Positions 1 through 64,000 of a DNA stretch of 64,000 nucleotides are shown here, piece by piece. The stretch's first letter is position 1. The number at the start of each line of letters is the position of its first letter. The notes under the pieces are model-generated. The model was not told the origin of the DNA. It saw only the letters and a program-made list of their open reading frames with translations, and did no database searches. Both the position numbers and the translations under genes were made by a program. The stretch comes from Phallusia mammillata. Its lineage: Eukaryota. The stretch spans positions 124,001 through 188,000 of the forward strand of contig OZ281494.1 in the NCBI GenBank assembly GCA_965637545.1, written 5' to 3'.

Positions 1-1920
1 AAACAAGCAAAACAAGTAATGGAAAAGGCTGTTGGAAGGAAGAAGATGACAACCACTGAATACTACCGGTTTGTTACAACTGCTGTTTTTGTTACATGTG
101 AACTTTATTGGGTTAAATACAAGCATACACTGAGCAAATTGAGAGAATATTTTGTCAAAATACAAACTATTTTGTGAATTGTGAGCAAATATTGGAATTA
201 ACTAAGGTTTGAGTAAATAACAAGCATTAGTACCCAGGAGAAGATTTGAAATGCTTGAAAGTTTGGAGCAAGGGATCGATGACGGTTCAACTCTCACACC
301 AGACTTTGCATTTAAACTGAGCAAACTTTTCAACCAAAATACAAGAAATAATACAAGCATCATTTTGAACTCAACATCTGTACATTATGGTATGTTTCCT
401 TGCGTGGATATATACACATTATATCTCCAATTTGGTTGCTTGCTTCAGGAAGGGGCGCTGGTGATTCGGGGTGGGGCTGTGGATTTCGTAATTTGCAAAT
501 GATGATATCTTCGCTTGCTGCACTTCCAGCATACAGGGATCATTTGCAACAGTTTCAAGGTAATAAACACAGCTTAACTTGTAACAGTTTGTGTACTGTT
601 AACAAAAATCAAGGCAGTTGGGACCCTCGTTATATGTGTGACCAATTTGCCAAGCTTATCTAAGTGACTAACTAGAATAAAAGAAGTGTGCAAGTAAACT
701 GGTTATATATGTCTTCTTCTTCTTCTTCAAAAAAAGACACATGTATTTATCATGTATTAAACATGGCAAAAACAACTCTAACAATTAGTGTGTTCTAGAT
801 GTCTTATGGTTTTATGCTTCACCCAAATGATATATTGAATAAAAAGATAACCCGAGCAGTTGGCGCAACCGCCATGTGTCCACAAGGTTGTCGATGGTGA
901 TTTCCTTGAGCAATGGGATAAATTAAACTAAAGTCGTCAACTACAAAAAATCAAATTTTATAAACGGACTTGAAATAAAACAATAAAGTTTTTCAGACTT
1001 GCAATAAAACAGGCAGCTTGAGATAACACATTCAGGCGTTGCCTGCCATTTTTTGCAGTCATTTTTGTTGTAAATGATTTAATTTGTGTTTTATATCCTC
1101 TAGACAAAATACCCTCTATTCCGAAATTGCAAAGCTTAATAGAAGATGCTTGGGCGATTGGGTTTGATCCACGAGGGAGGGAACAACTGATGGGAAAACT
1201 TGTTGGCACCCGTAAATGGATTGGGGCAACTGAAGCTTTTGTTTTGCTCTCAAGTCTTCACTTGCACTGTAAAATTGTGGACTTTCATTCAAGGTATGAA
1301 ACAAAGACTTTCTATTTCTCAGAGATATTCAACTTTGCCAACCACATATTTATAGTGTGCCTTATTTGTTTTTCATTTCAAGATCGGGATCAAAAGTGAA
1401 CACGGAACTTTTCAAGTGGGTTTTGAAATACTTTCAGAAAGATTTGAATCAAGAATCCTTACTTAAACCTGGTTTGTAACATATTAATGTTATTTTACCA
1501 AGAACTTGTTTGTAATGGTTAATAAACGTATTTTTAGGTTCAGTTGAACTTGCCAACATCCCAATTTTATATTTGCAACACCACGGTCACAGTCGAAGTG
1601 TGTGTGGAGTGCAAGTTAACATGAAAACAAAAGCTGCCTCCCATTTAATTGTTTGTGACCCGGGTATGACCAAGCATCAGCTTTCGGCAGTAAGAACCAC
1701 ATTGTTGTGCACAAATTTGTCTGTTTCTTTAAAGCTGTTGTTGTGTTGGTTTAAGGCTTTAAATGGAAATAAGACATGTTCACTTTCCAAGACGTTGAAC
1801 TCTTTCAAAGAAGAAAAATATCAAGTTGTAGCAGTTGTTGGCATTTCAACAACAGAACAGTTTGAGAGACAGAAAGATGTGGACACACTTGCTGAGAAAA
1901 TATACTCACAAAAAACTTGA
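1..1920 (+). CDS. ZUP1: Zinc finger-containing ubiquitin peptidase 1 (ZUFSP, peptidase C78), 5'-partial, multi-exon
   Basis: GT-AG exons ~1-68, 238-390, 449-560, 1105-1293, 1384-1471, 1538-1920 join in frame. They give GDSGWGCGFRNLQM (catalytic Cys), LIEDAWAIGFDP, KWIGATE and LYLQHHGHSRSV (catalytic His). AATAAA follows near 1995. Confidence 0.92.
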
Positions 1921-2067
1921 AGCAGTTGCCCAACTGCCGTTTCTATTTTGTTTGTGAAAACACTGTGCGTTTATTATTGCTTATTTGGCACGTTAATAAA
2001 AAAGTTTTTGAATATACCTTGTAGGAAGATTTTTGTAAGAAAGTCTCCAAATTAAATTCACTGATCT

Positions 2068-2077
2068 GTCACGTGAC
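2068..2077. promoter_or_regulatory. Palindromic E-box/CLEAR-type motif GTCACGTGAC upstream of the fringe 5' region
   Basis: Exact 10-bp palindrome at the start of a CpG-richer stretch between the ZUP1 polyA signal and fringe. Function is inferred only. Confidence 0.35.
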
Positions 2078-2728
2078 CTGGTTGTTTATAACGTTCCGCA
2101 TGGATGCGTTATAGAGGTTACGTGTCTGTAAGAATAAGAACTAAGAAGATTTTTCCCGTGTTTGAAAAGTAGAGTAATATAACAAACAACCAAAACTTGC
2201 CATCTTAATTAAACAGCGCGATTACAATATGGTAACATGGGTATCGTAGCAATATTACAAACGCGTCTGTTGAACCGTAAGGTTGGTAATTTTTAATCAG
2301 TTGATTATCCCAAGATCCGGATTAAGTTAGAATGCAGACAGCTGTTAATTGTGTTCAATCAGGTCAAGCTGTGCAGCACCGGCGTTCGTAAATATTATGA
2401 TCGACTGGATAATGCACTTGCTTTAATAGCGACTAGTTTAGATTTAGACAAACTGTATGGATTAAGACATGTTCACTTGTTCATTCATTTTGCACTCGCC
2501 GTGCGGCGAGATAAACGATGCAATATTAGTGACTCGGGTCAGCTATCGTACCAATCGATAGATAGTGCTAGATATGCTACACTGGTACTAGAGTAAAGTC
2601 ATACAGTTAAAACAAGCATGAAAAATTCAGAACAACTGTCTTACCCAAAATTGGATTCAAATATGTTTTGTTTGGCTAGTTTTGTTACTTCTGTATGTAT
2701 CAGAGTGAATTATTTTGTAGTTCTAGTT

Positions 2729-3180
2729 CAGAGGTGGCCAAACTGCGGCTCCCGAGCCGCATGCGGCTCTTTGAGCCTTTGATTGCGGCTCTTTAATGTT
2801 GCACATGCAATAATTGAAAAGTTTAGCCAAAAACGTTGTTGAGAAATAACTGCAAAAAAGAAAGTGTGGAGGTAAACCAGATAATGGAGGTAAACCTGTG
2901 TGTCTGATTTGTCCAGCTTCGCTCAATCATTACAAAACTAGTAACTTGAAACGTCGTTATGAAGCTTAACACAAAAAACTTTCCCATCATCTCAGCCTAA
3001 TTTCAAACACCTTGCAGCCCAGGTGAAGACACGCAGTATCACACAACAATAATCATTATTTGATAGCATACACTTCGTTGTGAGTGAATAAATTCGTTTT
3101 TGATTTTTTGCATTGCGGCTCTTTTAAAACTAAGTTTTGTGATATGCGGCTCGAGCATGAAGCAGGTCTGGCCACCCCTG
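2729..3180. mobile_element. Non-autonomous hAT (Charlie-like) DNA transposon, 452 bp
   Basis: TIRs CAGAGGTGGCCAAAC / rc CAGGGGTGGCCAGAC; perfect 8-bp TSD TTCTAGTT (2721-2728, 3181-3188). An internal remnant translates as GKPVCLICPASLNHYKTSNLKRRYEA, resembling the N-terminus of Charlie/SPIN transposases. Confidence 0.9.
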
Positions 3181-3258
3181 TTCTAGTTGTTATAGTGTGG
3201 TATGCAAAAATAACATTTTTTGTTATTTATTTGTTTTCCAGATGGTGGCCCAAATAGA

Positions 3259-4287
3259 ATGGCTAACTCTAGGCACCCACCCTACTGTACAAAACGTTTA
3301 TGTAGAGGGGTGTGGTTGGCTGCTGTTACCACTTTAACATTGTTTTACCTCGTCATCATAAATTGCACAAACTTTGCACCAAGTTACAGGCATCTCACAA
3401 AAATTAGTCTTTCTTCTACGCCAGCAATCCCTAAATACAGAAGAGTCAATGAAACCAAGAGTTTATCTGCAGCAGCTAAGCATGGAGTTGAAGATGCACT
3501 ACTGCAAGACATATTTATTAGTGTAAAAACATCAGAAAAGTTTCATGGCAGTCGACTAAAGATCATCATAGACACTTGGTTTGACTTGGTGCCGGAACAA
3601 ACATACTTTTTTTCGGATGCAACAGACGAAAAACTACAAGAGAGAACAAAAGGCCATGTTATCAATACAGGCTGTGGCAAAGAACATACCAGGACTGATC
3701 TTACATGTAAAATGGCTGCAGAGTATGACATGTTTGTGAGCTCATCAGAAAAATGGTGGTGTCATTTCGATGATGACAATTACGTGAATGTTAAGCAACT
3801 TAATGTTTTATTGAAAGAGTTTAACCCTGAAGAAAATGTTTATATTGGCAAGCCAAGCATGTCAAGACAAATCTCAACCCTGTACAGTGATGAAAACGTC
3901 AAGTTTTCATTTGCCACTGGTGGAGCAGGGATGTGTATATCGAGAAGCCTTGCTATGAAAATGTCCCCGTGGTGCAGGAGAGGGAGCTTACTGGAAACAT
4001 CTGATAAACTGCGTTTTCCTGATGACTGCACAATAGGTTTCGTAATTACCAACAGACTTGGAGTAAACTTAACCCACAGTCCGTTATTTCATTCACACCT
4101 TGAGCCTTTATCAAGAATCCCCTCTGATGATTTGAAAAAACAAGTTACCCTCAGTTATCAAACTTCATCATCAGGTTCGAACATTATTAATTTCAAACAT
4201 TGGAAGCTGTTTAATAGTTCTTTTGACCCCACAAGGTTATATTCATTCCACTGTTCTCGTTATCCCACCACTCACTTTTGTACGTAA
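3259..4287 (+). CDS. fng: Fringe beta-1,3-N-acetylglucosaminyltransferase (Notch modifier), single coding exon
   Basis: Acceptor ttttccag at 3241, ATG at 3259. N-terminal type II TM anchor, DIFISVKTSEKFH, WWCHFDDDNYVN (DxD motif), FATGGAGMCISR, PDDCTIG, FHSHLE. Confidence 0.93.
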   Translation: MANSRHPPYCTKRLCRGVWLAAVTTLTLFYLVIINCTNFAPSYRHLTKISLSSTPAIPKYRRVNETKSLSAAAKHGVEDALLQDIFISVKTSEKFHGSRLKIIIDTWFDLVPEQTYFFSDATDEKLQERTKGHVINTGCGKEHTRTDLTCKMAAEYDMFVSSSEKWWCHFDDDNYVNVKQLNVLLKEFNPEENVYIGKPSMSRQISTLYSDENVKFSFATGGAGMCISRSLAMKMSPWCRRGSLLETSDKLRFPDDCTIGFVITNRLGVNLTHSPLFHSHLEPLSRIPSDDLKKQVTLSYQTSSSGSNIINFKHWKLFNSSFDPTRLYSFHCSRYPTTHFCT

Positions 4288-5177
4288 GTTTTTATGACTG
4301 TGTTATCACCATTGATCCCAAGATTGTGAACAATTTACCAGAAACATCACTGTAACTATTTATGAGTTGTAATGTACTAGTTAGATTTGAAACTATGTAG
4401 TTCAAATTAATTTGTCACTGTGATTAGATCAAGCCATGACAGATGTGTACAAACTTTTCTATCATTTTGATTCTTCTTACAGTTGAACACATATGTCAAT
4501 ACCCGAGCAAACGCTGTTTCTTGCCCTGTGTTATTAACCCATTGAATCTATGGAAAATAATTTTGTTTTGTATGCAACTGTTTTATTTTTTTACTGACAC
4601 AGCTTGTGATATTACCTCGTGCCTTGTCTTGCCCCCAACTCTCAATGTTCCATTTAGTTGTTACGTTACCACTGTATCCTATATACACATTTAGTAAGAT
4701 GTTGTTTTCATTGTGGCCTTAATTTATGATTTCATTGTCGATCCATGCATGTTTTTCCTGCAAATGCTCACTTTGTAATGTGCTTTATTATGCAAATTTG
4801 AAGTTCAGTTTTGAGCAGATCATTAAAAATGCCATTTAATAGTTGTTATGCAGATAAATTTTTATCAGTCTGCTCGGTAATTGTGACCTGTTATAAACTG
4901 GGTTGTTATTATGTAATTACTGGTTTATTAGGTCAATATTTAGCACAAATGGAGTTGTATCTAATAAATCTGTTTGTTGTGTTGTATTTTCGAATGATTG
5001 TTTGTGACATGTGCTCAGTAGATTTTGCCTGAAGTTAATATTCCAAAAAAATGTGTTTTGAAGTTTTATGTGTTACATTTTATCTTCAAACAGAATGACC
5101 TCCACTACGCTACTTAGTGTTTAGTTGTATATTTTTTCTGTTAACTGACACCTGACTGTCACGTTGTAATGATCAAA

Positions 5178-8100
5178 ATGAGGGGCCTCGTTCTCACAGG
5201 TGCAAGTTTTGCCCTCACGATGTCGGTGGTCGTCAACGCATGGATGCAAAAGAAACAGTTTTACCCCACTGTCGTATATTTGACCAAATCAAGCCCATGT
5301 ATGGCTGTAAGTAACAATCAAGATGTTTAGAATATTTAAGTATAAATTGATTGCATAACTGACAGGTCAACATAATATTATTGCAGTTTGAAAATTGACT
5401 GTGGTTTAAAAATTTATTGTTGTATGTTCAACTATCAGCAAGTTCCATCATTAGGTCTTGTTCATAATTTGTACAAGACTAAAATAGAAAAAAATATCCC
5501 AACTAAGTCTTCTTATCTAGGTGCTCTATCTTCAAGCATTTGTTTTTGTTTTATTGTTGGGAAAACTGATGCGAAAGATTTTTTTTGGACAATTACGACC
5601 TGCTGAGACAGAGGTGAGTTTGAAGGCTTTTTTTATGAGATGAGTTACTCTCATTTTCTGGGTTTCTTATTTTGTACAATTTCATTCTTTTGCAGCATCT
5701 TATTGAGAAGTCTTGGTATGCGGTCACCGATACTTGTCTTGCCTTCACAATGTTCAGGGACGACTTCAGTCCTGTATTTGTTGCTGCATTTACAATTTTA
5801 CTTTTCCTCAAAGCCTTTCATTGGCTGCTCGAGGACAGAGTTGACTTTGTAAGATTATTTTAGTTTAATAGAAAAATATTCAATTACGTGGAAAATGAAC
5901 TCTTAATATGATTTAACCGTTTTCTAATTTTGTTACAGATGGAGCGAAGTCCCGTTATTACATTTGTTTTCAAATTAAGAGTTTTGTGTAAGTACAATAT
6001 AATTATAGGTCCCCTTCCCTGAAGGGGACACATATTGATTTTACTCGAATTGTTTGTTTGTTTTTTCTTTTTTTTCTTCTTTTTTTTTTCTTCTCAAAGT
6101 TTCTCGTTTTTCCATCAAACGACTCGTTTTTCCATCAAATGTTTGATGGATTTGGATGAAATTTACACAGATGGTAGATGTAGTTATGTAGATGTGCATC
6201 CCACTTTGTTTTTGTTGATAACCCCAGTATTTACCCCGCTAGCCCCCTAAAATGGGTATTTTTTCCCCGAAGTTTGTCCGACTCGTTTTTCCATCAAATG
6301 TTTGATGGATTTGGCTGAAATTTACACAGATGGTAGATATAGTTATATAGATGTGCATCCCACTTTGTTTTTGTTGATAGCCCCAGTATTTACCCTGCTA
6401 GCCCCCTAAAATGGGTGAGTTTTCAAACAGTGTCAGAATTGGCTGAAATTTGGATTTCTTGTATAGTATACCATTTATAGGTGTCGATTGTTGTGTTCAA
6501 CCCTGTAGTCCTAACATTTACCCCACAAGCCCCTAAAGTGTAAAACGTATTTGTATGTTACTGGGCACCACAAACGAAAGATTTCTTTGGCGCAATAGTG
6601 TTACAAGGGAAACCAGTTGTATGTTGCTCGTTGGTGGGTTGCTTGGTGGTCGTTTTTGCGCCATGGCAGTTTGGGGCTTGTCAACAGCCCTATGACGTCA
6701 GAAACATTACCGGTTGTTGCTTAAAACTCCTCTAGTGGTCGAAATTTTAAACATTGGCCGATTGGGCTGAAATTTTGCAGTACTATTGATTGAATCATTG
6801 TGGTTTTTATATATTTTTTAGTTTGTGTGTCGAACCCAATTAGTTACCCTACTAGCCCCCTAAAATGTGTCAGTTTTTTAAAACGTTAAATAGGACATAC
6901 TTCAAACAATATCTGGGGTGAATCTAATTTTATAGCTTGTATTCTACATAGCATTATTATTTAAGCCCAGTGCCGATCACTGTGTTTTACTTTACAACAC
7001 CCGACTTTCTCATGGTTATCTCTTGAATTGCATTATTTTCAACTTTGCATGTGTGGGGACCCATGAGTTTTTGCCTGCAGAAACGACTAAAGTTATAAAA
7101 GACAATGGCTAATATGGGACCCAATACAAAATAAGCATAGGAAATATATTTATGTTTTAAAATAGGTTATAGTGTATATGCAAGGGCAATATGTGCTAAG
7201 CCACCCTTCTAGTTTTGTTGTTGTTTTTGTAATGATAAAATTTTGAGATTTTCTGCCCCATTAATACCCAATTTGATAACTTGTTCAAGTGAAAAGTTTC
7301 AGTGTTGGGATTCAGCTGGTTCTCACCGGTCCTATAGAACCGTCTTACGAAATTTTATGAGATCAGCGAACCGGTTAACATTACTGGTTACTGTCAATGG
7401 ACTTTTCGTAACAGAACTGACTGAAAAATATGACTTTTGTGATAAAACTGGCTGACAAAAAATTTGAATCCCACCACTGAAAAGTTTGTAGCATTTGTTG
7501 TAGCAGAACAGCAAATATGTGTACACTTGACACTCTTTTACATGTACCTAGCACTGTTGGCCATTCTTTTGTTCTGTGATGTTTTCTTTGTGAAAACTTC
7601 CTACCAGACAACACTTACTAAAGGAGCTTCCGTGCAATTGGTGTTTGGTTTCGAAGTAAGTTTCAGATTAAATTTCCCATCCTGGGCTTATGATACCTCT
7701 GTAACTTTTCTATTAAACCTGCATTGTCATTGTCTGCAATAAATTTATCAGTCAATAAAGTTTTAAATTTCAAAAAGGCTTTAAAGGCCTACTTAACTTT
7801 TGTACATGTATAAAGACAAAGTTACCCCTGAAGTACCGAAACTTCTTTTTCACTTCAAAACTTTTGAACATAAAGTTCTTGGTATGACATAAACATAAAG
7901 TTCTTGGTATGACTGATAGTAGTAAACCCAGCTGTATAATGACAAGATTAACTTTGTGCCACATTTTATAGGAGTCGTAATGTTATGAAATTTACAGACA
8001 TTCATAATTGGCTCTTGTTATTAATCAGGTTTGGGAAGTGTGGAGTGTTTTTGTGCTAAACTATTTATTTTGTAGTATGCAATATTGGCCACGATTGTGC

Positions 8101-11100
8101 TGACAGTTTTCCTCAAATACGTTCTTCACTTAATTGACTTACAAAGTGAAAATCCATGGGAAAACAAAGCTGTATATATGCTGTATGTTGAACTAGTGAC
8201 AGGTGAGGGCATTTGACACAGAAGATTTTTTCATTCAAAATATTGTTCTAATGTTTAATTGGTGTATGTGTGTTTCATACCTTAATGGTTTTCAATATTA
8301 AGCTCTATCTATTGTCTGTCGACAGCAAATTATTAGGTATTGACTCCTTTGCAATACACAAGCAGATGTTCACTCAAATAATCTAATTCTTTTCAGCTGC
8401 ACAAGTCAAAATACATGATATACATGTGATGCTGGTTTTGTAAAACCTAATATTTGTTGTTGTCCAGGTTTTTGCCGAGTGCTCTTATACATCTGTTTCA
8501 CTGCTATAATGGTGAAAATCCACACCTTCCCATTATTCTCCATTCGACCAATGTATTTAACGATGAGACAATTCAAAAAAGCTGTTTCAGACATAATTCT
8601 GTCAAGAAGAGCGATAAGAAATATGAACACTTTGTAAGTTAACCTAATGTTTGTGGCTAGCTAAAATTTATTTAAGAGCAAAGAAGACAAAAAGGCCTGC
8701 TTAGCTTTTGTGCATCCAACAACACACTGCATACTGACAATATTTTGTGAAACTTTTTCCCCTACATTTATGACAAATGAACTTTAGATACCCTGATGCC
8801 ACTGCTGAGGAGCTTGCTAGCACAGACAGCACTTGCATTATTTGTCGTGAAGAAATGAATGCACCAGCAGCCGATGCCCAACCAATGCAAAATGCCACAG
8901 GTATGTTCAACTTGAGTGTTTGTTCGAAATAGGCGAAAGTCCAGATTAACCAATGTTGATTAGCTAAAGCCTTTACAAACCATTTGTAACCCGGGTTTTG
9001 TCCGAATTAAGTAAAGTTCCGGATTATTTGTATGCAGGTGTGAACAAGAAACTGCCGTGCGGTCACATCTTTCATGCATCTTGTCTGCGTTCCTGGTTTC
9101 AGAGACAACAAACTTGTCCAACATGTCGCCTGGATATTTTGCAAAATCAAACAAGACCACAGGTAACATTATATCACACTCCAAAAACATGGGGGATCGA
9201 AACACGAAAAAGAAAATCGTTTGAAAATGATGATGGACATTGTTCATGAACATGACACGAACTGTGTTGTACACATTTTCTTTTATGTGGACATGTTTAT
9301 TTTGGCCGTGGCTTTTCTTGCTAAACCCATTGGTTTCAGGGGGTTAAACTACTATGAATAATTACAACTAGCTGAATTATGATTTTTTACTTGTCAGACT
9401 CCGCCCCAAAGACCAGCACCGCCACCCGCTCAACCTGGTCAAGGCCCATGTAAGTTGCTTGTTTGTTTAAAAAGAATTTTTCTGTCGATGTCTAACTCAG
9501 TGAAAGTTGCTCTTAGCACTGAATATTGCATGGATCTGTTGTTGCAATACTCTCTTCCTATTATTTTTAACTAAATTTTTGAATGAAATAATTTTCTTAA
9601 CTCAGCAGCCACTTATTAATTTTGCAAGAATTATGAATATTTTTTACCTGTGACAAAAAATTTTGAGTTGGGCATATTGTTTGTGTGCAGACCCGCCCAT
9701 GTACCCTCCAATGTACATGCCGCCTCCCAACATGCAACACCCTATGTTTCAACCCCCACAAAATGGACAAGCACCCAATCCAAGCACATCTGAATCGGGT
9801 AACTCAGCCCCATCAACGAGTACAGCCCCACCAGTCTTCTCACCACCACCCATGCCCCCAATACCAGGGACTGGACCAATGTTCATGCCTCCGATGCCGT
9901 TCATGCCACCGCCCCCTCCAATTCCTCCTAATTTTGAGTAAGTTTGGAAACACTATGTATGGATCTGTTCACAAGGTGAATGGTGAAAATAACGGCCCAA
10001 ATAGACATAGAATCATTGTTTTACGAGACTAATGTGTATAAAAACGGGTGTAACTGATGTGGCCCAACGTATCACTGATGAGTGCATGAGCATTTGCCGA
10101 AACATTTCAAAAATAAAGCATTTCGCTTTACGTCTATTTGGGCCGTTATTTTCATCATTAAACTTTAAGTAAGTTGTTGTTGTTTAACAATTTAAAGCTA
10201 TTACTCAAGTTTTGAAGATTTTTTTTGTACAACTCGCGTTTGCTTTGGAACAGAGGTTTAAGTGAAGATCAGGTTCGGAGTATGGAGGGTCACGAGAGGA
10301 GAGCTGTTGAAATGAGGATTGAATGTCTTCGCAACATCAGTCTTCTCATGGATGCAGCTTTCCATCAAGTCCAGCAATATATTACTGTTGTGCAAGCACA
10401 AGGAGATGCTGGGTGGGTTTCTTATCAAGAACACTTAGGATACCTGGCTTAAATCTTTGCAAATGTATTTTTAAAACTCACAACACGATTCAAAACTTTT
10501 AATAAGGCACACCAAAAAAACAGGTTCATGCAAAAATGTTTGTGTGATATATCCAGATAGCTTGCATTTATTTGACACCAGTGGTGGGATTCACATTTTT
10601 TGTCAGTCAGTTCTATCACAAAAGTTATATTTTTCAGCCGGTTCTGTTACAAAAAGTCCATTGACAGTAACCAGAAATGTAACTGGTTCGCTGATCTCAT
10701 AAAATTTTGTGAGATGGTTCTATAGAACTGGTGCGAACCGACTGAATCCCACCACAAGTAATTGCTAACATGTAAACAATTCCCACATATGCAGATTACG
10801 TATCAACGCAATGCCTTCATTCGCCACCCAGCAACAGCAGCAGGGGTCAAGTTCGCAGGCAGATGTGACATCAGGTTCGCATACAAATGAGAAACAGGAC
10901 ACGAGCAGTGGACCAACTTCCACTGAGGATGTGCCTGGACCGAGTGGCCTTCCTCAAACATCGGCTGAAACGAATGGTGAGATGACCTCTGATTGACCCA
11001 CCTTCAATGCGCGATCTTTTCATCTTCAGCTGTTTGTAAAAAATATGGTTCAGTGACTCCTACTTGTGTTAACTGGTTGGAGCTGGAAACCTTACTAGGA

Positions 11101-11449
11101 AGATTAGGTTTTTTTAGAAAAAGCATGTTGCAAATATTAGGAAAAAATAAGGCTACATAGAAAATATTTTTACTGAATTGATTATTGTGAAGCACTGACA
11201 AGCAAAATACTCTTTCCCATGCTTAATTTAACCAGCTTAAAGTTTTATAAAGAACACTTTTATTTCGCAGTTTATAACATTTTAAGCCTTGTATATCCAG
11301 ACACAGCAGATGCCCCAAGCAGCAGTTCGACCAGCAACAATGGCTGTGAAACTGATGATATTCCTGCCGATGCCAATGAGCTGCGTCGACGCCGACTTGC
11401 AAAACTACTCAGTGACAAATCATCGCCCGATCATGGAAAGGACGACTGA
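5178..11449 (+). CDS. SYVN1: E3 ubiquitin ligase synoviolin/HRD1 (ERAD), ~14 coding exons
   Basis: Exons 5178-5306, 5521-5613, 5696-5848, 5939-5987, 7552-7655, 8077-8203, 8468-8634, 8789-8900, 9038-9161, ~9398-9450, ~9690-9937, ~10254-10412, 10795-10976, ~11301-11449. Motifs [43 protein letters not shown]2 CIICREEM...[23 protein letters not shown], Pro-rich region, ELRRRRL tail. Confidence 0.96.
5999..7213 (+). mobile_element. Non-autonomous Helitron/Helentron-like (HINE-type) element, subfamily 1, in SYVN1 intron 4
   Basis: 5' end ATAATTATAGGTCCCCTTCCCTGAAGGGGAC (hairpin), T-rich tract, two ~159-bp tandem core repeats (6121, 6280), 3' subterminal inverted repeat GGGGACCCAT (7055-7064), terminus AGCCACCCTTCTAGT. 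Ends are shared with the copies at 33117 and 42834. Confidence 0.75.
7300..7479. mobile_element. 180-bp hAT MITE (CAGTGGTGGGATTC family), copy 1
   Basis: TIRs CAGTGTTGGGATTC / GAATCCCACCACTG; perfect 8-bp TSD AAAAGTTT (7292-7299, 7480-7487). Confidence 0.92.
9961..10163 (+). ncRNA. Minimal hammerhead ribozyme motif, family B copy 1, with tail and upstream inverted tail copy (Penelope-like/retrozyme remnant)
   Basis: atca-CTGATGA(10075-81)-gtgcatgagcatttgcc-GAAAC(10099-103)-att. The tail (10132-10163) is mirrored by an inverted copy at 9961-10006. Stem II and the cleavage triplet are partly decayed. Lies in a SYVN1 intron. Confidence 0.6.
10579..10757. mobile_element. 180-bp hAT MITE family, copy 2
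   Basis: CAGTGGTGGGATTC ... GAATCCCACCAC with a body matching 7300-7479; no clear TSD. Confidence 0.85.
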
Positions 11450-12291
11450 ACACTTTTAGCCATAAAGATGTTACCTTGCATAATAAAGGGAGTTAGGACC
11501 ATGTATTGCCAACCGTTGTCATATTTAATAAATTCGCTCGGAGGTATTCACATTTTAATGCTTCAAACGTAACCCACTAATAGTTGGGTTGGACATACAG
11601 GAATCTCACTTGACAAGTTGTGTATGCTCACAGTAGTTTGTGCGTTCTATTTTATTGGTTAGTTTTCTATTACAGGTTGTAAGCTAGCTGTATCTGTTGT
11701 TGTTGTTTGACTTCGCATGGTGGAGGGGAACTTGTTACAATTTTTCTGCTTCAAATATTGTGAGATAAACGGAATTTATCGCTGTTTGTTTTGGTCATGC
11801 CTGGTGAAGAATATATAAAGCAACAAGCTACAGAAAAACTTGTTACAAAGTTGGTTTTGTAACAGATCATTTATTTTGGAGGATTGAATTTAGGGTTTGT
11901 TGTTATGCTGGTCAAGACAACCAAAAGAGTTAAATTAAAACTGTTGTAGATTGTATTGGTTAGTTGAATCAAGGCAAAACAAAATCAATTCCTACCAAAC
12001 TAATCACAAACAAGGTTATTTTATTGCACAAGAAAACAAACATGAAGAAATGAAACACAATGTTGTTTATCTCAGTAACACTTTACAATCATGAAATATA
12101 AGGTTTGTTTGGAGAAACATGCACAATTTTGATTGGTAAAATGAACAGGATGGTTTTGTGTCAATACAATTCAAAAATGAACAATAAAATAAAATAACAG
12201 CAATACAAGAAATACAGATGAATGAATCATTTTCATTTAGATCGGCAAACAGACAACACAATATTTGCTTCAGACACAAAAAACACTTTTC

Positions 12292-15200
12292 TTAAACCTT
12301 TGCTTGCTTGATCCATTTGTGTATGTGTTCAATTTCAATTTTGCGAGCCTACGACACACAAAAAAGTGCATAACTTGCATATGTGGGCATTATTATTAGG
12401 ATGTAGTCTTTCAACACAGTTTACTATGGTTTGGTGAACCTCAGTATATAACACACCTGTATAACAGCTGGTGGATCATCCGGGTTACTGTGTCTTAAAT
12501 CCAAGTGATGCGCTCCACCTTGGATATAAACAGCCACAACGCTGTCGGACACTGACTGAAGGACACCACCAACTTGCCAAGGGTCCAGCTCACCATTTCT
12601 ACATCAAGGCAAATGTAATATTAACAAAGTATAAAGTCTAGTTTAAAATGCAATCAATCCGACAGTAGCAGTTTCCCGGTGAACTGAGGATGAGGCAATA
12701 AACATTTGGTGAAATATGTATTCTGGGAAAATACTGTGTACAACGATTGATTCTGTTTGGCCTGGGTTTATATACTGGGTTTTGGATTATTATTGAAATA
12801 TTTTTCAGTTCACTTTGTACAAACAACTTCAAATTGCCAAACTAATAATGGAATGAAAGCGAGCTTTGCAGACCAAAGTAAAAGGTTAACAACCAAAACT
12901 GACTAATCTCATGTTGCGGGATTTGAAACTGATTTGCCACTATTGGTTATTCTATTCATATCTTGACCAACATATATTTGTATTTGGGGTTTTATTTAAC
13001 AAATACCTGAGTACTTAGCACACATATTGTTTTTAATTTATGACCCACAATGGTTGACAAGTTACATGCAATAATGTATTTACCAGCTGTACATTATTTA
13101 AAACATATTTTCAACTTACGAAAACACGATATTGCTCGCAGACTTCAAGTCACCTCCTCCATAGTTGGTTATCGCCCAATGTTCGCGAGGGGTTGTTCCA
13201 TATTTTTTACGACAATCTGTTAAAATTGAACAACATCAATTTTTGTTGGAATCTTCAAAATATCACTAAGTTACATGATGTGTATCTGAATGTTGGATAC
13301 AAAGCAGTGCTATTTTTATTGTTGTGTTTAACCCAAATTAGTAATACAGTAATTAGTACAATAAATTTGACTTTATCATCAGAATTAGTTGTATTATATG
13401 TTTTCATTGTCGCCCAATGTTCTTGAGGGGCCCTCCCATATGTTTTACAAATTCTGACAAAAGCAAACAACATCAATTTATGTTTATAACTCCTTGTTAA
13501 ATTGGTCTTGTTCACCATGCAAACTATTATTAATTGGAATATTTAGAAACTATCACTGATTAAGTATTAAGTACCGTGTATCTGAGTATTTGATATGAAG
13601 AAAGGCATTTTTATTGTTGTGTTTAACCCAAATCAGTTATACATTGATTACTATTGACCAAACCATTATCTTGCTTTATCATCGTATTAGTGTTAGTTGT
13701 AATATGTTTTTCCACATACTGGCAGTGAAGTTTTGAAAAGTCCAAGTTGTTGGAGAAAACATGTCATGAATTCCATCCGAACAAAACGGCATAACCATAT
13801 CTGTACAGGTCTGATAATTCCACAAACTAAAAAAACAATAGACAAAATAATATACACCAAAGTTGGTCATGTTATTCCACACATTTAACATACATTGATG
13901 TCATGTATATTATATTTATATGTTGTTACAATTTCATCAATTTACCACCTATTTTTGCATGTCACAATTAGGCAAACCTTTTAAATAAACTTGTTACTGA
14001 TAATGGCAATATGTTTAAATGCTTAGATATATAAAGGCACAATAATTGGACAAGGTTGAGTAAATGCAACCTCAGTAGCCAGCACCACATACACAGGGTG
14101 ACAAGTTTTTTTATGATTCATCCACATCTTTCAGTTGATCTAACCCATATATTCGACACAAAGCTGCCTACATTTTTTATAAAGACAGCACAATATGGGC
14201 TTACACAAAGCTTTAAGTGTTTGTTGTTCTTACTTTGTGGAAAGTGAAGTTGTTTCTGTGGAGCTTACATTGAAACAATCTGCCTTTCCGGTGTAGTTGT
14301 AGAAAACTCCCAGAGCATCTCGCATGGCTGACAACAGTTGAACTCCAGAAAGGTCAGCTTGTGATAAGTGTTGGCATGTGACCTAAGATTAACACAAACA
14401 AAATGCAAGGTAAATTTAACATGCCAACATGGAAACACTTTCGAAATATAAAGGTGATATTTAGTACCAGTTTGTTCTGTTGGTTGTAATTTTGTGTGTT
14501 TTGTGTATTCATATTTTACACATTTTAATAAAATCTAAAAAGGTTTGCAATTTTTAGTTAAAAAAAGAGATATATGTTTACACATTTCAAAGCGAATTGT
14601 TAATACAGGTTTGCACTTCAGGATAAGAATATCTCTGCTTCAATTTGTAGGATTTGTTTAGTTGATAAAAGTGTAGTTAATAAAAGCATCTTAACATCTT
14701 ACATCAATCAACACTTTTTTTTGCTCTTTGTGCATTGCATAAAAAATTTGTTGATTATGCCTGGAGGCAACAGTTTATTCATATTACAACAATAACTGGT
14801 GATGAGTCATTACATCACAAGCCCTCACATTAATTGGAAAGGCAGGCAGTGGATTGAGGAAGTTGTTGGGGTACGGGTAATCCACCATAGCTAGGTTACC
14901 GAACGTATCACTGATCCAGTCACTTAGTTTGGAGGCTTTCTTCAGTGGTTTGCATGTATGGAATATACTTGACAGTTTCCTACACAACAATGAATGTGAG
15001 TAAAGTTGAATTCATGACAATGCATTACAAATTAAATTTGAGACAAAGACACAATCATAAAAAAACATATTGGAAATCATTGTTTCGTGTGAAGAAACAT
15101 AAAGTTTCTTGAAAAACTAATTCTGGTTTCTACTTAAACAAACAAAATTTTTGCAGACATGTGACGGTTGAATGATAAAAACATTAAACAAGCTCACAAC

Positions 15201-17160
15201 TTATTTATTACACAACTGTTCAAACACATACTGTAAGCCTCCGGGCTGGCTTCCTGTGTCAGTCACGGTTTTCCAAACATGGTGAATGTTATTAACACAT
15301 TCTTTTCCGTTTGTTACCCGAGCGAAATCCTTTGTTACCACCGCATCGTAAGCTCCACAGTCAACATGGCCGGGAAAATAATGGACTGGTGCTGAAGCCG
15401 CGATTGCCCTGATAATAAAATATCCAGTGGTAGTAAATGTGGTGAAAGTACACAAGCTACAAACTGTTCTGTTTGTTATAAAGGACAGCTTACTGGTAAT
15501 TGAATGCATCAGATGGTAAATTTAAACCAAACAAAATCTACAATGTTTCATTTAAACAACAGTCATACAATTGCATTTTTTTGCTTTACCAAAACACAAA
15601 CATCGTGGTTGCAAATGTTGTGAAAGTACAAAAGGTACAAAACTGTTCTCTTTTTAACAAATAGTTGCACCAACAACTAATCTTTTGTTTAGCATTACAC
15701 CAGTTGATTGGCAAATTTGTTAAATATGCAACCTAGTGGACGAAACGCTTACTCCGTATTAACTGTTCTCTTTGTTAGGGCAGCTTACTGGTGGTTAAAT
15801 GCATCAAATAAATGTTAAAAAAATTAAGCAAAACAAAATCTAAAATAATTTGTTTTAATAACAATCATACAATTGCATGTTTTTCTTGCTTTACTCAAAC
15901 ACACCCGTCCACTATGTGTCCATATTTTATTCTCATCCAAGCCGCCAACATGCCACCATAAGATCCACCAAACGCAATAATAGGGTTGTTACCGTTTCCA
16001 ACTGTTGCTTTAATATGTGTTAGAAGAACTGCAAAGTCAGCCATCGCTTGATCAGCCGACAGTTGCACAAACTTATGGACAGATTTCTGAATAAAGAAAT
16101 TTTGAAACGAATAATATAATTCTGTAAATTAAATAATTTTGAGCAAAACTAGTTCTACAAATACAAAATTGTTGCTCCTAAAACAATTACGTGGATATTT
16201 ACAACAGTAAAACTGTTTACAAAATAAGAGCATCTAATAAAATAGGAGCAATAAAAAATAAATTAAAGTTTGTAAATAAAATGTAGCTAAAACTTACATG
16301 CAAAACTTGATAAAAAAAGTAATTTGCTACAAATTAAAATGCCAAAAAATTATAAATTATGGTATTTGGTTTGAAATGTTTTATGCGAATGCTTGCAGAA
16401 AGTGACAACTTCGTATTTAAACAGTGGACACAAAGTGGATTTCTTACAGGAGACACTTTTAGAGAAATGTCGTTTGGTGTCGATTTTCCATAATATCTGT
16501 GCTCCGCAAATACGACCAATGCATTAAATGAAGGTGCAATATCCCACATAAAACCCTGCAACATATTTTAAATTTATAAAGATTAGGTACAAAGATTTTT
16601 ACTTGATTTTTAGGCCCAGATAGTAGGTAATTTATGCGATTACATTGTTATGAAAATATTAGTACAGAAAAAACTATATTTTTAAGAAACATGCAACTAA
16701 AAATGTGTGATTTAGAAATAGTTACAGTATTGTTGATAAATAATTCAATCGCTCCCTCATTTCCAGGGTAAAAGAAAATTGGTCCGTCTTTCACAAAATA
16801 TTGGTCAGAAACAAAGTAGCGTTGCTGAAATGTGGCATCAATAGTTGGATTGTAGTGGTCAAGCTGAACAAACAAGAAAAATATGAGATAAATAAATACT
16901 AACAAACAAAATAGAAAAGTTTTTGGCAGTTGCTGAATAAAGAGTTTCACAAAACATGCTTGTCACACTGCAGTAATCTTTCAAGTATATATTCATACAA
17001 GCAAAATATTAGATTGCCAATTCACCTTTTGTTCAAACATGTGAAGTTTTGGATAGATATACTTGTCATTCTTTACAATCTTGTAAGCTTGACCATTCAG
17101 ACATAAAGTACAATGTAGTACAGTGACAAATATCAAATGACAAAATATAGTAGTTTTCAT
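12292..17160 (-). CDS. PRCP: Lysosomal Pro-X carboxypeptidase (peptidase S28), 11 coding exons
   Basis: Exons 17160-17026 (signal peptide [20 protein letters not shown]), 16863-16726, 16555-16457, ~16087-15906 (GGSYGG nucleophile), 15408-15232, ~14978-14832 ([20 protein letters not shown]), 14382-14234, 13826-13720, 13216-13120, 12598-12457 ([15 protein letters not shown]), 12348-12292. Junction phases are consistent where checked. GFMWD and NGELDPW favour PRCP over DPP7. Confidence 0.93.
13405..13453 (-). pseudogene. Partial duplicated PRCP exon 9 (pseudo-exon) from a tandem intron+exon duplication
   Basis: Reads [15 protein letters not shown] versus the real exon [17 protein letters not shown]. 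The flanking intron is also duplicated (13173-13404 vs 13405-13713). The acceptor is retained but out of phase. Confidence 0.75.
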
Positions 17161-18202
17161 TGTAATAACTAATAATATTAACTGCAGAACGCTGAATATA
17201 CAACTTTAATGTTTATCAAATCTTTTGCAAAATAAAGTTCTATAGTCTAAAACAGATATAGAATGTTCTAATTCATTAATCCTAGATACAAATGCAAAGC
17301 TTCGAACTTCTTTCATACGACTAACGACGGCGTATAACACAATTACAAGAGCGTTTGAAAATTGTTGTTGATTGCATTCAATGCATTGTGAACGGAAAAC
17401 TGAAAACTGAATACCGTCCGCGAGTTCATAAACTACTAATTTGCTGATTTATGTTATTTCTATAATCAATTCTGTTTTTTTGAAGGTATATCAGGGCACT
17501 GGACAATTTAACAAACTAAATTTCGAGGAGTTTAGCATTTCTTAAATATAAAAATGTGTTGAGTCATACGAAATTTAAACTGAAGGGATTGTCCCATTTA
17601 AATTTTGATGACTCACCTTACGCACATCTGCGCTGAAACTGAGCACGCTAAGCTGAATTTCGAAACTTGTCGCGAGTGAGCTATTCTTTATCCACTGTCT
17701 TTGCACCGTATGGCACTTTAAGTAACGGATGTGGTAGGTTTAGCAATTTTAGAAAATGGTTAGAGGTTTTAGTTGCAGTTTTGTGTATTTGACATGCATT
17801 GAATTTGAACATTACAGCATGGAATGGAATTGCGTAACCTTGGAAATTGAAATGTAGATACCATTAGTTTTTATGTAACTGATAAGAACAATCCAGAAAC
17901 AATCAATTCTATGCTAATTTTTCAAATATATTGACAAAATCAAAGGTGTTGGTTAATTTGCTAAAAAGTGCACTGCTTAATAGCAACCAAATTTGCTTGT
18001 TTCAAAAACATTTTTATGGTAAATTGTCAATTTGCTGATGTGTAATAGAACTGCTGAAATATGATTTTATTTGTCTCTATATTAATTAAAATTCGCTTAA
18101 TTTTAACTGATTCAAACTTTGCTATTTTATTTTGTCAGTAGACAGTTCTCTAACTCAAAAAATAAATATTATAAAGTAGTGCTAGTTTGGAAGCCTTTTA
18201 AA

Positions 18203-21200
18203 ATGGATGAAGCTAAAGCTACAGTCCAATTCCATGTTGGTTCTCTGGAGTCGAACTCTTCAACCTCTTCAGCCGAATCATTAACAGATGATCCAGCGGA
18301 TGGGAAAAAGGGAAAATCTGAAAAGGCAGTTGCTCAAAAGGAGCTTTTGTTCAATAAAAGGTGAGGACAATAAGTATGAAGAAATGTGCAAATATGATAC
18401 AGTACCACTGCAAAGTTTGTTGCAAATATGACCCAGTGGATTATCAAACTTGCTTTAAACAAGAACAGCTACGGGTTAAAATTAATTTCTTTGTTCTGTT
18501 TTTAACCAAATAAAATTATACCAACAAACTTTGTTCAAATAAAATTTTACCATGTCTCACAAAATACATTTGTATGACTTGTAACTTTCATACATGTAAT
18601 TTTTTGTGTATTCCCAATATTTTCCAAATGATAAACAAACTGAGGTGGTTACAACTGTTGATTATTATATGAGTTGGTATGTGCTTGTTTTTTTACATCC
18701 TGCAGTAAGTGTTCAGTTTTAAGGGAAGGTTTTGACAAGGCGAATAAAATAAATTATATTAGATTGAGACTGATCGGAAAACCACCAAATGTACAGCACA
18801 TTTTTGGGTCAAACTTCCATTAAAAATATAAAAAAACTTGATATGGCCAGTTTCATACAAATCAAATTTAAGCTAATGTGTGAAAAGTCGGACTTTGGAC
18901 TCTGCACAGTAGAGGAATGTAAAGGCTTCTTAACGTTTGTTTGCCCAAGTAATAAAACCTGCGCTTGTATCATCCCTGTGGTTTAACCGCCCCGCTATAT
19001 TACCCTTTCTGTTTATAACTCGCTATGGCAGCAAGGAAACTAATTACTTCGTTACTTTCGATCGTTTTCACTCAATACGCGGAAGCTTGCTTTTCTGTCT
19101 ATTGTCTATGCTGCTCCATACAAGTCGTTTCGTTCGTATCTTCCCGTTAGTTTTGTTGCTTCAACGAGTCTATATGACACGCTCGTGTGTCGGGTTGATG
19201 AAACTTATCAAGTTATCTGCGTAAAGGCATTTTACCAGTTTCTTGCCATCTACCGTGGTACAAACGGTATTTGTGTGAACCACGTAAGTTCTTGGCAATC
19301 ATGGTGGAGGTGCGCTTCTCCTCAGCTGTTGGGCACTTAAGCCATCTCTTATAAATTCTTGTACTGATGTAAACCATAATCACGTGAACAGCGAATCACA
19401 TTACGGCTGAAGGTCAAACAGACGTTGATAAAACTGTTTTTGTTGTAAACCCATTATTTCCATTGGCTTGCCTAAAACACTACCACGGTGTTTGAAACCC
19501 CATTACATTTTAATTCAAACTGCTTTAATCGGAAGGAGACGCACATTTGGCACATGTTGCTAGGATCTATATTTGTTTGTGTTCGCTTGGAAGAAATTAT
19601 GCTGTTTTCTGAAATCGTCACACAGTTACCAGTTGTGCGCTGTCCGCCATTAGTTGGCAACAGAGAGCAAATATTTTCGTGATGGTCGAAATCCAAACTT
19701 ATCATGCTTCTTCACTCTGGTCCGCACCGGCTCACGTGACTGACCTAACGTAACCTCGTATGTTAAGCGTCATCCAATTGTCATTTCATTCAACTCCGAG
19801 CAATGAAATGACACGTTGTATGACTGGAACACGAATATATCGCACGATTGTCTGACTGAAGCCGAAAGGTTCCAATTTGCAGACAGAAAACGGGTTGAAG
19901 ACACGTGATCGTGATGTCATGGTTGTCATGGTAAACGCCCTTGAATGGCATGTTACGAGAAATGCTCAAGTCGAGTGGTTAGTATTGGACAGTGAGTTTG
20001 GAAACACAAATCTACAATCAACACTTGAAAAAACTTTATCGAAGGCGGAGTATCTATTCATCGTTGTTGAGTAAACCACATTTGTCTCGTGTGAATGGCC
20101 AAAAGTAACCCCGTTCTTTGGGGATAGTCGGCATTGTTTACTCATCAGCATGATATATAGAGAAGGTAGCCAGTAGAACACGGTCAAAATCACTCTAGAA
20201 TCGAAACGAAATCTTGTTTACCGTCTGAAGGCCGAGACAATGAAAGTGGTACAACAGAGCCTGGTTATCACGTGATGGTTACCCGACGGTGACCATGGGA
20301 ACGCCCCTTGAGGTCAACGTCTGAATGTTAAGAGGTCAGCGAACCGGTTAGCATTACTGGTTACTGTCAATGGACTTTTTGTAACAGAACCGGCTGAAAA
20401 ATATGAGTTTTGTAACAGAACCGGCTGAAAAATATCACTTTTGTGATAGAACCGGCTGACAAAAAATTTAAATCCCACCCCTGACTTAGTTCCGGTTAAA
20501 GGTGGAGACTTGAATTGCCCAGCCCCCAAACAGCTGTTCGTTTTTCCGCTAATTTTATAGCCGCGTAAATTATTTAACTGATAACCCTGAAACGCAACTT
20601 TTTATGGCAAACTGATTACCGTTTCGAAATTATCATTGAAATGTTCAAGGCTGACACGAATTCATATTTGAGTAAAATAACGTGATTGTTTGTACAACAG
20701 ATTTCTCCTAAAGTCGTTTATGTTTGTCAATTGGAACGTCTGTCTGTACTGGTGGTCGCGCAGTGCTAGGTTGCTTAGTTACCTTTTCTGTTTGTTTTTC
20801 TCGTGTCACCTGAAAGATGACGAACAGACACATGCTGAAAAAAAACATTAGATGCCATGTAGTTTTTAAAAAGGCCAGTTCTTACGGAATAAAATACATT
20901 ATTAAATTTATCGGATAATAATGGGAAACATTTTTTACAGTTCTTGCACCTAAAAGATTACTAAATGTCAATATGTGTAACATATTATGTCAATCTATCA
21001 CTATTGACAATTAACTGCAATTATATCGTGACATCATTAATTCGTTAACCAACCAGCAGCCTTTCATCGTGGCCAGCGCCGGCCGTTGCGAGGTAACTGC
21101 AGTTTATATGCCGTGCGCAGTAGAGTGTGACCACCACGCCAGTTAAGTTTACTCCAGGTCATACGCTCGCCAGTTTCAACCGCAGCCGAGAAAAAAAGGG

Positions 21201-24200
21201 GGCGCCCGAGCTATGACAACCGAGTCCAGGTTTTTGCAGCGACTGAGAGGGGTTTATACGTCGCATTTGGCTGAACTCTAGCCAAATGCAGGGTTACTTT
21301 AGGTTATTTGGGCCCGGCGTATTAATTCAAATATGACGTGATGTCAAAACTAATGTTGCGGCATATAAGGTTTGGTCAGTTACTAATACTAGTAGTAAAG
21401 TAGGCTTCGGTTTAGGCGTGAACTGGTTCTTGCAAAGTTAGTAAACAGCAGTCGATAAACAGGTAAAGTGGAATTGTAGAGCCTAGTTTAATTGCTTATG
21501 ATTTGTAAAATTGCCATGACAATCGGTTATAAAAACCGAACGTCAAAATTTGTAAAAAGTAAAAGGTATTTTGCGTTTATAGATACCTCAAGTTACTGAT
21601 GCTGTCTTGATGTGTTGTGGTATTGTGTTTGTTACATCACAATAACTAGGGTACAATCTTAATTGTTTCGTCACACTGCAGGATGTTGTTTGTTTCATTT
21701 TTCCGACAAATTGTTGAAGTGACATATGGTTTGGTTTGGTGACTTCTGTACAAAAACACCAACAATAGTTTTTACTGTATGTTTTTACTGTAATTCAAAG
21801 CCAGCGGAATGAAATGGTCGATGTAAGTTGAATAACGTACTTCATAATAAAATTCACAGTTCATGGCGATCAGTTGCTTTTGAAGAGCAGTTTGGCGCTC
21901 ACAGCCACCCTTTTCCGTTGAGTTTGTTTTTGCACGGTTCGTTGCGCATTGCGTTATAAAGCTCCGGGGTTAAGAAGGTTCGAAACTTATTATTGTCGCT
22001 CGTTGTTTGCTGGAATAAAGAATAAAGTTTCGAAAACAAAGTCTTGTTATTTGGGTTCGGCGCGAGTTCTTAAAACTCAGAAAAAAACAACTTCGACTTT
22101 GTCAGTGACCGCTTTGTTCATAAGAAGGTGTATTTTTTGTGCGAGTTTTTGTTTCAACAAAATTATAGGTAAGTTTAGTTGCGCCCGCTTTTCAATCATT
22201 TAAGCCTTAAATGATGAATTTTTTTGCTTAAATTTTAAGCAAAGAAAAATTGCGCAAGCGCTGGCTTCGACAAACGATTGTAGAGTGTCCATTGTCAAAT
22301 GTTTGCTGTTATTAACCGACAGAAAAAATAACGGTGTCGCGAAATTGAATCTGTTACTTGCGCTGTCAAGAGATTTTTTTCTGGATGACTGGTTGTGGCC
22401 GATGGTCTTGGTAACTATTGCGTCATACTGAGTGAGATCGCATTGCCGTTGGTAAAATGATCTGTAATTACGAACAGCCGCTGTAAGTTCGAAAGCGTGT
22501 AAGGTGATGTCGCTTGGGCTTAGCTTTTCCACATTGTTGTTGTGTGGCATGCGCTGAACGCGTGATAGCGGTGATATAAACGATATACCGGTAATGTTTG
22601 TATGCTGGGTTGGGGCAATACTCGTGAGACAGGAGTGATTCACACTTATGGCTTGAGTGCTTTACCAGGCGTGATCCCAAACAACTTTGTTTGTTAAAAC
22701 TCAAATTTCCGAATCAACGCGACGTTTACCATAATGTTTGCCTTACCTGACAACCGTATATAAGCTATTGCTGCCGGGTTTATAGAGCTCTTCTGGCAAA
22801 TGTATTTTATTCCGACGGTTTACCCTGATGAAGACGACCGGTATAGGACGCCGAAACGTCGAAATAAAAATACTCGCCAGAAGAGGTCTATAAACCCGGC
22901 AGCAATAGCTTAGCTTTAAATTTGATAACTATCTAATAAGATAGTATAGTTCGAGCTTTATGTTATACTTATACAGGATTATGCCATTTAAAATCTGTAC
23001 CTTTGATAACTTTTGATTTCTGTCAGAAGTCTTGCAAAATTGGTAGATTTTAAAAGCGTGTAAACGTGTCGTGTGTTTGATTTATTGTCCACGCATCTTA
23101 TTGTAATCGACATGCGTCAAAGAAAATCGTGTGACAACTAGTGAAGCGTTGGGTCACGTGTCTGCTCGTTTTATGCAGCAACCCTAGTTTTCTTGCGTCC
23201 ACCGGAAATCACACCGCGTGCAAGTTATGACGGTATGTTTTCGTTGCAGAAGCTACAACGCAATACACTGTATCATGTATTACTTGTAAGGACAACGCAA
23301 TAAGCACGAAATGACAGCATCTGTCTTGCCTGAATCGCACGGCGTCAACCCTTTCTCGTGGTTTCTTGTCAACGAAAATGAGCCCGACCGCTTTACAGGC
23401 CACCAACATTTTCATTTCCACAACACAACAGCAGCTACAGTACTTTCTCAGTTGAGCAGTATGACTAAAGGCGAGGCTAGCAGGACATCTAGCGGCGATG
23501 ATATCTTCCCGTTGCTACATGAAAACTACGAAGTTCTTGCATCACGAAGAAAGTCAGATCATGAGATCCCAGTGGCTGCAGACAACAGCACGGAAATTGT
23601 TGTAGCGGAAGCCATAAGCAGCGAGAGTGGTCGGTCATGCGTTGACAGCCAACAGCAAGAAAACCACGACGACACTCCTTGGTCGGGATTAACCGGTTAC
23701 ATCAAGAAATGTAAACAACGCAAGCGCTACAACTGCCTTCGTTGCGGGTCACCACTAGAACTTACCAAAAAACCCGCCGAGAAGTGTCGCATTGAAGCAC
23801 ACAACCAGATACAACGCAGCAAATCATGGCCAGGTACCTCAACCAGCAACGTCGATATAGCCAAGAAATCTCCTGAAAAGCAAGTTTACAAGTGTGGTAA
23901 CTGTGGGAAGCGCTACACCGACTTGACATTGTCAAAACGACTCAGAAAGCGATCGTTTTTCGCGCGCCGGATCAACGGGGTTCGACGGAGTATTACTTGG
24001 CCCTTGCCCATGGATTGCATTGACGAACTTGAAGAAAGCGAAGACGCCGTCACGTCTGTTACGTCACAAGACGGTGGCGATGACACGAATCAGTGGGTTA
24101 TTGTTAGACAACAAACGTTTTTAAAATAGAAGCCTTTTTATATCTCGGTCTATCACCTTGCTGCATAAACCCTGGATTCCACAAATGCTGTTGTTCAGAA

Positions 24201-27200
24201 CATAAGTGTTGATAAAAGTTGCCATTGTTTATGACAGTAATTTTGCTGTGAAATTATGGAGAAAATTAGGGCATTGTGAAAATTTTAAACCTTATATTCC
24301 CTACTGACATGAACTGTCTGATTGCTTGCCCTAGTTAAGGTGAGGTGAATTTAGGTAGTTTGCAAACACAAGACCACTTGGCCTGGGGCAAGTTATCCCA
24401 TTGTTTGTTGTCACCAAATCAAAGTTTGTACTTTAGACTTGTGAAGAGCCCCTGGGTATGAATTCTGCACTGTTGAAGGATGTTTAACCTTTGGCATCAT
24501 TGCACAACCTTTGTGCTGCAATCTGAACAGAAAAAACTGCTTACTGTTGAAAAAACAAGGATAAATATTGCTAGCGGTCCTGCACTAAACACAAACCACA
24601 AAACCACAGCCCTATTTGCCATTTTTTGTGAGTTAATTTTTTTTATGTTTTTGTTTTTATTTCAGGAGTCAGTCGAACTCTTCCCCGACCGATCTCAACT
24701 CATCTGGCAGTTCGATCAATGTTGGAAACAAAAATCAAATGCGGAAACAGTTTAGTAGCAAGAAGTTTAGTAGATGTTTGGCAGCAACCGTCCCTGAACT
24801 GGTGAAAATCCTTGGAGGAAAACATCCCATTGAAAAGGTAAACGCAACGCGATAGAATGAAAGTTTGAAACTGAAGGTCTCCTACTGACATCCTGCATAT
24901 GTTCTGTATTAAATTAGGCCTTCACTTGACTTGAAAAAACTTGTTGTTTTCAGGTGTTGATTGCCAACAATGGTATCGCTGCAGTCAAGTGCATGAGATC
25001 AATTCGGCGGTGGGCATATGAAATGTTTCGCAACGAGAAAGCCATTCACTTTGTTGCCATGGTGACACCTGAGGACTTAAATGCAAATGCTGAATACATT
25101 AAAATGGCCGACAGCTACGTCCATGTGCCTGGAGGTGCAAACAACAACAACTATGCAAATGTGGATTTGATAGTCGACCTGGCAAAGAGAACCAATGTAC
25201 AAGTAAGTAACAAGACTGATCATATAACATGATACGAAGGCATGCAAAGCTGCATGCAAAGCTGCATGCAAATGTGCTAAACTTTTAGTGACCAAGAGTA
25301 ACCTGCTCTGTGATAAACAAATGACACATAGTAACCTCAGACTATTTTAGAGCGTGTTGTTGTGTGTAGGAAATGATGACAAAGCATGCAGACATATATA
25401 AACTAGTTCATGCATGGTTTTCTTTACTTACATGTTTTACCAATTTTGCTTTGATTTTCAGGGTGTTTGGGCTGGTTGGGGTCACGCTAGTGAAAACCCA
25501 AAACTTCCTGAAAAGTTAAGCAAACTCAACATTGCCTTTCTTGGTCCTTCTGCTTCTGCTATGTGGGCATTAGGTACCTATCTCTCCCAATGTTTTCCAA
25601 ATAAAAAACAAGCAATGCAAATATAGTGAGATATCATACATTAAACTTTCTGTTGTATATTTATAGCAAAAATATTTATCATAATATCAAATTGTTAGGT
25701 TGTTTGTCAATACTTTTATTTTTTTGTAAGCTTTTTTTTAATCTTTTACAAATTATTTATGACACAAACTAAAGATAACAGCAACTTGATTTCCCTTTTG
25801 TAAGAGTAATCTGTAACCTTGAATTTTGTGTTTTAGGTGACAAAATTGCTTCATCGATAGTTGCCCAAACAGCAGGGGTTCCAACTCTTCCATGGAGCGG
25901 TTCAGGTTTAACGATAGCAAACAGCGTAACCAACGGCAACTCGGTGAACGGAAGTCCGGAAGATAATGTTTCTGAATCGAGCTCGAACAGCCAAAATTTC
26001 TGTGTACTCAGTGTTCCTGATGACATTTACTCGCAGGGATGTGTGGACAATGTGGAAGCTGCTATGAAGGTGGAGAGTGTTTGTTTAATTGATTTTTGTG
26101 TTGCAATAAGGGTGGCTGTGTTAGCTTATAGAGTGAAAGAAAACCAAAATTATGCAGATTTTCCTTTGAACAAAAATATTACCGCAAACAATATGGCACA
26201 ACTGGGAATATAATTTTTCTCCTATGAATTTAGCATACATAACTTACTTGTCATTTATGGTTGCATAACAATAGTTTTTGTGATTAAGGCTGCTTTGAAA
26301 ATTGGTTACCCTGTAATGATCAAAGCATCGGAAGGTGGTGGGGGTAAAGGAATCAGAAAAGTTGTTTGTCCCGATGATTTTCCTGCTGCACTCAGACAAG
26401 TTCAATCTGAAGTTCCTGGATCTCCAGTTTTTATCATGAAGTTGGCGACGCAGTAAGTTTGCTGACACAAGAAATATCAAGAAATAATAAAGTTTTGACA
26501 CTGAAAAAAACTGAGAATAGGTTTCACTGGAAATACAGTTATTCACAGTTATCTACCGATGCTTGTTATTTTGAGAGTAAGAAAGACAACATTAGTCTTG
26601 TTTTCCAGATCTCGCCATCTTGAAGTTCAGGTATTAGCCGACCAATACGGAAATGCTATTTCACTTTTTGGTCGTGATTGCTCAATTCAGCGTAGACACC
26701 AAAAAATAATCGAAGAAGCTCCAACCACTGTTGCTGGGAAAGATGTGTGGACCAAAATGGAGCAGGTAAGTTGAGAACAAGTTTTAAAATTGGGCTAGAT
26801 GTTGTTTTAAGTTGGGACATATTTGTAACATTGGTGTTGCTTTAAACCTGTTACATAGTACTTGTAATGTATTGGACAAGATGTAATCATTCCAAATACA
26901 TAAAACCACAATGAATTTTTCAGGATGCAGTTACCCTTGCAAAAATGGTTGGTTATGTAAGTGCAGGGACAGTGGAATATTTATACAGCGAAGATGGAAG
27001 TTATTCCTTTCTGGAGCTCAATCCACGACTGCAGGTAAAAATGTGATCAATTATTTATATGTTGGATACTTAATTGTGATGTGTGTTGTTTGGTTAAATT
27101 GTTTGGCTAGTAAGATTTGTGAATTATTTATGTATTAGGCATATGTGGATGCCAAACGTGTGTCAGTGACCTGTGTGTGGGGCAAGTTATGCAAATGACG

Positions 27201-30200
27201 CTGGTTACTTGGTGTGGTTTATTTCATGATCATCAGGACATTTACCAATGGTTATTTGCTTAAAGCTTGTTCTGTAGTTTATTATATGTGGATATGTGTA
27301 GTTTAATACATCCAGTTATATTTGATGCAAAAGTTTGAAAAAGATGTAAATTGTTTCAACTGCATTTTGCCTCCAAAAACTTGAATATACTTTACACCTT
27401 GACTTGTTTCTATAACAAACAAATTTCGCTCAAAGGTTGAACATCCTTGTACGGAGATGATCGCTGACGTCAACCTCCCAGCAGCACAACTTCAGGTTGC
27501 CATGGGAATACCTCTCTATCGAATCCGAGACATTCGAATCCTCTACAACGAAGACCCCTCAAGTGACAACGAGATTGACTTCACTGCGTAAGTTTGACAA
27601 CTGATACTGCTGGTTGTGTAACCTTACTTGTAACGGCTGCAGCATAAGCAATACAATACTCTTTCTTCATTTGTAAACTTGTCATTTAATTTTAGACCGA
27701 GACATACCCCTGAACCCCATGGTCATGTGATAGCAGCTCGCATCACAAGTGAAAATCCTGATGAAGGATTCAAACCCAGTGCAGGTAAAAAACTCTCATA
27801 TTGCTGTTTGGTTGCTTGAATGTTTTTCCATAAGTGCATTCGTAAAAAAAATATGTTTACGAATTGTGGCAGATTTCTATTTTTGCATAAAATCAGTTTT
27901 AAAAAAATTAATGTGTTTGTTCGCGTAAAAACGCTTAATGTTGAAGCAGGTTTTAATGCAAATATGCATCACAGTTGCACCCTATCACTTTGTTTCCATC
28001 GCAACAGTTTTGCAGGAAGCAGACCACCGGCGTTTTATCTGCCAGCGTATTGTTTCAATACAGACATTATATTCGTGTAACATAACACATCAGGATGTAC
28101 TGGTCGCGTTTCGCTGCATAAAATCGAATTTCCTTTAACTGCTGCAATTCGTTGTGTGGTCAAAATATTGTAATGCTGACTAAAACCCAAACAAACTATG
28201 TTTAGGGTGAAAAAAATGTGAAATTTGTAGCAAGCAACGGTTACCTACTTTATAATGTGCTTAGCCCAAAACTGATCATAAATATGCGTCTGTGCTTAAA
28301 TATTTTGCCCTTCCTGTGGTGGCTCAGATTCCTTGTAACGGCTCACTAAACCTATTGGTGAAGTTTTATGTTAAAGAATATCTGACGAACATTTTGTGGA
28401 AATCAAGCGTGGTTAACTGAGTTATTTCTTTCATCCAGGCACTGTACAGGAGCTGAACTTCCGAAGTAGCAAGAATGTTTGGGGTTACTTCAGTGTTGGT
28501 GCTGCAGGTGGTTTACACGAATACGCCGACTCACAATTCGGACATTGCTTTGCCTGGGGAGAAAACAGGGAATACGCAATATCGTAAGTAAAATATCCTG
28601 TCTGTTACAATTCAAGAATTCCTGCCGGTTGTGTTTGGAACATGGGTTACTTTAAAAAAGGCCTATGTAAAACTAATCTACTGAAGGTTGAACTGCATTC
28701 GGTGCAAATTAGCATTATTCATATTATTCTCACCTGTCAAAACAGGCCGCTTGGATTGTATTCGTTTGTGAACATGTTTCTTATTGAATTGTAATGATAT
28801 GTATAGTAGGGTTTCTCTCCCGGGATCCCGGGAATCCCGGACAATTTTAGCAAAAAATTCTATCCCGGGATTTTTTCTTTGTCCCGGGATATCCCGGGAC
28901 AAAAATTGAATGCTTTTTTAGTTGCACTCTTCAACCAGAGGTGCGACATCCACTGGGTTTCCGTGAATTAAAGTGTTCACCGAGGTTTCTTGCAACAATT
29001 CAAACAGGAATGATAAATAGTTCTGCTGTTGCGAACATTACAACAGTGTTAGAACCCAGTTAGTCAAATTCGCGCTATAGCTCTCCAGTTGGTAAAAATC
29101 TGGCAATTTGTAAAATTCCAAGACGGCGGTGTGGTTATAGCGCCATCGACGTGTGTCACAAGGTTGTGGGTTCTAATCCTATCTCAGTAGCTGGAACCTG
29201 ATGGGTTGAACTAAATTGGACTTACCAACTGACTAATTTGAAAACTGATTTCAACTTAAAAAAATATTCAATTAACTTAGAAAATAACAGGCTGCTCTAC
29301 GGTGGCCTTCTGAACATATTGCATTGATGCTTTGCCGGCCCACTAGAAATAAAAATGAAACAAACAAACTAATATTATAAATTTAACAAAAATCGAATAA
29401 TATCCCGGGATCCCGGGATTGAGGTTGTTTTTGTCCCGGAATCCCGGGATAAGCCAAAGTGGCAAATTTGAGAAACCCTAATGTATAGCTTCAATGTTGT
29501 AGACCAATTGTTGAAAAACGCACTTAAAATAAGCTAGTGCTGCCAGGCATGTTTAAATAAATGTATAACCGAGTATTGCTCATCCAGCAGTTTTATTATA
29601 AATAATCGACGTTTCGACGTCTCATTCAAGATGCCTTCATCAGGATAATGGCGTATCTTGCAAGACAAATTTCTTACAAAGCGACAATTGCAACAAATAA
29701 TAATTATGGTGACACAGAAACATGGTGATGGCGTTAAAGGAACTCTCGATTCGCGGTGACTTCCGCACGACTGTGGAATATTTAGGAAGGTTGCTAGAAG
29801 ATCCGTGTTTTCAGCAGAACCAGATCGACACCGCTTGGCTTGATCTACTCATCGCTGAGAAAGTGAAGGTTAATTAACTTTTTGTGGAATATTTATGGAA
29901 ATTCTGTGTTCAAGTATCATGTTAAGTGCGGGGTTTGTGCGAAACGAAAAGCCAAATTAAATTGGGGGAAACGGATCGGCTTTGTTTATTATGAGGATTT
30001 TTCCCACTATTTCATCATATAGATTGTAACTGTCCCCGTTGAAACGACCACGACAAGATTGTACTTCTGTGTGTTAGGTTATTGTTTGTTTTCTGTACAA
30101 ATCAAAACGACTTAGGTTAAAACGTCCTTGAGTAATTTTTATGAATTGCAAAATGGAAATACACACGACAATCCTTGCTCGTTCCAGTAAGCGCAAGAAT

Positions 30201-33200
30201 CGTCCTTCAGTGGTGAAATATCCGTGCTAACATTTAAACCAGGAACCTTGGTGAGAAGTTTCAAGGCAAACTTCCCATAAACGGCTGTGTTCGAATTTGT
30301 TTGCTGACAAAGTCCACGAAAGATTGAACCCGTTGCGCATTCAACAGACTTATGCGGTCTGCATGGGCAAACAACTCGTAATGTTTCTATTGCCCGGTAA
30401 ATTTGCACGCGCTGATTGGATTTATCTTATGGGTTTGTGCAAATACAAATATTTGTTGGCACATGGTCTGATTCGGGCAAAGGTTATTCGGGGATTTATA
30501 ATTAGATATTATTCTTACTTTTCAGTCAGAGCGTCCCTGCACCACAGTGGGTCTGGTCTGTACGGCTTTGCACATTGCAGACTCAAAATACCAGGCAAGA
30601 TTCGATTTCTACGTCAGTTCACTGGAGAGGTAAGAGCAGTTACAAAAACAAACACAAAGACAGGCATAAACAAACAAATAAGCACATACACGCATAAACA
30701 AAACACCTACAAAAACAAGCAAACGCACGCTCAAACAAAAAACAAGCACACACACACGCACAAATAAAAAACAAGCACACACAGGAATGAACAAAACACT
30801 CACAAAAACAAGCACACACACGCACAAATAAAAAACAAGCACACACTCGCACAGAAAAAAAACATGCCTTAAAATTGTAATGTGCTTGGCTGTCGAAACC
30901 CCAGCGGAGGTTATGTATTATTGATGACTTCTCGTAGTTCTGGCTGATGGCCTTTCACTGAACTTCCTCATACCCTCATGGTTTACACAGAGGAACACTG
31001 TTAGGTAAACTCACACGTACGCATGTTTCAGAGGGCAAGTTCTCACACCGACCAGCTTGAAGACAAGTGAATCTGTCGAGTTGATATCGGACGGTGTGAA
31101 ATATATTCTGGAGGTGACGAAAATATCTGAAACTTGTTACTACATCAAATGTAACAGCTGGAATATGGAGGTAGATGTCTACAGGTAAATATCACTTCCC
31201 CTCAACTGGTGTGGGTTTGAAACAGCACCACTGCTTGTTACACGTAATAAGTTGCAAACTATTCAGATTGGAAGGTCAAGACTTTTCGTTAAAATGTCCA
31301 AACCAATTGAGATCACCATACGTGTGACGTTTGTTATGTGAAATACTTTCCGAAATTAAACAAGAAATATTCTAACTTTGCTGATAAATACTGAAATATA
31401 CTCACTGGGTAATATATTGACCAACGCTGCAGTCGTTTCGTCCCCCTAAGCAAAATTGTACCAAACAAATCATGACATACCAACCAACATAGCTTGGTGT
31501 TCCTACATTCAAACCTTATCACATTTTTACATCAATATATTTCGCCGCAAGCACTGGGCTCGGTGGCGGAACCGGGTTCTACTTAACGTTAACATATTTC
31601 CTCAGACTCACAGACGGTGGTTTGTTGCTCTCATTGGACGGAATAAGTCGGACCACTTACCTTAAAGAAGAAGTTGACAAGTGAGTTATGTTTGTTTGAT
31701 TGACAGCTGTCAGTCACCACAGGACGTTACGTCATGCGTGTGTCACGTGATGGTTCCGGCTTTTTTACAACCAACCCATTTATCAATGACGATTATTTAA
31801 ATGGTGATAAAATGGATAAAAATTTTAATTTTTCTGTTTTGTTTCGGTTTATTGAACACAGGTTGGTAACATACTTTACATTGGTAGTTAATCTTTACCA
31901 TGTTTGAGTATTTTAGATTGTATTTGCAAACACCAAGTTTACAATGGTATGTTATTATGAATCCCCACCACCCACAAAGCGAGGTACAACAAATAACTTC
32001 CTCAAAACTTTCCAACTTTCAACATAACCTGAAACTCCACAATACGTAAATATCCCCAATAAACAAAAGCAATTACGTCCAAACAAAAATCCAGTTGACG
32101 AAAGCGACAACGTCAGAATGCTGATTGTTTCGACACACCATCATATTTCCGCTTTCTTTATTGTGTCTACGATTTCGAGAACGTCGCTATTGTCTCCAGA
32201 TTCCGCATCACAATCAACAATCAGACGAGCGAGTTCGAAAAGGAAAATGACCCGTCTGTCTTACGAGCGCCCTCCGCTGGCAAACTTATCAACTTTCTTG
32301 TAGCTGACGGAGCGCACGTGTTCGCAAGTGAGTTGGAATTATATCAGCTATTGCTGCCAGGCATAATATCAAGTTTGTAATGCTCTTTTGGCAAATGTAT
32401 TTTATACCGGCGTTTCGACGTCCTATACAGGTCGTCTTCATTAGGGTTAAAAAACAAAGGAACTTGAGAATTCTGGTTGGTAATCTAAAAACGATTCGAA
32501 AACACTCTTCTGCTGAAAATATTGTGGAAAACTTGGGAGTGTTTGGACTGGACCGAAAAATTGTCGTCAATGAAGTCACCTGACACCTTTCGTTTGTTCC
32601 ATTGTGACGATGAACAATAGGAGTGTTCTTCTTTTACATTATTGTGATTAAGTCACTTACATTATGTTGCCGACAGGTGTAACACAATACCTTCAAATGT
32701 TGCGCATACAGATATTCCAATACCTTATTATGCAGTTTCTGTTCCCCATGAGCTTTTGCTAAATATGTTTTTAAGCGGTTTCCTTCAACGGATTTTGTGA
32801 TATGCAACCATGTACATATGCTGTGTATGATAGGAATAAGTTTGACGCTGCTGCCAAAATTGTGAAACTAATTTAGTGACGAAGGTTTTGATTTTTCCTT
32901 GCGTAGACAACTTTTTGACCCACGACAACGTGAAACCATTCTCACTATCCGTCATAATGACATGTTTGTTACGTTGCAGGCCAGACATATGCTGAGATCG
33001 AGGTTATGAAGATGGTGATGTCACTGACAGCATCGGAGAGTGGGACTGTACATTACGTGAAGCGGGCCGGTGCTGTGCTGGAGGCTGGATCGATCGTGGC
33101 AAGGTAACACTGCCTTATAATTATGGGTCCCCTTCCCTGAAAAAAAATTTTTTAGCGCGGCTATTGTTCCCACGTTTTGGTCCAGAAAGAATGGTTCAAA

Positions 33201-36200
33201 CTTTTTCAAATTTACACACATTGCAGATATTGGTCTAAAGATGGTCCATGTGAATTTTGACCCCGTATGACCCAGAGGTTCACCCATAGGCCCCCGAAAC
33301 ATAAATGTGTCTAACGCCCGTTTGGTCAAGAAAGACACTGTAGGCAGAAGTACCAAGAGAGTAACTCACTGGTTTACGATAGCGGGAGGGCTCAGCTTGA
33401 CGTCGGACAGACGTTTTACGACTTGTCGTTTCAGTGATTAGAAATCAGCTGTTTTGCACAGCAATGCTATGTCGTTTTATTAAGTGGTCAGAAAGTTTTA
33501 CACCTATGACGTGATTTAAACCTAATAACCGTGCTTCGGTTTTGTATATGTCAAGAAAAACTTTGTTAATAAAAGTTAAGATGAAAAAATTAACTTGAGT
33601 TTTGCCAAATAAATGTTTTTTAAAATGCTCGTTGTCAGGTTGGCTGCCGCATGATCATGGGTTACTTAAGGTCAACTAGTCGGTATTACAAACACAGCTC
33701 AGAACTTTCTTCATAACGTAGCGTTTTTTTTGACAATCAATTAAGGAGTCAATACTCAAGGCATGTATAAATTAGGCTTAACAGTATTGTTGAACACGAA
33801 TGACGGTGTGCTATTGAAAACGGTGTCAAAAGGTCAAACAGTCGTTTGGCGTGTGCACCCTGTGAGGTTACTACTGGTCAATGGTACTCGTTTTGCGAAA
33901 CAAAGTTAAATGAAAAACAATTTGTTATGTATACACTTGTAGCAAATTGCTTTTTAATTTACAGTGTCTGTAACACAACTGTTACAGCTTTCTAAAAAAA
34001 TTGTGTTCAAAACCCGACCTTGGAGGACTATATCTGGGTCAAAGCAAGAGATTAAATTAAAGTATTTGTTACGTTTTTTTTTAATTTTGTAATTACATGA
34101 CAATAATAGTGCAAAAAGAATACGAACAATTTTTTTTTATTGTTGGGTTAATGCTTTCTAAAAATTTGTCCTTAAGAATGTAAAAATCACCGCAACATTT
34201 GTTTACTGTAAATCCGCACAAACGCGCGTGTGGGGACCCATCAGTTTTTGTTTACAAAAACAATCGTATGTGTAGATCAAATGATGTGTATAGTTAATTG
34301 GTAAATATCGTATAGAATATATAAAATGGAAGTATATCAGAAAGCCACTCTTCTAGTGTTATGTGTGGTGAGTTTATAACTTGTGGTGTTGCACAGATTG
34401 GAACCTGACGACCCGACCTGTATCAAGCGAGCCACCCTGTTTGAAGGGGAACTAGAAAAGTTTGAGGGCAGCGACGATCTTTCCGACACCGAGAAATCTC
34501 ATCAGGTGAAACAAGTTGAGAATTTTCATCAGGAAAGACTTTGCCACTGACACAAACCAAATGTTACAATTTTTCGAGGTGTCAGTTGTGGCATATTTTG
34601 GGGGCGACATCGATATCCGAAGTGTTTCCAATAAGAAATACACAGACTAATTTGAGTGTGTGCTGAAATTGTCAGCTAATTAATGTCAATATATGTGACT
34701 GAAATCGTCTGTCGAGCATCCGTGGTTCAGGAAAATCTTTATTGTAGCGCCGGGGTTCGAACCCGTAACCTTGCGACTTTCACTACAATTAAGCTCGTAT
34801 TTTATTCCAGGTCTTCTCTGTGATGCACAAGCGGCTGACTTGCATCATGAAAGGACTTTGCCGTCCTGATGAAATATTCGTCGATAAAATGAAGGAAACG
34901 GTCAACACGCTCATCAGCGCGCTCAAAGACCCGTCTCTACCTCTGCTCGAACTTCAGGCGAGTTTTTAATGTTGAAAGCAAAAAACACCACTTGACTGTG
35001 TTTGAAAGGATTGGAAAGCAGGAAAGCGACACAAATTATTCCCATTGTGATTCTGCCTATTGTATTTTTCACTGAAAGCCCGTTGTTGTAACTGAACATC
35101 TATGACCGATAGTAACCCCGACCCCATTGATAACAACTCTCGTCCATGACCGATAGTAACCCCGACCCCATTGATAACAACTCTCGTCCATGACCGATAG
35201 TAACCCCGACTCCATTTATAACCACCCTCGCCTATAACCGATAGTAACCCCGACTCCAGTGATAACAACCCTCGCCTATGACCGATAGTAACCTTTCTCC
35301 TTATTTTTCCAGGAGGTCATGACCAACCTGTCTGGGAGACTTCCAGCTAAATTGGATCAGTTTATTCGTCGCGAAATGTCAAGTTACGCATCAAACATCA
35401 CATCTATGATGTCTCAATTCCCAGGTCCACGAATACGACGTTATATCGATAAATACGCGGCCGTCCTCACAAATAAATCAGAACAAGATGTGTTTTTCGT
35501 CAACACTCAGTCGATTTTGCAAATCGTCAACCGGTACGTGTTGATTGAATATTTTAATTTTTACAAAAGATTTTTTATGTGTTTTTTTTTCAAATCTCTT
35601 CGACTCTGCCACGTTCAAATATTATTAGGCATGCGATGATGCCCAAATCAAAAAAATGACTGGACGAAAATTTCTATGTGTTGATTGACTGTACGAAATA
35701 TTTAGTTTTATATTTCAAGAGAGTGATTGGCTGAAAAGTTTCAATTATGTAACTCAAGAAATTTGGTATGATTTTTTTCAAATATTTTTTCGACTTTGCC
35801 GCATTTAAATATGTTTAGAGATGCGATGATGTCCAAATCAAGTTTGGCGAACATTTTGAATATTTTGTCTTTTAAATTTAGTAACTCGACAAGAGGCTGG
35901 TGTTATAGGCTGTATTTTGTCGAAATAACTTGTCGATAACATCACAATTACAACACTAGCAATATATGTTACTGTTTCCCTGATAAGTTTTGTCCCCCTC
36001 ACAATTTGTAACAGGTTTGTTAACACTTCGGTAAACACCCGATATTTTCCACCACAGTTACAGCAGCGGCATCAGAGGTCATTTGAAGGCCGTCATCCTT
36101 TCACTCGTCAAGGAATATTTCCGGGTCGAATCTCAATTCCAACACGGTTCGTTCGATAAAAGTGTGATCGCGTTGCGGGACAAGAGCAAAGACAACATTA

Positions 36201-39200
36201 GGAATGTGGTGGAAGACGTTTTGTCGCACGCAAGTGTCGCAAAGAAGAATGTGCTTGTCGTGCAACTCATTGTAAGTGACGAGATGCTTCAAAGAAATAC
36301 TTGGTTTAAGTCGGCCTCGTTGTCCACCTTCCACGAAAGTCATACAAATGAAATAAGCTTTACACCAGTGGTTTCCAACTTTTTTAACCTATTCCTCACT
36401 TAACATTAAACAGTTTCATTCTTTCCTTATATACTACATAGTAGATGCTAAACCATACACAAAAATTAAATTTTGTATGTTTCATCAACTTCACAGGTTA
36501 TTTTCCCAGAAATTATGTGTCTATTTTTGAAATTATGTGTCGGTTGAGAACCACTGCCAATTGTGTTTTTGGTTAATCCGAATTAAACTCAATTCTTTCA
36601 AAAAACTTAATAATATACCAAGAGTTCCGGGCCAGACAGGTTTTTGACATTTTTGTTCGAACAAATGTCTAATTCGATTTCCTGTCATCACGATTTCAAT
36701 CGCGTGTTGCCCCGATTAAGGTGGATTGTCATTAAAACGTGACTTGCCCCAAAACGAAATGAATTTAACCCAAAATTTGGTCGGTTGCATTACTGGGATA
36801 AAGGTCATGGAAATAAAGTTTTGCGAAATATCATTCAAGCAACCTACAGAGGTACAATACCGCACTTTTACGTGTCACTTTGTGGTCGACAGAACGCAGT
36901 TTCGGGAAGGGACCACTCCTTACCTGATGATGTGAGTGCTGTACTTGAGCAGCTTGCCAAGTTGAGTAAACACGACAATGCGAAGGTCGCTCTACGTGCA
37001 AGACAGGTTCTCATCGCAGCCCACCAACCACCATACGAACTACGTCATAATCAGGTATTGTGACTTGAACAATAGAAAACTGTCACAGTTGGCAAGTGTG
37101 ATTTATGCTTACCACATATGGATGTCGTTTATTTATATATAAGTGTTTTAAAGAGACTTTGTGTAAAGTCAAGCTTACTATATAGTTACGAGTTTCAACA
37201 GCATGTAAAGTCCGTCCTATATCTGGCCCGTTTCATTAGAACTTAACCCCGAATCTGACCCGAAAAAAATGTGGCCCACATTTATAATAATTTACGTTTC
37301 ACCTCAGGTGGAATCTATTTTCCTTTCATCCATCGGATCATACGGAACCGAATTTTGCCCCGAAAACCTCAAGAAGTTGATTTTCTCCGAAACTACGATA
37401 TTCGATGTTTTGCCGGATTTCTTCTACCACCAAAACCCTGTTGTGAGGATGGCAGCGTTTGAGGTGAGAAAAATATTAATTGTCACGTTTCATTTCCCGG
37501 TAAAATCTGAAATCGGGTCGATCATGTGTTGTGCTGAAGTAACCCCGATGTGCACTGAGGTTACTATGGGTCGTTTCGACGTGGTGCGACCTGCAATATA
37601 TGAATTAGCAGGGCGTTTTTGTAAAAGGAAGAGCTCATTTTGTACAATTTTTGATCAAACTGAAATATTACAGTTTTTGAATCAAGCTAAATGTTTTACT
37701 TGTACAAACGTAATTACTTGAAATATTTTCTTGTGGAAACGCGATGACTTGCTCTTTATCAATTAATTTCATTAAATCATTAAAAATACCAGCAGCGTTG
37801 TGGTATGGGAAAGCTAAAAATGTTCTTAACACTTTATAACACAAGAATATCATCAGCTCTTTCTTTATATGCTTCTCTGTAAATTTTACCTTGTCACATT
37901 TTTCATCACTTTCACTTCCCACTTAATGTTTGCAGGTCTACGTTCGACGATCTTACATCGCTTACGAGCTGAACAGCGTCCAACATCACGAGATTGGGAG
38001 CAGCAATTGTGTGTTGGAGTTCCAGTTCATGCTGCCTAGCAGCCATCCTAACAGGTCGGTTAAATCAAGCTGTCTAGGAACATATGGCGACAATACTCGT
38101 GTAAAACTTGTTACTGTAGGTATGCCAACCTGGAGGCCTACTTTGGCACAGATATCACTTTTCTTATCCTAATTAACAAGTCAAGTAGAAGATAGTCACA
38201 AGAAACTGAACTTAAACCGAAAAAATACTAAAACTTAACATTTCTATTGCTATAAGGCTCACCACCAAGCAACGGACTGGGTGATTCCAGCTTTAAGTTT
38301 CAATTACGAGTAAAACTGAACTTTAATAGGATTTTTTCTACAGCCACGATTAGTTACATAATGTCCCGCCTGCGTAATTTACAAGTGTTGAATATTAGTG
38401 AACCTTAATAATTGACATAACAACCTGGTTTACAGAATGCACCAACGCGAATATCAGATTCCCAGCACATCGTCGTTACCGAAGGTTGCAAGTGTTGGTG
38501 AAGGTTTAAACACGTTCGACCCTTCCCTGCTTCCTCCCTGTCAGAGAATGGGAATTATGGCGGCTTTCACAGACTTCGGGCAGTTTAAAGAGTGAGTGTT
38601 TGGAAAGTTGGGATGTTTGGATAAATCATCGGCAGTTTTGACTAAGAAATATAATATGTGGGCCTAAAAGAGTTTTCCAACAACAAATGTGGCTAAAGTT
38701 TTAAATTTAATGCAGTAAAACTCGTTTAACCGGACCTGTGTGGACCAAACAAAATTGTCCGGATTAGGCGAAGATTCGGATTAACCGATGTCGATTAGTT
38801 CAAGCCTTACCACATTGCAAAACATTTGTACCTTGAGTTTTGTCCGAATTATACAAAGATCCGGATTAACCGAATCCAGTTTAAACGAAGTTTACTGTAT
38901 TATAGAAAGTGTAAATCTAAATTCCTGACTCTCCTGATTTAAAAACGCAGTACCTTGAATCTTAAGCAATTGTCTTGATATGTTTTAAATGCTGACCACA
39001 TTTTCAGACACTTCCAGTTCATACTTCGTTGTTTCCACAACGCAAGTCCTCCCGATTCACCCCTAACTATCGACGTGCAAGCTTCGATCCCACAAAGCAC
39101 CTCGTTCCGTTTCGGTTCATCTAGCAGCAGAGACGAAGACACCACGTCACTTTGCAGTGTCACAGATGAACCGATTCACATCCTGAATGTTGCGATCTCA

Positions 39201-42200
39201 ACACAGCATGGGGTTGACGATGAAACGCTAAACACGCAGTTCATGGAGTTCGTCCGCAGTCATCAGGTGAGCAAAGGTTTATCGGTTCGAATCCCACCAC
39301 GACAACCGGATTTTCTCTCCTGCAGTTTGCTGTTTTTCAATACTTATTTTGTTATGGGGAACTTTTATATGTAGAAATTCCCTCATTTTGTGTTATTTTA
39401 ACCATAACTAAAAAAATAATCTGATACTGAAACTCACTCACATTTTCCTTCCTAACAAACATAAGCGATTTCCTTTGACCTTTGTACATACGTGACTTTG
39501 TTAACCTCGCTTTGGCGCCTTCTGTCTGTACCCAAAGCCACACGATGACTTTGACCTTAAATAACCCGTCGCGCTTGACCTTGAATAACCCCAGTGCGAG
39601 AGTCGTTCACTTGAACTTGAATATTTACATTCAACTTTTGGCGCCGATTGTTAAACATCATCGCACGTTAATGGTACTTACCTGAATAAACGAGCCCAAT
39701 GCAAACTTGCCATAAGTTTTGTTTGTTCCATATTCGTAAAATGAATTAAGGTTGTCCTTCACCTCTTTCTGTATTTCTCCGTTTTATCGACAGTTTTGTT
39801 GAAATAACTTGTAAGTTGCCTCTTAACCTTTTATCCCCATGTAATAAATCATTTCCACCAACTTTCAGATGGAGTTGAGTGAAACTGGGATCAGACGAGT
39901 GACTTTTCTCGTCCACAAACGTAAAGAAGTCCCCAAATATTTCACATACAGAGCTCGGGATTGCGTAAGTTTGAAATTATGTTGATTCATTGAGTCATGT
40001 CGTGCAACACACAAAGCTATAAAGTCTGTGATATCGTGACCGCTAATATAAAACAACAACTGCTAATATGCAGGTTTTTAACGACAGTTCGATGTCGATC
40101 GCTGTTACAGTTTTCGTTTGGATTATTGAGTGTTGAAGGTGTTAACAAGTCCAAAGTATTTTGCTTCAATTAACAATTAACTACTTTGATCGGGATTCGT
40201 CCCCGGGAGCGTCCTGGGTTCGAACCCCGTGAAAAAAATGTCAAACATTCTCGCACTACAATTTTTTCTATGACACGTTTACAACTTTTTCTGACCACAA
40301 CTACTTAGTTTGACGAGGACCGGATCTACCGACATTTGGAACCTGCTTTGGCGTTTCAACTTGAACTTAACCGGATGAGGAACTTCCGGTTGAAAGCTGT
40401 ACAAACCAACAACCACCGACTCCACCTTTACCTCGGTTCGGCCCGTGTTGAGGAAGGGACTGAAGTCATGGATCACCGTTTCTTCGTCAGAGCTATCATA
40501 CGTCACTCTGACCTTGTGACAAAGGTAGGTCAAAGGTTAAAGGTCATTGATTCGTAACCCAGTTCATCGCATAATCTGTTTAATTGTTCAAAGATCGTGA
40601 ACCTTTGTTACTTTGTTGAGTAAACCGTCTGGGTAAATCCAGACCGCTTAAACGCGCAGTCTGGTTAATCGCATACAAAAACTTGGCAAATTAGATGCGG
40701 TTTACCGGATTCGTGTTCACATTATGCTTGTCCTGATAATGATTTGTAGTTGAACTTGAACTACATTATACATTGCGTTTGTGATGATGCATTTATTCCC
40801 TGATGCCCTTAACGCTAAATTTAACCAACCTTGCTCATTTTTCAATCGCTTCACTTTGTTGTGATTAGGAAGCGTCGTTTGAGTTTCTTCACAACGAAGC
40901 TGAGAGACTTCTACTTGAAGCAATGGACGAACTTGAGGTCGCATTCTCTGCCACAGAAAACACCAGGATTGATTGCAATCACATCTTCATGAATTTCGTA
41001 CCGTAAGTTAACACCGGTTCAAGCCGCAGTACAAGATATAATAATGTGATGTGATCTTGTGGATATTCATGTGATCTGAAGTTGTGAAAATTCATGTGTG
41101 ATGATGTTGTGAATATTCATGTGATATGATATTATAAATATTCATGTGATATGGTGTTGTGAATATTCATATGATATGATGTTGTGAATATTCATGTGAT
41201 GTGATCTTGTGACTATTCATGTAATGTTGTGAATATTCATGTGGTGTGATCTTGTGACTATTCATGTGATCTTGTGATTATTCATGTGATGTGATCTTGT
41301 GACTATTCATGTGATGTTGTGATTATTCATGTGATGTGATCTTGTGACTATTCATGTGATGTTTGTGTGCAGAAATGTGATGATTGATCCGCTGAAACTG
41401 GAGGAAAACATCAGATCGATGGTTCTTCGCTACGGAAGCCGACTCTGGAAGTTGAGAGTTTTACAAGCTGAGATCAAAGTTAACGTGAGACTCACAGACG
41501 ACGGTGATCCATTGCCGTTCAGGATTTTTCTCACAAAGGATTCTGGATATTATCTTGACATCAGCATTTACAAGGAAGTCACCAATGCAACGGGCCAAGT
41601 AAGTTCAACAAGACTTGACAGAAACATCCAAATAATATTTCCTGCATTCGAATGTAATATCTGTTCATAAGTTTAATGATGAAAATAACGACCCAAATAG
41701 GCGGACAAAAAAACTTTATACCACTGATGATGACATAAGCATTCGCCAAAACGTTTGAACGTCGCTTTTTACGTCTGTTCGGGCCGTTATTTTCATCATC
41801 AAATAAAAAACGTTGTCAAAGAACCTGCAATAAATTTACATCACTGACGATGGCATGAGCGTTTGCCGAAACATTTGAACAATAAAGCATGTCGCTTTTT
41901 ACGTCTATTAAGTTTCCTTCATTTTTATCCATTGTTTCCACCAGACGATGTTCCAAGCTTACAACACGAGTCGACCGGGCCCATTGAACGGGATGCTCAT
42001 CAGCACTCCATACGTAACCAAGGACCTTCTACAAGCGAAGCGGTTTAAAGCCCACAGCCTGAACACGACTTATGTGTACGACTTCCCCGAGATGATCAAA
42101 CAATCTCTGTCTGATATTTGGAAAGCTTTCGCCACCAAAGGGGATTGGGGGATTGCGATCCCTGACACTCTTGTAAGTTACGTTTTGCATTTTTGTTGAA

Positions 42201-45200
42201 GAAACTGTTGAAATTTCAACGCGTATGCGGCTCCCGAGTTATACATAACCAGTAACCACTATTGCCCGTGTTCGTGACACTCTTCGTAAGTAAGGCTTGG
42301 GGCTTTCTTATTATGGTATGTGGAAAATATTTAAAAGAAACAATCACAATGTTAGCCTAGGCTCCCGGTTACTAATATATACGAAGCGCGATAAAAATGT
42401 TTCATTCTTTCCACATACAAACGCTAAAATTGCGCATTTATGAGTTGGTACTACAAATCCATTGTTTGGTTTTTATGCAAAGAACATCTCGCAATTTCGT
42501 TATTTCTTGCCTTTCAGATTTCAACCGAGGAATTAGTTCTAAACAGTCAGGGTCAGCTGGCGAATATGAACAGACAACCCGGGGAAAACGAGGTGAGAAA
42601 CAAGTTTCATCGCACAAGTTGAAAATTTCCTAAACCGTGTAATTTTATACGTTTGTACCGCTACTGGCTCGGAATAAGTGTAAAAATCCTTACAATTTAA
42701 AGTTTCTGGCTTTTTAAATACTTGTACCTTAAACCTTAAGTAGGGCGAATAGTACGCTTCCATCGTGCAACCAATTTCATGTATTTTACCCAGTTTTTAC
42801 ACTTGCTTCCTGATGCCAATGCTGCAAAGGCGAATAATTATGGGTCCCCTTCCCTGAAGGGGACACATATTGTTTTTGTCCGTATTTTTTTTTTCTTTTT
42901 TCTTTTTTTCTTTTTTTCTTTTTTTCTTTTTTTCTTTTTTTCTTTTTTTCTTTATTTCTTTTTTTCTTTTTTTCCGTCTAACGCGGATTTGTTCCCACGT
43001 TTTGGTCACGAAAGAATGCTTCAAACTTTTTCAAATTTACACACATTACAGATATTGGTCTAAAGATGGTCCATGTGAATTTTGACCCCGTTTGAACCCT
43101 CGGTTCACCCACAGCCCCCCAAAACGTGAAATTTTTAGCGCGGATTTGTTCCCACGTTTTGGTCAAGAAAGAATGGTTCAAACTTTTTCAAATTTACACA
43201 CATTACAGATATTGGTCTAAAGATGGTCCATGTGAATTTTGACCCCGTTTGATCCCTCGGTTCACCCACAGCACCCCAAAACGTGAAATTTTTAGCGAGG
43301 ATTTGTTCCCACGTTTTGGTCACGAAAGAATGCTTCAAACTTTTTCAATTTTATACACATTACAGATATTGGTCTAAAGATGGTCCATGTGAATTTTGAC
43401 CCCGTATGACCCAGAGATTCACCCGCAGGCCCCCGAAACGTAAATGTGTCTAACGCTCGTTTGGTCAAGAAAGACACTGTAGGCAGAAGTACCAAGAGAG
43501 TAACTCACTGGTTTACGATAGCGGGAGGGCTCAGCTTGACGTCGGACAGACGTTTTACGAGACATCGTTTCAGTGATTAGAAATCAGCTGTTTTGCACAG
43601 CAATGCTATGTCGTTTTATTAAGTTATCACTCACATTTTTAGTTTTGGCGAAGGTTTTACACCTATGACGTGATTTAAGCCTAATAACCGTGCTTCGGTT
43701 TTGTATATGTCAAGAAAAACTTTGTTAATAAAAGTTAAGATGAAAAAATTAACTTGACTTTTTTGCCAAATAAATGTTTTTTTAAATGCTCGCTGTCAGG
43801 TTGGCCGCCGCATGATCACGGGTTACTTAAGGTCAACTAGTCGGTATTACAAACACAGCTCAGAACTTTCTTCATAACGTAGCGTTTTTTTAACAATCAA
43901 TTTAGGAGTCAATACTCAAGGCATGTATAAATTAGGCTTAACAGTATTGTTGCACACGAATGACGGCGTGCTATTGAAAACGGTGTCAAAAGGTCAAACA
44001 GTCGTTTGGCGTGTGCACCCTGAGAGGTTACTACAGGTCAATGGTACTCATTTTGCGAAACAAAGTTAAATGAAAAACAATTTGTTATGTATACACTTGT
44101 AGCAAATTGCTTTTTAATTTAAAGTGTCTGTAACACAACTGTTACAGCTTTCTAAAAAAAATTGCCCGACCTTGGAGGACTATATCTGGGTTAAAGCAAG
44201 AGATTAGATTTAAGTCTTTGTTACGTTTTTTTAATGTTTTTGTAATTACATGAATAGTGCAAAAAGAATACGAACAATTTTTTTTATTGTTGGGTTAATG
44301 CTTTCTAAAAATTTGTCCTTAAGAATGTAAAAATCACCGCAACATTTGTTTACCGTAAATCCGCACAAACATGCGTGTGGGGACCCATTAGTTTTTGTTT
44401 ACAAAAACAATCATATGTGTAGATCAAATGATGTGTATAGTAAATTGGTAAATATCGTATAGAATATATAAAATGGAAGTATATCAGAAAGCCACTCTTC
44501 TAGTATATATTTTAAATTCTCAAGGACGAATGCCCTAAAGTTTTTCATGAACTTTTAAATAATTGTTTTCAGTTCCGCCAATCGATAGCAAAGTGTCAGG
44601 TCAGTTGCAGAACTCTACCCAAACCCAACTTAATATTAAGTTTATAAAGTTCTTCTGACAAATGTATTTTTATTCCGACGTTTCGACGTCCTATACAGGC
44701 CGCTTTCATCAGGGTAAATAACACTGAATGCAACTAGCACAGTGCACGATAAACAAAGGAAAAACGAATGGAACGCAAGCACGTTTAACATGTCCCCATA
44801 TTTAACCACTTGTATTCCTCACAGATCGGGATGGTGGCGTGGAAGATGACTCTTCATACTCCCGAGTATCCGGATGGGAGGAAAATCATCTGCATCGCAA
44901 ACGACATCACCTGCAACATCGGATCATTCGGACCTGAGGAGGATCTCTTGTATCAGCGCGCGTCTGAACTCGCAAGACAAGAGGTGATTGTTTGTGACGG
45001 AACAGTACAACTAAATTAGCGGAGAATAAGAAATGGTTTCCAAGCAACAGAATGAGACAATGAATTTACTTGGATCATATTTCGTCTAACTTGCATCTTC
45101 AGTTACTACAGAGTCACAGGATAAAACAAAAGATGAATAAAATCAGCCAAGCACAACAAACGAAAGTGTAAAACCATTATGCTTAAAAACACTATACACG

Positions 45201-48200
45201 GAGTTAGTAATTAAAGTAACTCAATCATAAACATAACTGCCAAAGTACTGGTGTATATAGAATGCACTGTGCGGACGTTTCAACAATCTCTGTTGTCATC
45301 ATCAGTGCAGGTGTTTAGACTGCCAGTTAAACCGTTTGTCAACTAAACTACGTCTGTTATCTTGCACTTGAAGAAAGTATCGAGTCGCGACCAAATAACT
45401 TGTTATCTCACATTTAACTTAGTGTTTCATCTTTGACTTAAAAAGTGACACATATTTGTTTCCGACACAGGGTATTCCCCGCATCTACCTGTCGGCAAAT
45501 AGCGGTGCTCGCATTGGATTAGCGGAGGAGTTACGTCACTTGTTCCGAGTGGCTTGGCACGACCCGAACAACACGCAGAAAGGATTCAAATATATTTACC
45601 TCACTCCTCACGACTTTAAAAAGGTACATTAACGCCACCACTACAAGATTGCTCAGTGTTTCCCGACAGGGTTAGTAAACTGTTGTAAACATCGTATGTT
45701 GCTGTTACGCGCCTGTTTCGAAAATTATCCTGATGTTGCCCTTATAATATACAAAAACTGAAAGCGTTTTTTTGTAAATAAACCCTTTTTGTAATAGTTT
45801 CCTGTCCTAACTTGTATAAAGTATCAAATAATCTCTGAACACGAAATTTGTTTCAACAACTGAACCATTTTCGTCACAGTTGAGTGCGTTAAACTCGGTG
45901 GTGGCCGAGCATATCGAGGAGGGGGGAGAATCGCGATACAAAATTATCGATATTATCGGGAAAGACGAAGCTCTGGGCTCGAGGTGTCTCCGATGGAGCG
46001 GAACGATTGCCGGGGAAACGTCACTCGCCTATGACGAGGTTGGAAAAAAAATTGTGAAATAATTTTTTTTCTCAACAAGTTATAACTGATTAATGTTTTG
46101 GGATTTATACATTTGAAAAAAGGAGTTTATATAAATTTTATAAAAAAACAAGTTATAACTGATTCCAGTTTTCGAATACTGCCAGTTTTAATGTTTGCAA
46201 AATCGTGACGTTACATATGTTTTACGTCATAGGTAGTGACGATATCGCTGGTGACATGTCGGGCAGTGGGGATCGGTGCTTACTTGGTCAGGTTGGGACA
46301 GCGGGTTGTGCAGGTTGATAACTCCTACATTATATTGACCGGACATCAAGCTCTCAACAAGGTGGGTGGAATATATTAACAGATGTTTGAGTGGAACATT
46401 TAGATGAAACCAACTGTTGTAACTTGGGGCAAACGAATAAATGTTGCTCAACGACGCGTGTCAATTCAACTGTTGTTTGCATGTGTTAATGACCTCGCGT
46501 GCCAACGTTTTTCTAAATAGTAGTGGTTCGTGCCATCTGACATCACTAATAAAGAGAAAGCAGAGTGTTTTGTGAATGTAAGGCTGAATTTTAAGACAAT
46601 GGCATGATAAAAACTATAAACAAGCAGTGTAACAGGTTAAATTGTTACTCCAATATAAACACGCAAATCGGTTGGTGTGCCGTGGAAAACCACCTCGCAT
46701 GCCAACCTTTTCATGCGTGCCATGGGTTGCCGACCCCTGATTTAATGTAACTGGTAAAAAAACAAAGTAATGCTATAACGTAACCGTTCATTGCTCCAGG
46801 TTCTTGGACGGGAGGTGTACAACTCGAACAACCAGCTTGGTGGGATCCAGATCATGTTCAACAACGGAGTTTCGCACAGCACAGTAACATGGGATTATGA
46901 AGGGATCCTCGTTATATTGAGGTGGCTTTCATATATTCCTGCCACCAGAAACTCGCCACTTCCAATACTCCCGTCAAACCGAGATCCTGTAGATAGAGAA
47001 GTCAGGTTCAGTCCTTCCAAGGCCAGCTACGACCCCAGGCATATGTTGGCAGGGGCAACGAACGGTGAGTGGCCACAAAAAAACGAATTTAACGGTTTGC
47101 AGAACGAAGTTGGTTTGTAAACCCGCTTCTAGCTTACAGTGTCATCTAATGTGCTTCCAAATATGAACAAACGTTTTTTTGAAGCAATTTTTCTTTTATG
47201 TGTTGGATAAAAATGCTTATGTAACAAGTTGGAAATATGGTTTTAGCGTTTGAACCTTAAGACATCGCCGCACTCAGGTACAGAATTGTAAACGGACCTG
47301 AAATTGTAACCCGAAACACAACCCGACCCGATTCGTTTTTGGGAATCCCGTTTAAACCCGAACGTTTGATTGACAGTCCTATACATTGAAACCCCAGGAA
47401 AGACCAAGACAACAAACACAATAAACAATTGGTCTTGCACAAGTCGTTCCAGGGCTGTTTGGCATTAGGTCAGGTCCAGCAACTGCTAGTTACATGCCCT
47501 CAAAAAAAATACTGACACAGATTGTAAAGTCAGGCCCGAATCAAGCCCGTTGTTTTTGAAAAAACCCAAGCACGAACCCGGCCCGACTAACAACTCTGGC
47601 CAGGTAGTATAATTTTATGTAACCTGATTTTATCGAACAGAAAACGACGAATGGCTTGGAGGGTTTTTCGACCGCGATTCTTTCGACGAGATACTTCACG
47701 GTTGGGCGAACACGGTCGTGGTTGGTCGCGCACGATTAGGGGGCGTTCCTGTGGGCGTGGTCGCGGTGGAAACCCGCACAGTTGATGTGGATGTGCCTGC
47801 TGATCCCGCCGATATGGAAAGTGAAGAGAAAACTGTGCATAGAGCTGGACAGGTGATGAGCGGGCTGTGGAAGAAATTACAGTAAACATCGGTTAATTTG
47901 GAACCGTTTTGACCAAATAAATTGTCCGGATTAAGATCCGGATTTACCGATGTTGATTAGTTAAAGCCAGTGGTGGAATTCAGGCGGTTCGCACCGGTTC
48001 CATAGAACCGTCTCACGAAATTTTATGAGATCAGCGAACCGGTCAGCATTACTGGTTACTGTCAATGGACTTTTTGTATTAGAACCGGCTGAAAAATATG
48101 ATTTTTGTGATAGAACCGACTAACAAAAAATTGAATCCCACCATTGGCTAAAGCCCTACCAGCTACCACATTACAAATCATTTGTACCTCGAGATTTGTA

Positions 48201-51200
48201 CGAATTAGGCGAATTTTAATATTAAGCTTGGACTTTATAAATTGTCAAATTGATAATAATCAATAATGGAAATTGACAAAAATTATGACACAAGCACAAA
48301 ACTAAGCATTGAAATTTATGAAATAACTCATATATTTATTTTTGCTTCAGGTTTGGTATCCGGATTCCGCTTACAAAACCGCCCAAGCGATCCTCGACTT
48401 CGACAGAGAGGGACTTCCCCTAATCATGTTCGCAAACTGGAGGGGATTTTCGGGCGGAATGAAAGGTGAAAAAAAAAACACTTTGTAACAATATTTTGTG
48501 TTAAACTATACTGAGGTTCGGTTTGAAAAACTTCGGATAATATTTGTTGCCTCGCTAATGGTATATTACAGTGGTTCCCAACCTTTTTCGTCCTGTTCAC
48601 CCTTTTGGTCGATATTCAAATCTAATCCCCCCCCACAAATTTAGTTTGCTACAATATCGTTTACATCAACAGTTTAATGTAATTCATAGAACAGAAATTT
48701 TCTTTTTTCTTAGCTCATATGTGGCAAATAACACATAGCACAGACGACCAGTAAAAAATTAAAATTGTGACATAAATTCCCCCCTTAGTTGGGAACCACT
48801 GGTTTATATCGAGTTATGTTTTTTTATAATTCAGTTTTATTTTCCAGACATGTATGACGAAGTGTTGAAGTTCGGCTCCTACATTGTGGACGCTTTACGG
48901 AAATATCGCCAACCTGTGATTGTTTACATTCCACCGCATGCCGAGTTAAGGGGCGGGGCATGGGTGGTGGTCGACCCAACCATCAATTCAACGTGAGTTT
49001 AAATCTAATCCACTTAATCTAATGTAATCAGTGGTGGGATTCAAATTTTTTGTCAGCCGGTTCTATCACAAAAGTCATACTTTTCAACCGGTTCTGTTAC
49101 AAAAAGTCCATTGACAGTCACCAGTAATGCTAACCGGTTTGCTGATCTCATAAAACTTCATGAGACGGTTCTATAGAACCGGTGCGAACCGGCTGAATCC
49201 CACCACTGGCCCACGTATATGTGCGGTATAAGGTGGAGGAAAAGGAGTAGAATTGTAAAAGCGAAATTGACCTCACACAACTTACTGGAAAAGTTTCAAG
49301 CAACATTTCGAAATCACAACTTTAAACTAAAACCACGAAAAATACACTTTAACATTTTTTACCAATGTTACAAACTGCGATAAAGGAAATATTACCAAAA
49401 TATTAAAAATACCTAAATATTAATAGCCTGAAACGAAATGTCAACATTGACAGCAATGCAACCTGCATTTCTCAACGGCAAAGGCGTAAACCGCATGTGC
49501 CTGTAAAACTTAAAACAATGAATACCTGGCGCGCAAATTCCAGGTGACGCCACAATAGCTATTGTGACGATCACGCCATCTGTTGACCTGAGGTAACCTT
49601 ATGACGTGGTGTGAGCAATGTTTGCCATTCCTGCTGTGTATAGGTACTTGAAACACCTGCAAAGCACCTGCCTGGCATTCTGCAATAATCCACAGGTTCA
49701 TGTAATATTCCCACCACACAAGAAAATGCGTTTTGTCATGACATAATGAAAATTTAGGGTTTCTTATGTGAATTTAGTTTGTCTTCTGGAGAATAAATGT
49801 CTGTGACGTATGTTTTTGACCTTGTGACGTCACATTGTTTGTTCCATTGCCTGGCTACGGCGCTTTATTTTATTCCACTTCTATTGTTGCGCAGACACAT
49901 GGAATTGTACGCCGACCAAGAGTCGCGAGGTGGCGTACTTGAGCCGGAAGCTACTGTGGAAATCAAATTCCGCCGGAAGGATTTGATTAAAACCATGAAA
50001 CGCTGCGATCAGGAATACGCCGGTATTTCATCCAAACTCGGTGAGTAGAAATTAATTTCACGCATAATATACAACAGCTACAAATACGAGCTTGTGCGGG
50101 TTGCCATGGCGACAGTTTTGTAAATGAAAATCTCTTTGGAACACCATACCGGATCTGTTCATAAGTTTAATGCTGTAACTAACGGCCCAAATAGGTGTAA
50201 AAAGCGACATGCTTTATTGTTCAAACGTTTTGGCAAATGCTCATCCCATCATCAGTGATATGAAGGCAACATCAGTTACACTCGTTTTTTTACAATCTAT
50301 TGTTCGCAGAAAACGAGGAACTCAGTGAAGCCGAACGAAAAACGTTGAACAATAAATTGAAAGAACGCGAAGATTATTTGGAACCGGTCTACCACCAGGT
50401 GGCGGTAGAGTTCGCAGACTTGCACGACACACCGGGTGGAATGCTGGCGAAGGGATGCATCTCGGTAAGCTGTGTGTTGTTAACTGTCGTCAGATTGTAA
50501 GCTGAAGGTTGCGGGTTCGAATCTTGCCACGTATTTCTATAATTCGCACGAAACTTGGATCAGTAAAAACATGATTTAATATTACAAACGTGTGGAAACT
50601 GTTTGCGTTGATCGTTGCAACATGTTGGATTAATTTGTATGTATGACGTTTCAAAGGTCATGCTTTTGTTATTGGTAATTAAATGCATTTCTACCCACCA
50701 AAATAAAATTGAAAATTAACATTATTTGAACAATTTTTGTTATGTTTACCTAAGAAGTGCGCCACGGGAGGAAATTTTAGCTCTGTAATGCCACTTTAAA
50801 CCGACAAAATCGACACCATGGCATAAAGTTCCCGCAGAGGTTCAATAATTTTTTTTAGTCAATGCGAATCCAGTCTTACAAACTGCGGATTCATGAACTG
50901 CAACTTTATTTTCTTCTCCCAGGGAATCTTGCAGTGGAAAACGAGTCGAAGTTTCGTTTATTGGCGACTTCGACGTTTGCTTCTGCAAGATGACGTGAAG
51001 AAACGATGTATTGGGATCAACAAGGATTTGACGAACGGACAGATCGACGCCATGTTACGACGCTGGTTTGTTGAGGACCTCGGCACTGTAAAGGTGGGTT
51101 GGTATAATCCTATGAGTGATACGTCCAGGCGTAAACTGTGGTGAAATTAAATGGGACATTTGAAGCATGCGATTTTTCGTCGCAGTTAAAACATTGCAAA

Positions 51201-52209
51201 ATAAAATGCCCTTATGAAAAAAACTACTACTTTACAAGTCAGAGGCAAAATCAGTCGTTATCGCGCGGTGTTTTCGTTGCGTTGTGACATGGTTGCGTTC
51301 AGTTCCTTTTCCTTTGTGTATGGTGCACTGTATACATTCAGTGTTATTTACCCTGATGAAGACGACCCGTGTAGGACGTCGAAACGTCGAAATATAAAGA
51401 CATTTGCCTGAAGAGCTCTTTAAAGTTTATATCATGCCTGGCAGCAATAGCTTATATTGGAAACAATGACGCTTTATGCTTTAATGGAAATTTCGTTCTT
51501 AGTTGAGCTGCTTTCTAATTCCGTTTAATCTTATACACCAAGTTTTGTTGTAACATTTTTTTCAGATGTTAGATTAAAGGTCGAAGTTTTGTGATAATTT
51601 TTTAAGTTTTGTGCAGTTCTCTGTTTGGCTTGTGTGTTGTACATTTAGATATTCAAAGTTGGCAACGTTTAATTCTTGAACCTCTTATTCGTTCAGGCTC
51701 ATCTGTGGGAAGACAACAAAGCTGTCGCTGATTGGCTTTCACTCCAACTTAATTCATCCAAAAACAAAACCGGATCGTCAATTCTAGAGGAGAACATAAA
51801 GATCTTACAACGAGACTCGATTTCGCAGCAGGTAACTTTCAAAGTTTGCAAAATATCTAAAGTTAGCGATGACCACCATCAAGGTTAACAATGTGTTTTC
51901 GTGTTCCATTTTATTTTGAGAATAAATTCTAAAGTTTTTCCACCAACGACACCCGTATGACTGTAACCTCCGAAGTGTGTAACAAACTTAACCTGGACTT
52001 TGTAACAAACACAAAATATTCCAACTAACACATTTAAATATCAGAATCTCACTCAGACTGTCGATAACCAACTGGAATATTTTCAGATCCGCCATTTATC
52101 GCAAACCAGCCCCGACATCGCTCTCCACTCGATGGTCCAACTCGCTCAGAGCCTCAGCCCGGAACAGCGAAAGGAAGCCGTGAAAATTCTAGAATCGCTA
52201 GAAACATAA
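18203..52209 (+). CDS. ACACA: Acetyl-CoA carboxylase (multidomain BC-BT-BCCP-CD-CT), ~45 coding exons
   Basis: First exon 18203-18360 ([19 protein letters not shown], like the ACC1 N-terminus) joins in phase to 24666-24837. Then [49 protein letters not shown], biotinyl EVMKM (Lys codon 33009-33011), [87 protein letters not shown]. Stop TAA 52207-52209. ACACA versus ACACB is not resolvable (single pre-duplication ACC likely). Confidence 0.96.
19379..20276. promoter_or_regulatory. Candidate enhancer or alternative promoter: CACGTG E-box cluster interleaved with CCAAT boxes in ACC intron 1
   Basis: ATCACGTGA 19379-87, TCACGTGA 19732-39, CACGTG 19902-07, ATCACGTGAT 20267-76; CCAAT/ATTGG at 19462, 19774, 19872. 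CpG-richer than flanking intron. Confidence 0.45.
20335..20483. mobile_element. 180-bp hAT MITE family, truncated copy 3 with an internal ~30-bp duplication
   Basis: Matches the right-hand part of the family, ending AAATCCCACCCCTG; GTAACAGAACCGGCTGAAAAATAT is repeated. Confidence 0.8.
22200..22643 (-). CDS. Hypothetical antisense ORF (147 aa, or 116 aa from MPHNNN) in ACC intron 1
   Basis: Open frame in a GC-richer island that is not repetitive within this window; no recognisable domain. Confidence 0.25.
   Translation of the reverse strand: MNHSCLTSIAPTQHTNITGISFISPLSRVQRMPHNNNVEKLSPSDITLHAFELTAAVRNYRSFYQRQCDLTQYDAIVTKTIGHNQSSRKKSLDSASNRFNFATPLFFLSVNNSKHLTMDTLQSFVEASACAIFLCLKFKQKNSSFKA
22762..22911 (+). 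ncRNA. Minimal hammerhead motif, family A copy 1, enclosed by a ~55-bp inverted repeat
   Basis: tttacc-CTGATGA(22825-31)-a-gacgacc-ggtata-ggacgcc-GAAAC(22853-57)-GTC. Inverted arms 22762-22817 and 22857-22911. Confidence 0.7.
23311..24129 (+). CDS. Orphan intronless 272-aa ORF with two CxxC knuckles, nested in ACC intron 1 (sense strand)
   Basis: 819-bp ATG-to-TAG ORF in GC-richer sequence; YNCLRCGS and YKCGNCGK motifs. Stops before any ACC exon. GTCACGTG at ~23153-23160 upstream. Confidence 0.6.
   Translation: MTASVLPESHGVNPFSWFLVNENEPDRFTGHQHFHFHNTTAATVLSQLSSMTKGEASRTSSGDDIFPLLHENYEVLASRRKSDHEIPVAADNSTEIVVAEAISSESGRSCVDSQQQENHDDTPWSGLTGYIKKCKQRKRYNCLRCGSPLELTKKPAEKCRIEAHNQIQRSKSWPGTSTSNVDIAKKSPEKQVYKCGNCGKRYTDLTLSKRLRKRSFFARRINGVRRSITWPLPMDCIDELEESEDAVTSVTSQDGGDDTNQWVIVRQQTFLK
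28807..29480. mobile_element. Non-autonomous hAT element, 674 bp
   Basis: TIR TAGGGTTTCTC / GAGAAACCCTA; perfect 8-bp TSD ATGTATAG (28799-28806, 29481-29488); subterminal CCGGGA(T) repeats at both ends. Confidence 0.92.
29120..29260 (+). mobile_element. tRNA-derived SINE-like fragment inside the hAT element
   Basis: A-box-like GGTGTGGTT and B-box-like GGGTTCTAATCC; related short fragment at ~850-895. Confidence 0.45.
29535..29648 (-). ncRNA. Minimal hammerhead motif, family A copy 2 (divergent, with compensatory stems) plus tail
   Basis: rc: ttatc-CTGATGA-a-ggcatct-tgaatg-agacgtc-GAAAC-GTC-gattatt; tail ends GCCTGGCAGCACTAGCTT. Confidence 0.7.
30643..30860. repeat. Degenerate AC-rich minisatellite (~26-bp unit AAAAACAAGCACACACACGCACAAAT)
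   Basis: Several imperfect tandem units visible; produces spurious low-complexity ORFs. Confidence 0.8.
32347..32450 (-). ncRNA. Decayed hammerhead motif, family A copy 3, plus tail
   Basis: rc: ccCTAATGA-a-gacgacc-tgtata-ggacgtc-GAAAC-GCC. Core mutated (CTGA>CTAA, GTC>GCC); family A tail present. Confidence 0.55.
33117..34357 (+). mobile_element. Helitron/Helentron-like non-autonomous element, subfamily 2, one core repeat
   Basis: 5' ATAATTATGGGTCCCCTTCCCTGAA, 3' subTIR GGGGACCCAT (34232-41), terminus AGCCACTCTTCTAGT. Closely similar to 42834-44504 along its length. Confidence 0.8.
34958..35312 (+). other. Non-canonical GC-AG intron of ACC
   Basis: CAG|GCGAGT donor. The junction restores PSLPLLELQ|[11 protein letters not shown] (vertebrate [20 protein letters not shown]). 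Confidence 0.88.
35102..35292. repeat. 44-bp minisatellite, 4 full units plus a partial
   Basis: Unit ATGACCGATAGTAACCCCGACCCCATTGATAACAACTCTCGTCC starts at 35102, 35146, 35190, 35234, 35278. Confidence 0.95.
38713..38897. mobile_element. Tc1/mariner-like MITE, 185 bp
   Basis: Imperfect TIRs CAGTAAAACTCGTTTAA / TTAAACGAAGTTTACTG, TA at the 3' flank; second copy at 47880. Confidence 0.7.
40527..40546 (+). promoter_or_regulatory. Triple nuclear-receptor half-site array (two overlapping DR1 elements)
   Basis: AGGTCA-A-AGGTTA-A-AGGTCA starting 2 nt into the ACC intron after the 40524 donor. Confidence 0.4.
41045..41362. repeat. ~20-25-bp minisatellite (TGTGATGTGATCTTGTGACTATTCA-like)
   Basis: More than ten degenerate tandem units ending next to the ACC acceptor at 41372. 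Confidence 0.9.
41659..41910 (+). ncRNA. Tandem pair of family B minimal hammerhead motifs preceded by an inverted tail
   Basis: Copy B2: CTGATGA 41724-30 ... AAAAC-GTT. Copy B3: CTGACGA 41844-50, GGCA/TGCC stem, GAAAC 41868-72, ATT. Inverted tail 41659-41706. Confidence 0.7.
42834..44504 (+). mobile_element. Helitron/Helentron-like non-autonomous element, subfamily 2, three 157-bp core repeats
   Basis: Intact 5' hairpin GTCCCCTTCCCTGAAGGGGAC, (TTTTTTC)n tract, 157-bp tandem units (~42981, 43138, 43295), 3' subTIR 44379-88, terminus CTTCTAGT. Confidence 0.8.
44640..44718 (-). ncRNA. Minimal hammerhead motif, family A copy 4
   Basis: rc: tttacc-CTGATGA-a-agcggcc-tgtata-ggacgtc-GAAAC-GTC-ggaataaaaatacatttg. 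Confidence 0.65.
45262..45310 (-). ncRNA. Minimal hammerhead motif, family C (single copy)
   Basis: rc: tgca-CTGATGA-t-gacaa-cagaga-ttgtt-GAAAC-GTC-cgca; 5-bp stem II; stem I TGCA/CGCA. Confidence 0.6.
46480..46738. mobile_element. Partial Charlie-like hAT MITE (one terminus only)
   Basis: Ends GGGTTGCCGACCCCTG (rc CAGGGGTCGGCAACCC); the other end is not recognisable. Confidence 0.45.
47281..47598. mobile_element. hAT-like MITE with CCCGA subterminal repeats
   Basis: Imperfect TIRs CAGAATTGTAAACGG / rc CAGAGTTGTTAGTCGG; degenerate 8-bp TSD CTCAGGTA / GCCAGGTA. Confidence 0.6.
47880..48215. mobile_element. Tc1-like MITE (second copy of the 38713 family) interrupted by a hAT MITE
   Basis: TA-CAGTAAAC start; the sequence aligns with 38713-38897 on both sides of the 47968-48146 insertion; 3' end truncated. 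Confidence 0.7.
47968..48146. mobile_element. 180-bp hAT MITE family, copy 4 (nested)
   Basis: TIRs CAGTGGTGGAATTC / GAATCCCACCATTG; TSD GTTAAAGC / GCTAAAGC. Confidence 0.9.
48569..48801. mobile_element. Charlie-like hAT MITE, 233 bp
   Basis: Perfect TIRs CAGTGGTTCCCAAC / GTTGGGAACCACTG; TSD degenerate. Confidence 0.8.
49029..49208. mobile_element. 180-bp hAT MITE family, copy 5
   Basis: Full TIRs CAGTGGTGGGATTC / GAATCCCACCACTG; no clear TSD. Confidence 0.88.
50152..50262 (-). ncRNA. Decayed family B hammerhead unit with full tail (copy 4)
   Basis: rc: tatca-CTGATGA-t-ggga-tgagcatt-tgcc-AAAAC-GTT-tgaacAATAAAgcatgtcgc...cattaaacttatgaacagatcc. Confidence 0.6.
51344..51455 (+). ncRNA. Minimal hammerhead motif, family A copy 5 (best-preserved core) plus tail
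   Basis: tttacc-CTGATGA(51353-59)-a-GACGACC-cgtgta-GGACGTC-GAAAC(51381-85)-GTC(51386-88). G10.1-C11.1 pair intact. Tail ends GCCTGGCAGCAATAGCTT. Confidence 0.75.
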
Positions 52210-53010
52210 TAAGTTCAAACTTTCAAACATTTGTTGCACTTTTAGTTTGTTCCCGTCGATTTCGAACTTCTCAATCGAATTTATTTGTGTATTGTTTCTA
52301 TGCACTGCGCTCTTTGTATTGGAAGTCCATCTAATTCATGCCCACCGCTCGCTTTTATGCAATTTTCGCAACTGTAGCCCCGGTACGTACGTTCCACAGT
52401 CCCTATATACGTCCGCTCTAGCCTATAAGCAGCCATAGCCGTGCCCCTGAAAACGGCGTTGGCGACCCCACTGTGACGCCAAACACTGAAAACTGGAACT
52501 CGCATTTTTGTTAAATCCGCTATAATGTATTGAATGATATAAGTTTTAGCGAATGACCGCCCCCTAGTGACGCTGAAACATCTGATTGCCGCAAAAACTC
52601 TGTGTTGTGAAGTTTGTAGCAATTTTGTGTGGAAGAATCGAGCGCCTTACCAACATTCCCGTCGGCACTGAAGCGCAAGCCTTGATTTTGTGTGAAAACG
52701 CCGCCTTGATTGTTTCTGCTGCTTGTGGAAATGTATGATGCCTACCTTGTGTTGATGTAATCGCTTGATCTATATTGCCTGTGGCAAACTAAATCCTGGA
52801 ATGCGAAACCGAGTTTGTTACCTAACGAGCACAGAATAGCAAAACCACAGCAAGTTTAGTTGAGTTTGTGTTTCTACAGAGACAAGTAATGTTAAGCCTA
52901 TTCTAACATCCAGCGTTTAAAGAAATTAATTATCATGTCGAGACAGATTGTGTTTCAGTTTATCTTTGGTACAAAAACAGAGAATCACAGAGAAAATAGT
53001 TCACCAATAA

Positions 53011-53270
53011 GCCTGTGTAGCTCAGTTTTTCGAGGGCAAGTGCCGAAAAGACTCCTGTCGAGGGTTCGAATCCCACCGCTGGCTAGATGTTTGTAGCCTA
53101 TGCCTTGCCCATATGGTGGTGAATGCTTGGGAGACCAGCTGATTCGGTATAACGTCTTCAATGGGCCTGGCGTGTTATACTTTATTATGAGTATGCCGTA
53201 ATCTCTGGTCTGCATCGCCGCTTCAGGGCTGATCCCAGTATGAATGGATTTATCTTAGCTGGTAAAAAAA
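53011..53270 (+). mobile_element. tRNA-derived SINE with A-rich tail
   Basis: Head GCCTGTGTAGCTCAG...GGGTTCGAATCCCAC (A and B boxes, broken cloverleaf), ~190-bp body, ends AAAAAAA; possible TSD AAAATAGTT. Confidence 0.65.
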
Positions 53271-53478
53271 TAGTTTTAATCCGGATGTCACAATTTCCAG
53301 CTGCGAAAAAGACTCGCGTAATTTTAAATTTTCAAGATGCTAAAATTGAAAAAAAAACTATCACTAGGAGCGCTGTCACAGTTTGAAATGATTACGCAGC
53401 ATATTCTGCAAAAATATGACTTGACAAACAGTTTTCCACATGGATGCAGATTGTTATTGTTTGTTTTTTAGATGTAAG

Positions 53479-53660
53479 CCGTGGTGGGATTTAGCCGGTT
53501 CGAACCGGTTCTACATAACCGTCTCACGAAAGTTTATGAGATCAGCGAACCGGTTAGCATTACTGGTTACTGTCAATGGACTTTTTGTAACAGAACCGGC
53601 TAAAAAATATGACTTTTTTGTGATAGAACGGGATGACAAAAAATTTGAATCCCACCACTG
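53479..53660. mobile_element. 180-bp hAT MITE family, copy 6
   Basis: CCGTGGTGGGATTT ... GAATCCCACCACTG; degenerate TSD GATGTAAG / AATATAAG. Confidence 0.85.
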
Positions 53661-53812
53661 AATATAAGGTCAGTTAAAGAACAAAAATGTGTTTACCTTT
53701 TGCCCTTGAATGTTGAGTACTGTTTACTTTTGTGTTTTATTTTCCAGGCAAATAAATAGTTGAATGTTTTAAACTTAAACCCGCTTTGGGTCAAAAGCAG
53801 ACACAGATAACC

Positions 53813-54604
53813 ATGAGTGTGAATATTCAAATGGAGTTCGCTGTGGAAATGTCGTGCGAAGCTTGTTCCGATTCAATTACGAAGGTACTGAAGGAAAAGT
53901 CTGTAAAGGTTTTGGATATTGACTTGGATAAACAAATGGTTTTGGTCGAAACAAACAAACCTTTCCAAAATATTCAAGAAACCATCGAAAGCACTGGAAA
54001 GCGAGCAGCTTTGATGGGATTAGGTTCAAGTGTTGGAGGAAAACACCTCGGTGCAGCAGTTGCTGAAATTAGTGGAACAAAAGTGAGAGGAGTTGTCAGA
54101 ATGCTTCAACTCGACGAACAAAATTGTCTTTTTGAAGGGACTTTGGATGGTTTGTCCCCCGGAGAACATGGTTTAAATATCCATGAGTTTGGAGATCTTT
54201 CGAATGGGTGTGTTAACTGTGGTGAGCATTACAACCCTCATGGAAGGCAACATGGTGGAAGAAACAAGTCTGAAAGACATGTCGGTGACCTCGGTAACAT
54301 TTCAGCTGAGAAAAATGGGAGGTCTGTGTTTCGGTTTGTGGATGACCAGGTTAAGGTGTGGGATATAATTGGAAGGTCAATGGTTGTTCATGAGAAGGCA
54401 GATGACCTTGGGCAAGGTCAATATGATTCATCTAAACAGCATGGCAATTCTGGTCAAGGCCTTGCATGTGGCATTGTTGCACGATCTGCTGGGCTTATGC
54501 AAAATGTTAAGAGGGTTTGTGCGTGTGACGGAATAGTTTTGTGGGACGAAAGAAATGTCCCGGCTGCTGGAGTAGAAAGATCGCAGTTCATGCAAAAGTT
54601 GTAG
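53813..54604 (+). CDS. CCS: Copper chaperone for superoxide dismutase, single coding exon
   Basis: Atx1-like domain with MSCEAC (MxCxxC), SOD1-like domain II (HYNP, RHVGDLGN), C-terminal ARSAGL...CACDG (CxC). Acceptor ttttccag at 53748. Confidence 0.95.
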   Translation: MSVNIQMEFAVEMSCEACSDSITKVLKEKSVKVLDIDLDKQMVLVETNKPFQNIQETIESTGKRAALMGLGSSVGGKHLGAAVAEISGTKVRGVVRMLQLDEQNCLFEGTLDGLSPGEHGLNIHEFGDLSNGCVNCGEHYNPHGRQHGGRNKSERHVGDLGNISAEKNGRSVFRFVDDQVKVWDIIGRSMVVHEKADDLGQGQYDSSKQHGNSGQGLACGIVARSAGLMQNVKRVCACDGIVLWDERNVPAAGVERSQFMQKL

Positions 54605-54630
54605 CTTTGAACATATCCTCAATAATTTAC

Positions 54631-54963
54631 GGGTGGCACTAAATACCGCATGTGACCGCATGTGATTCCTCTTAAAATACACCATGTTATGTGAAATGTA
54701 AGAATTCCAGCCCCATTAGGGGTAAAATAGACCAGATTCTAGATTGATTTTAATTTCAAACCTTCACCCAACCCTAATAGCTCTAACCGTCAGCGCTTTC
54801 AAAAGTCCGCAAAATTATTTTTTGGTAAAAGCATATTTAAGTCCTTCACAGATTCCTGCCGTGTGATAACATGCGGTCACATGCGGTATACCATGCGGTC
54901 ACATGCGGTCACATGCGGTCACATGCGGCCACATGCGGCCACATGCGGTATTTAGTACCACCG
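54631..54963. mobile_element. Mutator-like MITE (333 bp) immediately downstream of the CCS stop codon
   Basis: Perfect 9-bp TSD ATAATTTAC (54622-30, 54964-72). TIR GGTGGCACTAAATACCGCATGTG / rc GGTGGTACTAAATACCGCATGTG, extended by 10-bp CACATGCGGT repeats. Confidence 0.88.
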
Positions 54964-55896
54964 ATAATTTACTATGCAAATGATAAACTGTACGTCTTAC
55001 AAAACTTTCTTTGAATCACCAGAAATGTAATTCAAACACCCAACAAATCTACATATTGACTGGTGGGTGGATTATTTTACTTTAAATCAAAACTGGCAAT
55101 TTAAAACATTTTTGTGTTGTTTCTTCTTGTAATCCTGTGTATATTTCTATCAATGTATATTACCGTAACCAAATTAAACTCAATTTTTACAAAACTTGGA
55201 TCAACAAAATGTATTTTAAATCCAGCAGCACCCAAGCAAGATTATATCAGCACCCAAGATACTTCTGCTTCAAATCTGGCCTTTTTGTATATTTTTTTCT
55301 TGCAATCTTGCATATATGTTTCTATCGTTGTAGTGTATATTACCATACATTTTAGCAATACTGTGTTGAACCACCATGACTAACCTGTGTCCTAATTAAA
55401 AGGAATTCCATAACAATTGTGAAATAGTGTAATTTATGCTGGCAGAGGAATGGTCACAAAGTTTACTGTCATTAACACAGCACCAGAAAAGAAAAAATGA
55501 AAATTGTGGAATAACAACATGAAGATAATTACAATTGAAACATGGATAAAAGAGAGCACAATAGTTGCTACATTTACCCACAAAGAAATGTACGAGGCAA
55601 ATTGGCAGCACAATAAACACCAACTATTCAAATTTGTTACAATCTTGCATTCTAGTTCAGATGCTGAGCACGATTTAATTTGATGAGTTTTATAACATAG
55701 AAAATGAGCAACTGACATAGATTGAGAATTGGTTAAATAAACAGGATTTAAAGCAAGCACAATGTCTTGTTTCTCATTTCAAGTTGTTCATGTAAATAAA
55801 TTCCATTTGAAGTTTGTCAAAAACTCTCGTTACCACATAATCAATCTGCTTAAAAGGCAACTGTTAGTAGCATAGAATACATACAACACAGATGAA

Positions 55897-58800
55897 TCAC
55901 CACCAAACAGACCAAAAATCAAGGTAGGCTTCATTTAAAACTTCCTGCAAAAGTTTCATTGCAACAGAGTCAACTGAACTATCAGGAATGTCACGTGCTG
56001 TGGTGACTGGCCTCACCATGTTGATGCTAACCCTCTTCATGGCCATGTTAACATGCACCGTCACCATAACGTGAAAATTATCAGAGTTCAAAATACACAC
56101 AGTGTTCACGTTACTGTCTCCAGACACAAAAGATGCAGAGGACTTTGGAAATGCCTTTAGAAGTCTTTTGTGGAGTTTGATTCCATACTTAACACTTCCC
56201 TTACGTGAATTTAAAAGTTTTACAACTTTTGGATCAATTTTGGAAGCAGAAACAATCCACATAAGGTTTTGCAGTTTGTCAAATTCTTCCCATGATAAGG
56301 AATTGCTGTAGTTCTTCTCCTTGCAAGATTGCACGAGTCTGTTCCAGAGCTGATGACGATAGCACTCGGTTCCTGCACTGGCACATAACTCAGCAAGACA
56401 CTTTTCGGTTCGCTGCTGCTCACATTTCACAAAACATGAAGCCTGGTGGCTTTCCGCTTTGTCAGTGCTGTTAAACACCACTGAACTTAAATCAAGTTTT
56501 TCCCGGTGAAATGTCGCCAAACTTTGGGCTATTCCTGTCACTTCAGAAAACCTACGTCCATGTTTCTTCCTATCCAGAGACGAACTTGAATTTCGTGGAG
56601 TATTTGCCATAGTGGGCTGTATGGCTTTTTCTGTAAAGAGGATGTAGTAATCCATAACAAGGGCTCTGGTATTGCTTGAAGCAGATGAAGTGAAAACAAC
56701 ACAGATATTCTTATTTCTGTGATCAACCTCTGAACAATTGCTTGCGTGCTGGTCACAAAGTGAGGCGGTGGAGCAAAGCATAGCCCTCGGTGTAGTGAGG
56801 GATTTGCAGTTTGAATAAAACACTTTCAAGTCCATGTCTTCAGAGTGGTTTGTGATGAAACTAAACATGTCCTTGTGTGAAACATTGGGGCAGGGAACTG
56901 TCACATTTCCACACAGTATATGGTGCGAGAGCGGATGAACTAAAGGCTCGTAACAATCTGCTAATGCTTGTAGTATATCAGTCTGAGAGCATCCTGTATA
57001 AAGAGATGATACTTTGTCATTTATCAACAACTGCACTTCTGCTAACTGAAGATCCAAACTGATGGCATGAACATTCAAGCACTCTTTAAACTTCTCACAA
57101 GAATTGAGGAAGTTGACGTGCAACTTCACGTTATCAGGTCGACTGCCATCATACGACATGTGCGGCATATCAACTCCATACAACTTAACATCGAAAAGGT
57201 CGTCGTGGAACAAGAAAGTTATTACCACAATACCACCAGGCATGGCACGATACAAATACTGGGTTGGTGGTATGCTTAACTTCGCTGCTCTCGATATGTC
57301 AGTTTGTAAATGCACAAAGCCCTTCCAGTGGTTAAAATAGCACTGGTAAAATGTGTTCATCAGCTGTTCCTCATTAAAATCAGGAGTATCATGCTCTTCT
57401 TCCTTCTCTGTTGTGATCTTACTCAGCGAGTCCCCAGATTTTCGTCTGTAGCTGTCGAGAAACGAACTCCGTCTTGTCAACTTTTCCGGCTTCGATCCTG
57501 AAATGGTTCGAGCTTTGCGTTTGTGACCAGAATAAATAGCAAGAAACCTCTTCTGTGCTTTACAACTCAACAGAATTGGGGCACATTGTGCAAATAGAAG
57601 CCTTGCATGCGACATGAGAATCGAAAGTGTTGGGCCTGAAACTATTGATACATTTGCTGCAGTTTTGCGAAACTTGGCAAAAAGATTTTTCAAATGCATC
57701 TTTTCCTCACTTCGCTTATATTTTAACCGGGCAATGTTATAACACTGTTGACCATACAGTGATGCTTTATCCTTGGAGCTGGTTTCACGTTCGTTTATTG
57801 GACAAACTGGTTGGCAATCGAGGTAGTGGTCATCAAAGAAGCGATCAGCGAAAGTTGGCTTTTGTTTCTTTTCAGGGACAGGAAGAGAAGAATATCGAGA
57901 TAAAACGTCAACTGTAAACCCAGAAACCTCAGCACTTTGGTTCTTGTAGTTGAAAAGTCCGAGCTTTTGAAAAGTAATCCCTTGCATCATAGTATGTCTG
58001 GCATTGTGAAACGCAGCACACTGTTTCAGAGTTTTGTGAATGGAAGCAGTTTTGTCGCCAGCGATGTTGTACAAATACACTGTGACTGTGGTGGGAGATT
58101 TGGACAGCGTGTAAACAAAATGATGTCGGGGAATAAATGAAGATGAAGCAATAAGAGAATGTTGAGGACATGGGCTCTTTTCAGGTTTGTCGCTTATATC
58201 ATGAGAGGGAAATCTCTGGATACTGCTTAAGTTTGGACGATTTTGTTCACTTTGGCGACCGACAGTTCTTTTCCACATATTTTCAGAACAAATTATCATT
58301 TCCAAGTGTTTTCCAGGAACTTCTTGCTCGAAACCTAGTCCGGTGTGATGAGTCCATACTAATGAGCTGGCTGGTTTCGAAAACAGGAAAATTTCTGGGT
58401 GGGTAATCTGGCTACGGAAAATTTTTAGCAGATTTTGTGTGCAGTGCAGCTTACACGACCTGCTGTGTAAGTTTAATGTTAGTTCAGACACAGAAATACA
58501 TGCATTGGACTTCATGTAGTGAAGCCAATCAGGCAGTATAGTGTGGTAAGCTTCTGACAAATGACCCTGTTGTTTGGGAGGCACAGTTTTGCTGGGTTGC
58601 TGGTCAACAGTTTTAGTGGTTGATCTCGATTGCAACACACTTAGTATTTTACCTGTGCTGCTTTCTGTACAATCTGGGTCAGAATAATTCAACACAGCTG
58701 CAGATTTTTTTGTTGGAGTGGGCTCAAACAGTGGAATTTGTGATAGATTTTCCATAACAAGATCACACAGTGCACTCTGTATAGCTGAAAGAAGTTTCTG

Positions 58801-61800
58801 TGTGAGACCGTCCAGTTTTATGCTTCCCCTTGTCCAAACATAAAACTTGACAACAGATGTTTCTGTGTCTGAAATATTTTCCACGTCCTCAATGACTTCA
58901 CATTTTGACTTTAGATTTTCTGTTTTCATTTCGACCTTGGACTTGAACAAGTTGACCCTGGATTGTGAACATTCCATGTCCAGAAATATGCAGGCAATTC
59001 CTTGGCCCATTCGGCCCTTTTCAGTGGATCCATTGTAAAGGTAAATGCTGCCTGGTGCTTTGTTACCACTAATGTCGTTTAAAATACTTGACCCACTATG
59101 TCCTTGCAGCTGGTAGGATAAGAAGAATCCTGCAGTGTTGTTAGGATCAGTGTATCTGGGCATGATCACAAATTGAAGTAGGTTTTGATCCAAGTAATAC
59201 AAAAAGCTAGCGTTGGTCAGTTCATTGACAAGTGAGCCACAAACACCAAACAATAAAATGTTGTCTGGCTGTTTTGGTGTCGGTTGTGAAGACTGACAAT
59301 CAAGTCGTGGTTGGATCAAAGACACATCAGCAGGAGAAAGTTTAAACATCTTGTTTCTGGTCAACATCAAGGTGATATATTCCAAAACTGCTTCGTCCAT
59401 TTTTCTTTCAATGCTCTCCTTGACCTTAGTGAGTTCCTCCAGGTGTTGTGAAGTAAGCTCATGCACCCCATACCACTGAATGCAAAGTTTTGGGTCATTA
59501 TCTGCCACTGACACCAGGCTTTCTTTTGATTCCCTCACCGACACAGGTGTTGTGTCTAAACCTGCACTAGAGGTCACCAGAGAGGAGCGCCGACTGCTTG
59601 GTTCACTCTTCCGAACCTCCATCTCCATTCTGCAGTAAAATATCGTGTTGTCCTCCATCTGGAAAACAAACATGTTTTTCTGGTTGACCACAGCGAAGTT
59701 TTTCAGAAAAGATCGGATAGTTGTCATGGCGGATGGTGCCTTTGATGTTAAGGAAGATCCAGACACTGTTCCTGTGATGCGATGATGCAGGAAGATGAAT
59801 TGCTGCAGCACGCAACGGCATTCAAAGTATCCTGGTCGAAAATTCATGTTTGCAGCTAAATATTCACCGTGATCAGTAACCTCTTCTGAAGTGCCATATT
59901 CGTCAATGGTGGTTGTTTGATAAACAGAAGAGTATTCGTCCCTCTTCCAGATGTCTTCAGCTGGCTCTTCCACTAAAAGTTGGTGGCACAAGTGACTTTC
60001 ATGGAGTTTTTTCAACAGTAGGATCTGGTTTACTGCTCGACACGCCGAGTGCAAGTTGGCTTTGATTATCTGCATCACATTGTTCTGTTCCATCTTTAGA
60101 GATTTCAACACTCTTGCACTGCCACGGCGATGGAAGTAAATATTTGCACAGTCATCCTTGATTTGCACGATGAGCCAGAAGTTGGGCAGTTGACTGTTGG
60201 CTTCCTGGATCATCTGCTGATAATATTCCTCATCCTCTGTGTCACTGACCTCGCCCTCATAACCTGATGCAATCAAACTGTTCTGACTATATTGCCTAGG
60301 TGAAGAGTCAGACACAGGACTGAAAATTGGATCTCTCGAAGAAGTTGTTGGGCCTGGAAACGAAGCGTTGTCGATCCCAAGTTTGTTTGTGCCGGATAAA
60401 AAGTTGAAGTAGATGTTGTCATTATTATTGGCTGGTGTCCCAGGCATAGACATTGCGTTGCTTTTGCCAATGAATAATGGAGAGTGGTGTTCCTTTCCTC
60501 CACTTAAGGAAGCATGCAGGGGTTGGTGAAAGTTTGAGGTGGAACTGTTTATTTGGAGCGGCGTCGGTTTGTTTTGCCCCAACCTGTTTGGCTTCCCATA
60601 TTTCCAACTTGACTCAACATGGACATTAGTAACAGATGATGATCGCCTTGCAGGAAGAATACAGTTCGAGAGTTCGACGGATGAAGCAGCTTTGTGGATC
60701 TTATTCTCGGCTGGAGGAAGTTGGTCTTGTTGGTAAAGTGAAACACAACTCTGACGACCATGTTTCATTTGAGAGTTGCTGTCTGCTTTGCTGGAAGATG
60801 CTGAACACTGGCTGACAATCGGGGTTGACCACATTTGGTTGGATGCTGTCGGCTGAGGTGTAACTGTCCCAGTGTCTGGCTCAACCAACTTAAAGTCAAT
60901 CGGTTCTGTGCTAAATCTGATGGGTAGAAATGATGTATTTTCCCTTTCAATGCTGAGATAGTAGTATTGATCCTCTTTCTTCAACTTGTACTTTTCAAAG
61001 CGGAACCTCTCAAATTCAATCGAAAACAAAGCCTTGCTGCTATCAAGACCAAGTATGAACTGCAATGGGACCGTTTCCATGATGCAATTGCTGGATTTCT
61101 TCTTTTCAATATGATGTGTAGCCTTTTCCAGTGTGAGAGTGTTTATCGGCTCACATGTCCTCAGTGAAGACATGATCTCATCTTCCAAGAGCCAGGAAAT
61201 GCTCTTCTTTACTCCAGCAACACAAGGCAGACATTCCGGGGGAAAATCAGAAATGCTAATGTCGTGTTCAGAGTAGGATAAGCGATGTGCAACATCCAAC
61301 TTCGTTGCACCGTTGCTATCACTGTGGGTGGGGAGAAATAACCAAATCAAATCCAGCGTGATTTTCAGGTCTGACAGATTAACATTTTCACATGGGTTTT
61401 CAAATGAATCTAAAACAGTTCCGAGGTTTGTGGGAAGCGCTATTACTGGCAAAGTGCCATGATTTCCACTGCTCTTGTCTCTAACGGTGCAGGTCATACA
61501 CATAAACAATGGAGCACTGTATGTTCCTGAGGCAGAAGAAATCGATGCATTGTCATCAGCGTGAATCGAGCCTGGGTGGTCATAGACGGCATCAGATACA
61601 TCTGACACACCGTGTTTGTGTGTAAACTGCACCGCATCATTTTCACTGTCGTACTGACTAATTGAGGTATGGGTAGCAGATGTGAATGCCTGGCCAGAGT
61701 TGTTCACTGCATAGTAAACATCTGGCAACGTTGGAATAGCCCTGCAGTATTTCTTCAGGACATTGTTGAAATATTTTTCCAGTTGCTCATTTGATCCTGA

Positions 61801-64000
61801 CAAATGCCTTGAGTGAGATTTTCCCAGAACAGAAAGAGGAATGCTTGGTAAGTTTTTCCACCCACTTTGCATTGTGCCTGACATATTCTTTTTTAGGTCC
61901 ACTTGTTTCACTGGCAGTGTATGAGTGATTTGTCGCTCACGCTGATGAGATTGAGCCTTCTTCTTTCTACTCTCAAAAGCCTCATCATCCGAGCTTGTAC
62001 TTTCAGACAAATGCCGCTCACACTCTGAAATTCTGTGCCGCTGTCTGACTGATGTGAAAGCACTTTCCTTTTGGTGTGGTATTGTTATGTAATTGTCAAC
62101 ATTTTGTCCATCTTGGCTGCTTTCAACAGAATTTACTGAGTCAGAAGGATGTAGGTTAACAGGAGAAGACTCCCTGATCAATGGAACCGATTCAGGGGGA
62201 GGTTGTGGTTCTTTCTTCGGCAAAACTGCGTCTTTGCAAATATCTTCAATGTCATCCAGCTCTGTGTCACCAATCTGTTGTTTGAAACCTGACAGTGATG
62301 ATGGCGTCAGGTGCTGACTCTTGAACTCTGCAACCTGTGGTGAATTGAGAAGCATAAAATCTGTGATGTCAATTTCCTCCACAAACTCTTGGCAAATTGA
62401 GTCAGTTGCAATTTGTAGATCTTCGGTGCTCACAATCTGTTCACTGTCGGTTTGAACTCCCTCGAAAACTCCCGATACAAAGCTTTGTCGGTAACCATCA
62501 ACAATTTGCATGCAGATGTTGTTTACTTGGTCATTTTCTCGGGACACAAGTGGAAACACTTCATCAGAGGCATCGATGCTATGTGAGGCCTGGAAACTCC
62601 TTCCCATTTCACTGAAGTCTTTAGGTGACAAGGTTTGGTAAACAACACCATTTTCACCATTATCGAGTGTGTAGAAGCGGTGATCCTGCACCGATTCTTG
62701 CCACTTGATCTTCCTCTGCGTGTGTACGCTCTGCAAAGCTGAACTGACGAGCATTCCCATCGAGCAGTTGTAGACATAAACTGTAAACGTGCGTTGTTGC
62801 AGCGACTTTTCTGCCGCTTTATCCTCCAGTCTGTATGTTTCGGTCATTGAAGCTTGTCGCTTGATCGATATTCGACGAGCAATTCTATGTGAATTTCCAC
62901 CATCAATATGTTTTTCATCTGTGCCTGCTGGACTCCCTGGGATGGTAAATGATGGTGTAAGAAGGTTTTCGTGGTCTGTTATAGTTACAGCACTTGAGCT
63001 GTTGCTTCGTTCCTGGGGTTTGGAATCAACACACACACCAAAAATATTTCGGAAGTCAGCATATGATGCAGGCAGGAGAATAATTAGAACTTGGCCACTA
63101 TCTCCAACCTTTAGATAGCAACACCATCGTCTTGAGAGCTCACTTTTGTTGGCTTCAACATTTTCTGCATTGCCCGAGTTTTCAGTTGCCAGGATGTGTT
63201 TGTTGATTCCAAATTGATCTGATGATGATAAGTTGACCTCACAATCACAGATTCTTTCAATGGAATGGTGCAGATGTGAAAACAACACTTCATTTGGTCC
63301 CTGCTCATCTTTTAACGTTTGCTGAAGTGTCATGAAGTGCAGCTTTGTCCTTGGACTTTGGTCCAGCAGTCCGATAAAATTAAACATGCATGGAAAAACT
63401 GTGATGTTGCTGTCAAGTTCAAATCCTTGCACCTGATCAAACAACTGCTCTTCGAGTTTGGAAACTGAACCTTTATCGCTGAGGTCATCAGATATTAGTG
63501 TGTCATTGCTGAATGAAACATCTTGTGCGGATTCCTTCATACTTGTGTAGTTATCTGCCAGTTGTGGAAAGGTGGTTGCCATGTTATCATTTTTACACAT
63601 TAGTTGCAAGTGCTCCAGTGTAATAACTGTGCTGATCCATGATGTGTCCTTCTGTGCTATTGCTGGTGAAATCTGGTAGCAGTCCAAACCTTCGTAGTAA
63701 GGAATCCCAGGTGTTAGGTCGGCATGCATGAGTTTCATGCTACTAGAGCTTCCTGTGCTGCTTGAGCTGAAACGAGATGAAAATTGAGGTTGAGTGATCA
63801 TGCCATGCTGTGGTTCGATCCAAATCTCCATGGCAAGAAGAATTTCTTTTGGTTTAGTTGAAATCTCATCTTCATCCTCATCCGACTCATTTGTGCTCAC
63901 GGAAGTGTCTGTTGCCCTGATCTTGGGTGGAAACAACACACACTGAACAAGACAGTTGCGCAAACTTTCCTGTTTGTTGTCGTCCGATATGTTGAACATT
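55897..64000 (-). CDS. SZT2: KICSTOR scaffold SZT2 (seizure threshold 2), C-terminal ~2700 aa in one uninterrupted frame; 5'-partial
   Basis: LPNFWLIVQI...YFHRR, CRAVNQILLLKKLHESHLCHQLLVEE, FRPGYFEC, NFAVVNQKNMFVF and DEAVLEYITLMLTRNKMFKLSPADV resemble conserved SZT2 blocks. The frame has no stops over 8.1 kb. Confidence 0.88.
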   Translation of the reverse strand, partial: MFNISDDNKQESLRNCLVQCVLFPPKIRATDTSVSTNESDEDEDEISTKPKEILLAMEIWIEPQHGMITQPQFSSRFSSSSTGSSSSMKLMHADLTPGIPYYEGLDCYQISPAIAQKDTSWISTVITLEHLQLMCKNDNMATTFPQLADNYTSMKESAQDVSFSNDTLISDDLSDKGSVSKLEEQLFDQVQGFELDSNITVFPCMFNFIGLLDQSPRTKLHFMTLQQTLKDEQGPNEVLFSHLHHSIERICDCEVNLSSSDQFGINKHILATENSGNAENVEANKSELSRRWCCYLKVGDSGQVLIILLPASYADFRNIFGVCVDSKPQERSNSSSAVTITDHENLLTPSFTIPGSPAGTDEKHIDGGNSHRIARRISIKRQASMTETYRLEDKAAEKSLQQRTFTVYVYNCSMGMLVSSALQSVHTQRKIKWQESVQDHRFYTLDNGENGVVYQTLSPKDFSEMGRSFQASHSIDASDEVFPLVSRENDQVNNICMQIVDGYRQSFVSGVFEGVQTDSEQIVSTEDLQIATDSICQEFVEEIDITDFMLLNSPQVAEFKSQHLTPSSLSGFKQQIGDTELDDIEDICKDAVLPKKEPQPPPESVPLIRESSPVNLHPSDSVNSVESSQDGQNVDNYITIPHQKESAFTSVRQRHRISECERHLSESTSSDDEAFESRKKKAQSHQRERQITHTLPVKQVDLKKNMSGTMQSGWKNLPSIPLSVLGKSHSRHLSGSNEQLEKYFNNVLKKYCRAIPTLPDVYYAVNNSGQAFTSATHTSISQYDSENDAVQFTHKHGVSDVSDAVYDHPGSIHADDNASISSASGTYSAPLFMCMTCTVRDKSSGNHGTLPVIALPTNLGTVLDSFENPCENVNLSDLKITLDLIWLFLPTHSDSNGATKLDVAHRLSYSEHDISISDFPPECLPCVAGVKKSISWLLEDEIMSSLRTCEPINTLTLEKATHHIEKKKSSNCIMETVPLQFILGLDSSKALFSIEFERFRFEKYKLKKEDQYYYLSIERENTSFLPIRFSTEPIDFKLVEPDTGTVTPQPTASNQMWSTPIVSQCSASSSKADSNSQMKHGRQSCVSLYQQDQLPPAENKIHKAASSVELSNCILPARRSSSVTNVHVESSWKYGKPNRLGQNKPTPLQINSSTSNFHQPLHASLSGGKEHHSPLFIGKSNAMSMPGTPANNNDNIYFNFLSGTNKLGIDNASFPGPTTSSRDPIFSPVSDSSPRQYSQNSLIASGYEGEVSDTEDEEYYQQMIQEANSQLPNFWLIVQIKDDCANIYFHRRGSARVLKSLKMEQNNVMQIIKANLHSACRAVNQILLLKKLHESHLCHQLLVEEPAEDIWKRDEYSSVYQTTTIDEYGTSEEVTDHGEYLAANMNFRPGYFECRCVLQQFIFLHHRITGTVSGSSLTSKAPSAMTTIRSFLKNFAVVNQKNMFVFQMEDNTIFYCRMEMEVRKSEPSSRRSSLVTSSAGLDTTPVSVRESKESLVSVADNDPKLCIQWYGVHELTSQHLEELTKVKESIERKMDEAVLEYITLMLTRNKMFKLSPADVSLIQPRLDCQSSQPTPKQPDNILLFGVCGSLVNELTNASFLYYLDQNLLQFVIMPRYTDPNNTAGFFLSYQLQGHSGSSILNDISGNKAPGSIYLYNGSTEKGRMGQGIACIFLDMECSQSRVNLFKSKVEMKTENLKSKCEVIEDVENISDTETSVVKFYVWTRGSIKLDGLTQKLLSAIQSALCDLVMENLSQIPLFEPTPTKKSAAVLNYSDPDCTESSTGKILSVLQSRSTTKTVDQQPSKTVPPKQQGHLSEAYHTILPDWLHYMKSNACISVSELTLNLHSRSCKLHCTQNLLKIFRSQITHPEIFLFSKPASSLVWTHHTGLGFEQEVPGKHLEMIICSENMWKRTVGRQSEQNRPNLSSIQRFPSHDISDKPEKSPCPQHSLIASSSFIPRHHFVYTLSKSPTTVTVYLYNIAGDKTASIHKTLKQCAAFHNARHTMMQGITFQKLGLFNYKNQSAEVSGFTVDVLSRYSSLPVPEKKQKPTFADRFFDDHYLDCQPVCPINERETSSKDKASLYGQQCYNIARLKYKRSEEKMHLKNLFAKFRKTAANVSIVSGPTLSILMSHARLLFAQCAPILLSCKAQKRFLAIYSGHKRKARTISGSKPEKLTRRSSFLDSYRRKSGDSLSKITTEKEEEHDTPDFNEEQLMNTFYQCYFNHWKGFVHLQTDISRAAKLSIPPTQYLYRAMPGGIVVITFLFHDDLFDVKLYGVDMPHMSYDGSRPDNVKLHVNFLNSCEKFKECLNVHAISLDLQLAEVQLLINDKVSSLYTGCSQTDILQALADCYEPLVHPLSHHILCGNVTVPCPNVSHKDMFSFITNHSEDMDLKVFYSNCKSLTTPRAMLCSTASLCDQHASNCSEVDHRNKNICVVFTSSASSNTRALVMDYYILFTEKAIQPTMANTPRNSSSSLDRKKHGRRFSEVTGIAQSLATFHREKLDLSSVVFNSTDKAESHQASCFVKCEQQRTEKCLAELCASAGTECYRHQLWNRLVQSCKEKNYSNSLSWEEFDKLQNLMWIVSASKIDPKVVKLLNSRKGSVKYGIKLHKRLLKAFPKSSASFVSGDSNVNTVCILNSDNFHVMVTVHVNMAMKRVSINMVRPVTTARDIPDSSVDSVAMKLLQEVLNEAYLDFWSVWW

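What the first reader, a model, noticed from the sequence alone, without database searches (positions are those of the whole stretch)
22819..51397. Family A minimal hammerhead ribozymes scattered through ACC introns (5 copies) with covarying stems
Seen: copies at ~22825(+), 29640(-), 32440(-), 44710(-) and 51353(+) share C-CUGAUGA-A-[stem II]-GAAAC-GUC plus an AAUAAA-like tail ending GGCAGCAAUAGCUU. Stem II changes from GACGACC/GGACGUC to GGCAUCU/AGACGUC and stem I from CC/GG to AUC/GAU while staying paired, which argues for structure rather than chance. Known: CUGAnGA/GAAA/NUH is the hammerhead core; an extra nucleotide after A9 occurs in natural hammerheads; Penelope-like elements and retrozymes carry minimal type-I hammerheads with a palindromic stem III (here ACGU) that cleave as dimers. 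Inference: these are ends of an uncharacterised ribozyme-bearing retroelement family or a short non-autonomous ribozyme SINE; no RT is in the window. The 51353 copy is intact and sense to ACC pre-mRNA.
Basis: partly seen in the sequence, partly recalled or inferred. Interest (0 to 1): 0.8.

Follow-up and report, generated by a model that had tools for sequence, protein, structure and literature searches.

The report
Penelope retrotransposon ends carrying hammerhead ribozymes
The five repeats are broken-off tail ends of an abundant Penelope-like jumping gene of a sea squirt, and each carries the small "minimal hammerhead" self-cutting RNA motif already known to sit in the terminal repeats of such elements, so the find is real but ordinary.

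Summary
Five copies, plus a sixth inverted partial arm, lie at the stated places. A structure model built from other copies in the genome finds exactly these five at 58-72 bits.

They are not an uncharacterised SINE. They are 5'-truncated 3' ends of an autonomous Penelope-like element (PLE). A longer copy elsewhere in the genome shows:
- a partial tandem "pseudo-LTR" and an inverted 5' fragment;
- a 13-bp target duplication;
- the same hammerhead about 120 nt after the stop codon.

Copies 186 nt to over 1.7 kb long all end at the same terminus. The core pattern occurs 1351 times in the 240-Mb genome, against 3 for a reversed control.

Stems I and II covary between subfamilies, but the commonest subfamily has an A.A mismatch in stem II. 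Two window copies are degraded: 32440 has core mutations and 44710 has lost its terminus.

The architecture matches the published PLE minimal hammerhead: 7-bp stem II, an unpaired base after A9, no helix III and a palindromic ACGU. The "AAUAAA-like tail" is the first codons of the element's ORF, and the conserved terminus is where insertions end.

Cleavage was not tested. Other agents of this scan reported the same kind of element elsewhere in this genome.

The parts
22757..22820 (-). Inverted partial copy: the last ~77 nt of the element, including the terminus GGCAGCAATAGCTTATAT. It starts within ~7 nt of the hammerhead cleavage site and is joined head to head to the next part.
22819..22912 (+). 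5'-truncated PLE 3' end, main subfamily (stem II GACGACC). Hammerhead motif at 22825-22860; core intact; A.C mismatch in stem II; about 20 nt deleted before the terminus.
29529..29648 (-). 5'-truncated PLE 3' end of the second subfamily (stem II GGCGUCU type, stem I AUUAUC/GAUUAU). Hammerhead at 29608-29643; core intact; one A.C mismatch in stem II; terminus with one change.
32340..32456 (-). 5'-truncated PLE 3' end, main subfamily. Hammerhead at 32409-32444 with CUAAUGA (G5 to A) and GCC instead of GUC, so it is predicted to be inactive. Terminus present.
44631..44790 (-). PLE 3' fragment truncated at both ends. It extends ~75 nt upstream of the hammerhead (44677-44712) and lacks the last ~24 nt. 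G10.1 is changed to A.
51232..51457 (+). Longest window copy (226 nt). It runs from the element's stop-codon region through the hammerhead (51353-51388) to the terminus. The core is intact and the second stem I pair is lost. It lies in sense orientation inside an ACC intron, between the exon ending ~51141 and the exon starting ~51697.

Best explanation
**What they are.** The five copies are dead, 5'-truncated insertions of an autonomous Penelope-like retrotransposon of the host. The host is an ascidian, most likely Phallusia mammillata.

**The element.** The full unit is about 2.57 kb. [quoted passage not shown] Insertions are target-primed, end at a fixed terminus (...GGCAGCAATAGCTTATAT) and are usually truncated at the 5' end. 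Some carry an inverted or partial-tandem extra piece, the pseudo-LTR.

**The hammerhead.** The last ~105 nt of every copy holds a minimal type-I hammerhead:
- a short stem I;
- CUGAUGA, one unpaired A and a 7-bp stem II;
- GAAA followed by ACGU-C, with no helix III of its own.

**How it would work (inferred).** From the literature, such a motif can cut after GUC only when two copies pair through the palindromic ACGU, or when the element's protein assists. Its likely role is processing of the element's long or tandem transcript.

**Reading frame.** In the main subfamily the AUG inside CUGAUGA opens the element's reading frame. A second in-frame AUG sits in the conserved terminus. The conserved 'tail' is therefore the start of the ORF and the site where insertions end. 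That reverse transcription starts there is inferred by analogy with PAc, not shown here.

**Effect on the host.** The window copies are single and partly mutated. They are expected to be inert passengers in the ACC gene.
For: **Abundance and shape of the family**
- The motif is strongly over-represented: 1351 genomic hits against 3 for the reversed control, and about 1850 BLAST candidates.
- Copies have a sharp common 3' end and variable 5' ends.
- 29 sampled copies are collinear with the long element at 89-100% identity. Their lengths run continuously from 186 to over 1699 nt.

**The long copy, L034**
- It has an inverted 86-nt fragment, a partial pseudo-LTR and a full unit, flanked by the 13-bp duplication ATGCTATTGTAGT.
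- The ORF hits RVT_1 (E 5e-5) and GIY-YIG (E 5e-3).
- Visible motifs are YVDD and GVVYSIPCAECPLIYIGETGRSLNTRRKEH.
- The C-terminus matches T4 endonuclease II, a GIY-YIG enzyme, at E 0.01.
- There are over 4000 homologues, many carrying PF00078 + PF01541.

**Link between hammerhead and RT**
- At 11 or more loci the hammerhead lies 113-162 nt downstream of an RT match.

**Structure**
- 73.6% of cells are paired, against 32-53% with slid partners.
- The covariation score is 0.245, against 0.05-0.13 for slid partners, and 0 of 500 shuffles reach it.
- The core is retained between subfamilies whose RTs are only about 58-65% identical.

**Match to the published description**
- The architecture equals the published PLE min-HHR: 7-8 bp helix II, an unpaired nucleotide 5' of stem II, palindromic 15.2-16.2, and opposed pairs 100-700 bp apart (PMC4209133).
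- Insertion structures match PMC8557442.
- An ORF start inside the hammerhead and RT initiation about 110 nt into the ORF were shown for a lizard PLE (PMC11167929). Here the distance from the AUG to the terminus is about 100 nt.
Against: - No Rfam hammerhead model hits these copies, even at E 10. This is expected for a motif without helix III, but it is still a failed formal test.
- The commonest subfamily has an A.A mismatch in stem II (46 of 64 distinct copies).
- Stem I is weak: 63% of cells are paired.
- Thermodynamic folding does not single out the hammerhead fold or the ACGU dimer.
- No evidence of cleavage was obtained. The available runs are contigs only and show no ends.
- The Pfam scores for RT and GIY-YIG in the copy examined are below the curated cut-offs.
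- The PLE clade was not placed by phylogeny.
Confidence: 0.9

Rival explanations
1. The short copies belong to a separate non-autonomous, non-coding hammerhead element (an animal 'retrozyme' or ribozyme SINE). It would be mobilised in trans by Penelope enzymes rather than being truncated copies of the autonomous element.
For: - Most copies are short, and about 1350-1850 copies compare with about 1400 RT candidates.
- Other agents of this scan reached this reading for other hammerhead families in the same genome.
- A preprint derives animal retrozymes from PLE pseudo-LTRs.
Against: - Sampled copies align without a break to the autonomous element, from its 3' terminus up into the ORF.
- 5' ends are spread continuously from 186 to over 1699 nt. 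There is no discrete unit length and no short tandem arrays.
- The 51353 copy reaches the ORF stop codon region.
Confidence: 0.06
2. The hammerhead-like boxes are conserved for reasons other than catalysis, and the RNA never cuts itself. Possible reasons are that they encode the first residues of the ORF ([12 protein letters not shown]...) or that they form the protein-binding or RT-initiation region.
For: - In the main subfamily the motif is in frame with the ORF.
- Published metazoan PLE min-HHRs cut poorly in vitro.
- Cleavage was dispensable for insertion in vitro.
- Some very successful PLE clades lack the motif.
Against: - In the second subfamily the frame from the CUGAUGA AUG closes after 15 codons, yet the core and the paired stems are kept.
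- The stems covary.
- The lizard PLE hammerhead does cleave when its protein is present, and core mutations with their compensation behave as expected for a ribozyme.
Confidence: 0.04
3. The sense-strand copy in the ACC intron has been co-opted, for example to cut or regulate ACC pre-mRNA.
For: The core is intact and the copy is in sense orientation inside an intron.
Against: - It is a single copy with no helix III and no partner nearby in the same orientation.
- Its stem I is weakened and it is about 15% diverged from young copies.
- Thousands of equivalent copies lie elsewhere.
- A preprint reports selection against genic insertion of related elements.
Confidence: 0.01

Closest known systems
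Minimal hammerhead ribozymes (min-HHR) of metazoan Penelope-like elements (Cervera & de la Pena 2014, PMC4209133)
   Same: - Type-I topology and the CUGAUGA / GAAA / UC core.
- A long (7-bp) stem II closed by G10.1-C11.1.
- One unpaired nucleotide between A9 and 10.1.
- No helix III, with a palindromic 15.2-16.2 (ACGU).
- A short stem I.
- Location in the pseudo-LTR.
- Thousands of mostly solitary copies, and opposed pairs a few hundred bp apart.
- Consensus subfamilies with compensatory changes.
   Different: - The host is a tunicate, a group not named in that paper's main text.
- The commonest subfamily tolerates an A.A mismatch in stem II.
- No activity data exist for this family.
Canonical endonuclease-bearing PLEs (Penelope/Poseidon, Neptune clades), e.g. 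PAc of Anolis (Frangieh et al. 2024, PMC11167929)
   Same: [quoted passage not shown]
- Partial tandem and inverted insertions, and a target duplication.
- The ORF opens at the AUG inside the hammerhead box.
- Genomic copies end about 100 nt into the ORF. In PAc, RT initiation is 111-118 nt in.
   Different: - The unit is short (~2.57 kb).
- A second in-frame AUG lies in the terminus. It is conserved in a sister subfamily in which the first AUG's frame is closed.
- The clade was not determined.
Metazoan non-LTR retrozymes (Cervera & de la Pena 2020, PMC7229834)
   Same: - Type-I hammerheads that need two copies to cut.
- A link to PLE pseudo-LTRs.
   Different: Retrozymes are short tandem non-coding units that give circular RNAs and carry canonical hammerheads with loop-loop contacts. 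Here the copies are solitary, collinear with a coding element, and carry the minimal motif.

Membership tests
Hammerhead ribozyme, PLE min-HHR variant | Catalytic core C3-U4-G5-A6-N7-G8-A9 ... G12-A13-A14 ... A15.1/U16.1-H17 | tested here: met
   The core is exact in 4 of 5 window copies. The 32440 copy has G5 changed to A and U16.1 changed to C. There are 1351 exact cores genome-wide against 3 in the control.
Hammerhead ribozyme, PLE min-HHR variant | Stem II of 6-8 bp closed by G10.1-C11.1, with an unpaired nucleotide between A9 and 10.1 | tested here: met
   The stem has seven pairs, and 82.5% of cells are paired across 64 distinct copies. The G-C closing pair is present in 51 of 64, and the bulged A is nearly invariant. 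Pair 5 is A.A in 46 of 64.
Hammerhead ribozyme, PLE min-HHR variant | No helix III of its own; palindromic 15.1-16.1 tetrad allowing a dimer | tested here: met
   GAAA-CGU-C gives ACGU with no loop in every copy. Dimer formation itself is not shown, and cofold was uninformative.
Hammerhead ribozyme, PLE min-HHR variant | Stem I pairing across the cleavage site, supported by covariation | tested here: inconclusive
   63% of cells are paired. The two pairs next to the core covary (C-G 40 / U-A 14; C-G 52 / U-A 4), but the outer pairs are poor.
Hammerhead ribozyme, PLE min-HHR variant | Match to a curated Rfam hammerhead model | tested here: not met
   There is no hammerhead hit at gathering score or at E up to 10. 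The Rfam models require a helix III that this variant lacks.
Hammerhead ribozyme, PLE min-HHR variant | Site-specific self-cleavage after H17 | not testable with these tools
   Only assembled contigs of probable RNA runs were available, and they carry no end information.
Penelope-like element (endonuclease-bearing) | Reverse transcriptase domain | tested here: met
   RVT_1 scores E 3e-5 to 1.5e-4 in three copies, below Pfam's cut-off. The YVDD and QGTAMGSP motifs are visible. Over 4000 homologues exist at E down to 1e-168, most with PF00078.
Penelope-like element (endonuclease-bearing) | C-terminal GIY-YIG nuclease | tested here: met
   The motif GVVY...CAEC...YIGET...R..EH sits at residues ~487-520 of the 591-aa piece. 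Pfam GIY-YIG scores E 0.005 and T4 endonuclease II E 0.01. Homologues carry PF01541.
Penelope-like element (endonuclease-bearing) | Pseudo-LTR from partial tandem insertion, often with an inverted 5'-truncated copy; target-site duplication | tested here: met
   L034 has an inverted 86-nt fragment, a partial pseudo-LTR and a full unit between 13-bp duplications. Head-to-head pairs occur at many loci and in the window at 22757-22912.
Penelope-like element (endonuclease-bearing) | Placement within the PLE clade in an RT phylogeny with reference elements | not tested
Metazoan non-LTR retrozyme | Short non-coding units in tandem, each with a hammerhead, giving unit-length circular RNA | tested here: not met
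   The window copies are solitary and collinear with the coding element. Copy lengths are continuous and no short tandem arrays were seen. Circular RNA was not testable.

The most novel reading that the evidence does not exclude
In this tunicate PLE lineage the hammerhead sits between two in-frame start codons. One is the AUG inside the CUGAUGA box. The other lies 26 codons downstream, in the conserved terminus (ATGCCTGGCAGC..., read as MPGSNSL).

Self-cleavage would then act as a switch. Uncut RNA would be translated from the first AUG. Cut RNA would begin 47 nt before the second AUG and could serve as a shorter mRNA or as the template.

The terminus is conserved between subfamilies whose RTs differ by about 35-40%. 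On this reading that is because it serves at once as the ORF start and as the reverse-transcription start site.
Probability: 0.2. Interest if true: 0.45.

Novelty: new member of a known kind. Interest (0 to 1): 0.2.

Why it matters
- It assigns a repeat family of over a thousand copies in an ascidian genome to a known class, and so removes it from the list of unexplained structured RNAs.
- It corrects the annotation of the "tail": this is the coding start and RT initiation region, not a poly(A) signal.
- It adds a chordate-invertebrate example in which the PLE reading frame opens inside the hammerhead, as in the lizard element studied biochemically.
- For the ACC gene the copies are most likely neutral intronic passengers.

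Tried and rejected
- **Rfam scans.** Scans of the window at gathering score, and of 20000-54000 at E up to 10, gave no hammerhead family.
- **L031 tandem array.** The 3.27-kb tandem array first looked like full-length tandem elements. It has no ORF of 150 aa or more and is a segmental tandem repeat that merely contains one copy per unit.
- **L033.** Its long '945-aa ORF' runs through a 200-N assembly gap and was not used as a gene model.
- **Folding.** Monomer and dimer folding with ViennaRNA did not single out the hammerhead or the ACGU dimer.
- **Expression.** Four probable RNA runs hold contigs covering the whole element. They are assemblies of unrecorded library type, so neither transcription nor cleavage ends can be claimed.
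- **Target duplications.** None could be recognised around the old window copies.
- **Second-subfamily full-length copies.** The link between that subfamily's pseudo-LTR and a 58%-identical RT therefore rests on coordinates only.
- **What was built.** No full-length consensus or repaired ORF was made. Only a 50-position profile of the ribozyme motif was made.
Full report
**1. The observation**

Reading the five places shows the shared string: short stem I, CUGAUGA, A, a 7-nt arm, a 6-nt loop, a 7-nt arm, GAAACGUC. About 90 nt later comes ...GGCAGCAATAGCTT.
- The core pattern has 5 hits in the window, four of them these copies (the fifth is 10075(+); 32440 fails the pattern), against 0.01 expected.
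- The terminal 13-mer has 6 hits against 0.83 expected.
- A sixth, inverted arm at 22757-22820(-) abuts the 22825 copy head to head.
- No Rfam family reaches threshold. Even at E up to 10 no hammerhead model matches.

**2. Scale in the genome**

The window is C1:124001-188000 of a 240-Mb assembly.
- BLAST with the 51353 copy gives about 1850 first-look candidates. BLAST with the 29640 copy gives about 900.
- The core pattern CTGATGA-N18-30-GAAACGTC occurs 1351 times, against 3 for the reversed control.
- I took a positional sample: a subset of the first 100 hits along chromosome 1, fetched by coordinate, plus the window copies. It gave 64 distinct sequences.
- A covariance model built from them finds exactly the five window copies at 58-72 bits. 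The next hit is at 17.9 bits. Four of the five window copies were in the model's training alignment, so only 32440 is an independent detection.
- In the whole genome the best 150 hits all score 75 bits or more, and many are identical, which indicates recent amplification.

**3. What the copies are**

Copies share a sharp 3' end and differ in their 5' ends. Two loci extended into long ORFs.

The cleanest is L034 (C4:14246000-14254000, minus strand). Reading 5' to 3' it holds:
- the genomic flank ...ATGCTATTGTAGT;
- an inverted 86-nt fragment of the terminal region;
- a partial sense copy, starting inside CUGAUGA and running to the terminus;
- a full unit of about 2.57 kb, ending in the same hammerhead and terminus;
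- the same 13 bp ATGCTATTGTAGT again, i.e. a target-site duplication.

The ORF evidence is as follows:
- In this copy the ORF is split by one stop into 227 + 591 codons.
- It hits RVT_1 (E 5e-5) and GIY-YIG (E 5e-3).
- It shows YVDD and GVVYSIPCAECPLIYIGETGRSLNTRRKEH.
- Its C-terminus matches T4 endonuclease II, a GIY-YIG enzyme (E 0.01).
- It has over 4000 homologues at E down to 1e-168, with PF00078 and often PF01541. One is a 97%-identical Phallusia mammillata protein, which names the probable host.

Further links between hammerhead and RT:
- A search of the genome with this protein gives about 1400 candidates in three identity groups: 85-100%, 58-66% and about 42%.
- At 11 or more loci a top-scoring hammerhead lies 113-162 nt downstream of the RT match.
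- Twenty-nine sampled copies align to the L034 element at 89-100% identity. All end at element position 2782-2788, except L026 (the L034 locus itself) and L023, where the match runs on into flank. Their lengths spread continuously from 186 to over 1699 nt.

This is 5' truncation of an autonomous element, not a discrete SINE.

The window copies map to the same 3' region:
- 51232-51457 begins at the stop-codon region.
- 44790-44631 lacks the last ~24 nt.
- The other three begin a few nt before the hammerhead.
- No RT-coding fragment is in the window.

**4. Structure**

On the 64 distinct copies the named structure (6-bp stem I, 7-bp stem II) behaves as follows:
- 73.6% of cells are paired, against 32-53% when partners are slid.
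- The covariation score is 0.245, against 0.05-0.13 for slid partners. None of 500 shuffles reaches it. The shuffle count is not a probability, because the copies are related.
- Stem II is 82.5% paired. True two-sided changes occur at pair 3 (C-G 58, U-A 5) and pair 2.
- Pair 5 is an A.A mismatch in 46 of 64 copies, that is, in the two commonest subfamilies.
- In stem I the two pairs nearest the core covary (C-G/U-A). The outer pairs are weak.

Subfamilies are visible:
- GACGACC and GGCGACC, both with the A.A mismatch;
- GGCGUCU, fully paired, the type of the 29640 copy;
- GGUGUCU/GGACAUC, compensated;
- an unrelated stem, GCCCUACC/GGUGGGC, with the same core.

The core is therefore kept across lineages whose RTs are only about 58-65% identical. 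This is the relevant sign of constraint, since individual dead copies decay neutrally, as the 32440 copy shows.

**5. Reading frame and the 'tail'**

In the main subfamily the AUG inside CUGAUGA is in frame with the ORF. The reading [34 protein letters not shown]... then runs on into the RT protein.
- The 'AAUAAA-like' stretch is the codons GGA-AUA-AAA.
- The conserved terminus contains a second in-frame AUG (MPGSNSL).
- In the second subfamily the first frame closes after 15 codons, but the terminus AUG and its codons are kept.
- Genomic copies thus end about 100 nt into the ORF.

**6. Comparison with the literature**

- Cervera and de la Pena (PMC4209133) describe exactly this architecture in metazoan PLE pseudo-LTRs. 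They report a 7-8 bp helix II, a short helix I, an unpaired nucleotide 5' of stem II, palindromic 15.2-16.2, thousands of mostly solitary copies, opposed pairs 100-700 bp apart, low activity in vitro and predicted dimer action.
- Craig et al. (PMC8557442) describe the partial tandem, inverted 5' copy and tail structures.
- Frangieh et al. (PMC11167929) show several things for a lizard PLE. The ORF starts in the hammerhead. Reverse transcription starts 111-118 nt into the ORF, which explains where genomic copies end. The hammerhead cuts only with the element's protein present. Cleavage is dispensable for insertion in vitro.

No paper in the held library links Phallusia to Penelope elements. Tunicates are not named in the main text of the first or second paper.

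**7. Host gene**

ACC domain exons lie on the + strand:
- biotin carboxylase at 24951-27040;
- ACC_central at 34805-41601;
- carboxyltransferase at 46227-50470;
- C-terminal exons at about 50925-51141, 51697-51840 and 52006-52206.

The 51353 copy is therefore intronic and in sense orientation. The 44710, 32440 and 29640 copies lie between coding exons on the antisense strand. The 22825 pair lies 2.1 kb upstream of the first detectable domain exon, so its intron status is unverified.

**8. Expression**

Contigs from four probable RNA runs of the same organism cover the whole element. The library types are not on record, and contigs show no ends, so nothing can be said about cleavage.

**9. Verdict**

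It is wrong, or unnecessary, as to a new SINE and the poly(A)-like tail.
- This is a new member of a well-described kind.
- Other agents of this scan reported the same kind of element on other pieces of this genome. I reached the reading before seeing those notes. For this family I differ from the 'non-coding retrozyme' wording, because the copies are collinear with a coding element.

Noticed in passing
window 45267-45312 (-): A weak further hammerhead-like site: CUGAUGA-U, a 5-bp stem and GAAACGUC. It scores 17.9 bits (E 0.005) with my model and has poor stem I pairing. It may be a decayed copy from another PLE family.
   Followed up: partly
window 10075-10103 (+): Another CUGAUGA...CGAAAC match with no obvious stem II. 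It is not found by the model and may be chance.
   Followed up: no
window 53011-53084 (+): A tRNA-like sequence at 25.3 bits, below Rfam's gathering score of 29. It has a good T arm and could be a tRNA pseudogene or a tRNA-derived repeat downstream of ACC.
   Followed up: no
window 53756-54601 (+): An open frame of 282 codons starting ...MSVNIQMEFAVEMSCEACSDSITKVLKEK, with an MxCxxC metal-binding motif. From memory it resembles a copper chaperone (CCS/ATX1-like) gene just downstream of ACC.
   Followed up: no
L031 (G000:C4:20953500-20963499): A 3.27-kb unit repeated in tandem at 99% identity. Each unit contains one family A hammerhead copy but no ORF of 150 aa or more. It is a segmental tandem repeat rather than tandem elements.
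   Followed up: partly
G000:C2:24754375-24761335 (+): Three RT matches of the 63%-identity group, spaced exactly 2600 bp apart. Each has a 799-codon open frame without stops. This is a tandem array of a second, apparently young PLE family.
   Followed up: no
L034:3103-3125 (-) and window 51436-51457, 32340-32361, 29529-29550: The conserved terminus holds an ATG in frame with the element's ORF (MPGSNSL). It is kept in both the main and the second subfamily.
   Followed up: partly
My family A model does not detect it at E up to 10.
   Followed up: no
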